Shown here piece after piece: positions 1 through 64,000 of a stretch of DNA of 64,000 nucleotides; position 1 is the stretch's first letter; the number at the start of each line of letters is the position of its first letter. The notes beneath the pieces are model-generated. The model had not been told where the DNA came from, did not search any database, and was given only the letters and a program-made list of their open reading frames with translations. The DNA comes from Eledone cirrhosa (Eukaryota), in the NCBI GenBank assembly GCA_964016885.1, contig OZ024740.1, positions 261,764,001 through 261,828,000 of the forward strand. The letters are read 5' to 3'. The position numbers were made by a program, and so were the translations under genes.

Positions 1-928
1 GTGAGACTAGCTCTCATCCCAATTCTTTTCCACCTGGTGGTCTAGTCCGAACCAAACCCCGAGCAACTTTACCGGTCCGGCCATCCAACTAAACTAAAAT
101 AATAGTAACATTTTTTGCAAACATAGAAGGATAAGTAGGGAGTATGAGAAAGGAAAAGAAGAAAGAAAAAGAAAAAAGAAAATGAGAATGAAAAAGAAAG
201 AATGAATGTCTAGACAGACTTTCGATATATTCCAACGAACCAATATTATGGTCTTGTTTAGAGAAATCAAATACCTTATTATAGTGAAAACATTTTACGA
301 AAACAAGAATATATGGTCAATTTGGGTATATATCTATAGGATGCGTGTGTGTACATGTGTATGTGTGTGTGTGTTGTTGCGCATATGCTTTTGGTTATGT
401 ACAATATTGTGTGTGAGTATGCATGTGCATGTATGGTTATGTCTTTGTGCGTACGAGCGTTCCTATATGTGCTAAGTTGTATTTCAACACTGAGCCTAAC
501 CATCGGTTCAAGTGCTCAACAAAATATCGGGCTCCCCCAGTGCACTGGTTGGCCGGTACGGACGTATGCAATCCCCTTACTCCTCGGTGGGAAAGGTGCA
601 TTTCTTGTGGTGTCTGCATGCCATGATAATCTCAGACTTAAGGTTAAACAAGTTTTGTTTTAATTTCACAATTTCCATGGCTTCTGCTACACAGAGTTTG
701 CAATGGCAACCACCTACGGAATACACATATACATATGAAGGACTTCTGTCCGAAAAGTCAAACCCTGTCTAAACGAAATATAACTATGTAATTTTGCATC
801 CTGGTGTTTGTTTTGTTTCATTCTTCACATATGTGTGTATATTTGCATATGAATATGTACACGCATATATAGAATATATATATATATACACAAATAGATA
901 CTCACATCTCTCTGTCTCTCTCTCTCTC

Positions 929-2353
929 AAGGTGTTGCTTCAGTGTTACTATCCGGGTCTCATATGATGTTAATATGGATTTTAGACCCCAGCCACCTTC
1001 CTTGCGTGAGAAGTATAGCCTATCCACATCACCATTGATGTTAAAGTTCCCAGTAACACTGAGAAGTTTGCGAGTTCTAACATCCATCTCACTTAGTTCT
1101 TGCAATGACCATTTCAGCAGGCCAAATGTTGGCAATAGAATTGGCACAGCATAAGCATTGTGGGCAATGTATTTGTTGTACGCTGACAGTTCTGATGACC
1201 ATATTTTCTTTACCTTTCTGAGGTATTCAGTTCTGGTTCTCTCCTTATTTATGGGTCCATCATATCTGACATTCTCATCCTGTCCAAGATATCTGTAGTT
1301 GTCACCTGACTATAGAGGTTGTATTGTCAGGCCGTTCATCTCGAGATTTCTAGAGGAGGGCACAGCTCTTCCACGTTTTACTACCAAATATGCACACTTG
1401 GACTCACCAAATTTCATTTTGATGTCTGTTGAAAATTGTGTAATGTCATTGAAATTTGGCCCATACAACTTCAGGTCATCAACAAAGAAAAGATGGGAGA
1501 TACTTCTGGACCCACTTCTTTGAAAACCTTGTTTCCTGAGGAGGTAAGATAGTGGATTTAGTGAGAGAACGAAGAATAGCACTGACAAGCTATCACCCTG
1601 AAAGATGCCCTTCTGGTAATGTATCTTATCAGTCTTAACTTGCTCCTTCTCACCTCTAAGGATCAAATTGGTGTACCAGTTCTTGGTCAGATGTTCAACA
1701 GAAACTACCAGTGGTTGTGGGACTTTGGCTAACTGTAAAGCCTTAACAATCCACCCATGAGGTATACCATCAAATGCTTTTTGATAGTCCAGCCACACCA
1801 CAGTCATGTTTCTGCGATTCTTTGTTGTTTTTTCTTGAATCATTTTATTAGTTAGTAGGTGATCTATGCAACCCCACACCTTCCTCTTTCCACCAGCTTG
1901 CTAAGGTGTTATGATGTTGTTGGTAGCACAGTGATCCTGTAAGAACAGGTTAAGGCACCCAGTATATAATTTATACATGATGTTTTGGCAGGCTATTGGG
2001 GGGTAATTTTTAGCAAGGGTGGTTTGGCTATTTTTTGGAATGAGGAGAGTAGTGGCAGTTGATAACCATCTGGGCAGTTCTTGTGTGCCTTTAATCGTTT
2101 CTGTAAACAGCCGTATGAGATCTTGCCGATAAAAAGTGAAATTCTTCAACCAGTATCCTGTAATGAGGTCTGGGCCTGGTGATTTCCTATTCGACATTTT
2201 CTGTAGAGCTGTTTCCAGTATTGATCCATCTAAGTCATATTGTTTTCTCTGGACATGTTGGCAGTAGTCCTGTTCCAGTTCTTTTAGCCAATTAGTTTGT
2301 CTGTTGAATTCGTCATCCGTTTCCCATACAGATCTCCAGTAGCTCTCAACCTA
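929..2353 (-). mobile_element. Inverted partial copy of R4-clade LINE family C (RT region), disrupted
   Basis: ORF pieces [35 protein letters not shown]; mirror image of 4907-6331. Confidence 0.9.
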
Positions 2354-2530
2354 TGTATGAATGTATGTTTGTATATATGTATATATGTGTATGTATGTAT
2401 ATATGTATGTACGTATGCATATATATATATATGTAAGTATATATATATATATGTACGTATCTATATAGGTATATATATGTGTATATATGTGTATATGTGT
2501 ATATATATATATATTATATATATATAAATA

Positions 2531-2665
2531 GGAGTGTGGCTGAGTTGTTAGAGAATTGGATTCGCAATCGTGAGTTTGTGACTTCGAATCCTGGACCAGT
2601 TGATGCGTTATGTCCTTCAGCAAGACACTTTATTTCGTTGTTGCTTCTACCTGGAGTTGCGACCG
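2531..2665 (+). mobile_element. tRNA-derived CORE-type SINE (octopus OR-like)
   Basis: A-box-like tggctgagttgt, B-box-like acttcgaatcc (2581), then tgtccttcagcaagacactttatttc resembling the CORE domain GTGACCTTGGGCAAGTCACTTAAC. Confidence 0.75.
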
Positions 2666-2755
2666 ATAGATATTTATATTGGGAATTGGAAAGACCGAGG
2701 AAATCATTGTATGCTCGGTCCGATTTGACGAAAGTCGATCATTCCTTTTATATAC

Positions 2756-2835
<80 letters not shown>

Positions 2836-2878
2836 GTATATATATATGTATATATATATATCGATCCTTCCTTTTATA

Positions 2879-2972
<94 letters not shown>

Positions 2973-3198
2973 TACATATATATATAGATATAGATAGGTA
3001 AATATACACGGGTGTGTATGATTGTGTATAGAAGATTATATTAATAAGAGGAATTCCAACTTTGTCTGATTTACTCGTTTTATTTACAATCCTTTAAAAT
3101 ATATATAATGGTATTATAATGAAATAGTATGATAGAATATTAAATTCTAAGTGTTATATATACATATATATTTAAAAATATATATATATATATGTATA

Positions 3199-3328
<130 letters not shown>

Positions 3329-3339
3329 TATATATATTG

Positions 3340-4295
3340 TTATACTTTGGGAGGGTCATGTTGCCAATAAGAAACACACGCACCAGTTGTTGAATGCTTT
3401 CTGTTGTGTTTTTCTCTAGTTCCTGACTGTTCTCTAGTGGGGGTGTCTTAACTACGATGTTCATATCATCAACGTAGCGGGAGTACATTATCAGGGTTAA
3501 GGGGTCTTCTAATTGTTCTTTAAGTTTAAGTTTAAGTCTACTGTCCCACCATACCATGAATAAGTTAGCTATGTTGCCTGCAATGCTAACACCAATGGCT
3601 GCTCCTTCCTCTTGGGCATATGTTTTTCCATTAAATTTGAACATATGTTCCTTAAGGGTTAGTTTTATGCTGGCCCCTACCGCATGTGCAATCATTTTCT
3701 TCAGTTCATCGTGGTTTTCGGGTGTCCGTATGGCACTGGTCCACCCGTTCCATCTATCTGTGTGGGTTTTCTTGGCCATTGAGGTAATGGTAGGTGGTCT
3801 GCCTCTTGCTGGTCTTGTAGAGCACAGGTTGCTAAGGTCATATGTGTCTAGGTAATTATTACTATAGGTAAGTTTAAGTAGGAGTCCCAGCTCACTGGTA
3901 TCAATCCCATGGAACTCAACATTGCTCTCACTAATCATTGTTCCAGGCCTGGAATTTGTTGGCAGTCCTTTTGTTGGGCTGCATTATAATCGTCCACCAT
4001 ATGGGCATTGAGGGCTTTTTCTCTATCCTCATGCTCCTGTGGTGTTACCTCTCTTGTGTTAGTGATGTGGGGTTGCATTGCCTGGATGTAGTTTGGCAGG
4101 CTGTCAACCGACATTCTGCCAGACTTGTCTGTTGGAAAGCATGCTATCTCTCCATTACGCGAGCGCTGCATGAGCTTACGCAAGCCATTTGCAGATTTTT
4201 CTCCCAATTGCTGGGCCTCCGTTCTATTATGCTTCTTGCTATACTGTTCTATAATATTTCTAAGTTCGGATCTAGCTATACTAAATTGTGCTTCA
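3340..4295 (-). mobile_element. Penelope-like element RT fragment (internally deleted)
   Basis: ORFs 3147-3938 and 3935-4432 contain [24 protein letters not shown] and YSRYVDD. The terminus tatactttgggagggtcatgttgccaataag is shared with 18155 and 20020. Confidence 0.8.
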
Positions 4296-4329
4296 TATAT
4301 ATATGTATATATATATATATGTATATATG

Positions 4330-4391
<62 letters not shown>

Positions 4392-4418
4392 TATAAAAGG
4401 AAGGATCGATATATATAC

Positions 4419-4504
<86 letters not shown>

Positions 4505-4595
4505 GTATATAAAAGGAATGATCGACTTTCGTCAAATCGGACCGAGCATACAATGATTTCCTCGGTCTTTCCAATTCCCAATATAAATATCTATC

Positions 4596-4729
4596 GGTCG
4601 CAACTCCAGGTAGAAGCAACAACGAAATAAAGTGTCTTGCTGAAGGACATAACGCATCAACTGGTCCAGGATTCGAAGTCACAAACTCACGATTGCGAAT
4701 CCAATTCTCTAACAACTCAGCCACACTCC
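4596..4729 (-). mobile_element. CORE-type SINE, mirror copy inside the inverted repeat
   Basis: Reverse complement of 2531-2665. Confidence 0.75.
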
Positions 4730-4906
4730 TATTTATATATATATAATATATATATATATACACATATACACATATATACACATATATATACCTATATAGA
4801 TACGTACATATATATATATATACTTACATATATATATATATGCATACGTACATACATATATACATACATACACATATATACATATATACAAACATACATT
4901 CATACA

Positions 4907-7345
4907 TAGGTTGAGAGCTACTGGAGATCTGTATGGGAAACGGATGACGAATTCAGCAGACAAACTAATTGGCTAAAAGAACTGGAACAGGACTACTGCC
5001 AACATGTCCAGAGAAAACAATATGACTTAGATGGATCAATACTGGAAACAGCTCTACAGAAAATGTCGAATAGGAAATCACCAGGCCCAGACCTCATTAC
5101 AGGATACTGGTTGAAGAATTTCACTTTTTATCGGCAAGATCTCATACGGCTGTTTACAGAAACGATTAAAGGCACACAAGAACTGCCCAGATGGTTATCA
5201 ACTGCCACTACTCTCCTCATTCCAAAAAATAGCCAAACCACCCTTGCTAAAAATTACCCCCCAATAGCCTGCCAAAACATCATGTATAAATTATATACTG
5301 GGTGCCTTAACCTGTTCTTACAGGATCACTGTACTACCAACAACATCATAACACCTTAGCAAGCTGGTGGAAAGAGGAAGGTGTGGGGTTGCATAGATCA
5401 CCTACTAACTAATAAAATGATTCAAGAAAAAACAACAAAGAATCGCAGAAACATGACTGTGGTGTGGCTGGACTATCAAAAAGCATTTGATGGTATACCT
5501 CATGGGTGGATTGTTAAGGCTTTACAGTTAGCCAAAGTCCCACAACCACTGGTAGTTGCTGTTGAACGTCTGACCAAGAACTGGTACACCAATTTGATCC
5601 TTAGAGGTGAGAAGGAGCAAGTTAAGACTGATAAGATACATTACCAGAAGGGCATCTTTCAGGGTGATAGCTTGTCAGTGCTATTCTTCGTTCTCTCACT
5701 AAATCCACTATCTTACCTCCTCAGGAAACAAGGTTTTCAAAGAAGTGGGTCCAGAAGTATCTCCCATCTTTTCTTTGTTGATGACCTGAAGTTGTATGGG
5801 CCAAATTTCAATGACATTACACAATTTTCAACAGACATCAAAATGAAATTTGGTGAGTCCAAGTGTGCATATTTGGTAGTAAAACGTGGAAGAGCTGTGC
5901 CCTCCTCTAGAAATCTCGAGATGAACGGCCTGACAATACAATCTCTATAGTCAGGTGACAACTACAGATATCTTGGACAGGATGAGAATGTCAGATATGA
6001 TGGACCCATAAATAAGGAGAGAACCAGAACTGAATACCTCAGAAAGGTAAAGAAAATATGGTCATCAGAACTGTCAGCGTACAACAAATACATTGCCCAC
6101 AATGCTTATGCTGTGCCAATTCTATTGCCAACATTTGGCCTGCTGAACTGGTCATTGCAAGAACTAAGTGAGATGGATGTTAGAACTCGCAAACTTCTCA
6201 GTGTTACTGGGAACTTTAACATCAATGGTGATGTGGATAGGCTATACTTCTCAAGCAAGGAAGGTGGCTGGGGTCTAAAATCCATATTAACATCATATGA
6301 GACCCGGATAGTAACACTGAAGCAACACCTTCAACAGAGGAAAAAGGTTGGCAACCATCTTGCCCAGGTTTATGAGCATGAAAAAAATATATCATTAGAA
6401 TAGCCACTGATCTGGAGGAGACATATGGAATAAAGCCTGATATAAATCTCTCACCCAGAGAAATCGGAAGATCCTATTCAATGTTCAAACAAGATGAAAA
6501 AATTGACCAATTTACAGAAAAACTTGTGCATGGATACTTGAGACGTAAAACACAAACCATACAGGGGATAAACCACTCAAAAAGCCTGGTATGGAGTTCC
6601 GACAAGTTTATGACATCACACCTTGAGGGATATCTCTATGCAATACAGGAACAAGAAATCCCTACCAAATATCTGCTGCACAAAAGGGGAGGGCCAATAA
6701 ATGTAGGCTATGTAAAACAAAGATCGAGGATGTAAGCCCCATTGTTGCCAGCTGCGAAAGAATGTCATCTCGCTACTACCTCCCCACGAGACACGATGGG
6801 ATAGCTAGAACCATCTGGAACGCACTTCGGAAAAAAAAATTAACAACAAACGAGGAAGAATATATTGAGACAGATGGCACTAAGGAATACTGGTGGAACC
6901 TGAAAATAAAAACTGCCACGAAATTAAAGCAGAACCGGCCTAATATTGTTGTTTGGGACCTCACATTGAAAACGTGTTCTGTTGTGGAGATCAGCTGCCC
7001 ACTTGATGTAAACGTTGTCAGAAAAATACAGGAGAAGGAGGACATCTACGGACCATTGATGAGGAGTTTACAAATCCAGTATCCAAGATACAACTTGAGC
7101 TTCATACCCATGATTATTGGAGCTACGGGTTATATACCAACCCGCTTGGACCATGACTGAACTTGGATTTGCGGACAAAGATCGAAGCTCCCTAATTCAT
7201 AGTCTACAAATGGCTGCGATAGCTGACACCTTCAAAATTTGCAAAACATTCTTGCTATTCAAGGGATGAAAATTTCTTTTCTTTTACAACCTTGCCACCA
7301 GGAAGGTGGCCGGTCAAAAAATATACTCGAAATTAAGAGAAAGAC
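4907..7345 (+). mobile_element. 5'-truncated, decayed R4-clade (RLE) non-LTR retrotransposon, family C
   Basis: Broken ORFs 5063-7160 give the RT (QGDSLS, FVDD), AIQEQEI, RHD and RPNIVVWD...VEISCP (PD..D/E endonuclease). Flanked by CATA-type repeats on both sides. Confidence 0.88.
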
Positions 7346-7349
7346 ATAA

Positions 7350-9188
<1,839 letters not shown>

Positions 9189-9190
<2 letters not shown>

Positions 9191-9751
9191 AAAGAATTAG
9201 TATATCTTGGTAGATATACCAATTCTTTATGATTATCTCCAAATTATTTTGTTGAGCAAAAATTTGCTTAAATTACTTCTATGGTTCATAGTATTAGACT
9301 TAGCTAGTGTCTGTTTAACACCCCACTCCTCACTGATTAACCTCGATGTCACGTGATTGATTCTTTTGAATTTGCCACTTACCATGAAGGCAGTGAAGTT
9401 TTCAATGGTTGGAATTTAGTCCGCTCTAAATTTTTTCCATCCACTGAATTATTTTTGTATTGGATCCCTGTGTCCGCGAATCGCCAGGAATCTTAGCCGA
9501 GAATGACTCCCCGATGAAGAAAGGATTCTCCATGGTCTCCATTTGGAGACTATGTATATGCCCTTTCAGAAACTAATTAGTTGGAGTGAAATTTAAGTAA
9601 GTGAGTTAATTACTATAATTTTCTTATTTTTCGTCTTTTATATAATTGTTCTACATCTCTTTGTATTGAACCACAAAGTTACTAAGACAAAACCTATATC
9701 TCGCTAGCGTAAGTATACATCTGTATAAATATGTTGGTAGATATACTAATT

Positions 9752-9757
<6 letters not shown>
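9189..9757 (+). mobile_element. Non-coding HHR-bearing element (~527 bp unit, short terminal direct repeat plus short 5' inversion); solo PLE pLTR or retrozyme
   Basis: tggtagatatacYaattctttat at ~9209 and ~9735; inverted ataaagaattagtatatct at 9189; HHR at 9506-9587. Confidence 0.6.
9506..9587 (+). ncRNA. Type I hammerhead ribozyme motif with long stem II (core U4>C, probably impaired)
   Basis: ACTCC-CCGATGA-A GAAAGG..(CATGGTCTCC ATTT GGAGACTATG)..CCTTTC A-GAAA-CTAATTAG-TT-GGAGT. Confidence 0.7.
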
Positions 9758-9789
<32 letters not shown>

Positions 9790-9790
9790 G

Positions 9791-9863
<73 letters not shown>

Positions 9864-9866
<3 letters not shown>

Positions 9867-10510
9867 AGTATGTATACGTACATACATATATGTATACAGA
9901 CGTACAGTAGTATGTATATATATACATACATGCACACATATATATATATGTACGTATGGATTTACCGAACGTTTATTATAATACTCGGTTTGTTTTTAAA
10001 GAAACATCCCGAATTAAGCCGTAGTGTTTAGCAACCATCGTTGCCCTTTTGTTCAACACTGACAAATGAACGACGTACTAGTTTCAAGCTTATTAGCTAT
10101 CGTCAACAACGTATACCTTCCTGCCAGATGATTGAACGTCTGAAAGTATATACTTTCCTTATACATATTAACAGCTGAGCAGCCTAATTTGCATATCGAG
10201 TGAGTTAATCGGCCGGGTGCACCGAAAACGATAAATGGAAAAAATGAACAGAAATGTCATTTCTCACTCTTAGTACGGCTGTTACTTAAATATAAGCATG
10301 TATACGTAACATTCATATATGTATACAGACGTACAGTAGTATGTATATATATATACATACATGCACACATATATATATGTACGTATGGATTTACCGAACA
10401 TTTATTATAATGCTCGGTTTGTTCGTAAACAAAAATCCCGAATTAAGCCGTACAGTGTTTAGCAACCATCGTTACCCTTTTGTTCAACATTCGGGATGTT
10501 TGTTTACAAC
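9864..10510 (-). mobile_element. Partially tandem ~429 bp non-coding monomer with HHR (retrozyme-like) and short terminal inversion
   Basis: 9864-10058 is repeated at 10292-10489. tcgggatgtttgtttac (10491) inverts gtaaacaaaaatcccga. HHR at 10070-10112 on the minus strand. Confidence 0.65.
10070..10112 (-). ncRNA. Minimal type I hammerhead motif (core C3>U, degenerate)
   Basis: Minus strand ACGTTG-TTGACGA-T AGC TAATAA GCT T-GAAA-CTAG-TA-CGTCGT. Confidence 0.65.
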
Positions 10511-11480
10511 GTGGGAGGTGGTTTGTACCGTGATGACGGTCTTTTGACCATGACAAAATGCGGCCCACGTGCTTGCGACAGGTTCAGAAAAGAACTCACA
10601 GCCTTCTTTAAAGGCTTCCATCTCTCCATACAGACCAACCTCTCGTTCGTTAATTACCTCGACGTTACCCTCGATTTGTCGAATGGCTTGCACTACCCGT
10701 ATAGAAAGCCGAATGATACGCTTAATTACATAAGTCAGCATTCTAACCATCCTGCCAGCATAACCATGAACCTGGTAAGAAACGTTTCTTTGAGGCTTTC
10801 CCGTCTATCTACAAACGAGCATATTTTCAACGACCATTCCACATATTACAATGAAGCTCTTGCTCGGAGTGGATTCGTCGATAAGGTAGCCTATACAGAG
10901 TACGAGAATAGACCCAGAAAAAATAGATCGTGACGCATTATATGGTATAACCCACCATCTAATATGGAGCTGGGCACACCTTTAGCTAAGATCTTTCTCT
11001 CCCTTATTATGAAGCACATAAATATAGTAAAATATTTAATAGAAATACCATTAAAATTTCTTACTCTACGACTCCTAACTTTGCACATAACATCACAGCT
11101 TCAAATTTAGCTAAATTACCTAGCCGTAGGAACACGTGCAACCCTGTAGCTAGTACTAACTGTAATTGTAGGAATCGGGTTGACTGCCCCCTATCCGGGA
11201 AATGCCTCTCTAGTAAAATTGTCTACAAATGTAAGGTTGAAACACCCACGTCCCGATACCAAAGTATCCTTTTCCTGTCTTCCTTCGGTTGCAACGTTTT
11301 TTGAAATATTTACTTCTGCGTTTACAGATTGATTTTTTTAGTTTCAGAAGATCCCGTTAAGGGTGAAAGCAGCGATTCTTTGCTTAAACTTTAATCTGTT
11401 ATTTTAATAAATATTTGCTCTACGGTTCTTATATATCTGATATATATCTATCCTTATCAAGCCCTCTTTGGATTTTAGTC
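10511..11480 (+). mobile_element. 5'-truncated Penelope-like element (RT C-terminal part, linker, start of GIY-YIG) with 3' pLTR
   Basis: ORF 10496-10933 GLYRDDGL..NYLDVTLDL..YRKPNDTLNYISQHSNHP; downstream IIWYNPP and CNCRNRVDCPLSGKC..IVYKC; HHR at 11324-11399 followed by AATAAA. Confidence 0.85.
11324..11399 (+). ncRNA. Type I hammerhead motif in PLE pLTR (core U4>A)
   Basis: CAGATTGA..AGTTT-CAGAAGA-T CCC GTTAA GGG T-GAAA-GCA GCGATTCTT TGC-TT-AAACT..TTAATCTG. Confidence 0.7.
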
Positions 11481-11651
11481 TTCAAATTTATTATTATTAC
11501 TATATATATATATATATATACATTATGAAGAGAGAAGAAACATTTAGATATAATTAGTAATAAAATGTATCATACCTAAACTGCTCCTAAATTCCTCGAC
11601 TACGCAGTTTCGTGGCATAAACAAAAACAATATATCATAAAGATATAGAGT

Positions 11652-11694
<43 letters not shown>

Positions 11695-11884
11695 GTGTGC
11701 CAAAAAAAAGCAAGGTCACAATACTAACGCTCCCTGTGTATTTTCCCATTATAAATGCCCTAATTGGTAAAATAAAACATATTTTGTATAAAATAAATTA
11801 TTTTGAGTCTTGCCTATATCATGGTGATTATAGTGGAAAGTGTGATTATGTTGCATGAAATCATGAAAATGTGAAACCAAATAT

Positions 11885-11985
11885 GGGTTTCTACTTTTGG
11901 CACAAGGCCAGCAATTATCCCAGTACATTTTATCGACCCCGTAAGGATGAAAGGCAAAGTCAACCTCGGCAGGATTTGAACTCAG
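11885..11985 (-). mobile_element. 3' part of an abundant octopus-type tRNA-derived SINE
   Basis: Minus strand ctgagttcaaatcctgccgaggttgactttgcctttcatccttacggggtcgataaaa...ggccttgtgccaaaagtagaaac; homologous to 16601-16720. Confidence 0.7.
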
Positions 11986-12149
11986 AATGTGAAACCAAAT
12001 ATGACCATACAATAATTGTTTATTTTATTAATCCATTATATTTATATATAACTTTGAATATAAAGTCGTACAAGGAAGAAACAAGTTCAGTTAAGTTCAC
12101 TCCAGTCATATTTTTTTCAGAGTTTCCTTTTTGAAATCCGGGACCTTGC

Positions 12150-14527
12150 GACGATGAGCTTAGACAACTTGAAGAACACACTGCTTCTCCTCCTCATTCT
12201 TGGTGATGGCAACAAAATCAGTTATCAACTTGACAGCTCTCTCCGCCAGATCGTTGACTACCTTGATATTGTGAACAACAGCACAGGCATTTTGATATGA
12301 CGCTTGTGATGACCTAGTTGCAGGTGACAGTTCAAGCCAAGTATCGTCGAGACCAAGGAGATCGAACAGAAACCTTGATTTCTTCCCAACTAGATGAGGC
12401 AGCTTCGTGGGCGACTTCAACTCGGGAAATACTGGAGCACTACGGTCGAGAGGCCAAGTCGTTTTCGTTTTGACAAGACGTTGGGCTATTTGTTTCTTCT
12501 CGGACTTGAAAACAGCGCTAGCGTCAGGTACCAAAGATGCCTGCTCAGAGCAGTAGTGGCTGCCTGCGAGAGATCTCTGTCAACCTTACTGTACTGTGTC
12601 AACTGCACGAAGAATTGAAGGTCATTGGATGGTGCATCAGCCAGTATCGTATGTAGAACAGAGCATTGAACATACAGATCCGGCGCAACTTTTCCATTTT
12701 AACTTGATCGTAATTGAGTCGCTCACCAAATGCATGCATCTTTGCACTATAGATGATTGTGGACATCCACCGAGCGTTATGATGTGCACCAGGTAGCATC
12801 CAATGAATTCCACGAGGAGGGGTGACACCAAGCAAGATCAACATCAACTCGGCACATTCTCGGTAGTCGCCCGTGGAAGAGAACTCATTTTCCCATCGTC
12901 GGATGTCAGCAAATCTTGGAGGAACTTGATGTTCTCAGAACACAGACGCTTAAGTCTCCGGTCGACAATGTTCAATGTTCAATGTCACCCAATCTTTTTT
13001 GAACTCCTTGAACTCTAAGGTGTCTGGACTGGACATTGCTCTGAATAGTTGTTGTCACACTGCACACAAGATACGCTCCATGAGATGGTGCCGACAAGCA
13101 AAATAAAATACCTTTTTGTTGAACATCTCTTCTAGTTTCACGCAGGCACCATTTTTCCATCCAGAACTCGAAGCAGTTGTGTCGAAGACCAAGCCCACCA
13201 CAGACCCATCAACATTCCAATTTTTAACAAGATCAAATGATGCTTTGGCTTGGGTGGTTCCAGTGCCATCAGAAATTATGGGAACACCGAGGAGTTTACC
13301 TTCTCTGAAGTCCGGAGTTCCTGCAACTAGCACACCTAGCCTCTCCTGGTCACCAGGAATTATTTTGCCATCCCAATGCAAGGTAACAAAGTCTGGTACA
13401 GCAAATTGTTCCTTTATGTGTTCAGCCCCCACAGTTCTGATTTTCTTAGCTGCACATCTGTTACGATTCTTGGAGAGAGTTGCGGCGTCTATGTCAGTCC
13501 CACCCTCAGAAATAATCGAGGCCATAAATGCTGTTCTCTGGCCCAGTGTCAGGTTTAAACGATTAGCCATTAGAGAAATTTTTGGACTTTGAAATGGATT
13601 CTTTGGGAGTTCCAGCTGGATTTTTCGTCTCTTGTCTGACTTTGAACTGTCTCTGGGTGGGTTTGAGGCCTGAAATTCAGGATCCTGTTCATCTTCAGTT
13701 TCATTATTGGTTGAACTTGAATCACTCAGTTCATTACGTGGAAGTTGTGCTGCTACAGATCCTGACAAACTCTCTCTATTGTTCTCTGACTCTCGACGAG
13801 CCACCGAAACCTGATCACGCTTAAACTTTCAAGATACCTTTTTCTGGTAACCCTTGTCTTCAGCACCCAGAGATACTTTTTTCTGGCAACGCAGGGCTTT
13901 GAGAAATGTAGCATCTTCCATTTTCTGTTCATTATTACGAAGACGGTCTTTCAAAATTTTCTTTTCAGCATCGGTATGTGCAATGTAGAAATACGAATCC
14001 ATTTCAGAAATAAATAGTGCTTCCTTTTCTTTGTTTGACTTAGAACCTTTGTGATTTTGTAAATTTATGTATTCACTGTACATGTTCATAATTTTCAATT
14101 TCACTTTGTCTTTTCGTTGAGTCGCCACACCAGCTTTTTTCCCACTGACTAACTACTTCCATCACAAGCCTATCCGCAATAGCACCATTGAAGCTCACAT
14201 GCTGATCATGTTTCATAGGACCATCTTTCAGGTAGAAGAAATATCTTAGAACATCCCCCTTTGTCGGTATTTTGTTTGGTGAAAAGGATGTAACATATTG
14301 CCCCAGGAGCCATATTTCTCGATCATCACAACGGAGCCAGTAGCTACAACTAGGTCCACTGGTTTCCGCCATTATTCTGCCAATTTGCAACTATTAGGCA
14401 AGGCTAAAATTAGTCTGAAATAATCAAAATTACATTATAAATTGATAACATACAAAATGGCATGAGAAAATGCATAGGGAGCTAAGAAAACACCTTTGTG
14501 TAAAATGTGGGATTCTGGAACACCCTA
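12150..14527 (-). mobile_element. Decayed hAT-superfamily (hATm-like) DNA transposon with frameshifted transposase; one terminus TAGGGTGTTCCAG at 14527
   Basis: ORF pieces LHWDGKII, VFDTTAS..ACRHH, GAHHNARWM, VVNDLAERAVKL across 12160-14390. The second TIR was not seen. Confidence 0.7.
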
Positions 14528-14670
14528 ATCTATATATCTATTTATATATTATTAGAAAGTGAGGGTGTTTTTTTTTTTTTTTGTGTTTTTTTACAAAATG
14601 AAAAATAACCGAGGTATCCTACACGAGTGAAAGTATAAAGAAAAAAAGATGAAATCGAAAATGAAACTGG

Positions 14671-14804
14671 AGTCTTATTTAAAAAAAAAATATATATATA
14701 TTTATTTGGTTCCTTTACCGGTTTCGCAGTTCTTCTGCTTTTCAAAAGTAGAGTTGAGATGGAGGGTCTGTGGTTTTTCTCACATCTATTTATATATATA
14801 TATA

Positions 14805-14892
<88 letters not shown>

Positions 14893-15024
14893 TATATATA
14901 TATATAAATAGATGTGAGAAAAACCACAGACCCTCCATCTCAACTCTACTTTTGAAAAGCAGAAGAACTGCGAAACCGGTAAAGGAACCAAATAAATATA
15001 TATATATTTTTTTTAAATAAGACT
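14671..15024. repeat. Perfect ~120 bp inverted repeat around (TA)n; each arm carries a degenerate minimal HHR
   Basis: Arms 14671-~14790 and ~14905-15024. Right arm 14949-14984 reads CTT-TTGAAAA-GCAG AAGAA CTGC-GAAA-CCGG-TA-AAG, then AATAAA. Confidence 0.85.
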
Positions 15025-16090
15025 GTGTGTGTGTGTATTGTTCCCCTCTATACATTGGTGAAAGATGTGATTAATAACTAGAAAATATAATCGGTGCGCC
15101 CTGAATGAAGCGGTTTCTGAAGTTATTCCACACCGCGTTACAGACTCACCAGAAATTGCGATATAAGATAACAATTAAATAAATATGTGATGTGATGGCT
15201 TACCCTCAATTGTATCTGAAGCTTCAGTGAAGCGAACTTGTATCATAAGAAAGTGCACTTGCATCGGTGTAAAGTGTACGCTTGTTTCGAATTGCTAGGA
15301 GCTAATCTCTTGTACAACACTTCCCACTCTTAAAAGAAAGATATTTCAATCTTTGGAAGGAAACCTTAACAAAAGAAAATGTTTCCCTTTGGTTACGTTG
15401 TTTTAAATATAAACTAGAAAAATATGTTTTTCAATTATATATTCATTCTTTATTTTATTTTATCTTGATTTTGGTTAAAGATTATTGAAATGATGCACTC
15501 GACATAAAAAATAATTCTATAGTTCACTGAAGCTATTGATGTAGTTTTCAACAGTTTTATGAATTCTATATATGATACACCAGAACTTTATAACATTGCT
15601 TTGGCTTCATAATCTCCGTAAGCCTAAATTGAGTCTACATTAAATGATGTTTGGTCAGTAGTAGTTTGGTAATCCAAAGCAATCCTTTTCAATGTTATTC
15701 TGGAACAAAATATGTACTAAGTTTTCTTTAAAACGATGCAGTTAGAAATTTCTTCAAAAGATTATATGAATTTGTTTTAATTTTTTGTCGTGCTTAAAGA
15801 ACAGAGTGCGACTATCAATCATTGACTGGAAGCAGGGTAAGTAATGACATGGCGAGTCTGAGATAAAGGATCGATTTTCAGTCGAATCTTATGACTTCTG
15901 TTATTTACCATACCAATAATATCTATTGGTAGCCAAAAGGCTGGTAGCCAAAAGGCTGAAGAAGATAATATACACATTTTTTGTGTACATTCAGTGTACC
16001 GAAACGACAGATGTCCCATAGCCATACTCTCTCTCTCTCTCTCTTTATATATATATACACAGTATATATATATATATATGTGTGTGTATG

Positions 16091-16124
<34 letters not shown>

Positions 16125-16167
16125 GTGTAAGTATGTACGTGTGTGTATGCGTGTGTATTTGAGTGTG

Positions 16168-16200
<33 letters not shown>

Positions 16201-16559
16201 ATATACAGAGGACGGATATTTACAATTTTCGTCAACCAAACTGCACTTAAAGAATTGATCTACTTGAGGCTATAGTAGAAGACGCTTCATCTCGCGCTGC
16301 TTTTCACTAGAGGACTATGAAACACTCTACCATTAAAACACCCGAAGAACTTGCAATAAGACATAACCTTCCTTGGTACCAGTAAATCTATATATGTGAA
16401 AGCTGTAAATTTATTTTTTTCATTTTCATATCAAGGGCCAAGTAAAAGATTATAAACTACCTCGAAGCGAGCTGAAAGAGCAAGAAAAAACATCAATCAC
16501 AAAATTGAAGCCATTCGAAGATTTTACCGACGTCAGATATTTGTTCATATTTTATCTGC

Positions 16560-16720
16560 TCTAAGTTCAAATCCTACCGAGGATATATTTGCCTTTACGG
16601 TCTGAGTTCAAATCCTGCCGAGGTTAACTTTGCCTTTCATCCTTACGGGGTCGATAAAATAAAGTGCCAGTAATGCATTGGGATAATTGCTGGCCTTGTG
16701 CCAAAAATAGAAACAATTAT
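16560..16720 (+). mobile_element. Octopus-type SINE 3' part with duplicated B-box segment
   Basis: agttcaaatcctRccgagg occurs twice (16564, 16605), then ctttgcctttcatccttacggggtcgataaaa..ggccttgtgccaaaaatagaaacaattatt. Confidence 0.7.
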
Positions 16721-17557
16721 TTCCAAGTTCATATTTTTTCTCTATATTTCTTTCTGATGTCGACTTTCTCACCTCCAAAAGAGATCGACTGTGTCCAGGA
16801 GATAGTTACTGGTCAATACACACATTCATGTATACGTGCATGCGTGTATATGCACAGAATATAAAAAGAAACCCCCAAAACCCCAGAGCGAGTGATAACA
16901 TGAACATTCATATACATAAAAATTTAATCATATTGTTATACATGAATATGCACCTCTTGATCTTTCGTTCTTCATTTTGAGGATTGGCTATTGAAGGGAA
17001 ATTCTTTTATGCTACTCACATACATAAACTCACATATAGCTTGTATGTTTATATACGGGAGAATGGTCGAAATAAGCCAACTTTTGTAACATATATATTG
17101 TTCTTTATTTCTCCGCGAGGGCAGACATGATATTTATATTTTTATATTTCATGTAATATATTTCGTAATTTTTTTCTTTTTTGCATTATGTAGAAAAAAC
17201 AACAAAAAATAGAAAATTAAAAACTAGACATCAAGTTCTGTGCATGCATGTGGTATGATTTTTTTTATTTTTACAATATCTTCGTGTATAATTTTGGAAG
17301 GGAGGACTAGATAGACTTACTCTTAGCAACTAACCCCTCAGCCATTCTTTAAAAAGCGATCCACGTGATTTTACTAGTTTGAAACAAGTATATGCGAAAA
17401 ATCTTTATGAGTTGTGCATTCCCCTCTCGGAATTTTTTCTATAAGGTCTTATTTATATTTATTTTCGTTTTAGCATGGATACTTTTTAACCTTGCATTAA
17501 GAGTCACGAAGTAAAGATATATGAATACATGAATGAATGTATGTATATGATGATTAA

Positions 17558-17634
<77 letters not shown>

Positions 17635-17697
17635 CACGAATGTGTATATATCCATATATATATATATAATGTATATATACATATAATTATATATATA

Positions 17698-17771
<74 letters not shown>

Positions 17772-18154
17772 CATATATACATGCACCCCCCCCCCCACAC
17801 ACACATATATATATATGAATTCATAAAGAAATAGATATATACATGTGAGAAAAACTGCCCGAATGTCAGAAAGGAAACTCGTATCTATTAAGTTGAATAA
17901 AAGAGAGCACACACAAAAACAGTAAAAGAGGAGGAAACACGCAAGCCAAAAATAGAACGATACATATTGTTATATAATGCATATTTCACTCGATACACAC
18001 ACACACACACGTACACACACACACACACAATCACACACACGCTCACACAACCACAGACACACATATACACATGATTACACACACTCTCACACACACAAAT
18101 ATATATACATATGCAAACTAATCTTTCATTTTCATATATATATACATATATTAT

Positions 18155-19800
18155 TATACTTTGGGAGGGTCATGCTGCCAATAAAAAACACACGCACTTG
18201 TTTTCAGTTCAATTTATTATAAACGTCCAGTTGGTTAGTTTAATAATCGGATGGTTGTTTATTTATTTATTGTTAAAGCTCTTACGTCACACATTCTGTG
18301 ACCTCCAGTTATTTTTTGTCTCTCCTTTGTTCTGGCCTATTCCTTTTTGTTTCTGTGAGCTGTGTGCTGTGTACTTGGGTTGTGCATGCGTTATACCCAT
18401 GTGTGAGTGTGTGTTTATGTTTATTTATTTAAACGTTTATTAACTTGCCACTAGTTGATTGCTTGTTCTATCTGTATGTATCTGGTTTATTTTATTAGTT
18501 TGGTTCTTGTGTGTCTCTGTATGTATCTTGTCCCTAATTATTAGTTGAGATGTTGTTGCTATTTCACTGATGTTTTCTGTTTAATTTTGGTTGGAGTTCG
18601 TTTATGTTTGTGGCTTCAGTAATCTGTCGGATCATTGCGTCATTTCTGTGTGTCGATATAATTTTATTTCTATGCTCTCTGGTGTGTCGCCATGTTCCAT
18701 TTTGGTATGTTGGAGTATTGATGAGTTGTTGGTATAGCTCAGTTCTTGCAAGTATTCATCTATTCTTTTTCTTATGCTACGAGCCGTCTCACCTATGTAC
18801 TCTGAGTTCATATTCATACACCGTCTCTCCGTACATATTATGTTATATACTATGTTCCTACTTTTGCAGTTAATATGTTCTAATTAAGGCTTTTATGGGA
18901 AGAGCAGTTTTTTCAACTATCTTAATATGTAATTTTAGTTGTCTGTAAGCTAGTTCGTATCTGGGAGTTGCAATGATGAACATTACACTCTAGTATTTAT
19001 TGCTGTGATATCACGAGTTGGTCTTATTAGTCTTCTTAATTCTCTCTATCTTAGTCCAAAATTTGATCCTATACAGGGAACAAGTCCCATTTGCATCATT
19101 TTCTACAATCTTCGTCAATTTGGCTCTGGTTCCTTTATATGCTCTCATCCTGTCTCTAATTGTAGACAGAGAACTGTATTCAGTGGATGAAGTGTTGTAT
19201 GTGTCTCTCTAATTCTTTAGGATTGCACATGCGAGATAACATTCCTCATCACTCTTATTAAGCCTGCAATTAGCATATGGAGTTTCATGTTTTACGAAAT
19301 GGCCGAGTTTCGGTGCATCAGGTACCAAACCCATGGAGGCCATGGGTTTGGTATAATGTGAATTTGGTATAATGTGACTGTTCTCCTGCAGAGGTATATT
19401 CACTACGATGTTGAAGTCATCTACGTAGCGGGAGTATAGAATCACGATTATAGAGCTTTCATTTAAGCGTTCCTTAAGTCTCCTGTCCCCCTACCATAAA
19501 GAGGTTAGCCATGTCACCAGCAATGCTGACATTAATGGCTGTTCCCCTCGTGTGTATATGTTTTGCCATTGAACTTACACATATGTTCCTTAAGGGTTAG
19601 TCTTATACTGGCTCCTACCGCATGTGCGACCCTTTTCTTTACTTATCTTGGTTTTCGGGGATCCATATGTCTCTGGTCCACCCGGTCCATCTTTCTGTGT
19701 GGTTCTTCTTGGCCATTGAGGTAATAGTGGGTGGTCTGCCTCTCTCTGGCCTTGTGGGACAGAGGCTAAAGTAGTGTGTATCTAAGTAATCCTTATCCCA
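18155..19800 (-). mobile_element. Decayed Penelope-like element (RT + GIY-YIG + pLTR), same family as 3340-4295
   Basis: YSRYVDDFNIVV (19209-19445), EYIGETARSIRKR (18632-18817). 19400-19790 aligns with 3450-3860; shared terminus motif. Confidence 0.8.
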
Positions 19801-19953
19801 CGTACGGCTCGAAGTTTATAATGAATTGAAGTGAAAACCTATGGTGCGTGTTTTTTAATGGCAACATGACCCCCCCCCCCCCAGGTATAACAATATCTGT
19901 TTTTGCTTACACATTTTCAGGTAGGAACTTGCAAAACAAATACAAAAACAAAG

Positions 19954-20016
<63 letters not shown>

Positions 20017-20019
20017 TGT

Positions 20020-20290
20020 TATACTTTGGGAGGGTCATGTTGCCAATAAGAAACACACGCACCAGTTACATTCACTCCCATTTATTATAAATTAAAATTT
20101 TTTTTTTTTAAATAAAAAAAAAAATATATATAAATTTCCGGTTGCTTGGTTGGTTCCACAACCGGACGGTTGTTCATATATTGTCAAAGTTCTTTCGTTA
20201 CACATTATGTGACCTCTTCAGTGACTGGGGATTCTTTTCTTTGTTTTGTGCCTCTCCTTTGTTCTGTCCTACGCCATCTTGTTTTTTCCG
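20020..20290 (-). mobile_element. Solo pLTR of the same PLE family with HHR at 20183-20225
   Basis: Terminus motif at 20020. Minus strand GTCA-CTGAAGA-GGTCACATAATGTGTAAC-GAAA-GAAC-TT-TGAC. Degenerate homolog at ~18270-18310. Confidence 0.7.
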
Positions 20291-20306
20291 TATATATATA
20301 CATATA

Positions 20307-21170
20307 CAGAGTGCGGACGATATTTTGTTCGCAAGATTACTGTCTAGGAAAAAATAACACAGTAGTTTTATTTTTTAAGATATATTTATCAAACTTGGGT
20401 CAGTTTGTCTTCATGACGTGTTCTTTCGATCTCACTCGATAAAACCGCCATTGGCTTTGATGACGGCCTCAAGGCGGCCTCGGAACCGGCTAGAGGCCTT
20501 CGTCACTGTCACCCGACTTAGGCCCCTAAAGGCACTTGTGATCCTGGCCTTCAGATCGTCTTTCGTATTGCAGCTAGATCTGTTGGTGTTTCGTTCTACT
20601 GCGCCCCACACAAAGAAGTCGAGGGGGTTGCAGTCAGGCGAGCTGGGAGGCCAGATGTCAGGTGAAGTGTGGTCGACGAAGTTTTCTGACAGCCAGGCTT
20701 GGGACTTTCGGCTGGTATGGCAGGGCGCGCTGAGTCTTGCTGCCACACGTACGGCCTACCTGCAGCTACCTGGTCGATCCAGGGCTTCACTACCTCGCTC
20801 AGAACGCGGATATAGCCATCGGTGTTCAGCTTGAGGCCCTCAGGGAAGAAGTGAGGTGTCATGACGTCACATTGACTGCTGACGACACCTAAGACCAATG
20901 TTGTCGCTGGAAACTTTGTCTGCATGACTCTGGGCACGTCTTTGGATGAGACAGTGAGCCACCTGTTGTTCTGGGAGTTGATCTTCTGATCTTGGCAGAA
21001 GTTTTTCTCTTCGGAGAAAAACCACAGCATGTCTGGCTCCAGTGGATGTTTCAACATGTTGATCAGCTTCTTTGCGTGCTTCAGTCGCTTTTCTTGCATC
21101 GCCTTTGACAGAAATTGCCCTTTCCCCATCTTGTATGAAACGTAGCGAATGTCTTCATGTACCACCACTG
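20307..21170 (-). mobile_element. Tc1/mariner superfamily, maT (DD37D) transposon remnant, 5'-truncated
   Basis: WFFSEEKNF..WQQDSA(frameshift)PCH..WPPSSPDCNPLDFFVW, with 37 residues between the second and third D. TA + CAGAGTGCGGACGATA terminus at 20305-20322. Confidence 0.85.
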
Positions 21171-21216
21171 CAAATACTGGAATTGAACTTGAGGTATGTC
21201 ATACATCAATTCATGT

Positions 21217-21280
21217 ATTTTACCTGACGAGGACGTACTGAAGAAACAGCACAGTACCTTCGAAATATATATAATAAAAC
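21217..21280 (+). ncRNA. Type I hammerhead motif (PLE pLTR-type)
   Basis: TTTTAC-CTGACGA-GGACGTACTG..CAGTACCTTC-GAAA-TATATA-TA-ATAAAAC; palindromic stem III, AATAAA overlapping. Confidence 0.65.
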
Positions 21281-21585
21281 ATATATTTTGATTATGTGAA
21301 TGTCTTCATTTATTATTATTCTGAATAAGTTTATATATATATATATTGCTTTCGTTTGCCTCTCTTATTTCTACCTTGTTCCTTTTCACCTCCTCCTTTC
21401 TTTCTCTCCCCTCTATTTCTCTGTTTTTTCTTTACCTCCGTTTCTTCTTTCTCTCCGTCTTTTTTCTAACTGTGCTTAACACTATAACTAAATAAGTATA
21501 AACAAATCACTACCCAGACAGCTTCCTAATTTAATGGTCGCTTATAATATGGTACGTCAAAATTATTTATAAAGCTGTTTATATA

Positions 21586-21652
21586 TTGTATTTTATCTGA
21601 CGAAGGCATGCCATATTTTTAATATGGTATCCCTGAAATATGTATAAAGAAA
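21586..21652 (+). ncRNA. Type I hammerhead motif (PLE pLTR-type)
   Basis: TATTTTAT-CTGACGA-AGG C ATGCCATATT TTT AATATGGTAT C CCT-GAAA-TATGTA-TA-AAGAAATA. Confidence 0.7.
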
Positions 21653-21694
21653 TAAATATGGTTTTATAAATATAGTTTCCATTTGTTTAATATC

Positions 21695-21782
<88 letters not shown>

Positions 21783-21784
<2 letters not shown>

Positions 21785-22350
21785 GAATGTATGTATAGTA
21801 TATTTGGCAATATACCGTATGTTTAATTAAAAACATTTTGAAGACAGTACTCTATCATTTTTAAAGTAGTGACTATGTCACTTACTTCTATTTTCGGCAG
21901 AAGAAGGGAGAGACGCTGACAGATTCTGTTTCACGCTGTTGGCGATCCTCAGAGCATCGTACTCCCCGCCTCTGCCGAAAATTATAGAGTCTGGATTCTT
22001 ATAGAATTCCAGTAATAATCAGGAACTGAATATACAGAGCGATTGCCGGTCCAGCAAAAATTAAAAATTAGGATTGGAGCTCTGAAATAGCGATGTATAC
22101 ATGAATGTATGTATAGAATATTTGGTAATATACCGTATGTTTAATTAAAAATATTTTGAATACCTTGCGCTATCATTTTTAAAGTATGTCACTTACTTCT
22201 TTTTTCGGCAAAAGAAGTAAGTGACATAGTCACTACTTTAAAAATGATAGCGCAAGGTCTTCAAAATGTATTTAATTAAACATACGTTATATTGCCAAAT
22301 ATACTATACATACATTCATGTATACATCGCTATTTCAGAGCACCAATCCC
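21783..22350 (-). mobile_element. Non-LTR retrozyme-like element: ~318 bp monomer, 1.4 tandem copies plus an inverted partial copy
   Basis: 21783-21900 is repeated at 22101-22215. 22211-22350 is the reverse complement of ~22070-22200. Intact HHR at 21912-21958. Homologous to 49049-49431. Confidence 0.8.
21890..21982 (-). ncRNA. Type I hammerhead ribozyme with intact core, GUC cleavage triplet and long interrupted stem I
   Basis: Minus strand ATTTTCGGCAGAGGCGGGGAGTAC GATGCT-CTGAGGA-T CGC CAACA GCG T-GAAA-CAG AAT CTG-TC-AGCGTC TCTCCCTTCTTCTGCCGAAAAT. Confidence 0.88.
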
Positions 22351-22379
22351 AAATATATATATTTATACTTAGGATAACA

Positions 22380-23595
22380 GTAGCTAAAAACCTCTCTAGA
22401 GTAGATTTATTAGACATTAATTTAGACCTTCGCACACACACCTACAGACCCTTCCATAAGCTAAACGAAAAACTTAATTACATTCACAGGGACTCATGCC
22501 CCCCCCCCCCCCCACTGTTTTTAGAAACTTCGTAAATAATATCACTACTAGAATCTCAAACCTCTCCTCTAATAAGGCTATCTTTGACAGTGCGGCACCC
22601 TACTATAACACGACGATAGCTAACAGCGGCTTCTCGCAACCTATCACTTACTCTCCCACTAACAACAACAGCAATAAGAAAAGAAAGCGTAACAATAGAC
22701 AAACTATCTGGTTCTCTCCTCCCTTCTCACTCAACGTTAAAACCAATGTAGGCAAAACATTTCTATCCCTCTTAGATAGATACTTCCCCATAGGTCATAA
22801 ATACCGCTCCATTTTTAACCGACACAAAGTCAAACTAGGATAATCCTGCGCTAAGAACATGAAGGCCCACATCACCAACAGCCCTAAGAACAACACCCCA
22901 CCAGGGTGCTCTTGCCGTAAGCCCGAGGCTTGTCCCATTCAACTGCAATGCAACACACCCGCTGTAGTTTATGAAGCTGTGGTCACTTCCAACGACCAAA
23001 TCAACTACAGGCAGTCAAATCCTATGTGGATATAGCGGACGACCGATTTAAGGAACGCTTCCTGAACCACCAGTCGACCTTTAGGTACCCGGACAGACGT
23101 TCATCCACAAAACTCGCGAGCCCCCTATGGTCCCTCAGGGACTCAAGTATAGACTACTCCATTCAATGGAAAGTCATCACTAAGTCCAAGCCATACGCAA
23201 GGGGCAATCCGTCGTGTGGACTATGTATTGATGAACGAATAAATTTTCTAAAGAGATTATGAAATAGTGATTGCCTAAATACGAGAAATGAATTCTTCAC
23301 ACGTTGTCCACACGCCTGGAAACACCTCTTACAAAGCTCCGCATTGAATTACAACAACATCCTAATTTTCTTATCAACTAGAAACTTTCGGACTTTCGCA
23401 GTTATCTCCCTTACACCTCTCGCACGCAATTTAGTATTGCCTTTGTGAAGTGATCGTTTCTGCGCATGCGAATTCGTACGGTTGTCCTTCCTGTTCCCTA
23501 TAACCATGTCTATTACGAGCTGAGGATCCGCTAAGGTGAAACAATTCTACTCGGCATGGTGAACTAACTGTTGTGTAACCACTTCTCTCTCAGTC

Positions 23596-23600
<5 letters not shown>
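22380..23600 (+). mobile_element. 5'-truncated Penelope-like element (RT end, GIY-YIG) with pLTR
   Basis: LLDINLDL..YRPFHKLNEKLNYIH, IWFSPPFSLNVKTNVGKTFL, CSCRKPEACP, FKERFLNHQSTFR, CGLCIDE; HHR at 23516. Confidence 0.85.
23516..23553 (+). ncRNA. Minimal type I hammerhead in PLE pLTR
   Basis: CGAG-CTGAGGA-T CC GCTAA GG T-GAAA-C AATT C-TA-CTCG (one stem III mismatch). Confidence 0.75.
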
Positions 23601-23668
<68 letters not shown>

Positions 23669-23929
23669 TGGTATTACAGGTGCAATATAATTACGTCCGT
23701 AAGTGGTGTGCCAAGATAAGCACTCGATGCCCGTGGGGAGCAGACTATCGATAATAATATATAAGGGGACAAAGAATCAATGTTGCATCATATACATATT
23801 TAATTACATATTACACATGTTGCACTGCCGATCAGCTCGAGGAACGATTAATGATCAATCCTGACTTTGGAATCGGAAGCTCTCCAGATATGTGTCGACA
23901 TGTAGACTTGCGCGAGTCTACATGTCAAC

Positions 23930-23966
23930 ACATATCTGAGGAGCTCTCGAAACATATGTAATATGT
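23930..23966 (+). ncRNA. Minimal type I hammerhead with intact core and GUA triplet, inside a nested fold-back (23796-23976)
   Basis: ACATAT-CTGAGGA-G CTCT C-GAAA-CATATG-TA-ATATGT. Confidence 0.75.
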
Positions 23967-24031
23967 AATTAAATATCTATATTATTCAACACTCATTTTT
24001 TGGTCCCTTAAATATTATTATATATATATGA

Positions 24032-24090
<59 letters not shown>

Positions 24091-24125
24091 ATATATAAAT
24101 AAATAAATATATGTATATGTGTGTT

Positions 24126-24160
<35 letters not shown>

Positions 24161-25221
24161 ATGTGTGTGTGTGTATGTGTGTGTCTGCATGTACGTGTTT
24201 GCATGCGAGTTTAAACTGAAAAGAGAAAGATCAGTGCACCATGTTTATTACGAAATGCACATTTCTACAATAAGTCTCAGAACCGCTCAGGATTACGTAG
24301 TAATACGGCTTAACTCCCAAGATTAAAGCGTCACCTAATGCATAAAACCTGATTTAAAACCAATCCGTCGAAACAGTTTAAATTCATGTCTTGTACAAAA
24401 TCTTAAAAACAAAAATATATAAAGATTAGATGGGTTGAGAGAAATAAAAAAACAAAAGAAAATTGTTGAAGATATAACCGATATACAACTTGAAACCGCT
24501 GCCCGTGAAGTTATATTGAAGAAGACCGCTAAAAACCGGCACTGACCACAAATTCCTTTAATTTATTCCTTTTCATATCAAATGCCACCTAAAAATATCA
24601 TAAACAATCTCTTAGTAAGCCCCAAGAGCAAGAAAAACACCTTTTACACAATTTAAGTCATTGCAAGATTTTACCGATGTCATCACTGTACGTGAATATG
24701 TGTTCAAAGTAAAGACGTTAAATTGGCAGAGCCATTAGAACGTCGAGACCTAAGTTGTCCTGCACCTGTGAACTGCTGTTTCCTCCACAAAATTGAGAGG
24801 AGTGTATTCCACCTGATGAAAAGATTCCCAAGCTGCGACTGTCCCTGGCTATTTTTCGTGGTGTTGTCTTCGCTAATTTGTCTGCGAGGAGCACCTGAGT
24901 TATATCGCTTAGACTGCAGTTGCTGCTTCCACCCGCTTTTCCCTTAAATTAAGCAATTTAATTTTTTCGTTTTTTTTTCATTCTGTTATATTTAATGTAT
25001 TTTCATTTCCATTAATAAATTTGTCTACCTGCCAACCTTTTATAGGCAAATAATCAATAAAATTGACAATAACATTAAATATGGAATATTTTAGTGTTTA
25101 TATTGATTGCATGTGGCAGGGTGAACCAAGTACACGCGCACACACGCATACATAAACACATGCACACACGCTTTCTTCCGCACATACAAAGTTATCAACC
25201 ACTCTAATCTTTGTATATATG

Positions 25222-25470
25222 AAAGCACATGGCTTACTGGTTAAAGCATTGGGTTCACGATCGCGAGGCTGTAAATTCGATTCCCGAACCTGGCGGTGTT
25301 TTGTGTCCTTGAGCAAGACACTTTATTTCACGGCGATCTGTAGAAATGAGTTGCGACGCTACTGGTGCCAAGCTGAATCATTCTTTGCCTTTCTTTTGGA
25401 CAACATCGGAGGCGTGGAGAGAGCGCGACTGGTATGTATGGGCGACAGCTGGGCTTCCAAAACACACCTT
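25222..25470 (+). mobile_element. tRNA-derived CORE-type SINE
   Basis: tggcttactggtta (A box), aattcgattcc (B box), gtgtccttgagcaagacactttatttcac (CORE); same family as 2531. Confidence 0.75.
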
Positions 25471-25680
25471 ACTATGCTCAAGCCTCTGCGTCATTACAAA
25501 TGCTATATATAAATAATATATGTCCGTGTGTGTGTGTATATATATAAGTTATGTTGTTAGATAAATTATACATATAAAATATACAGAAGCGAAAACCAAT
25601 CCAAACTAAACGTGTGTGTTTTATTAATATTTCTGGCAATATTATAACAATATGACCCTCTCCAAATGTTTCAATATATA

Positions 25681-25724
<44 letters not shown>

Positions 25725-26232
25725 GATATATATGCAGACTCACACATACACACGCGCGCGCGAGCATATGTGACGAAATGTGGGTATATCTGAGACAAAA
25801 AAATTCCTGTTGGAGCAAAATTCTTTCGCAGTATGGCGCAGAGGGCTTCGAGACGTTTCTTGACACTGTCGGATAAAACGATAGAAAAAAAATGTGTTTA
25901 TACATGCATGCAGAAACAGACGCATTCTTACACATTCATACACATACACGTATATGTTTATTTCGAAACACACGCATACACCCAGACACATACACAGACA
26001 CACCCCAGACACACACAAAGAGACACACACGCGCATACAAACACACACACACACATAGGCACACAGCCAGACACACACACACAGAAACACACACACATAC
26101 ACACACACACACAGAAACGCACACACATACTTACACATTCGTATATCTATATATATAATCATTTTTATGGACAAGCAAATGCGTTTGTAAATAAACACAT
26201 TAGCATACAGATAATGTATGTATGTATGTATG

Positions 26233-26668
26233 TAGAGTCAATGGCCATCCAAAATCACCGGGAGAGATGACCCCTTAGCCTTTGTCAAGGCAGAATTCTA
26301 GGAGAAGGAAAACTCTGATATAACACCTGCAACCCTGATGGTATCCAATGATGTTGACTTGTTCTTCTTTTTGGTAAATATCATCTTGGTTAAGAGAGTG
26401 GGACTGGCTTTGTGCAGTGCCTTTGCTCACTATAAAAGCTTCACGGCACAGGCATTACTTTATATCTGGAGATCTCTCTGCACTTGTCGTCACATGGTAC
26501 CATGGGCCCAGCACTATGTGTCAATAATTGTCACAGGTGTAGTGTTTGTACCAGAGTTTTCAATGCGCTGGCTGGACTAAAAAGTCACACTCGTTCAGCG
26601 CATCGGTAGACATTCTCCTACATGGATATAAGGTAGTGGCCGTACTCGAAAACGAGTTGGCAGCCACC
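26233..26668 (+). mobile_element. Probable non-autonomous RTE-derived retroposon in a (TATG)n tract
   Basis: ctaggagaaggaaaactctga and ctataaaagc resemble RTE-clade 5'UTR motifs; (TATG)n on both sides; no ORF. Confidence 0.45.
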
Positions 26669-26850
26669 ATGTATGTATGTATGTATGTGTGTGTGTATGT
26701 ATGTACGTACGTACGTATGTATGTATGTTTGTATGTATGCATGAATGTTTGTATGTAGAAGAAGGCAACTCAGAAAACTGGGATAACTCCGACTTGGAGT
26801 TTTCCTATCACAGTCTCTATGTATGTATGTATTATATGTGTATGTATGTA

Positions 26851-27265
26851 TCGTTTTCTTAATTTCGTATTTATATTGAATGACTACTTTTCCAGCGACA
26901 ATGTTTTATAGATAATGAAATGTCCGTCGTTCGATCGGCAATCATTCATATTTGAAGTGTATGGATATTTTACAGATTTTGGCTCCTGATATCGTGTCCA
27001 TAAGGTGCTCTTTTCATTACTTAAAGAATCGAAATTCAGTCATTTGGTACAGACTGATTTGTAGTCAAATGATATTAGGAATAAAACTGGTTCTGCATTT
27101 GAAAATTCTTGAACATTGATCAGAATATATACTTTTTTCAATTGTATCTTCTTTACTACTTTAACATCGACTTTTACACTGAACGTTTTTAATCTGTGGT
27201 CCCAAACAACTAAGCCGGTTGTGGTTTAATCTGGTGACAGTTTTTATTTTCAAGTTTTACCATTA
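26851..27265 (-). mobile_element. Old 3' fragment of R4-clade family C
   Basis: Minus strand aacttgaaaataaaaactgtcacc..aaccgg..gttgtttgggacc aligns to 6897-6960. The end cgaaattaagaaaacga+(TACA)n matches 7328-7360. Confidence 0.7.
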
Positions 27266-28088
27266 TATACGAAGTGGTATAGCGAAATATGTTTCTCGGG
27301 CGTTTTAATGATAAGCAGCCCTCTGCCATAAAACGTCAAAGCGTTTTCCTCCGTTTCTATCAGGAGAAAGCTACCACTTTAATTGTTTTTTAAATTAAAT
27401 TAAAACCTTCCAACTTAATTTTATGTAAGGATCATATATTGAATTCTTAAGTTATTACCCCAGTAATGAAATAATTAATAATTTTAATAAACCCCTCATA
27501 TGTTTCCAGTAATTAATTGAAATGGATTATACTTCATTAGAATTACAGTCACGAAAAACACGTTATATTTAAAGAGTAAGAGAAAATATAAACAGTTTTA
27601 TGATAATAATTGGTTGGTTCACTAAGTGTAATAATGTATAAAAATTAAAACCACAACAAAGAACCAAACAGACAAACAAAGAATTAATCTAGTCCAAGCA
27701 ACAACAACAACAACCACAAAAACACTAGAAAATTTATTTTAAAAAAAATATTTAAATGACAAAAACAACCAGTCAGTTTTTTATCACAAGTACATGCTTT
27801 AGAAATCCTAACACTTCAAGGCATACAGAACACACATCCTGCTCAAAACATTCAATAATATAACAATGGTAATAAAAACATCAGTAACAATCTTTTAAAG
27901 AGAAAAAAAAACCTAAAAGAAAAATACAATGAAAGAAAATCGACTCCATCCATATTGTAAAAAATAGCGAAAAGAAGAAGCAAATAATCACCAAGACAAA
28001 AGCTAAACGAAATTACAGAGAACAGACAAACCCAAAACAGCCTAATAATAATAATAATAATAATGATAATAATAATAATAATAATAAT

Positions 28089-31000
28089 GTTTTCTTTATT
28101 AACCACAAGGGTTTACATAAAGTAGACATTAAGGACAGTACAGGACAATACAGGACGGTACAAATGTGCATTTCTGCGTGTAAAAAAACAAGAAACAGAG
28201 GATGTAATAATAGAACAATGAAAAAAATTCCCCAATAGGGGGGAAACTTCCGAGGGACATTCGTGGAGAAAGCCTATTAAAAAGCCACAGTGACCCTGAC
28301 CACTAGGGCAAGTGCCCTCTCCCAGTTTTCCACCTTTAATTTACAGACACATACTCAGAGTAGGACCATTCACTCAAGCTAATTCTTGCCTCTCTCACCC
28401 ATCTTTCAACAAAATGCTGGGAAGAGAGGACTTCCCTTTCTACCCTGATTTTCCTTTTCAAGTGAAATTTGAAAAAGTTAATCAGGGCATCACCGAAGAG
28501 GTAAGTGCTCGTCTTCAGCCCTTTCAAACGTGTCCACCATACTATCTCTTTCGCCATGGCCACCAGACAGATAAAAACCGCCTGCCCTTCCCGGCTAAAG
28601 AAAGAGGGCGGGGCAATCCTCACGATGGACTCAGCTGATAGCTAGATCCATCCTACACGCGACAGCAGGTGTTCGACATAAACCCACAAGTCAGCAATGC
28701 TCGGACACTGGACGAGTGCGTGCAGGACGATTTCGTCGCCCTGCGCACATCTCGGACATGCCCGACTGACGGCACCTCCATGCCTGTAGAGTTTATCCCG
28801 AATTGGCAAAGCTCCTCGGTAGCACTGCCAGGCCAGGGATTTCTGGAAGTTGTCCATAGGCCCCGGCCCGAAAGTTCTTCCGAAGAGATTGGCTAGTTAA
28901 TTTTCGTCGACGCCTAGAGTTTCCCCAAGTATGTCATCGCTATTCCCCTCCACTAATGCTCTATAGAACGCCAAGGTGGAGTTTCCACCGATCACATTGC
29001 CCGATTGGTCGATGGCTGTGAGCGCCTGAAGACATTCCAGTCTCCAAGCGCTCCCTCTCGGTCTTCGCTTGACCCAGGACTGTAGCTCCGTCAAGGAGAC
29101 GAGCTGCGGAAAGACGCGTCTAGCAAACGGCGACCACACCTGATCACCGTCGAAGAAGAGGTGGAGATGTCGTAGCCTGAGCGCGTGTCTGCGCATCATC
29201 AGCCACGGCATTCCCAGCCCTCCACGTAGCGGGTGTTGACAGCAGATGGACCGCCTGACCATCGGAGCGCGTCCCTTCCACAAAAAGCGAAAGAGCAAAC
29301 GCTCCAGCGCAGTCAGGCGGGGCTTGGGACAAGGTACGACGGTCAGGCGGTAGTAGATGACGGACGCGATATACGCGTTAGCCACCTCCGCTCGACCTTT
29401 CAGGGATAGCTTCCTCTCGGCCCATTTCTGGGTGAGAGAAGCCACCCTGCTCGTCGCCTCGTCCCAGTTTTTGTCCGTCTGGAGGTCCGGACCGAAGCAG
29501 ACCTCGAGCAATTTAACCGGTCCGTCCGTCCAGCGCCCGACTTCGCTGTTGGACGGCATGGACCTGCCTCTCCAGATGCCGAGCTGCAGGCCCACTAACT
29601 TTTCCTGGTTGATCATTGCTCCTGTCACCGCTTCGTATTCTCTTAGTGTAGGACCGATCGCCTCGATGTGTTTGGCGTTCGACACCACTACGGTGACATC
29701 GTCCGCATACGCTGACACGGATCTTCCGCATCCTAGTTCGCGCGGGACCCCCCTCAACGTCTCCAGTTTGTGCAGTAATGGCTCGAGAGTCAATACGTAC
29801 AAGAGTGACGAGAGGGGACATCCTTGGTGGACCGAGCGCATGATGTTGAACGGTTCCGAAAGGTGACTGTTCACTCTCACCACAGAGCAGATGTCGCTGT
29901 GCATGGCAGCGATCCAGCATCTGAAGACAGGCCCAAAGCCAGCCGCCCTCAGGACTGCCGCTAGGTAACGATGGTCGACCCTATTGAAAGCTTTCGACTG
30001 ATCTAAATTGATCAAGGACCCACCCGTGAGAGGTTCCCTAGCTACCCTCTCTACGATGTATCGCATGAGGTGGAGGTTGTCGTGGATGGATCTGTCGGGA
30101 ATGGCGCATGTCTGCGCCTCTCCCATCAGACCACCAACGACAAGTGCTAACCTCTTTGCTAGCACCTTGGCCAAAATCTTGAACGTGTTTAGCAGAGTTA
30201 TGGGCCTAAAATTATCTATGTTATCCCCCTTGTTCGGATCCTTTCTCAGCAGCGCCACAGCTCCTCGGCTCACAGAGCTGGGAATTCTCCCGTTCTGTTG
30301 CCAGTTGCAGTAGACGTCCGCTAAGAGGCCTCCGAACAAGTCTGGCATCTGTACGTAAAGTTTATAGGGCAGACCATCCAAACCAGGCGATTTACCCCTT
30401 GTGCAGCCAGTCATTGCCTCCAGTACTTCAGCGGCTGTTATCGGCTTTTCGCAACACTCCGCCTCAGTGGCCGAGAGCCGCGGCAGTCCGTCGAGGTAGA
30501 CACTAAAGTCCATCCCTCGATCCGGCCCGCCGCTGCCCCCGAACAGCTGAGAGAAGTGTCGCTGAAAAGCTTTACACATTTGCCCGGGATCGAGTAGCAT
30601 TCGCCCGTCGTGGTACACCAAAGACCGGATCGTGGATTTGTTGCCACGACGCGCCTCCGCCACTCGGGCCCATTGAACGGTTCGTCCCCTCGTGTCTGAG
30701 AGCACGCACCCTAGCTCTGACAACGCAGCCTTCGTGCTTTGCATTGAAGAATTGGTCAAGGGCCAATTTCGCCGCAAGTACGTCGGTCGCGATGCCTTTG
30801 CTAAGCGCCTCGTCTAATTTTCTAACTAATTCTCCCTCTGCTCTATGTTTCTCTATTGCTAAAGCCTTACTAAACCTAATGGACTCTATTCTAATCGCTC
30901 TATTCAGAGCAAACCACCACGTGTTGTTAACGATGGCTCTCGTCAACGCCCGCTTAACTAGTTCGCTAATCCGGTCTCTGTAGGCCTTGCGTGCTGGTAG

Positions 31001-33763
31001 GGCGCGTTTAGCTTCCAGTAGCCGGGTCCTCGTCTATGAAGCCTATCTAAGTCAAGCACACAGATCACGAATTTGTGGTCCGTGTAGCTAACTATCTTGA
31101 ATTGTGGACAGCCTATGCTAGACCTATCTATTTCCCTACAAAATACTCTATCTAGATATGATCTGGATGACCCTATGCGATTTGTCCAATTCCACATTGG
31201 CACATTCGGGAAATCCAATCGGTACCCGTCGGACAGTTCAAAACGCCTGAGCAGGTGGATGAGGCTCTTGCACCCTCCTCCCCTATCCGCTAATCCCACA
31301 CATTCCCAGCGTGCATCTAAGATGCCGTTCCAGTCGCCCACTAACACTGAAAAGTGGGACGTTCCAAGAAAGATCTCCAGACGCCGGAAGAAATCAGGCT
31401 GCCCTGCTCCTGTCGGGGCATAGACGGCCACTAGCCTGAAAGCTTGCCCGTCTCCGCTGGTCACGTCCAGCACCACCAACTTACTCTCTGGGTCAAGGAA
31501 GATGGCCCGTATGGCGAGATCCAAACCTCTCCGAAAAAGCTCAGCAACTCCTCCCCCCGATCCCGGACGGCTGGGAGATGCGTACACATCGTAGCCGCTG
31601 AAGATCGGTGCGAAGGCCCGTGCTTCGGTGATTCTGGTCTCGCTGATGTCCACTACATCTATGTTTAGTGACCTGAGGTCGTTGAGCAGGTGGCCCTGCT
31701 TTCATGACGACCCCAAGCCACGCGCATTTATGCTGCCTATTCTGAGTGAGGTCATGTTGAAATGGAGTGGAAAAGATGGGAAAGAACACTTACCTTACTT
31801 CTCGTAGAGGAAGGATGGTTTCTCCATCCTTTTCACTGCTTCTGGCCTCCTCCGGAAGGATGTCCTTATAAATCCTCCTGGAGAGTGCTTGTCGGAAGTC
31901 TCTGGGGAATTTTTGTTTTATTGTCGTGTACGTTTTCTGTGTGATGCGAGTGATTTGTATGTGTGGAGGTGGTGTCAACATTTGGGTTGTTGTGTAGTCT
32001 TTTTCTGTGATGCTGGTGTTGTGTTGGATGTAGTGTAATAATTGGTTGTTCAAATTTATTGCTGTAGTGTGTATAGTTTTGGTTGTTTTGTTTTGTTTGC
32101 GTTTGTTGTGGGTTTGTTTCTGTTACGCTTTTTGGTGACTTTTGTGGTGTTGGTGATGGTGGTGTTGGAGTTAATGATGGTGATGGTGTTGGTGTTTGTG
32201 GTGATGGGGTTGGTGATTTGGTGTGGATGGTGGCATAGCTGTCCTAAATTTTTTGTTTGATAGTTTATTTGTTTCCCTCTGTATTTTGTTTTCGGAGGGG
32301 GAAGGAAGAGGATTTTTTCTTTTTTGGTTTCTTTTTCTTTTTTTCATTTTTCCTGATTTTGCTACTGTTGCTGGGGTTGTTGCTGTTACAGTTGCTTCTG
32401 CTATTGCTGCTACAGTTGTTGCTGCCATTTCTGCTGCTGGTGGTGTTGATGGTTGAGTCACTGGGGTGGGTAAGAGAGGTGGCCTCAACCTTTTAGCCTG
32501 AGGGCAGAAAGCCCTTAGGTGGGTTCCTTCACCATAAACGAGACACCTAGGCCTTCTGCCCTCGACGATTACGGTGAGGTGGCTGCCGCCAGTGAGGTCT
32601 ATTACCTCTGGGAACTCCTCAATGCTTTTTTGGTCTGCTTGGATCAGGAGCTCCATCCCAGATCCGGACCAGTTCTCCTGCTTTTCTTTCGCTATTTTGA
32701 TTATCTTGGTGTTGGCCTCGATGCCGGCTAGGACGGCAGCCATTAGCCAGGGAATTTCGATGGCCGGTGGAACGTGGGTCACCCTGATCTTCACGAGTCT
32801 CTGGCCACAAGAGCTTGGGACGAGTGTGAAGTCGTCACTTCTTAATGGGGCCATGGAGTATTCTTTGGCCTCCTGTGGTTTTCCAAAGAACACGTCCACG
32901 GTTCCATATTTCTGCCCACGTCTGATGTGGGGTTTTTTTGCCCACACATGTCCCAAGCTTTTTTGATTTGGGACTCGGATGCCCGTTCCACTCGGCGCGA
33001 TTTTATGTTAATCGTCCGATAAGATACGGTGCATAGGCGCCGATGCTCCATTTTATTAGGTGTGTGTGGGGGTGGGTGGGTGAGGCTGTCCCTGTACCCA
33101 TCTTTCTTTACCATTCCCTTGGCTTCATCTAATCCCTCCTGAGTTACCTGGATTGCTTCGCACTTTTTTGCTACTCTGGCAAAAGACAGGGTGGTTTTCT
33201 TTTTCTCATTGTTGTTGTTGCTGTTGTTGTTATCGTTATTTTTGTTATTGTTATTTTTAGTTTCAGTTGTGGTGGTGGCGGTGGCGTCAGTGGTGTTCGA
33301 TGTGGAAGAGTCCATTCTGGGGAATCCATTTCGATGTCACGAGATAATTTATTTTTTTCTTTTGTTTCTGCTGTCGCTGTGGTGGTGGTGGTGGTGGCGG
33401 CTTCAACATCTGCAGTCATTGGTAATAGCGGGAAATGAATGTCTGCATGAGTCAAATTTAAATTATTGCTACTGCATATATTTTTAGTGTTGGCAAACGT
33501 AGTAATATTTACGATGGTGGTGTCGGGGTGAGGTGTTAGTTTGTGAGGAAGGTGTGACTGTGAGTCGTCCATGATTTTTTTCATAGAAATTTTTGTTTGA
33601 TAATTATAAAAGTTTAAATTTTGAGTGTCCTTTTCTGAAAGCAAATTTTGTGACCTTATAAATAGTTAACAACAAAAATGTTCCATAAATGGCAATTTTA
33701 AACAAACGAAAACAACAAACCTTTGCGGAGCTCAAGATGATACGATTTCCTACGTAGGTCGCC
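28089..33763 (-). mobile_element. Full-length Tx1-like (L1 group) non-LTR retrotransposon, copy 1, decayed; flanked by (TTA)n on its sense strand
   Basis: ORF1 pieces 33644-31790. ORF2 pieces 31756-28336 give the APE (INARGL, VGDWN, SYLDR, TDHK), RT (QGCPLS, YADD) and C-terminal CPRC..H..C. AATAAA before the tail; 5' end GGCGACCTACGTAGG. Confidence 0.92.
28897..30777 (-). pseudogene. Tx1-like ORF2 RT fragment (copy 1)
   Basis: KSPGLDG, FRPITLLN, LDQSKAF, QGCPLS, YADD; stops and frameshifts on both sides. Confidence 0.9.
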
Positions 33764-33802
<39 letters not shown>

Positions 33803-33803
<1 letters not shown>

Positions 33804-36800
33804 GAAGAAGACGCACGAGGTGGCGGAGGTCATGAAATCGCTCCCGTAAGTTTTGAATTTTTAACATATTTAAATCATTTGTGAAATAACAACTCTTAGT
33901 ACAAATGCTACGTAAAGCACCCGGCTTGAGTCCCAAAAAATTCGGACCCAAAATATATTGTTATAAGGCTCAAATATTCAAATATTCAACTTTGTATTGT
34001 ACACTGTATATCCAAAAAAGAAAATGGCTATAAATGGAAGAAGAACGCCCCCCCCCTTCTCTCCTCTGTCTACACTATATAGAACAGCCAAACTCAACAA
34101 CACCAGAAACTAGATACACCACCCACCTCATCACCTGTGTACACTAAACACAACAGCCAGATAACGGCATTTTCACCACCACCGCTCACTACTGCCATCA
34201 TTACCACCACTATTCCATCACCGCCGCCACCACCCCTTCACTCCTTCACTGCTACCACCGCTACAACACCATCACTACAGTAATACGACCACATCACCAC
34301 CACCACTGCCTCGGTATCGACATCACCACCACCACTGTCTCAGTATCGCTACCGCCGCCAGTCTCCCACTTCTCCCTGCTGGCTGCTGCCACCACATTAT
34401 AGAATTCCTACTACTAAAAAAGAGGAAGGCATCAAATATATAGATAGACTCAAAAAAAAAAGAAAAAACAAACAACAAAACCAAAGCAGCACAGCAACAA
34501 CAGCAAAAAACGAGAAAAACAAACAGAGAAAAACAAAAACAAAAAAAACAAAAAACGTAAAGAAAATAAGAATGAAGAGAGAAGCAGGCGGACGGACAGA
34601 GAAGAGGGGGAAAAAACTAAAACTAAAAAAACAAAAACTAAGTCAGACATTCGAACACTACATTACAATGAAACTTATGCTTATTCATTTTTGGGGCCCT
34701 TTCTGCCTGTGTGTTTGTTTGTTTATGTGTGTTCGTATACAGCGTGGTGATAATGCCACACAAGGGCCAAGTGGAACGGCGAATCCACAGATGGCAATGT
34801 AACCATACATTCGCCAATCCTCGATAAGAGTGTTTAAATATCGAACATAAACAGTTCGAATAACGGTGAAATGGAGACTAGAACGTCATGTGACAGACTC
34901 TCACCCAACAGGTGCCCCCTGGCTCAGCAGCAGGAACCTGACTGTCAACCAAATACTGCTGATGTTGGAGGAAGAAGAAGAAGGAAAGGGGCCAGAACCA
35001 ACTGGACGAAAGAATTGAATAGAACTGTTATGCAATGTTACCTGAAAAGTAACCCCAAGGAGAGGGGCTACAGGAGACGGATGCATAACATCTGGAACGA
35101 GATTGGTCTATTTAAATTAGATGAACAAAAATTGGCCGGGCAGGCTCGGGTAATAAGAACTAATGGGTGGATAAGCGAGCTGGAACTGGAGGAACTGAGC
35201 AGAGAGAATGGCTTGGAGATGGCGGGTGTAGTATGCCAGACAAGCGAGCCAGTGGGAAATGAAGGTGAAGAGGTCCTGAGAACGGAGGAACCACCCGAAG
35301 CAGACAATGATCTGAATACTGAGATAAATAATACCTGGAACAGAGATACGGCCACTGAGGAGATGAATGTTGACGGGCTAGGGCAAGATTCGGTTGACAT
35401 CCTAAATTTAGTGGTAGATGAATTGAACAATAATCGTGGGAGACCTATGAACCTAAGATTTGTAGACAGGAAAAAGTTAAAAGAAACAACAGCTAAGGTA
35501 AACAAAGTCATCCCATACCTTGAGGCGAGGAGCCTTCACCAGTGCAACAATATCCTCAAAGCAACAGCAAATACGGTGAGGAAACTACTTGGTATAAAAG
35601 CGAGAGGAAACAACAGACAAGAAAGAGCAGAGCCGTGGTGGAAGAAACGACTGAGTGGTCAAATCGGGGAAATGAGAAATGACATAGGAAAGCTTGAGTC
35701 ACTACTGAATGGGACACTAAAAAACATAGGCACTAAAAATAGACTGGAAATAAAGTACAAAACTAGGAGGAAAAAGCTAAATATTATCATAGAGGAACTG
35801 AAGCAACGCATTGTAGCAAAGAGTGCAAAAATCAAGTGATACGAGAACAGAGTCAGTCAGTATAAACAGAACCGCAGATGCTGTTTGGACAGCTTGAGGG
35901 GAAAGAAAGAGGCAACGACTTGATCCCTGGGGCGGAGCAAACTAAAACATTCTGGAGAGGAATATGGGAGCAGGATGTTAGACATAATGTCCAGGCAGGG
36001 TGGATTGAGACAGCACAGAGGGAGATCGGTGAGCAGGCACACCAACAAACTGATTTGAGTATCACAGTTGAAACTCTTAAGGGGCAGGCCAAAAAACTAA
36101 CCAACTGGAAATCACCAGGCCCAGATGGTGTGCAGGGGTATTGGATTAAAAATTTAACATCCCTCCACCCGAAGCTGACGGCCATGTTCAATGACTGCTT
36201 GGTGTCGGGTGAGGTGCCAGAGTGGTTGACAAAAGGTACCACAGTTCTGATAATGAAAGACCGAATCAAGGGTAATGATGTTACCAACTATAGACCTATC
36301 ACATGTCTGTCCGTAATGTGGAAACTGTTGACGAGCATTGTGTCTGAGGAAATCTACCATCACCTCCACACAAACAACTTGTTACCGGACGAACAGACGA
36401 AGTCTCGTGGTACAAAGGACCAGTTACTTATTGATAAGATGGTAATGGGGAATTGCAGGAGGAGACACACTGATCTTGCCATGGGATGGATAGACTACAG
36501 AAAGGCATTTGACATGGTGCCTCATTCTTGGATCACCAAAAGCCTGGAGATCTTCAGGGTGGCAGATAACATCAGACAGTTGCTGGGCAGGAGTATGCGG
36601 TCCTGGGAGACAGAGTTGACATCAACTGGAGTATCCTTGGGAAGCGTGAAGATCAAGAGAGGTATCTTCCAGGGAGATAGCCTGTCCCCTCTGTTGTTTG
36701 TCCTTGCCCTGATGCCCTTGACCATTATGCTGCGAAAAGTGAGAGCAGGATACAAGTTGGGAAAGGGAGAGCTTACTATCAATCACCTCCTCTTCATGGA

Positions 36801-38308
36801 CGATCTTAAGCTCTTCGGGAAAAGTGAGAAGGAGTTGGATGTGCTTGTTGACACTGTCCGTATTTTCAGCAGTGATATATGTGTATGCAGTTTGGTATTA
36901 GTAAATGTGGAGTCATTGTGATGAGGAGGGGTAGGTTGAGCAGAAGTAACGGGATCCAGATATCAACAGGTGAGATGATAAAGGAAATTGACTCTGAGGA
37001 AGGATACAAGTATTTGGGCGTTCTGGAGGCTGATGGCATAAAGAACAAAAAAATGAAGGAATTGTGAAGAACTGAATACATTCGGAGAGTAAGGAGCGTA
37101 TTGAAGTCACATCTGAACAGCAGAAATGCCATAAGCGCAGTAAATTCCCGAGCTGTGTCTATTATTAGGTACAGTGCGGGAATTCTGAGATGGAATGTTG
37201 CTGAACAAAAAGAAATGGATAGGAAGACTAGGAAGCTATTGACTATCGACAACATGTTCCACAAGAGGAGTGATGTCGATAGACTCTACCTAAGGAGATC
37301 TGAGGGTGGAAGAGGTCTTATCAGCATAGAGAACTGTGTTCAGATGGAGAAAAACAACCTATACAAATACGTGACCTATAGTAAGGAGCCAATGCTCAGA
37401 ACTGTACTGAAGGAGGGGACAGTAGGCCAGGGGATGTCCAAGGAGGAAATAACATCAAGGAGGATGAGCAGCCTTAAGGGAAAATCCCTTCCTAGTACCT
37501 TCTTTGAGAAAACTGAATTTAGAGATCCACAGACATGGAACTGGTTGAGAAGAGGAGACCTCAACAAGGCTACAGAAGGAATGCTAATGGCTGCGCAGGA
37601 GCAGGCCCTCAAAACGAAGTGGTTGAAGCACCATATTTACAAGGAGGAGGCTAGCCCACTGTGCAGGATCTGTGGAGAGAGAGAGGAGACTGTGGCTCAC
37701 ATTGTGTCCGAGTGTAAACACCTAGCCCAGACCCACTATAAGGGCTGGAGACACGATGTGATGGGCAGGGTGATCCACTGGCACCTGTGCAAAGTAAACA
37801 ATTTACCACATTCTGAGAAATGGTATGAGCATAGGCCAGAGGCGGTGATGGAGAACAATCAGGTGAAGGTGCTGTGGGATTTTAGGATACAGACGGACAA
37901 AAAACTGGAACACAATAGACCTGACCTGGTGGTTGTGGACAAAGAAAAAAGATCGTGTCTGATTGTGGATGTGGCCTGCCCGTTCGACACGAGAGTGCAA
38001 GAGAAGGAGAGGGAGAAAATTAACCGATACCAGGACCTAAAGTGGGAGGTGAAAAGGATTTGGAACTGCCATGAAGTCAAAGTGATCCCGATTGTCATAG
38101 GCGCACTGGGGACTATCTCCAAAAGTTTCCAGGGATGGTTAAAGAAAATCGGCCCCTTCACGCTTTTTGGAACGCTTCAAAAGGCATGCTTGCTGGGAAC
38201 AGCAAGAACCCTACGATACGTCCTGAATATCTGAGGCTGCAGGTAGTGGCTTGATATTCATTCCAACGGACTTTCCAGTTAACCAACATCAATGACTGAG
38301 ATTCAAGG
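33803..38308 (+). mobile_element. Full-length R4/Dong-like RLE non-LTR retrotransposon family A, copy 1 (ORF disrupted)
   Basis: ~1.07 kb 5'UTR. ORF pieces 34871-38234 give Myb-like RTNWTKELN, RT (QGDSLSP, FMDD), CRIC..H..C, RHD, RPD..D..K. (AAT)n on both sides. Confidence 0.93.
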
Positions 38309-38317
38309 AATAACAAC

Positions 38318-38372
<55 letters not shown>

Positions 38373-39150
38373 TTTTCTTTATTAACCACAAGGGTTCACA
38401 TAAAGTAGACATTAAGGACAGTACAGGACAATACAGGACGGTACAAAAGGGCATTTCTGCGTGTAAAAAAACAGAGGTTGAAATAAAATAACAAAGAAAA
38501 ATTCTCCAATAGGGGGGAGACTTCCAAGGGACATTTGTGGAGAAAGCCCATTAAAAGACCACAGTGGCCCTGACCACCAGGGCAAGTGCCCTCTCCCAGT
38601 TTTCCACCTTTAATTTACAGACACATACTCAGAGAAGGCCCATTCATTCGGGCCATACTTGCTTCTCTCACCCATCTTTCAACAAAATGCTGGGAAGAGA
38701 GCACTTCCCTCTCTACCCTGATTTTCCTTTTCAAATGAAATTTGAAAAAGTTAATCAGGGCATCACCGAAGAGGTAAGTGCTCGTCTTCAGCCCTTTCAA
38801 ACGTGTCCACCATACTATCTCTTTCGCCATGGCCACCAGACAGATAAAAACTGCCTGCCCTTCCAGGCTAAAGGAAGGGGCGGGGCAATCCCCACGATGG
38901 ACTCAGCTGATAGCTGGATCCGTCCTACACGTGACAGCAGGTGTTCGACATAAACCCACAAGTCAGCAATGCTCGGACACTGGACGAGTGCGTGCAGGAC
39001 GGTTTCGTCGCCCTGCGCGCATCTCGGACATGCCCGGCTGACGGCACCTCCATGCCTGTAGAGTTTATCCCGAACTGGCAAAGCTCCTCGATAGCACTGC
39101 CAGGCCAGGGATTTCTGGAAGTTGTCCATAGGCCCCGGCCCGAAAGTCCT

Positions 39151-41715
39151 TCAGAAGAGATTGGCTAGTTGATTTTCGTCGACGCCTAGAGTTTCTCCAA
39201 GTACGTCGTCACTCTTCCCCTCCACTAATCCCCTATAGAACGCCAAGGTGGAGTTTCCACCGATCACATTGCCCGATTGGTCGAGGGCTGTGAGCGCCTG
39301 AAGACATTCCAGTCTCCAAGCGCTCCCTCTCGGTCTTCGCTTGACACAGGACTGCAGCTCCGTCAAGGAGACGAGCTGGGGAAAAACGTGTCTTGCAAAC
39401 GGCGACCACACCTGATCACCGTCGAGGAAGAGGTGGAGATGTCGTAGCCTGAGCGCGTGTCTACGCATCATCAGCCCCGGCATGCCCAGCCCTCCACGTA
39501 GCGGGTGTTGACAGCAGATGGACCGCCTGACCATCGGAGCGCGTCCCTTCCACAAGAAGCGAAAGAGCAAACGCTCCAGCGCAGTCAGGCGGGGCTTAGG
39601 ACAAGGTACGACGGTCAGGCGGTAGTAGATGACGGATGCGATGTACGCATTCGCCACCTCCGCTCGACCTTTCAGGGATAGCTTCCTCTCGGCCCATTTC
39701 TGGGTGAGAGAAGCCACCCTGCTCGTCACCTCGTCCCAGTTTTTGTCCGTCTGGAGGTCTGGACCGAACCAGACCCCTAGCAATTTAACCGGTCCGTCCG
39801 TCCAGCGCCCGACGACGCTGTTGGACGGCATGGACCTGCCTCTCCAGGTGCCGAGCTGCAGGCCCACTGACTTTTCCTGGTTGATCATTGCTCCTGTCAC
39901 CGCTTCGTATTCTCTTAGTGTAGTGCCGATGGCCTCGATGTGTTTGGCGTTCGACACCACTACGGTGACATCGTCGGCATATGCTGACACGGATCTTCCG
40001 CATCCTAGTTCGCGCGGGACCCCCCTCAACGTCTCCAGTTTGTGCAGTAATGGCTCGAGAGTCAATACGTACAATAGGGACGAGAGGGGACATCCTTGGC
40101 GGACCGAGCGCATGATGTTGAACGGTTCCGAAAGGTGACCGTTCACTCTCACTACAGAGCAGATGTCGCTGTGCATGGCAGCGATCCAGCCTCTGAAGAC
40201 GGGCCCAAAGCCAGCCGCCCTCAGGACTGCCGTTAGGTAACGATGGTCGACCCTATCGAAGGCTTTCGACTGATCTAAATTGATCAAAGACCCACCCGTG
40301 CCAGGTTCCCTAGCTACCCTCTCTACGATGTATCGCATGAGGTGGAGGTTGTCGTGGATGGATCTGTCGGAAATGGCGCATGTCTGTGCCTCTCCCACCA
40401 GACCACCAACGACAAGCGCCAACCTCTTTGCTAGCACCTTGGCCAAAATCTTGAACTCTGTGTTTAGCAGAGTTATGGGCCTAAAATTATCTATGTTATC
40501 CCCCTTGTTCGGATCCTTTCTCAGCAGCGCCACCGCTCCTCGGCTCACAGAGCTGGGAATTCTCCCGTTCTGTTGCCAGTTGCAGTAGACGTCCGCCAAG
40601 AGGCCTCCGAACAAGTTTGGCATTTGTACGTAAAGTTCATAGGGCAGACCATCCAAACCAGGCGATTTACCCCTTGTGCAACTAGTCATTGCATCCCGTA
40701 CTTCAGCGGTTGTTATCGGCTTTTCGCAACACTCCGCCTCAGTGGCCGAAAGCCGCGGCAGTCCGTCGAGGTAGACACTAAAGTCCATCCCTCGATCCGG
40801 CCCGCCACTGCCCCCGAACAGTTGAGCGAAGTGTCGCTGAAAAGCTTCACACATTTGCCCGGGATCGAGTAGCATGCGCCCGTCGTGGTCCACCAAAGAC
40901 CGGATCGTGGCTTTGTTGCCACGACGCGCCTCCGCCACTCGGGCCCATTGAACGGCTTTCGTCCCCTCGTGTCTGAGAGCACGCACCCTAGCTCTGACAA
41001 CGCAGCCTTCGTGCTTTGCATTGAAGAATTGGTCAAGGGCCAATTTCGCCGCAAGCACGTCGGTCGCGATGCCTTTGCTAAGCGCCTCATCTAATTTTCT
41101 AACTAATTCTCCCTCTGCTCTATTTTTCTCTATTGCTAAAGTCTTACTAAACCTAATGGACTCTATTCTAATTGCTCTTTTCAGAGCAAACCACCACTTG
41201 TTGTTGACGATGGCCCCCGTCAACGCCCGCTTAACTAGTTCGCTAATCCGGTCTCTGTAGGCCTTGCGCGCTGGTAAGGACGCGTTTAGCTTCCAGTAGC
41301 CGGGTCCTCGTCTATGAAGCCTATCTAAGTCAAGCACACAGATCACGAATTTGTGGTCCGTGTAGCTGACTATCTTGAATTGTGGACAGCCTATGCTAGA
41401 CCTATCTATTTCCCTACAAAATACTCTATCTAGATATGATCTGGATGACCCTATGCGATTTGTCCAAGTCCATATTGGTACATTCGGGAAATCCATTCGG
41501 TACCTGTCAGACAGTTCAAAACGTCTGAGCAGGTTGGTGAGACTCTTGCACCCTCCTTCCCTATCCACTAATCCCACACAATCCCAGCGTGCATCTAAGA
41601 TCCCGTTCCAGTCGCCCACTAACACTAAAGAGCGGGACGTTCCAAGAAAGGTCTCCAGACGCCAGAAGAAATCAGGCCGCCCTGCTCCTGTCGGGGCATA
41701 GACGGCCACTAACAT
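39151..41715 (-). pseudogene. Tx1-like ORF2 (APE + RT), largest uninterrupted piece, 854 aa
   Basis: VYAP, VGDWN, SYLDR, TDHK, RT motifs including VRQGCPLS and YADD. Confidence 0.92.
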
Positions 41716-42534
41716 GAAAGCTTGCCCGTCTCCACCAACTTACCTTCTGGGTCCAGGAAGATGGCCCGTATGGCAAGATCCAAACCTCTCCGAAAAAGCA
41801 CAGCAACTCCTCCCCCCGATCCCGGACGGCTGGGAGATGCGTACACATCGTAGCCGCCGAAGATCGGTGCGAAAGCCTGTGCTTCGGAGATTCTGGTCTC
41901 GCTGATGGCCACTACATCTATGTTTAGTGACCTGAGGTCGTTGAGCAGGTGGCCCTGCTTCCATGACGACCCCAAGCCACGCGCATTTATGCTGCCTATT
42001 CTGAGTGAGGTCATGTTGAAAAGGAGTGGAAAAGATGGGAAAGACCACTTACCTTACTTCTCGTAGGGGAAGGACGGCTTTTCCATCCTTTTCACTGCTT
42101 GTGGCCTCCTCAGGAAGGATGTCCTTATAAATCCTCCTGGAGAGTGCTTGTTGGAAGTCTCCGATGTCTTTGGGGAATTTTTGTTTTAGTGTCATGTACG
42201 TTTTCTGTGTGATGCGAGTGATTTGTATGTGTGGAGGTGGTTGTTAATTTTGGGGTTGTTGTGTAGTCTTTTTCTGTGATGCTGGTGTTGTGTTGGATGT
42301 AGTGTAATAATTGCTTGTTGTTCAAATTTAATGCTGTGTAGTGTGTATCGTTTTGGTTGTTTTGTTTTGTTTGCGTTTGTTGTGGGTTTGTTTCTGTTTC
42401 GAATTTTGGTGACTTTTGTGGTGTAGGTGATGGTGGTGCTGGGGATAATGATGGTGATGGTGTTGGTGTTTGGGTTGATGGGGTTGGTGATGCTGGTGTG
42501 GATGGTGGCATATCTGTCCTAACTTTTTTGTTTC

Positions 42535-43545
42535 TTAGTTTATTTTTTTCCCTCTGTATTTTGTTTTTGGAGGGGGAAGGAAGAGAATTTTTTCTTTTTT
42601 GGTTTCTTTTTTTTTTCCGGATATCGTTTCCCACTCCTCGTCGTCACAATCTGTCTCCAGTTGTGATAGGCCGGGGAGTGGAAAATCCTCCACAGCCGCT
42701 AGTTTTGGTTGTGGTGTGGTGGATGGTGTAGGCGCTGGTGCTAGTTCTGAAGCGTTGGGTGGTGGTGGTGTTGGTTTTGCTGGTGGTGGTAGTGGTGTTG
42801 GTTTTGCTACTGTTGCTGGGGTTGTTGCTGTTATAGTTGCTTCTGTTGTTGCTGCTACAGTTGTTGCTGCCATCTCTGCTACTGGTGGTGTTGATGGTTT
42901 TGTCACTGGGGTGGGTAGGAGAGGTGGCCTCAACCTTTTAGCCTGAGGGCAGAAAGCCCTTAGGTGGGTTCCTTCACCACAAACGACACACCTAGGTCTT
43001 CTGCCCTCGACAATTACCGTGAGGTGGCTGCCGTCAGTGAGGTCTATTACCTCTGGGATCTCCTCAATGCTTTTTTGGTCCGCTTGGATCAGGAGCTCCA
43101 TCCCAGATCCGGACCAGTTTTCCTGCTTTTCTTTTGCTACTGCTATTATTTTCGTGTTGGCTTCGATGCCGGTGAGGACAGCCGCTATTAGCCAGGGAAT
43201 TTCGATGGCCGGTGGAACGTGGGTCACCCTGATCTTTACGAGTCTCTGGCCACAATAGCTTGGGACGAGTGTGAGGTCGTCACTTTTTAATGGGGCCATG
43301 GAGTGTTCTCTAGCCTCCTCTGGTGTTTCAAAGAACACATCCACGGTTCCATACTTTTGCCCACGTCTGATGTGGGTTTTTCTTGCCCACACATGTCCCA
43401 AAGCTTTTTGGATTTGCGACTCGGATGCCCGTTCCACTCGGCGCGATTTTACATTTATTGTTCTATACGACACGGTGCACAGGCGCCGATGCTCCATTTT
43501 ATTAGGTGGGGGGGGGGGGGGGGGTGAGGCTGACCCTGTACCCAT
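42535..43545 (-). pseudogene. Tx1-like ORF1 (gag-like nucleic-acid-binding protein with zinc knuckle and Pro/Thr-rich tail)
   Basis: CVVCGEGTHLRAFC knuckle; frame breaks at a poly-C run and an A10 run. Confidence 0.85.
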
Positions 43546-44279
43546 CTTTTTTTACCATTTGTTTGGCATTTTCTAAATCTTCTTGGGTTACCGTGAACGC
43601 TTCGAATTGTTTTGCTACGATGGCGAAACTGAGGGTCGGTTTTATAATGTCATTGTTGTTGTTGTTGCTATCGTTAATATTAATTTTATTTTCAGTTGTG
43701 GTGGTGGTGACGTCAGTCGTCTTTGGTGGGGAAGAGTCCATTTTGCTTGATTTCATTTCGACGTCACGAGTTAATTTATTTTTTTCTTCTTTTGTTTCTG
43801 TTGTCGCGGTGGCGGTGGTGGTGGTGGTTGTTGCGGTGGTGGTGGTGGTGGAGGGTTTAACACCTGCAGTTATTGGTAATGGCGGGAAATGAATGTCTGC
43901 CTGAGACAAATTTAAAATATTGCTACTGCTTATATTTTTTTTTGTGTTGGCAAACGTAGTAACATTTACAATGGTGGTGTCGGTGTGAGGTGTTATTTTG
44001 TGAGGAAGGCTTTCAGCTGCTTCGTGCGGAGGGGAATTAGCCATTTTTTTCAAAGAAATTTTTGGATAATAATAAAAGTTAAAATTTTGGGCACAAGGCC
44101 CCAATCTTTTTGGGTGTCCTTTTCGGAAAACAATGTATGTGTGCTTATAAACAGTTTACAATAAAATTTTCCATAAATGGCAATTTTTAAACAAGCGGAA
44201 ATAACAAACCTTTGCGGAGCTCACGATAATACGATTTCCTACGTAGGTCGCCAATAATAATAATAATAATAATAATAAT

Positions 44280-47200
44280 GCTCGCAATGCTCACATTAAG
44301 GAACCACTCATGATAATAACAATTTAAAAAAAACAACAAAAAGAAAACCCCGTGACCAAGAAATACCGGGATGGCGGCCGGCGGGGAATAGCCATGTCTC
44401 TAGGGGAGAACGACCCCTCTAGTCTTGGTTGACACTCGTTCTAGAAGTGGTAACACGAAATGATTACCCCTTGGCGGATAAGGATAAAACGCGACAAAAT
44501 AAAGTAGATGTCTAATGATGAAATCTCATACCGGATCGGCCGTCACCCGGGTAAAAAAGGGCCGCGTCCCTCAGAGAGGAACCAGACTGGGGTCGAAAAA
44601 TCAGCTAATGGTTCAAACCTTCCCATCACTTCGGAGCTGGAGACCTCCCATAACCGGAATACTCCTACTGTTGGCCCTCCATGCTCACCACCAAGAAATC
44701 CAAAGAAAAAGAGAGAAAAATGGTCAAGGGAAGATAATAAAGAAGTCCTTGAGGCTTTCTACACTGCCATGTACTACCCATCAAATACATCGAATACAGA
44801 ACAAACATATATCAACTGGAAAAAGAAACATCCCGAAAACAGAGGCTATATTGATAGTAACAAACTAGCCAATATACGAAGAAATATTGTAAGAAAAAAG
44901 TTACTAACTGATATAGAAATTGATCAGATCAAGCTAGTAGCACAAAGTCAGCGAAGGGAAAATGAAGCATGTGTCAGTGAAAACGAGGTAAACTGTAACA
45001 CTTCGAATCCCAGGGTTGGGGCGGAATCACTGGCAACAGAACAAATTAAAGAAAGGAGCGAAAAAGTGGAGGGAGTGCATGCTCAGGATGAAACTCCAAA
45101 TGAAAATAATGAGATCGTAAATGATAAAGAAATGAATGAGAATGAACTTGCCAACTTGAAGGATGAAATTATGATCGAATGGATGAAAATGAAAGAATCT
45201 GACATGGGGGAACGAGACACCCTCCCTAAGATCCAGAACTCCAAACAGAACCAAAAGATAATACACAAGACTAACATAATTCTCAAAAACATTATCATCA
45301 CAAACAAACTAAACATTACTGACTTAAATCATCTCTATTATGCATCGGCTAAAGTCACCACTCACTTATGTGGAGCGAAGATGAAAAAACAAAGGAATTC
45401 CCACAAGAAATCTACTTGGCAAGATAACATCAATCGCCAAATAAACCTTCTCCGATCTGACATAGAAATTTTAACAAACTATAAAGTAGGTGAACATGTT
45501 AAACAAACTAAACTTAGAAAATTGAAAAAAAAGTACAGTATAAGATCAACATGTGACATAGACATGCTGATAGAAACAATCAAGCAAAAAGTGTCGGCCA
45601 AAGCTGCTCGTATAAGGCGCTTTGAAAAACGATCTAGATTCTATAAGGACAATAATATGTTCAAAAACAACCAAAGAAACTTCTACAGAAAAATTGGTAA
45701 GTCAACAATAACTGCTAAATCAATACCACCCAAGGAGGAAGTGCAAGAATTCTGGGAAAAGATCTGGGCCGAAGAAAAAGTTCATAACATACATGCCCCA
45801 TGGATAGACAGACAAATGAAAGAAACAGCTCACCTTGAAGAACAAACATGGGAAAATATAACAGTTGAACAGCTGCGCTTGGCTCTAAGAAAAACCAGCA
45901 AATGGAAATCCCCAGGAAAAGACAAAATACAAAACTTTTGGATAAATGCCTTCACAGAGTCTCATGAGCTGTTAGCCCAACTTTACAATGAAATAGTTAA
46001 GGAGCCAGAAAAGATACCATCATGGCTAGTTAACGGCATTACATTCCTGCTACCGAAGAATGATGAAACAAACAATCCCAAAAATTACAGACCGATAACC
46101 TGCTTGACCACAATGTATAAAATTTTAACATCAGTCCTAACTGAATACACATATGACCACCTGATAACAAATGACCTATTTCCCATTGAGCAGAAAGGGT
46201 GTAAACGAGGCTCATATGGCTGTAAGGATCAGCTTCTGGTTAACAAAATGATACTGGAAGATTGTCATAATAGACACAAAAATCTATCGATTGCTTGGAT
46301 AGATTATAAAAAAGCATTTGATAGTTTGCCACACAGTTGGATTGAAAAATGTTTAGAGATTTTCAAAATATCCCCCGTTGTCAGGAGGTTTTTGTCATTC
46401 AGTATGAGGACATGGAGAACGACACTCCTTTTGAATAGTGAAACAAAATCACTGGAAGCTGGAGAAGTTAACATTAATTGTGGAATTTTTCAGGGTGACT
46501 CTTTATCACCGCTTTTATTCTGCATCACACTTATACCATTAAGTAAAATGCTCAATGAAACAAAACATGGATATAGAGTCTATGACAAAACCATTAATCA
46601 CCTGTTCTACATGGATGACCTGAAACTATTTGCAAAAAATGATGAACAATTGCAAGGGCTATTATCCACTGTGAAGCAGTTCAGTGATGACATTAAAATG
46701 GAGTTTGGACTGGATAAATGCGCCAAAGCAACGTTCACCAGAGGAAAGCTGCTGAAGAGTTCAGACATTAATCTTGATCGGGGGAACGTGATAAGAGAGC
46801 TTGATCAAGAACAGACTTACAAATATCTAGGTGTTTGTGAAGGAGACGGAATCAAGCACTCGACAATGAGGGAAAGGATAAGGAAGGAATGTTACCGCAG
46901 AGTCAGAGCAATCTTAAGAACGGAATTGAATGCAAGGAATAGGATCGATGCCATAAATACGCTTGCCATACCAGTAGTAACCTACAGTTACAATGTCATC
47001 AACTGGTCAAGCACAGAGATCCGTAGGCTCGATACAAAAATCCGAAAATTCTTAACCATGCACAGAATGCATCACCCTAAGGCAGATATAGATAGAATAT
47101 ATCTCCCTAGTAAAGAAGGAGGACGCGGGTTAATACAGTTAGACATTGCGTTGAAAACTGCAACACTTGGATTATCCACATATCTAAGGGAATCACATGA

Positions 47201-48298
47201 TTGGATGATCAAACTCGTTTTGAAACACGAAAGCACGAAAAGATCATACTCCATTACAAAAGATGCACAAAGATACAGTAATGGACTACAAATTTCAGAA
47301 GTCCCATTTACTGCTGAAATGGAAAACACAGAAAAAGCAAAGCAGGTAAAAGTAACTGCAAAGAAAGAACTGCTACAGAAACTGGCTAAGAAATGGCAAG
47401 AAAAGCCTCTGTATGGAAAATACCCAGAGCGAGCTAACAATCCTGATGTTGACAAAACTTTAACCCATCAGTGGTTGGCATCCTCTGGACTGAAATCGGA
47501 GACCGAAGGACTGATTATATCCGCACAAGATCAGTGTCTGCCAATAAAAAATTACCAAGCCAACATAATAAAAAATGGGTGCAGTCCATTATGCCGTGTA
47601 TGCAAAAAACAACCAGAGACCATTGACCATATAATTTCAATGTGCAGTCCTATAGCTCCAACCGAATACCTAAACAGGCATGACAGAGCTGCACAATACA
47701 TACATTGGATAATGTGTAAGCATTTTGACCTTCCCCATCAAAAGAATTGGTGGGAACATCAACCACCTCCCATACTTGAAAAAGATCACATCTCAATCTT
47801 GTGGAACTTTAGCATCCAAACAGACCGAAAAATAGATGCAAATAGACCTGATATAATATTGAAGGACTTTCAAAGGAGGGTATGCCTGCTAATTGATATG
47901 TCTGTTCCAATAGACAAGAATGTATCTATAAAAACATTTGAAAAATTGAGCAAGTATAAGGACCTGGAGATAGAAATTGGAAAAATGTGGAAATTGAGAA
48001 CTAAAACAATACCAGTGGTTGTAGGCGCTCTGGGAATGATACCTAAGGGGTCTAACGACTACTTATCGCAAATCCCAGGAAACGCGTGTATAGGAGAAAT
48101 ACAAAATATAGTACTAATGGGAACTGCCCATATACTAAGGAAGATCCTGTCAATATAAGTACATCACAAGTCTAAACACTAAGGATGCATGTGTGAATAT
48201 GTATGTTCTTTCTTGAACATGGCGGACCTTGTTGTCTCTTGAGGTCACTGGTTGTGACTTGGTGATAACTTGTATAAACATAAAGCAAGATAAATGCA
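44280..48298 (+). mobile_element. R4/Dong-like RLE non-LTR retrotransposon family B, apparently intact
   Basis: (AAT)n at 44253-44279 and 48299-48347; single long ORF; ~140 nt 3'UTR. Confidence 0.95.
44508..48158 (+). CDS. Reverse transcriptase / restriction-like endonuclease polyprotein (1216 aa), R4 clade
   Basis: Myb-like REKWSREDN; KSPGKD, NYRPITCL, WIDYKKAFD, QGDSLSP, YMDD; CRVC..H..C; RHD; RPDII..IDMS..EKLSKY. No stops. Confidence 0.96.
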   Translation: MSNDEISYRIGRHPGKKGPRPSERNQTGVEKSANGSNLPITSELETSHNRNTPTVGPPCSPPRNPKKKREKWSREDNKEVLEAFYTAMYYPSNTSNTEQTYINWKKKHPENRGYIDSNKLANIRRNIVRKKLLTDIEIDQIKLVAQSQRRENEACVSENEVNCNTSNPRVGAESLATEQIKERSEKVEGVHAQDETPNENNEIVNDKEMNENELANLKDEIMIEWMKMKESDMGERDTLPKIQNSKQNQKIIHKTNIILKNIIITNKLNITDLNHLYYASAKVTTHLCGAKMKKQRNSHKKSTWQDNINRQINLLRSDIEILTNYKVGEHVKQTKLRKLKKKYSIRSTCDIDMLIETIKQKVSAKAARIRRFEKRSRFYKDNNMFKNNQRNFYRKIGKSTITAKSIPPKEEVQEFWEKIWAEEKVHNIHAPWIDRQMKETAHLEEQTWENITVEQLRLALRKTSKWKSPGKDKIQNFWINAFTESHELLAQLYNEIVKEPEKIPSWLVNGITFLLPKNDETNNPKNYRPITCLTTMYKILTSVLTEYTYDHLITNDLFPIEQKGCKRGSYGCKDQLLVNKMILEDCHNRHKNLSIAWIDYKKAFDSLPHSWIEKCLEIFKISPVVRRFLSFSMRTWRTTLLLNSETKSLEAGEVNINCGIFQGDSLSPLLFCITLIPLSKMLNETKHGYRVYDKTINHLFYMDDLKLFAKNDEQLQGLLSTVKQFSDDIKMEFGLDKCAKATFTRGKLLKSSDINLDRGNVIRELDQEQTYKYLGVCEGDGIKHSTMRERIRKECYRRVRAILRTELNARNRIDAINTLAIPVVTYSYNVINWSSTEIRRLDTKIRKFLTMHRMHHPKADIDRIYLPSKEGGRGLIQLDIALKTATLGLSTYLRESHDWMIKLVLKHESTKRSYSITKDAQRYSNGLQISEVPFTAEMENTEKAKQVKVTAKKELLQKLAKKWQEKPLYGKYPERANNPDVDKTLTHQWLASSGLKSETEGLIISAQDQCLPIKNYQANIIKNGCSPLCRVCKKQPETIDHIISMCSPIAPTEYLNRHDRAAQYIHWIMCKHFDLPHQKNWWEHQPPPILEKDHISILWNFSIQTDRKIDANRPDIILKDFQRRVCLLIDMSVPIDKNVSIKTFEKLSKYKDLEIEIGKMWKLRTKTIPVVVGALGMIPKGSNDYLSQIPGNACIGEIQNIVLMGTAHILRKILSI

Positions 48299-48349
<51 letters not shown>

Positions 48350-48350
48350 A

Positions 48351-51300
48351 GGGAAGATACGCACATGGTGGATAGGGTATTATGGAATCGCTCCCGTAAG
48401 TTTTTGATTTTTTACATATTTAAAACAATTGTGATAGAATAATTCTTATTACAAATGAAACGTAAGATATCAGTTTTTACTCTCAGGAAGTGGCAACGCA
48501 TCACATTACGGCATAGGGCTCCAATATGTAATATTTAATTTAATATTTAATTTTGTACCAGAAATCTTATAGTCAGAAAAGAAAATGGCTAGAAAATAAC
48601 AGCCAAATAACTTCACCACCAGCACCACCACCACCGCCGCCGCCACCATCACCATCACCACTACCACAAAAAATCTAGCCAAATACAGACCAGCACCATC
48701 CCTATGGCGCTGCTGTACCATCACCACCGCCGCCGCTGCATCGTCGCTGCCGCCACTGTTCCCTCACTGCTTGAGAGAGGGCTGGTGATGCCGCTACACA
48801 TGAAGGGAAGCGAGGAAGGTATCAAAAGATATAAATAGACTGGGTTAATGACTCGGTCAAACAGCTAACAACAACAACAACACCAAAATAATTATGTTGT
48901 TGTATCTTTAAACTCTCTCAAAATGTTTAGTTTAAACGATGTCAAATCTAAACTATAATATAATAATAATAATTGTTTTTATAGTCAGAAAAGAAAATGG
49001 CTAGAAAACAACAACCAAATAACCTCACCGCCAACACCACCGCCGCCGCTCCCCTGTTTGCTGAAAATTTAAAGTAAGTGAGTCTGTCACTACTCTAAAA
49101 CAATAGCATAAGGTCTTCGAAATGCTTTTAATTAAGCATACAGTGTATTGTAAAATATACTATATATACATTCATATATATATCTATATCTATTTCAGAG
49201 CGCCAATTCTAATTTTCAATTTCTGTTTGAGCGGCAACCGCTCTGTATAATCAGTTCCTGATTATTACTAGAAATTCTATAAGAATCAAACATTCATGAT
49301 TTTCAGCAAACAGGTGGAGTACTTGGCTTTGATAAGTACCAATCAGTACGAAACATAGCTCCGTCAGCTTTATCTCCCCTGTTTGCTGAAAATTTAAAGT
49401 AAGTGAGTCTGTCACAACTCTAAAACAATAGAGATGAAATCACCGGTAGTTATGTAACCATACATTCACCAATCCTCGATATGAGTGCTTAAATGTCGAA
49501 CCTAAACAGTTCGAATTACGGTGAAGTGGAGACTGGAATGTCATGTGACAGACTCTCACCCAGCAGGTGCTCCCTGGCCCAGCAGCAGGGACCTGGCTGT
49601 CATCCAATTACTGCTGGTGTTGGAGGAAGAAGAAGGAAAGGGACCAGAACCAACTGGACGAAATAATTGAATAGAGCTGTTATTCAATGTTACCTGAAGA
49701 GTAACCCCAAAGAAAAAGGCTATAGGAAACGGATGCATAACATCTGGAACGAGATTGGTCTATTTAAATTAGATGAACAAAAATTGGCCGGGAAGGCTCG
49801 GGTAATAAGAACTAATGGGTGGATAAGCGAGCTGGAACTGGAGGAACTGAGCAGAGAGATTAGGTTGGAAATGGAGAGTGGAGTAATGCCAGGCAAACGA
49901 GCCAGTGGGAAATGAAGGTGAAGATGTTGAGAGAACAGAGGAACCATCTGAATGCTGAAATAAATAATACCTGGAACAAAGATACGGCTATTGAGGAAAT
50001 GAATGCTGACGGGCTAGGACCAGATTTTGTTGATATCCTAACCTTAGTGGTAGATGAAATGAACAATGTTAGTGGGAAACCTATGAACCTAAGATTTGTA
50101 GACAGGAAAAAATTAAAGGAAACAACAGCTAAGGTAAACTAAGTCATCCCACACCTTGAGGCGAGGAGCCTTCACGAGTGCAAAAATATCCTCAAAGCAA
50201 CAGCAAATGCGGTGAGGAAATTACTTGGCATAAAAGCGAGAGGAAACAACAAACAAGAAAGACCAGAACCTTGGTGGAGGAAACGACTGAATGGTCAAAT
50301 CAAGGAAATGAGAAATGACATTGGAAAGTTTGAGTCCCTACTGAATGGGACACTAAAAAACATAGACACTAAAAATAGACTGGAAATAAAGTACAAAACT
50401 AGGAGGAAAAAGCTAAATATTATCATAGAGGAACTGAAGGAACGCATTGTAGCAAAGAGTGCAAAGATTAGGCGATACGAGAGCAGAGTCAGTATAGACA
50501 GAACCGCATGTTTGACAACAACCAGAAGATGTTGTTTGGACAGCTTGAAGGGAAAGAAAGAGGCAACGACTTGATCCCTGAGGCGGAACAAACTAAGACA
50601 TTCTGGAGAGGAATATGGGAGCAGGATGTTACACATAATGACCAAGCAGTGTGGATTGAGACAGTACAAAAGGAGATTAGTGAACAGGCACACCAACAAA
50701 CTGATTTGAGTATCACAGTTGAAACTCTTAAGGGGCAGGCCAAAAAACTAACCAAATGGAAATCACCAGGCTCAGATGGTGTGCAGGGGTACTGGATTAA
50801 AAATATAACATGCCTCCACCCGAAACTGACAACCATGTTCAATGACTGCTTGATGTCAGGTGAGGTACCAGAGTGGTTGACAAAAGGTACCACAGTTCTG
50901 GTAATGAAAGACCGAATCAAGGGTAATGATGTTACGAACTATAGACCTATCACATGTCTGTCCGTAATGTGGAAACTGTTAACAAGCATTGTGTCTGAGG
51001 AAATCTATCATCACCTCCACATAAACAACTTGTTACCGGACGAACAGAAAGGATGCTGAAAGAAGACTCGTGGTACAAAGGACCAGTTACTTATTGATAA
51101 TATGGTAATGAGGAATTGCAAGAGGAGACACACTGGTCTTGCCATGGGATGGATAGATTACAAAAAGGCTTTTGACATGTACCGCATTCTTGGATAACCA
51201 AAGGCCTAGAGATCTTCAAGGTGGCAGATAACATCAGACAGTTGTTGAGCAAAAGTATGAAGTCCTGGGAAACAGAGTTAACATCGGGTGGAGAATTCTT

Positions 51301-51522
51301 GGGAGGCGTGAAGATCAAGAGAGGTATCTTCCAGGGAGATAGTTTGTCCCCTCTTCTGTTTGTCCTTGCCCTGATACCCCTGACCGTTATATTGCGAAAA
51401 GTGAGATCAGGATACAAGTTGGGAAAAGGAGAGCTTACCATCAACCACCTCGTCTTCATGGACGATCTTAAACTCTTTGGGAAAAGTGAGAGGGAGTTGT
51501 ACTTGTTGACACTGTCCGTATT
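48351..51522 (+). mobile_element. Older, diverged family A copy; 5'UTR rearranged, 3'-truncated
   Basis: Starts GGGAAGATACGCAC like the other A copies. ORF pieces 49667-51529 are homologous to 34871-36870. UTR segment duplicated (48569/48981) around a short (TAA)n. Confidence 0.88.
49049..49431 (+). mobile_element. Retrozyme-like ~325 bp monomer with 58 bp terminal redundancy and degenerate HHR, inserted in a LINE 5'UTR
   Basis: ctcccctgtttgctgaaaat..aaacaatag at 49049 and 49374. GGCT-TTGATAA-GTAC CAATCA GTAC-GAAA-C..G-TC-AGCT at 49325-49369. Homologous to 21783-22350. Confidence 0.8.
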
Positions 51523-53384
51523 CAGTTAGGACTGATGTTAAAATTTTATACATTGTGGTCAAGCAGGTTATCGGTCTGTAATTTTTGGGATTGTTTGTTT
51601 CATCATTCTTCGGTAGCAGGAATGTAATGCCGTTAACTAGCCATGATGGTATCTTTTCTGGCTCCTTAACTATTTCATTGTAAAGTTGGGCTAACAGCTC
51701 ATGAGACTCTGTGAAGGCATTTATCCAAAAGTTTTGTATTTTGTCTTTTCCTGGGGATTTCCATTTGCTGGTTTTTCTTAGAGCCAAGCGCAGCTGTTCA
51801 ACTGTTATATTTTCCCATGTTTGTTCTTCAAGGTGAGCTGTTTCTTTCATTTGTCTGTCTATCCATGGGGCATGTATGTTATGAACTTTTTCTTCGGCCC
51901 AGATCTTTTCCCAGAATTCTTGCACTTCCTCCTTGGGTGGTATTGATTTAGCAGTTATTGTTGACTTACCAATTTTTCTGTAGAAGTTTCTTTGGTTGTT
52001 TTTGAACATATTATTGTCCTTATAGAATCTAGATCGTTTTTCAAAGCGCCTTATACGAGCAGCTTTGGCCGACACTTTTTGCTTGATTGTTTCTATCAGC
52101 ATGTCTATGTCACATGTTGATCTTATACTGTACTTTTTTTTCAATTTTCTAAGTTTAGTTTGTTTAACATGTTCACCTACTTTATAGTTTGTTAACATTT
52201 CTATGTCAGATCGGAGAAGGTTTATTTGGCGATTGATGTTATCTTGCCAAGTAGATTTCTTGTGGGAATTCCTTTGTTTTTTCATCTTCGCTCCACATAA
52301 GTGAGTGGTGACTTTAGCCGATGCATAATAGAGATGATTTAAGTCAGTAATGTTTAGTTTGTTTGTGATGATAATGTTTTTGAGAATTATGTTAGTCTTG
52401 TGTATTATCTTTTGGTTCTGTTTGGAGTTCTGGATCTTAGGGAGGGTGTCTCGTTCCCCCATGTCAGATTCTTTCATTTTCATCCATTCGATCATAATTT
52501 CATCCTTCAAGTTGGCAAGTTCATTCTCATTCATTTCTTTATCATTTACGATCTCATTATTTTCATTTGGAGTTTCATCCTGAGCATGCACTCCCTCCAC
52601 TTTTTCGCTCCTTTCTTTAATTTGTTCTGTTGCCAGTGATTCCGCCCCAACCCTGGGATTCGAAGTGTTACAGTTTACCTCGTTTTCACTGACACATGCT
52701 TCATTTTCCCTTCGCTGACTTTGTGCTACTAGCTTGATCTGATCAATTTCTATATCAGTTAGTAACTTTTTTCTTACAATATTTCTTCGTATATTGGCTA
52801 GTTTGTTACTATCAATATAGCCTCTGTTTTCGGGGTGTTTCTTTTTCCAGTTGATATATGTTTGTTCTGTATTCAATGTATTTGATGGGTAGTACATGGC
52901 AGTGTAGAAAGCCTCAAGGACTTCTTTATTATCTTCCCTTGACCATTTTTCTCTCTTTTTCTTTGGATTTCTTGGTGGTGAGCATGGAGGGCCAACAGTA
53001 GGAGTATTCCGGTTATGGGAGGTCTCCAGCTCCGAAGTGATGGGAAGGTTTGAACCATTAGCTGATTTTTCGACCCCAGTCTGGTTCCTCTCTGAGGGAC
53101 GCGGCCCTTTTTTACCCGGGTGACGGCCGATCCGGTATGAGATTTCATCATTAGACATCTACTTTATTTTGTCGCGTTTTATCCTTATCCGCCAAGGGGT
53201 AATCATTTCGTGTTACCACTTCTAGAACGAGTGTCAACCAAGACTAGAGGGGTCGTTCTCCCCTAGAGACATGGCTATTCCCCGCCGGCCGCCATCCCGG
53301 TATTTCTTGGTCACGGGGTTTTCTTTTTGTTGTTTTTTTTAAAATTGTTATTATCATGAGTGGTTCCTTAATGTGAGCATTGCG
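51518..53384 (-). mobile_element. Family B copy 2 (5' half, 3'-truncated), nearly identical to 44283-46150
   Basis: ORF 53158 to ~51520 matches the 1216 aa protein except two visible residues (S/L, I/M). Confidence 0.95.
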
Positions 53385-53488
53385 TGGCTTAAGAATGAAA
53401 TTATTAATAATTGTCTCCACTCCAGGCACAAGGCCAGCAATCACCCAGTGCATTACAATGATATAATATACTTTTTGTTGTAGTTGGC

Positions 53489-53543
<55 letters not shown>

Positions 53544-56500
53544 GGCGACCTACGTAGGAAATCGTATTATCGTGAGCTCCGCAAAGGTTTGTTATTTCCG
53601 TTTGTTTAAAAATTGCCATGTATGGAAAATTTTATTGTAAACTGTTTATAAGCACACATACATTGTTTTCCGAAAAGGACACCCAAAAAGATTGGGGCCT
53701 TGTGCCCAAAAGAGTTCACGGTAACTCAAGAAGATTTAGAAAATGCCAAACAAATGGTAAAGAAAGATGGGTACAGGGTCAGCCTCCCCCCCCCCCCACC
53801 TAATAAAATGGAGCATCGGCGCCTGTGCACCGTGTCGTATAGAACAATAAATGTAAAATCGCGCCGAGTGGAACGGGCATCCGAGTCCCAAATCCAAAAA
53901 GCTTTGGGACATGTGTGGGCAAGAAAAACCCACATCAGACGTGGGCAAAAGTATGGAACCGTGGATGTGTTCTTTGAAACACCAGAGGAGGCTAGAGAAC
54001 ACTCCATGGCCCCATTAAAAAGTGACGACTTCACACTCGTCCCAAGCTATTGTGGCCAGAGACTCGTAAAGATCAGGGTGACCCACGTTCCACCGGCCAT
54101 CGAAATTCCCTGGCTAATAGCGGCTGTCATCGCCGGCATCGAGGCCAACACGAAAATAATAACAATAGCAAAAGAAAAGCAGGAAAACTGGTCCGGATCT
54201 GGGATGGAGCTCCTGATCCAAGCGGACCAAAAAAGCATTGAGGAGATCCCAGAGGTAATAGACCTCACTGACGGCAGCCACCTCACGGTAATTGTCGAGG
54301 GCAGAAGACCTAGGTGTGTCGTTTGTGGTGAAGGAACCCACCTAAGGGCTTTCTGCCCTCAGGCTAAAAGGTTGAGGCCACCTCTCCTACCCACCCCAGT
54401 GACACAACCATCAACACCACCAGTAGCAGAGATGGCAGCAACACCTGTAGCAGCAACAACAGAAGCAACTATAACAGCAACAACCCCAGCAACAGTAGCA
54501 AAACCAACACCACTACCACCACCAGCAAGACCAACACCACCACCACCCAACGCTTCAGAACTAGCACCAGCGCCTACACCTTCCACCACACCACAACCAA
54601 AACTAACGGCTGTGGAGGATTTTCCACTCCCCGGCCTATCACAACTGGAGACAGATTGTAGCGACGAGGAGTGGGAAACGATATTCGGAAAAAAAAAAGA
54701 AACCAAAAAAGAAAAAATTCTCTTCCTTCCCCCTCCAAAAACAAAATACAGAGGGAAACAAATAAACTAAGAAACAAAAAAGTTAGGACAGATATGCCAC
54801 CATCCACACCAGCATCACCAACCCCATCAACCCAAACACCAACACCATCACCATCATTAACTCCAACACCACCATCACCTACACCACAAAAGTCACCAAA
54901 GTGCGAAACAGAAACAAACCCACAACAAACGCAAACAAAACAAAACAACCAAAACGATACACACTACACAGCATTAAATTTGAACAACAAGCAATTATTA
55001 CACTACATCCAACACAACACCAGCATCACAGAAAAAGACTACACAACAACCCCAAAATTCACACCACCTCCACACATACAAATCACTCGCATCACACAGA
55101 AAACGTACATGACACTAAAACAAAAATTCCCCAAAGACATCGGAGACTTCCGACAAGCACTCTCCAGGAGGATTTATAAGGACATCCTTCCTGAGGAGGC
55201 CACAAGCAGTGAAAAGGATGGAAAAGCCGTCCTTCCCCTACGAGAAGTAAGGTAAGTGGTCTTTCCCATCTTTTCCACTCCTTTTCAACATGACCTCACT
55301 CAGAATAGGCAGCATAAATGCGCGTGGCTTGGGGTCGTCATGGAAGCAGGGCCACCTGCTCAACGACCTCAGGTCACTAAACATAGATGTAGTGGCCATC
55401 AGCGAGACCAGAATCTCCGAAGCACAGGCTTTCGCACCGATCTTCGGCGGCTACGATGTGTACGCATCTCCCAGCCGTCCGGGATCGGGGGGAGGAGTTG
55501 CTGTGCTTTTTCGGAGAGGTTTGGATCTTGCCATACGGGCCATCTTCCTGGACCCAGAAGGTAAGTTGGTGGTGCTGGACGTGACCAGCGGAGACGGGCA
55601 AGCTTTCAGGTTAGTGGCCGTCTATGCCCCGACAGGAGCAGGGCGGCCTGATTTCTTCCGGCGTATGGAGACCTTTCTTGGAACGTCCCGCTCTTTAGTG
55701 TTAGTGGGCGACTGGAACGGGATCTTAGATGCACGCTGGGATTGTGTGGGATTAGTGGATAGGGAAGGAGGGTGCAAGAGTCTCACCAACCTGCTCAGAC
55801 GTTTTGAACTGTCTGACAGGTACCGAATGGATTTCCCGAATGTACCAATGTGGACTTGGACAAATCGCATAGGGTCATCCAGATCATATCTAGATAGAGT
55901 ATTTTGTAGGGAAATAGATAGGTCTAGCATAGGCTGTCCACAATTCAAGATAGTCAGCTACACGGACCACAAATTCGTGATCTGTGTGCTTGACTTAGAT
56001 AGGCTTCATAGACGAGGACCCGGCTACTGGAAGCTAAACGCGTCCTTACCAGCGCGCAAGGCCTACAGAGACCGGATTAGCGAACTAGTTAAGCGGGCGT
56101 TGACGGGGGCCATCGTCAACAACAAGTGGTGGTTTGCTCTGAAAAGAGCAATTAGAATAGAGTACATTAGGTTTAGTAAGACTTTAGCAATAGAGAAAAA
56201 TAGAGCAGAGGGAGAATTAGTTAGAAAATTAGATGAGGCGCTTAGCAAAGGCATCGCGACCGACGTGCTTGCGGCGAAATTGGCCCTTGACCAATTCTTC
56301 AATGCAAAGCACGAAGGCTGCGTTGTCAGAGCTAGGGTGCGTGCTCTCAGACACGAGGGGACGAAAGCCGTTCAATGGGCCCGAGTGGCGGAGGCGCGTC
56401 GTGGCAACAAAGCCACGATCCGGTCTTTGGTGGACCACGACGGGCGCATGCTACTCGATCCCGGGCAAATGTGTGAAGCTTTTCAGCGACACTTCGCGCA

Positions 56501-56570
56501 ACTGTTCGGGGGCAGTGGCGGGCCGGATCGAGGGATGGACTTTAGTGTCTACCTCGACGGACTGCCGCGG
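53544..56570 (+). mobile_element. Tx1-like copy 3: intact 5' end, ~0.5 kb deletion at the start of ORF1, 3'-truncated in ORF2
   Basis: GGCGACCTACGTAGG after (TTA)n; ORF1 53700-55255; ORF2 from ATG 55290 with an uninterrupted APE domain. Confidence 0.93.
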
Positions 56571-59500
56571 TATCGGTTAATTTTCTCCCTCTCCTTCTCT
56601 TGCACTCTCGTGTCGAACGGGCAGGCCACATCCACAATCAGACACGATCTTTTTTCCTTGTTCACAACCACCAGGTCAGGTCTATTGTGTTCCAGTTTTT
56701 TGTCCGTCTGTATCCTAAAATCCCACAGCACCTTCACCTGATTGTTCTCCATCACCGCCTCCGGCCTATGCTCATACCGTTTCTCAGAATGTGGTAAATT
56801 GTTTACTTTGCACAGGTGCCAGTGGATCACCCTGCCCATCACATCGTGTCTCCAGCCCTTATAGTGGGTCTGGGCTAGGTGTTTACACTCGGACACAATG
56901 TGAGCCACAGTCTCCTCTCTCTCTCCACAGATCCTGCACAGTGGGCTAGCCTCCTCCTTGTAAATATGGTGCTTCAACCACTTCGTTTTGAGGGCCTGCT
57001 CCTGCGCAGTCATTATCATTCCTTCTGTAGCCTTTTTGAGGTCTCCTCTTCTCAACCAGTTCCATGTCTGTGGATCTCAAAATTCAGTTTTCTCAAAGAA
57101 GGTACTATGAAGGGATTTTCCCTTAAGGCTGCTCTTCCTCCTTGATGTTATTTCCTCCTTGGACATCCCCTGGCCTACTGTCCCCTCCTTCAGTACAGTT
57201 CTGAGCATTGGCTCCTTACTATAGGTCACGTATTTGTATAGGTTGTTTTTCTCCATCTGAACACAGTCCTCTATGCTGATAAGACCTCTTCCACCCTCAG
57301 ATCTCCTTAGGTAGAGTCTATCGACATCACTCCTCTTGTGGAACATGTTGTAGATAGTCAATAGCTTCCTAGTCTTCCTATCCATTTCTTTTTGTTCAGC
57401 AACATTCCATCTCAGAATTCCCGCACTGTACCTAATAATAGACACAGCTCGGGAATTTACTGCGCTTATGGCATTTCTGCTGTTCAGATGTGACTTCAAT
57501 ACGCTCCTTACTCTCCGAATGTATTCAGTTCTTAACAATTCCTTCATTTTTTTGTTCTTTATGCCATCAGCCTCCAGAACGCCCAAATACTTGTATCCTT
57601 CCTCAGAGTCAATTTCCTTTATCATCTCACCTGTTGGTATATGGATCCCGTTACTTCTGCTCAACCTACCCCTCTTCATCACAATGACTCCACATTTACC
57701 AATACCAAACTGCATACATATATCACTGCTGAAAATACGGACAGTGTCAACAAGCACATCCAACTCCTTCTCACTTTTCCCGAAGAGCTTAAGATCGTCC
57801 ATGAAGAGGAGGTGATTGATAGTAAGCTCTCCCCTTCCCAACTTGTATCCTGCTCTCACTTTTCGCAGCATAATGGTCAAGGGCATCAGGGCAAGGACAA
57901 ACAACAGAGGGGACAGGCTATCTCCCTGGAAGATACCTCTCTTGATCTTCACGCTTCCCAAGGATACTCCAGTTGATGTCAACTCTGTCTCCCAGGACCC
58001 CATACTCCTGCCTAGCAACTGTCTGATGTTATCTGCCACCCTGAAGATCTCCAGGCTTTTGGTGATCCAGGAATGAGGCACCATGTCAAATGCCTTTCTG
58101 TAGTCTATCCATCCCATGGCAAGATCAGTGTGTCTCCTCCTGCAATTCCCCATTACCATCTTATCAATAAGCAACTGGTCCTTTGTACCACGTGACTTCT
58201 TTCGGCATCCTTTCTGTTCGTCCGGTAACTAGTTGTTTGTGTGGAGGTGATGGTAGATTTCCTCAGACACAATGCTCGTCAACAGTTTCCACATTACGGA
58301 CAGACATGTGATAGGTCTATAGTTGGTAACATCATTACCCTTGATTCGGTCTTTCATTATCAGAACTGTGGTACCTTTTGTCAACCACTCTGGCACCTCA
58401 CCCGACACCAAGCAGTCATTGAACATGGCCGTCAGCTTCGGGTGGAGGTATGTTAAATGTTTAATCCAATACCCCTGCACACCATCTGGGCCTGGTGATT
58501 TCCAGTTGGTTAGTTTTTTGGCCTGCCCCTTAAGAGTTTCAACTGTGATACTCAAATCAGTTTGTTGCTGTGCCTGCTCACCGATCTCCCTCTGTACTGT
58601 CTCAATCCACCCTGCCTGGGCATTGTGTCTAACATCCTGCTCCCATATTCCTCTCCAGAATGTTTTAGTTTGTTCCTCCCCAGGGATCAAGTTGTTGCCT
58701 CTTTCTTTCCCCTCAAGCTGTCCAAACAGCATCTTCTGGTTGTTGTCGAACATGCGGTTCTGTTTATACTGACTGACTCTGTTCTCGTATCGCCTGATTT
58801 TTGCACTCTTTGCTACAATGCGTTGCTTCAATTCCTCTATGATAATATTTAGCTTTTTACTCCTAGTTTTGTATTTTATTTCCAGTCTATTTTTAGTGCC
58901 TATGTTTTTTAGTGTCCCATTCAGTAGTGACTCAAGCTTTCCTATGTCATTTCTCATTTCCCCGATTTGCCCACTCAGTCGCTTCTTCCACCACGGCTCT
59001 GCTCTTTCTTGTCTGTTGTTTCCTCTCGCTTTTATACCAAGTAGTTCCCTCACCGTATTTGCTGTTGCTTTGAGGATATTGTTGCACTGGTGAAGGCTCC
59101 TCGCCTCAAGGTATGGGATGACTTTGTTTACCTTAGCTGTTGTTTCTTTTAACTTTTTCCTGTCTACAAATCTTAGGTTCATAGGTCTCCCACTATCATT
59201 GTTCAATTCATCTACCACTAAATTTAGGATGTCAACCGAATCTTGTCCTAGCCCGTCAGCATTCATCTCCTCAGTGGCCGTATCTCTGTTCCAGGTATTA
59301 TTTATCTCAGTATTCAGATCATTGTCTGCTTCGGGTGGTTCCTCCGTTCTCAGGACCTCTTCACCTTCATTTTCCACTGGCTCGCTTGTCTGGCATACTA
59401 CACCCGCCATCTCCAAGCCATTCTCTCTGCTCAGTTCCTCCAGTTCCAGCTCGCTTATCCACCCATTAGTTCTTATTACCCGAGCCTGCCCGTCCAATTT

Positions 59501-60831
59501 TTGTTCATCTAATTTAAATAAACCAATCTCGTTCCAGATGTTATGCATCCGTCTCCTGTAGCCCCTCTCCTTGGGGTTACTTTTCAGGTAGCATTGCATA
59601 ACAGTTCTATTCAATTCTTTCGTCCAGTTGGTTCTGGCCCCTTTCCTTCTTCTTCTTCCTCCAACATCAGCAGTATTTGGTTGACAGTCAGGTTCCTGCT
59701 GCTGAGCCAGAGGGCACCTGTTGGGTGAGAGTCTGTCACATGACGTTCTAGTCTCCATTTCACCGTTATTCGAACTGTTTATGTTCGATATTTAAACACT
59801 CTTATCGAGGATTGGCGAATGTATAGTTACATAGCCATCTGTGGATCCGCCATCCCACTTGGCCCTTGTGTGGCATTATCACCACGCTGTATACGAACAC
59901 ACATAAACAAACAAACACACAGGCAGAAAGGGCCCCAAAAATGAATAAGCATAAGTTTCATTGTAATGTAGTGTTCGAATGTCTGACTTAGTTTTTGTTT
60001 TTTAAGTTTTACTTTCCCACCCCTCTTCTCTGTCCGTCCGCCTGCTTCTCTCTTCATTCTTATTTTCTTTACGTTTTGGGGGTTTCTTTTTTTGTTTTTG
60101 TTTTTCTCTGTTTGTTTTTCTCGTTTTTGCTGTTGTTGCTGTGCTGCTTTGGTTTTGTTGTTTGTTTTTTCTTTTTTCTTTTGAGTCTATCTATATATTT
60201 TGATGCCTTCCTCTTTGTTAGTAGTAGGAATTCTATAATGTGGAAGTAGCAGCCAGCAGGGAGAAGTGGGAGACTGGCGGCGGTAGCGATACTGAGACAG
60301 TGGTGGTGGTGATGTCGATACCGTGGCAGTGGTGGCGGTGATGCGACCGTATTACTGTAGTGATGGTGCTGTAGCGGTGGCAGCAGCAGTGAAGGAGTCA
60401 AGGGGTGGTGGCGGCGGTGATGGGATAGTGGTGGTAATGATGGCCGTAGTGAGCGGTGGCGGTGAAGGTGAAAATGCTGTTGTGTTTAGTGTACACAGAT
60501 GATGGGGTGGGTGGTGTATCTAGTTTCTGGTGTTGGTGAGTTCGCTGTCCTATATAGTGTAGCCAGAGGAGAGGAGGGGGGGGGGTTCTTCTTCTTCCAT
60601 TTATAGCCATTTTTTTTTGGATATACAGTGTACAATACAAAGTTGAATATTTGAATATTTGAGCCTTATAACAATATATTTTGGGTCCGAATTTTTTTGG
60701 GGCTCAAGCCGGGTGCTTTACGTAGCATTTGTACTAAGAGTTGTTATTTCACAAATGATTTAAATATGTTAAAAATTCAAAACTTACGGGAGCGATTTCA
60801 TGACCTCCGTCACCTCGTGCGTCTTCTTCCC
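56569..60831 (-). mobile_element. Family A copy 3: full 5' end, two in-frame nonsense codons (58229, 57077), last ~280 nt missing
   Basis: ORFs 58229-59758, 57077-58174 and 56549-57055 are in the same frame; 5' end GGGAAGAAGACGCAC at 60831. Confidence 0.93.
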
Positions 60832-60875
<44 letters not shown>

Positions 60876-60887
60876 GTTATTGTTATT

Positions 60888-62389
60888 CCTTGAATCTCAG
60901 TCATTGATGTTGGTTAACTGGAAAGTCCGTTGGATTGAATATCAAGCCACTACCTGCAGCCTCAGATATTCAGGACGTATCGGAGGGTTCTTGCCGTTCC
61001 AAGCAAGCATGCCTTTTGAAGCGTTCCAAAAAGCGTGAAGGGGCCGATTTTCTTTAACCATCCCTGGAAACCTTTGGAGATAGTCCCCAGTGCGCCTATG
61101 ACAATCGGGATCACTTTGACTTCATGGCAGTTCCAAATCCTTTTCACCTCCCACTTTAGGTCCTGGTATCGGTTAATTTTCTCCCTCTCCTTCTCTTGCA
61201 CTCTCGTGTCGAACGGGCAGGCCACATCCACAATCAGGCACGATCTTTTTTCTTTGTCCACAACCACCAGGTCAGGTCTATTGTGTTCCAGTTTTTTGTC
61301 CGTCTGTATCCTAAAATCCCACAGCACCTTCACCTGACTGTTCTCCATCACCGCCTCTGGCCTATGCTCATACCATTTCTCAGAATGTGGTAGATTGTTT
61401 ACTTTGCACAGGTGCCAGTGGATCACCCTGCCCATCACATCGTGTCTCCAGCCCTTATAGTGGGTCTGGGCTAGGTGTTTACACTCGGACACAATGTGAG
61501 CCACAGTCTCCTCTCTCTCTCCACAGATCCTGCACAGTGGGCTAGCCTCCTCCTTGTAGATATGGTGCTTCAACCACTTCGTTTTGAGGGCCTGCTCCTG
61601 CGCAGCCATTAGCATTCCTTCTGTAGCCTTTTTGAGGTCTCCTCTTCTCAACCAGTTCCATGTCTGTGGATCTCTAAATTCAGTTTTCTCAAAGAAGGTA
61701 CTATGAAGGGATTTTCCCTTAAGGCTGCTCTTCCTCCTTGATGTTATTTCCTCCTTGGGTATCCCCTGGCCTACTCTCCCCTCCTTCAGTACAGCTCTGA
61801 GCATTGGCTCCTTACTATAGGTCACGTATTTGTATAGGTTGTTTTTCTCCATCTGAACACAGTCCTCTATGCTGATAAGACCTCTTCCACCCTCAGATCT
61901 CCTTAGGTAGAGTCTATCGACATCACTCCTCTTGTGGAACATGTTGTAGATAGTCAATAGCTTCCTAGTCTTCCTATCCATTTCTTTTTGTTCAGCAACA
62001 TTCCATCTCAGAATTCCCGCACTGTACCTAATAATAGACACAGCTCGGGAATTTACTGCGCTTATGGCATTTCTGCTGTTCAGATGTGACTTCAATACGC
62101 TCCTTACTCTCCGAATGTATTCAGTTCTTAACAATTCCTTCATTTTTTTGTTCTTTATGCCATCAGCCTCCAGAACGCCCAAATACTTGTATCCTTCCTC
62201 AGAGTCAATTTCCTTTATCATCTCACCTGTTGGTATCTGGATCCCGTTACTTCTGCTCAACCTACCCCTCCTCATCACAATGACTCCACATTTACCAATA
62301 CCAAACTGCATACATATATCACTGCTGAAAATACGGACAGTGTCAACAAGCACATCCAACTCCTTCTCACTTTTCCCGAAGAGCTTAAG

Positions 62390-62390
<1 letters not shown>
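60888..62390 (-). mobile_element. Family A copy 4, 5'-truncated (1.5 kb), open ORF to the natural stop
   Basis: ORF 60962-62359 ends LRYVLNI; (TTA)n on both sides. Confidence 0.93.
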
Positions 62391-62446
<56 letters not shown>

Positions 62447-62447
<1 letters not shown>

Positions 62448-62837
62448 TTTGAGTCTCAGTCATTGATGTTAGTTAACTGGAAAGTTTGTTGAAATGAATA
62501 TGGAGGCACTACCTGCAGCCTCAGATATTCAGGACGTATCGGAGGGTTCTTGCTGTTCCCAGCAAGCATGACTTTTGAAGCGTTCCAAAAAGCGTGAAGG
62601 GGCCGATTTTCTTTAACCATCCCTGGAAACTTTTTGAGATAATACCTAGTGCGCCTATGACAATCGGGATCACTTTGACTTCATGGCAGTTCCAAATCCT
62701 TTTTACCTCCCACTTTAAGTCCTGGTATCGGTTAATTTTCTCCCTCTCCTTCTCTTGCACTCTCGTGTCGAATGGGCAGGCCACATCCACAATCAGGCAC
62801 GATCTTTTTTCTTTGTCCACAACCACCAGGTCAGGTC

Positions 62838-62841
<4 letters not shown>
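62447..62841 (-). mobile_element. Family A copy 5, 5'-truncated (0.4 kb)
   Basis: ORF 62521-62826 encodes the endonuclease C-terminus; (TTA)n on both sides. Confidence 0.92.
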
Positions 62842-62873
<32 letters not shown>

Positions 62874-63443
62874 CACCTTCGTGACCACCATTATCCTCAC
62901 CATTCTTCTTCTTCTTCTTCTTCTCCTTCTTCTTCTTTAATCAACATCATTTTTATTTTATCGGTATCATCGTCGTCGTTAGTATTATTATTATTGTTAT
63001 TATTATTATTATTATTACAATCATCATCATCATCATCATCGTTGTATCCCCACCTTCTACAAAATAAGGCGATAAATGGTAGCATCTCGCTCACATGCTT
63101 ATGAAAAGTTGATGAAATTTGTTGGAAAGACACCCGTAAGTGCTGAAGGCTAATCAGTTACTACTGATAGAATTTCAATATAGGTGAGGAAAAAAAAAAA
63201 GACAAAAGAATAAAATATATATATAAAAAAAACAAAAAAAAAAATAGAAAAAAGAAGAATGAAGAGAAAAAGAGAAGAAACGAGTAAAGAAATATATAAA
63301 AATATACAAAAACCAAAGACGAAAAATGCTGGAAGAATTGGTGAAATCCAATTGACAAACTTTAACGCTTCGGGCTTATTGGCAACAACGATAAACATTT
63401 GCGAACTGTTATTTCTAACGTTTTTGCCTTACTTCGATTACAG

Positions 63444-63474
63444 AGGAAGATAAGAGAAATACTAAAGATATAAG
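63444..63474 (+). other. Candidate spliced micro-exon (31 or 36 nt)
   Basis: CTAAC branch site at 63415, pyrimidine tract, TACAG acceptor, AG|GTAAGG(TAAGT) donor. Confidence 0.3.
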
Positions 63475-63599
63475 GTAAGGTAAGTCTCTCTGAAACGGCA
63501 AAAGAAGGATCTTCTGAAAAAAAAAAAAAAAAAAAATGCCGCCCGAGGAAGTAATATAGCTAATGTAAACAGAACTGGGGAATTATTTTGCTAGATCGG

Positions 63600-63860
63600 T
63601 TGAGTATGAAATGTATGTATGTATGTATGTATGTATGTATGTATGTATGTATGTATATATATATATAGAGATATATATATATATATATGTATGCATGTAT
63701 ATATACATATACATATATATACATATATATATGTATATATATGTGTAGGTAGGTGTGTGTGTGTACACATATACATATATTCATATAGTTTTATGACACA
63801 AGTATACACTCTTACAGAAACTGTCATATGTGCATGTGTTTATGTATATATATGGATATA

Positions 63861-63914
<54 letters not shown>

Positions 63915-63919
63915 TAAAA

Positions 63920-63950
<31 letters not shown>

Positions 63951-64000
63951 CATATATATATATACATATATATATATGTGTGTGTGTATGTGTGTGTGTG
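63600..64000. repeat. (TATG)n/(TA)n/(TG)n microsatellites
   Basis: Directly visible. Confidence 0.95.

Follow-up and report, generated by a model that had tools for sequence, protein, structure and literature searches.

The closest described systems are mobile elements with a fixed target. Dong of Bombyx mori, DongAg and DongBg (from the snail Biomphalaria glabrata) insert into TAA microsatellites (PMC3812793), R4 is counted among the clades with a restriction-like endonuclease (PMC4640811), and in Octopus vulgaris no recently active LINE group has been described as larger than Dong-R4 (PMC13282606). Microsatellites are also the target of the Tx1 elements Kibi, (TC)n, and Koshi, (TTC)n, as well as of crocodilian Tx1 elements, (TTCC)n/(TTTC)n, and SINEU is mobilized by Tx1-Mar, SINE and LINE having the target in common (PMC4494074). 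Cases in which different elements meet on one target are likewise on record: TRAS and SART occupy one simple repeat, the Bombyx telomeric repeat, in opposite orientations and form arrays (PMC10088271); Keno, a Tx1 element with an AP endonuclease, and Utopia, which has a restriction-like nuclease, converge on U2 snRNA genes (PMC4640811); and the SaTar arrays of guayule and rice are non-nested multimers of unrelated elements produced via microsatellite targeting (PMC5907723). The window analyzed here, i.e., the whole stretch of 64,000 nucleotides of Eledone cirrhosa DNA, contains at 28043..62873 an array in which LINEs of three families (A, B and T) meet on TAA repeats.

Layout of the array and class of its elements

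Self-BLAST, open reading frames and reading of the sequence delimited 10 LINE copies within 28089-62839, in agreement with the first-pass annotation, which had counted at least 10 copies of A, B and a Tx1-like family; the tracts and junctions were read from the sequence. On the left arm all tracts are on the plus strand. The first (TAA)n tract (28043..28088), which is both the left end of the array and the 3' flank of T1, is followed by T1 itself (28089..33765, minus strand), a full-length Tx1-like LINE with ORF1 and an APE-RT ORF2, and by A1 (33803..38310, plus strand), a full-length Dong/R4-like LINE with RT and restriction-like nuclease; both were recognized by self-BLAST, ORFs and domains, both have broken frames, and their 5' ends are joined by (TAA)12 (33766..33802). 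An A-type tail with (TAA)17 (38311..38371) leads from the 3' end of A1 to that of T2 (38372..44254, minus strand; ORFs and domains), a full-length Tx1-like LINE whose ORF2 retains an 862-aa open stretch at 39154-41739 and whose 3' end bears, at about 38378-38395, a stem-loop with a CUUGU loop, plus AATAAA. The 5' end of T2 is separated by (TAA)8 (44255..44279) from the 5' end of B1 (44280..48300, plus strand; ORFs and domains), a 5'-truncated Dong/R4-like LINE whose 1216-aa frame (44508-48155) is intact and comprises RT, CCHC and a restriction-like nuclease motif; beyond (TAA)15 (48301..48347) lies A3 (48348..51522, plus strand; self-BLAST), which belongs to a diverged A subfamily, is 89% identical to A1 and lacks its 3' part.

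At 51518..51522 the polarity flips, A3 and B2 having both lost their 3' ends at a junction with 5-nt microhomology, and from here on the repeat is on the minus strand. B2 (51518..53490, minus strand; self-BLAST), truncated 5' and 3', is connected by its 5' end through (TAA)17 (53491..53543) to the 5' end of T3 (53544..56570, plus strand; self-BLAST and domains), the 5' half of a T element with an internal deletion in the ORF1 region and an AP endonuclease frame at 55251-56738. T3 meets A2 (56569..60831, minus strand; self-BLAST), an A copy without its last ~280 nt, over 2-nt microhomology; (TAA)14 (60832..60875) connects the 5' end of A2 with the 3' end of A4 (60876..62390, minus strand; self-BLAST), a 5'-truncated A copy, (TAA)18 (62391..62446) connects A4 with A5 (62447..62839, minus strand; self-BLAST), which is short and also 5'-truncated, and (TAA)11 (62840..62873) closes the array on the right.

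All intact junctions are thus (TAA)n/(TTA)n tracts of 8-18 units, and the sense strand reads TAA for every A/B copy and TTA for every T copy, so that the strict opposite polarity initially noticed on both arms holds for all 10 copies. Of the exceptions to separation by (TAA)n that had been listed, the deletion-type junctions at 51518 and 56569, i.e., those with microhomology, stand, whereas the ~105 nt at 53385-53490 are not a spacer. A search gave 1094 first-look candidates for this stretch, all of the 40 that were scored match it at 99-100%, and in the 29 other loci further element sequence lies upstream of it. Since these 105 nt hence belong to the B 5' UTR, B2 adjoins its TTA tract directly. 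The same stretch contains a fragment resembling the 3' end of the SINE described below. Neither a ribozyme nor an RNA-gene head was found by Rfam over 27000-64000, where the matches were of the low-complexity chance type, and the 5' ends of A, A3 and T, in which no HDV-like ribozyme was found, show no folding beyond that of shuffled sequences.

The right arm (B2-T3-A2) is a mirror image of the left one (A1-T2-B1), and B1 matches B2 at 99.8%, a value exceeding that of the best among 8 dispersed copies (99.3%), as would suit a reading in which each element writes the repeat as its own 3' tail and the arrays arose from a few units by tandem or inverted segmental duplication instead of by repeated targeted insertion. 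This is very improbable given that A1 and A2 are 96.5% identical, below the best dispersed copy (97.1%), that T2 and T3 (98.2%) resemble each other as dispersed copies do (98.1%), that the B2 5' UTR is 105 nt longer than that of B1, that truncation points vary by copy with the repeat still upstream of 5'-truncated copies, and that neighbors vary by array. An inverted segmental duplication of the left arm was rejected on within-array versus dispersed identities; local gene conversion between B1 and B2 is possible. It is likewise very improbable that the 35-kb array is an assembly chimera. The region is highly repetitive with an inverted arm, and the matches listed for three contig sets and one Hi-C run, which prove nothing in this respect, include no piece bridging 51518; on the other hand, the array copies are 0.2-11% divergent from one another and each ends differently, the architecture, flip included, recurs elsewhere, and a local mis-join would leave the genome-wide result unchanged.

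As to the class of the elements, RT is found in A, B and T and an AP endonuclease only in T. The C-terminus of A and B carries a CCHC and an RPD...D...K restriction-like motif, deduced from alignments and read by eye. RVT_1 is the sole domain match of the 1216-aa frame of B1, residues 449-1162 of which align with R2 proteins across RT, CCHC and nuclease region, and A possesses the same CCHC and restriction-like nuclease motifs, the two families being 29-37% identical in protein and having in common a 5' head of 75-91% nucleotide identity. A and B therefore display the architecture of R4/Dong elements, namely one ORF in which RT precedes CCHC and a PD-(D/E)xK nuclease, without AP endonuclease. 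R4/Dong is accordingly the label we presume to be theirs, from architecture and from target; the 14 homologues found for A/B include no named Dong or R4, and the PDB matches are R2 structures only.

T contains Exo_endo_phos and RVT_1 domains, its best PDB matches are L1 endonucleases, and its close homologues carry PF03372, PF00078 and PF13966; an ORF1 and an ORF2 with L1-type AP endonuclease, RT and C-terminal zinc motif constitute the architecture of Tx1. A quick RT tree of 100 rows, none of them a named Tx1 or L1, places T inside a group of 54 rows (SH-aLRT 92) that is internally open. This group includes unnamed rows flanked by U2 (five loci) and 5S (two loci) RNA genes. The 5S RNA gene is the target of Mutsu, and U2 is that of Keno (PMC4494074). 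None of the T relatives from metagenomes (80 loci, 24-42% identity, on short contigs and distant) has a (TTA)n run of 5 or more units, so that the target is evidenced for the T lineage and not beyond it.

Target and polarity of the dispersed copies

Dispersed copies of the three families were taken from the best-scoring matches, a choice biased toward young copies and toward four contigs (C1-C4). The repeat is present on the predicted strand at 144 of 146 element ends and on the opposite strand at none: TTA at all 58 T ends, TAA at 29/30 A 5' ends, 28/29 A 3' ends and 29/29 B 3' ends. Neighbors found across the tract are in the predicted orientation in 99 of 100 cases when they are LINEs and in 7 of 7 when they are SINEs, and a tract-centered count finds 100/100 T junctions on the predicted strand.

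The 5'-truncated copies are particularly telling, for a repeat that is found upstream of them too must be target and not only tail. Truncated T copies show TTA in 11 cases, TAA in none and no repeat in 6, with 7 internal deletions; truncated A copies show TAA in 26 and no repeat in 16 (9 internal deletions), and truncated B copies TAA in 38, both repeats in 1 and neither in 10 (14 internal deletions). No truncated copy of A, B or T has the opposite repeat alone. With internal deletions set aside, the repeat is missing at 6/17, 16/42 and 10/49 truncated 5' ends of T, A and B, respectively, some truncated ends bearing (GAA)n instead, and the specificity is therefore strong but not absolute. The check laid down beforehand, namely whether genomic copies have non-TAA 5' flanks or random orientation, thus came out, both for truncated copies and in the 144/146 versus 0 count, on the side of a (TAA)n target common to the three LINE families, as the first-pass annotation had proposed. 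A and B hence agree with R4/Dong also in target.

Four imperfect sites reveal the duplication made by T, which starts with ATTA and measures 19 nt (L139), 18 nt with one mismatch (L143), 28 nt (L038) and 13 nt (L032); sequence-specific insertion with duplication is a further trait of Tx1. These duplications of 13-28 nt also bear out the idea that each insertion leaves fresh target at both ends.

The opposite polarity had been seen as a niche partitioned by strand, a view that is not supported as it stands, because target-primed elements of any kind enter an asymmetric target in one orientation only, and both kinds use the same duplex sites and adjoin each other. A broader version holds that the partition evolved, either because the lineages avoid competition or because the host gains piRNA/siRNA silencing from bidirectional or antisense transcripts, the arrays being dispersed piRNA sources. 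It is true that T and A/B copies consistently meet 5' end to 5' end and 3' end to 3' end, a geometry of divergent and convergent transcription, and that at least four diverged T families of the genome keep the same polarity. Yet the same duplex tracts are used by both kinds and each insertion makes target for both, so that sites are not a scarce good to be divided; the mechanism sets the polarity, two lineages being opposite by chance half the time, and the clustering is equalled by a preference for long tracts. We consider an evolved partition distinctly unlikely.

Clustering, and a SINE with the 3' end of T

Of 15 other T copies, 14 lie amid mixed arrays within 40-kb T-centered neighborhoods; these arrays span 12-30 kb (6 are open at the edge), the neighboring elements differ from array to array, and a polarity flip is also present in one of them (L010). 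In a baseline sample of 80 evenly spaced 10-kb stretches, young A/B/T elements account for 31.4 of 800 kb (3.9%; bootstrap 1.1-7.4%) and occur in 6 stretches. The genome thus holds many mixed, non-nested LINE arrays, among which the locus is not architecturally unusual; with comparable arrays at 14/15 T copies and in 6/80 stretches, the suggestion that it is a special TE trap or piRNA-cluster-like place is not supported.

A LINE lies beyond the tract at 100 of 146 element ends, as opposed to 12 of 32 random tracts of 5 or more units (p=0.002), a frequency equal to that at tracts of 9 or more units (7/10, p=1.0, there being only 10 such tracts). LINE-adjacent tracts are longer than free ones, 9 or more units being reached in 7/12 versus 3/20 (p=0.018). 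The arrays might nevertheless owe more to the survival of insertions, which would persist in gene-poor or silent chromatin and be subject to purifying selection in other places, than to a bias of the nucleases toward long tracts. That only 12 of the 32 random tracts touch A/B/T LINEs and that three free tracts are 9-17 units long fits this reading; the greater length of LINE-adjacent tracts counts against it, even if slippage after insertion could give the same result. We regard it as rather doubtful, and it bears on the clustering only, not on targeting or polarity.

A SINE of ~190 bp gives 89 matches in 600 kb, diverged fragments included, that is, about one per 7 kb. Its head has A- and B-box-like motifs by eye, and Rfam on one copy gave no tRNA match. 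The 3' part common to SINE and T amounts to only ~25 nt, with an invariant CCTTGTG core, GAAA and the same spacing to ATTA. The stem-loop shows both-sided changes in 3 of 4 pairs and a covariation of 0.485, reached by 3 of 500 shuffles and above all slid controls, in an alignment of 12 hand-picked, related rows with a short stem of 3-4 bp; the last 60 nt of T are not more stably folded than their shuffled versions (z -0.23). ATTA follows the SINE 3' end in 68 of 72 copies. Unique and exact duplications of 10-22 nt flank 27 of 86 copies; all 27 start with NTTA (26 with ATTA), preceded by C or T in 23, while the overall calls of target-site duplications (47/72) are to be read against the high number obtained after shuffling (mean 24, max 31). 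Within arrays the SINE has the polarity of T at each of its seven neighbor positions. Common 3' terminal sequence and structure together with the same insertion signature indicate that this SINE is likely a passenger of T, mobilized by the T machinery.

Proposed mechanism and comparison with known systems

The presence of TAA on the sense strand of A/B and of TTA on that of T is, with high probability, the outcome of target-primed reverse transcription from opposite-strand nicks on one repeat, the site being copied at both ends; on an asymmetric repeat, target-primed insertion by itself imposes a constant polarity. The AP endonuclease of T would nick the TAA strand at 5'-TAAT^R-3' (sense Y^ATTA(T)), a position read from the junctions, i.e., from duplications of 13-28 nt beginning with ATTA at imperfect sites; T itself adds no tail. 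For the restriction-like nuclease of A/B a nick in the TTA strand is probable, in line with what has been proposed for Dong, at a position hidden by the pure repeat. Because each insertion would turn one tract into two and long tracts would be favored, arrays should grow without nesting in a rich-get-richer manner. Later microhomology deletions, whose junctions are observed, may trim the arrays and fix polarity flips, and the T machinery probably moves the ~190-bp SINE into short ATTA(T) sites genome-wide.

A tentative extension, to which we give less than even chances, is that a Tx1 lineage present throughout octopods, its L1-type nuclease having become adapted to TAAT^R, builds, together with opposite-strand Dong-like elements, self-renewing polarized TAA arrays making up several percent of a 3-Gb genome, that the same Tx1 enzyme drives the dominant octopus SINE, and that every array, by its head-to-head and tail-to-tail geometry, could readily supply small RNAs from both strands.

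In octopus genomes the most active LINE groups include Dong-R4 and L1-Tx1, for which the literature consulted gives counts and not targets. For A, B and T a rule can now be offered that specifies the place, direction and clustering of insertions for roughly 4% (1-7%) of the genome, and octopod TE "hotspots", TAA microsatellite markers and assembly gaps may largely be such arrays. The list of Tx1 targets gains TTA / Y^ATTAT, T is a candidate partner LINE for an abundant SINE, and B1, with its intact frame, is suited to an ordinary nuclease assay. In the full-text literature no report was found of a (TTA)n-targeting Tx1, of mixed Dong/Tx1 arrays or of a Tx1 partner for octopus SINEs; Repbase Reports, Kojima and Fujiwara 2004 and Ohshima and Okada 1994, which lie outside this scope, may contain them.

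Compared with Dong (R4 clade), A and B have in common the TAA target and the single ORF with RT and C-terminal restriction-like nuclease, but are two families in mixed arrays with an AP-endonuclease element. T resembles Kibi, Koshi and the crocodilian Tx1 elements in being an AP-endonuclease LINE with sequence-specific microsatellite insertion and a SINE on the same target, and differs from them in the target itself, (TTA)n / Y^ATTA(T), which is used also by an RLE element; unlike SINEU, its SINE is much more abundant and has a 3' stem-loop in common with the LINE. The SaTars of plants belong to the small, non-autonomous, Mutator-like DNA transposons, and no orientation rule was found for them in the source searched (PMC5907723), whereas the arrays of A, B and T consist of autonomous LINEs, obey strict polarity and reach 10-35+ kb. 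TRAS and SART are both R1-clade AP-endonuclease elements and telomeric, whereas A/B and T have unrelated nucleases and form interstitial dispersed arrays. Finally, Keno and Utopia use the same site with the same 3' flank in a low-copy gene, whereas A/B and T use opposite strands of a high-copy, self-renewing microsatellite, and represent a natural case in which two unrelated nucleases read a single trinucleotide repeat from opposite strands.

A shared-repeat array and its elements

Self-BLAST, ORF analysis and sequence reading resolved ten LINE copies within 28089-62839 of the window (G000:C1:261764001-261828000, in a genome of 3.0 Gb). To the left of the polarity flip at 51518, the junction between B2 and A3 (a diverged A subfamily), the copies follow each other as T1(-), A1(+), T2(-), B1(+), A3(+), and to the right as B2(-), T3(+), A2(-), A4(-), A5(-). 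TAA/TTA tracts form every intact junction and, on either side of the flip, the sense strand reads TAA for A and B and TTA for T, which confirms the first-pass annotation's observation of an array of LINEs sharing one target with opposite polarities. The two remaining, non-tract junctions display microhomology of 5 and 2 nt. The sequence at 53385-53490 (105 nt) belongs to the 5' UTR of B, with 99–100% identity in 40 of the 40 places scored (out of 1094 candidates); elsewhere it is preceded by more element sequence which, in many B copies, extends ~770–820 nt back to a head common to A. That the right arm is a duplicate of the left was rejected in light of the identities of A1/A2 (96.5%) and T2/T3 (98.2%), no nearer than those of dispersed copies, and of the 5' end of B2, which extends beyond that of B1; the 99.8% identity of B1 and B2 may stem from conversion.

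Some further structures were encountered. Compound tracts switching from TAA to TTA (loci L111, L158, L175, L229 and L143, as numbered in the searches) are a candidate origin of flips such as that at 51518. In the window, 905-2350 (-) and 4910-7157 (+) constitute a near-identical inverted pair of an RT-bearing LINE fragment, R4-like by eye and lacking long TAA flanks, which surrounds a Penelope-like RT piece at 3150-3983. L386:465-3695 is a tandem repeat of 310 bp, interrupted by an inversion, that is similar to part of the A3 5' UTR.

B1 has an intact, RT-containing frame of 1216 aa whose alignment to R2 proteins runs through the CCHC and restriction-like nuclease region; the A protein has the same layout, with 29–37% A/B identity. 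T combines RT with an AP endonuclease nearest that of L1, its closest named homologue being an Argonauta hians protein (69% identity). Taken with the AT-rich background of microsatellites, this homologue suggests that the genome is that of an octopod. A quick 100-row RT tree grouped T (99) with the Argonauta protein, one further protein and four diverged families of the same genome, all four lying on the minus strand of TAA, and this clade is nested in a 54-row group (SH-aLRT 92) also holding elements flanked by U2 and 5S RNA genes. 5S is the target of Mutsu. U2 is that of Keno (PMC4494074). The labels "Tx1-like" for T and "Dong/R4-like" for A and B are thus likely. Metagenome Tx1-like elements have U2 snRNA flanks (Keno-like) at L302, L308, L312, L313 and L319, and 5S rRNA flanks (Mutsu-like) at L315 and L322. 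A and B have a common 5' head of ~330–580 nt with 75–91% nucleotide identity (window 33803-34400; L094, L106 and other B loci) as against 29–37% between the proteins, which suggests a recent 5' UTR exchange. A T subfamily, with the same TTA target, has an ORF2 ~95% identical to that of T2, a different 2.3-kb 5' part and a diverged ORF1 (L002 neighbourhood (L241-L244), L006, L010, L016, L018, L020, L022, L024).

Genome-wide polarity and probable insertion mechanism

Queries of 120 nt, taken from element ends or UTR, yielded 180 loci, 175 of them outside the window, which as best-scoring matches are biased to young copies. At the five true element ends, the repeat was on the predicted strand in 144 of 146 cases and on the opposite strand in none (0/146); a LINE lay directly past the tract at 100/146 ends, in the predicted orientation in 99, and a SINE at 7, with T's polarity in all 7. 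5'-truncated copies are informative on the target since their upstream flank cannot derive from RNA. These flanks were TTA 11, TAA 0 and neither 6 for T (7 internal deletions set aside), TAA 26 and neither 16 for A (9 set aside), and TAA 38, both 1 and neither 10 for B (14 set aside). Counted from the tracts instead (230 in all), 100/100 T junctions and 236/246 A/B junctions had the expected orientation; of the ten exceptions, five are SINE ends picked up as short matches and the others lie at compound or flipped tracts. Accordingly, the truncated-copy flanks and the orientation counts, together with the 144/146 ends, speak against the prevalence of non-TAA 5' flanks or of random orientation by which the first-pass annotation's reading would have been refuted.

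Several A/B 5' junctions, of full-length and truncated copies alike, are preceded by long (GAA)n in place of (TAA)n (L125, L131, L068, L119 and the L020 and L026 neighbourhoods); these may mark a further target, or the GAAGAAG head may have undergone slippage. Head-to-head A/T junctions with both partners 5'-truncated and little or no TAA left (L044, L133, L145, L122, L169) may result from recurrent within-array deletions or insertion-coupled deletion. At L031, L038, L051 and L084 one and the same poly(A)-ended sequence adjoins the tract; it may be a further repeat family with a tail region into which the elements insert.

At imperfect sites the target-site duplications of T start with ATTA (19 nt at L139, 18 nt at L143, 28 nt at L038, 13 nt at L032), preceded by C at the first three; the ATT run behind T is hence duplicated target and not a tail that T itself adds. 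The duplications imply that T would nick the TAA strand at 5'-TAAT^R-3', probably a pyrimidine-purine step like that nicked by the L1 endonuclease. For A/B, whose sense strand reads TAA, it is the TTA strand that would have to supply the primer. On a repeat that is asymmetric, target-primed reverse transcription would leave each family a single orientation, so that strict polarity is to be expected and "opposite" would be one of two outcomes. Each insertion would turn one tract into two and, since A/B and T insert into the same duplex tracts, no scarcity would arise that could be partitioned. Thus, of the earlier interpretation, the shared target, strict opposite polarity and renewed tracts stand, whereas the partitioning of a niche by strand is not supported as stated.

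Abundance and clustering of the arrays

The array in the window is not special: 14 of 15 neighbourhoods of 40 kb, each centred on another full-length T copy (about every second of 29 matches, a size-biased sample), hold the same kind of array, spanning 12–30 kb within reach of the library and open at the edge in 6; that of L010 has a similar polarity flip. Young A/B/T sequence amounts to 31.4 kb (3.9%, bootstrap 1.1–7.4%) of 80 evenly spaced stretches of 10 kb and is restricted to 6 of them. In this sample A/B/T touch 12/32 tracts of five or more units and 7/10 of nine or more, so that the 100/146 element ends with LINE neighbours exceed tracts of at least 5 units (p=0.002) but not long tracts of at least 9 (p=1.0). 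The clustering is real and, given an excess over tracts generally and none over long ones (a small baseline, n=10), target renewal and long-tract preference can account for it; survival bias of insertions may also lie behind it.

A likely SINE partner and known systems

A ~190-bp SINE lies between tracts and is flanked on either side by TTA, as read on its sense strand; in 600 kb it gives 89 matches, diverged fragments counted, the majority of copies being outside long tracts. Its 3' end is followed by ATTA in 68/72 copies, and a unique exact duplication of 10–22 nt, found in 27/86, starts with ATTA in 26 and is preceded by C or T in 23 of the 27; this pattern is the signature of T. The last ~25 nt of SINE and T match in an invariant CCTTGTG core, GAAA and equal spacing to ATTA. 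Both sides of the stem around the CUUGU loop vary (AACC/GGUU in T, GCC/GGC in the diverged T families, GGC/GCC in the SINE), with a covariation score of 0.485 that is reached in 3/500 shuffles and exceeds all six slid controls, the stem being short and the rows few, related and hand-picked. These similarities support, without proving, a likely SINE–T partnership. AATAAA is present in the T 3' end and absent from the SINE rows, and the SINE head has no tRNA match in Rfam; it may be one of the published octopus SINEs, among them OK, OR1 and OR2. The CCTTGTG motif with a short TTA-like run also occurs inside the 5' UTRs of T2 (44067-44110) and B (53385-53490), resembling captured fossil SINE/T ends.

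The value of these data lies in a genome-wide insertion rule and a likely SINE partner more than in this single array. According to octopus repeat surveys, Dong-R4 and L1-Tx1 have expanded and were active recently, with 1129 and 421 recent insertions, respectively, in O. vulgaris (PMC13282606, PMC8967140); "TAA" has no match in their main text, and the portions consulted of PMC3747384, PMC3124438, PMC4758252 and PMC4824008 hold nothing on a (TTA)n target. Each single ingredient has a precedent; for the combination, the (TTA)n-targeting Tx1-like lineage and the SINE pairing none was found by full-text literature searching; such targets are often recorded in Repbase. As with A/B here, TAA is the target of Dong elements, a snail's included (PMC3812793). 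TRAS and SART occupy telomeric repeats in opposite orientations (PMC10088271), Keno and Utopia are AP-endonuclease and restriction-like elements meeting at one site (PMC4640811), and SaTar transposons build non-nested plant arrays via microsatellite targeting (PMC5907723). Tx1 microsatellite elements, which also mobilise SINEU, have TC, TTC and TTCC/TTTC as known targets (PMC4494074), whereas T targets (TTA)n.

Follow-up and report, generated by a model that had tools for sequence, protein, structure and literature searches.

A decayed copy of a non-coding 325-nt hammerhead element in Eledone cirrhosa, probably spread as self-cleaving RNA copied by a Penelope-like enzyme

Upstream of the open reading frame of a LINE, a short repeat at 49049..49431 (+) folds around a hammerhead-like core. 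Its position and its departures from the standard core raise the question of what kind of element it is and which enzyme copied it into place. This repeat is best explained as a partly decayed genomic copy of a non-coding 325-nt hammerhead element that likely spreads as an RNA able to cleave itself, with the enzyme of a Penelope-like element (PLE) as its copier. Membership in the retrozyme class is very likely, a PLE is the probable mobiliser, and a circular template is only slightly favoured. All coordinates refer to the window, the whole 64-kb stretch of DNA analysed.

A 325-nt unit with redundant ends inside a LINE

The copy at 49049..49431 is bounded by the same 58 bp at either end (49049..49106 and 49374..49431, 57/58 identical, spacing 325) and thus comprises 1.18 units of a 325-nt monomer, with the second 58-bp block forming a 3' overhang beyond the ribozyme. 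This redundancy and its period had been noted in the first-pass annotation and are borne out by the alignment, as is the claim that the copy is colinear with one near 21.8 kb: 49057-49425 aligns to 22212-21859 of the minus strand at 277/371 positions (75%, E 9e-58). Monomers measure 325 nt at 49 kb and 311/318 nt at 21.8 kb, with GC contents of 0.33 and 0.37. No ORF of at least 150 aa lies over either copy, no LTR, PBS or PPT was seen in the unit, and ARAGORN finds no tRNA in the 64-kb window that could serve as a tRNA-like head, although a decayed head could escape it.

The host is a single-ORF, R2/R4-type LINE copy (48348..51522, +) that begins after an (AAT)n tract and carries a putative ATG at 49493 and an ORF with stops. 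Its family matches the intact neighbouring protein P0001 at 37% and 29%, and P0001 in turn matches R2 proteins in the PDB over residues 449-1162. The RT is present, the element sits among (AAT)n tracts, and a search for an APE domain gave no match. Dong elements are described in a TAA context, and Dong and R4 use 5' ribozymes (PMC3774820). The layout of the LINE and this TAA context make it likely that the host is Dong/R4-like.

The 5' ribozymes of Dong and R4 invite a reading in which a LINE subfamily carries the hammerhead cassette as a standing component that processes its 5' end, a role that the HDV-like ribozyme has in Dong/R4. The cassette is in sense orientation, its 3' end lies 61 nt upstream of the putative ATG, and the predicted cut falls 128 nt ahead of that ATG, as such a role would have it. 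Both LINE relatives in the window lack the insert, however, and the contigs of run X1 include 14 with other sequence before 49433 and one in which 48983 and 49433 are linked through 14 letters of other sequence, its short side being 24 nt. At the left junction the same run has a depth of 448, whereas the body of the LINE exceeds 85,000. A LINE-borne ribozyme is thereby largely refuted and highly improbable. The evidence supports a secondary insertion into the LINE and gives no backing to an amplified LINE-ribozyme chimera; the independent mobility that the first-pass annotation had proposed from the position in the LINE 5' region is supported as an independent insertion.

Contig data indicate that the retrozyme unit is present in many genomic copies. 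Ten runs were listed, seven of which contain part of the stretch, under four organism labels and from four studies; runs X1, X4, X6 and X7 were aligned. In run X1, which may be akin to the source of the window, 5,761 contigs align on 48700-49800 (1.1 kb, LINE part included), and summed depth is 50,000-690,000 over the unit vs 230-260 at 48700-48773, where depth is no copy number and the top bin is inflated by TA repeats. Runs X4, X6 and X7, from the three other organism labels, contribute 274, 5 and 11 contigs, several of those in X6 and X7 lying on TA-rich parts. Contigs from organisms A and D extend head-to-tail beyond the end of the 49 kb copy, which copies of one unit and a fraction would fit equally well, and an array with two complete ribozymes is absent both from the 1.18- and 1.4-mers in the window and from the junction contigs shown.

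The hammerhead, its covariation and its core variant

The ribozyme occupies 49299..49393 (+) and has the architecture of a type I hammerhead with an extended stem I. From the outside inward, an outer stem (49299-49314/49378-49393) is complementary at 16/16 positions, a middle stem (49316-49319/49374-49377) is followed by a UAC bulge, and stem Ia (49323-49328/49366-49371) has two of its six pairs broken. The catalytic core UUGAUAA (TTGATAA in DNA, 49329..49335) is the U3-A8 compensatory form of C3-G8. Stem II, of 4 bp with G10.1-C11.1, then closes a CAAUCA loop and is followed by GAAA (49336..49353), and stem III with a GUC site spans 49353..49365, with cleavage predicted after 49365. Both copies carry what defines a canonical type I hammerhead, namely the core or its 3-8 covariant, three helices and a GUC site, and in the 21.8 kb copy the long stem is 21 nt with 86% complementarity.

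A strict type I hammerhead descriptor matches twice in 64 kb, at exactly the two retrozyme copies, while 16 of 20 shuffled windows gave no match and four gave one; the descriptor was written with the motifs already in view and is biased towards them. A covariance model built from the two sequences finds in the window only these two copies, their overhang and inverted pieces and antisense strands, plus one weak match at 9994-10160 (E 0.31). In contrast, Rfam with its curated gathering thresholds returns no hammerhead in the 64-kb window. Its HH9 model aligns to the 49 kb copy at 15 bits vs a threshold of 52 (E 1.3), and none of ten weak Rfam matches at 21.1-23.7 kb is a hammerhead. As Rfam makes no call, the identification rests on the core letters and helices. 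An 18-nt conserved motif was also followed into 64 metagenome-contig and two viral-contig loci, but 0/66 matches extend past 24 nt and we attribute them to chance.

Folding energies are low for both copies (z-scores of -6.1 and -5.6), and one unit folded as a circle gives z-scores of -6.2 and -5.2. The other strand folds equally well (z -6.0), and the antisense circle is as stable or more so (-85.2 vs -78.6 and -77.7 vs -76.3), so that fold stability cannot choose the strand.

Inspection of substitutions between the copies is more informative. Thirty-five pairs were set from the hammerhead topology and compared between the two phased copies: 20 are identical, eight carry double-sided changes and are still paired, one carries a single-sided change and is still paired, and six are broken (four in the 49 kb copy, two in the 21.8 kb copy). 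Double-sided paired changes thus make up 8/15 variable pairs vs a null mean of 1.2-1.9 (P <= 3e-5) when the same 26 differences are placed at random. The long stem alone gives 4/6 (P <= 4e-4) and the hammerhead proper 4/9 (P 0.004-0.03). The 40-nt bin least conserved between the copies is the 5' half of the ribozyme (65% vs 73-89%), with its pairing nonetheless kept. The covariation of the long stem I and the change of stem II from CGC/GCG to GTAC/GTAC with the CAA(U)CA loop kept in both copies were correctly described in the first-pass annotation, and its long-stem example is accurate.

Its further statement that this is direct evidence of selection on RNA structure stands as to the compensatory change itself and is overstated in so far as it leans on the long perfect stem. 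Perfect inverted repeats can also be homogenised at the DNA level, only two phased copies enter the comparison, and columns 13-16 of the outer stem adjoin a 1-nt indel. Stronger evidence at the RNA level, and the best available, is the double change of the 3-8 pair from C-G to U-A, as both bases changed and form no DNA hairpin.

These observations bear on an alternative in which the repeat is a fold-back DNA element, MITE-like or hairpin-corrected, whose stems covary by DNA repair and whose hammerhead is fortuitous or vestigial. Its outer stem is indeed a perfect 16-bp inverted repeat, the other strand folds as well as the ribozyme strand, and no Rfam hammerhead passes threshold. A change at positions 3 and 8 is not one of a hairpin pair, however, and wobble pairs fall on the ribozyme strand (four G-U vs one A-C across both copies). 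The complete core and the bulge are retained, as are the letters in loop 2 that characterise type I. The ends of the 49 kb copy have no terminal inverted repeat (8/30 matches) and no TSD, so the MITE-type termini that the first-pass annotation had put forward as grounds for abandoning its reading do not apply. We regard a fold-back repeat as very unlikely.

Comparison of the cores clarifies the state of the 49 kb ribozyme. Three of its core positions are not the same as in the 21.8 kb copy: 3 and 8, partners in the active ribozyme, and the free position 7. U3-A8 occurs naturally as a covariant, and in vitro activity is reported for such ribozymes (Perreault et al., PMC3088659). About 1,300 minimal hammerheads with U3-A8 are described in Schistosoma, where they were found once U3-A8 had turned up in a PLE (Cervera and de la Pena, PMC4209133). 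The core had been called mutated; the letters TTGATAA at 49329-49335 are as given, while an inactivated or dead core does not follow, this being the known U3-A8 swap. The paired double change likely keeps the core functional. The variant is not confined to the 49 kb copy: a 103-nt contig of organism B shows no substitution across 49256-49359. For organism D, 49151 is the only T>C place listed, though one of its contigs spans the core, and neither 49329 nor 49334 is among the 40 of 84 variant rows listed.

Damage lies elsewhere. Substitutions at 49356 and 49362 break pairs 3-4 of stem III and leave two pairs. In run X1 the pairing letter accounts for 29,436/39,012 of the depth at 49356 and 47,532/47,587 at 49362, and a letter other than that of the 49 kb copy is found at these places in 67 and 87 contigs, respectively. 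The 49 kb copy thus likely represents a U3-A8 subfamily in weakened form, damaged in stems III and Ia and not in the core, and the 21.8 kb copy, by its core letters, belongs to a C3-G8 subfamily, giving two subtypes in one family. The U3-A8 subtype serves as a warning that whole subfamilies can escape a search by the standard core or at Rfam thresholds.

The 21.8 kb locus and the mode of copying

The second family member (21775..22217, -) comprises about 1.4 units with a period of 318, or 311 across a 7-nt deletion. Its C3-G8 core is at 21952-21946 (-), cleavage is predicted after 21918, and its 3' end enters a (TA)n tract. An inverted, 5'-truncated fragment of the unit (22210..22352, +) lies head-to-head with the 5' end of this copy. 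Directly adjoining that fragment, in the same orientation, is a 5'-truncated and frameshifted PLE fragment (22360..23590, +) comprising the C-terminal part of the ORF with a GIY-YIG-like end, and a minimal hammerhead motif is found within it at 23520 (+). The three copies of the post-ribozyme segment at this locus are 91-94% alike.

Pieces of the PLE fragment match one family of unnamed proteins, and GIY-YIG matches, all under the Pfam cut-off, occur in 5/16 of its relatives. Pfam gives no match on the PLE fragments themselves, a PDB search with P0005 returned none, and 0/76 candidates provided a longer homologous protein. We read 22360-23590 as a fragment of a Penelope-like element, Neptune-like, from the homologues, the sub-threshold GIY-YIG and sequence motifs, the last of which suggest the clade label Neptune. 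Direct descent of the unit from the terminal repeat of this neighbour was considered and rejected: the unit has no ORF, and its alignment to the PLE terminal region (23300-23600) shows no significant similarity, with 44 and 124 of 300 shuffles scoring as well.

Ends of the three insertions were placed relative to the predicted cleavage site on the ribozyme strand. The 49 kb copy starts at +9 and ends at +66, the 21.8 kb copy starts at +12 to +19 and ends at +132 to +143, and the inverted fragment runs from +26 to about +166. All three 5' ends (from two loci) therefore fall inside the 3' arm of stem I, 9-26 nt past the cleavage site. The first-pass annotation had the 49 kb copy begin elsewhere in the unit, as a different circular permutation; instead, the 5' ends of the two copies are about 10 nt apart, only the 3' overhangs differ, and the clustering right after the cleavage site is unlike the scatter of random permutation. 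In the contig alignment of 48700-49800, no position is listed at which many contigs start or stop.

PLEs are described as forming partial tandems and adjacent inverted 5'-truncated copies with a preference for (TA)n (PMC8557442). For a lizard PLE, internal initiation of RT downstream of the ribozyme, cleavage of AT-rich DNA and extension of both strands are reported (PMC11167929). The geometry at 21.8 kb, with its inverted 5'-truncated copy, (TA)n end and PLE fragment, is of this type and was counted for mobilisation by a PLE. The 49 kb insertion, by comparison, is in a C-rich/LINE context and not in (TA)n.

A sequence of steps can be proposed on this basis, in which we infer all enzymatic events, while the unit, redundancy, helices, two subtypes and secondary insertion are read from the sequence. 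A read-through transcript of a more-than-unit copy would be cut by the hammerhead after its predicted GUC site, and the monomers would probably be ligated into circles, as in known retrozymes. The PLE protein would then nick AT-rich DNA, and RT would start internally, 66-166 nt past the ribozyme. Copying would traverse the ribozyme, still uncut, and make one full turn of the unit until it stalls or switches template within the 3' side of the long stem I (+7 to +28). The products would be 1.2-1.4-mers whose 5' ends cluster, with either inverted 5' fragments or filler at the junction and without a fixed TSD. Selection would finally act on copies that are transcribed and cleave, which may explain why letters change in the helices and the 3-8 pair but the pairing persists; single insertions like the 49 kb copy would then decay.

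The main rival retains the element and the PLE mobiliser and replaces the circle with a linear, more-than-unit template whose 5' end is cut by the ribozyme, which would make the element a miniature non-autonomous PLE. The position of all three 5' ends just past the cleavage site suits such a template, as does the divergence of the post-ribozyme segments at 21.8 kb, which could stem from a heterogeneous tandem. The lizard PLE, moreover, is described as taking unprocessed RNA, with cleavage dispensable in vitro (PMC11167929). Against these points, the 57/58 redundancy at 49 kb appears as if one template had been read twice, stalling in stem I would account for clustered ends on a circle too, and 3/3 retrozymes examined by northern blot gave circles (PMC7229834). 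A linear template is therefore the less likely of the two forms, at odds we consider unfavourable but real.

A different enzyme would be at work if the abundant R2/R4-type (Dong-like) LINE mobilised the element and the 49 kb locus were a product of LINE template switching. LINE copies do occupy much of the 64-kb window, and the insert lies in sense orientation within a LINE 5' region. It also adjoins 70 bp derived from LINE 5' sequence (48979..49048, +), which likely fill the 5' junction as templated repair DNA and are only a 90% copy of 48567-48637 in the 5' region of the same LINE. The divergence of this filler (7/71) is not clearly above that of the redundancy (1/58; Fisher p 0.07), however, a (TAA)n tail is found at 0/3 of the 3' ends, and at 21.8 kb the unit is accompanied by an inverted fragment and a PLE and ends in (TA)n. 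Mobilisation by the LINE is accordingly improbable, and copying by a PLE enzyme is preferred.

A more far-reaching version of PLE copying is possible, and we offer it tentatively. The insertions would record the Penelope mechanism itself, that is, internal priming at a fixed distance past the ribozyme, arrest in stem I and two-sided priming in (TA)n, together with a true template-switch chimera of retrozyme RNA and a Neptune-like PLE at 22352-22360, and the family would have split into two actively cleaving subfamilies by exchange of the catalytic C3-G8 pair for U3-A8. With only one retrozyme-PLE junction at hand, a template switch and a neighbouring insertion are indistinguishable. If this doubtful reading were true, mapping thousands of ends would directly reveal which element moves animal retrozymes and whether the template is a circle or linear.

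Relation to known hammerhead elements

Metazoan non-LTR retrozymes are described from coral, mussel and axolotl (Cervera and de la Pena 2020, PMC7229834). The present element shares with them a non-coding unit of 318-325 nt at 33-37% GC, within their range of about 150-450 nt and below 50% GC, a type I hammerhead, head-to-tail redundancy (see also PMC7761336), a unit free of LTR, PBS and PPT, a PLE in the same genome and dispersed "solo" copies. In contrast to those described, U3-A8 stands beside C3-G8 in one family, stem I has a 20-bp extension, and the PLE-type inverted junction is seen directly, with no TSD. Multi-ribozyme arrays and monomeric circular RNA are defining features of that class; the copies in the window are 1.18- and 1.4-mers.

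With PLE pLTR hammerheads the element has in common a partial tandem, an inverted 5'-truncated copy, an AT-rich/(TA)n target and 3' ends past the ribozyme (PMC4209133, PMC8557442, PMC11167929), and U3-A8 cores recur in the minimal Cercyon hammerheads of Schistosoma (PMC4209133). It differs from PLEs in that it has no ORF and the 325-nt unit is itself the repeat, in its full stem III and loop contacts where theirs are minimal hammerheads, and in that the terminal region of the neighbouring PLE shows no similarity to the unit above the shuffle range. Plant LTR retrozymes (PMC4918200) are likewise non-autonomous and hammerhead-bearing with redundant ends, but have type III ribozymes in LTRs, PBS/PPT and 4-bp TSDs, as opposed to the single type I ribozyme without a TSD found here. 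MITEs resemble the element in being short, non-coding and repeated with inverted repeats; here, however, the inverted repeat is internal and the ends are direct repeats.

Cephalopod hammerheads have been reported before, with 235 loci listed for the giant squid genome (PMC6962438). A link between retrozymes and PLEs is argued in PMC7229834 and by Li et al. 2026 (10.64898/2026.07.22.740005), a preprint that derives retrozymes from PLEs and in which one of nine predicted frog retrozyme dimers cleaved in vitro. Prior publications exist for the retrozyme class, for the core variant and for the PLE link alike, and a specialist would be moderately surprised. Neither this family nor a C3-G8/U3-A8 split within one retrozyme family was found in the main texts of the open-access literature searched. 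In PMC7229834 and the preprint, the case for which autonomous element moves animal retrozymes, and for whether it copies circles, is still built on co-occurrence and trees. With its high copy number, PLE-type junctions, neighbouring PLE and ribozyme-tied ends, the present family opens the question to a test by end mapping in one assembly. Axolotl HHR_Amex2 offers one further likeness, a U-U at the base of stem II, as in the 21.8 kb copy (PMC7229834).

A possible preferred 3′ end of the retrozyme

Comparison of the copy at 49049..49431 (+), a retrozyme with a 325-nt monomer, with contigs from sequencing run X1 revealed 16 contigs that diverge from it at 49184 (region 49184-49211), where the letters that follow resemble the subtype represented by the retrozyme copy at 21775..22217 (-). 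These contigs run into AT-rich sequence and stop close to position +166 of the unit, counted from the predicted cleavage site, which is also where the 5′-truncated, inverted retrozyme fragment at 22210..22352 (+) ends. These shared ends weakly hint at a preferred 3′ end of the retrozyme. Within the 3′ overhang of the 49 kb copy, 12 nt (49405-49416) are perfectly complementary to the beginning of the ORF in the host LINE (49544-49555), a match that is possibly due to chance.

Minimal hammerhead-like motifs

Additional minimal hammerhead or hammerhead-like motifs occur in the window. At 14690-15020, inverted arms of roughly 120 bp lie on either side of a (TA)n tract; one carries a minimal hammerhead-like motif at 14952 (+), the other at 14745 (-). 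Both motifs have a U3-A8 core, a stem II of 4 bp and a palindromic stem III; the fold by itself is weak (z -0.7). The arms possibly represent a second U3-A8 family derived from a Penelope-like element (PLE). Two further minimal hammerhead-like motifs with a long stem II, at 21215-21295 (+) and 21585-21660 (+), were spotted by eye, fold with z scores of -3.6 and -2.2, respectively, and were unmatched by the hammerhead descriptors used on the window. A minimal hammerhead motif also follows the PLE fragment, at 23505-23570 (+); two features, G7 and, at the base of its stem II, a U-U, are found in the 21.8 kb retrozyme core as well.

Other repeats

A broken ORF at 20380-21200 (-) gave no match in a Pfam search; judged by eye from its motifs, we take it to resemble a Tc1/mariner transposase. 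LINE copies are densely clustered at 28000-62500 with (AAT)n tracts between them, and the cluster includes at least one R2/R4-type family (33764-38031, 48348-51522 and 56569-60869), an intact R2/R4-type ORF of 1,216 aa (44508-48158) and an APE-bearing family (55251-56738). An inverted duplication of 2 kb, with arms 98.9% identical, occupies 929-6331, with RT remnants around and between the arms.
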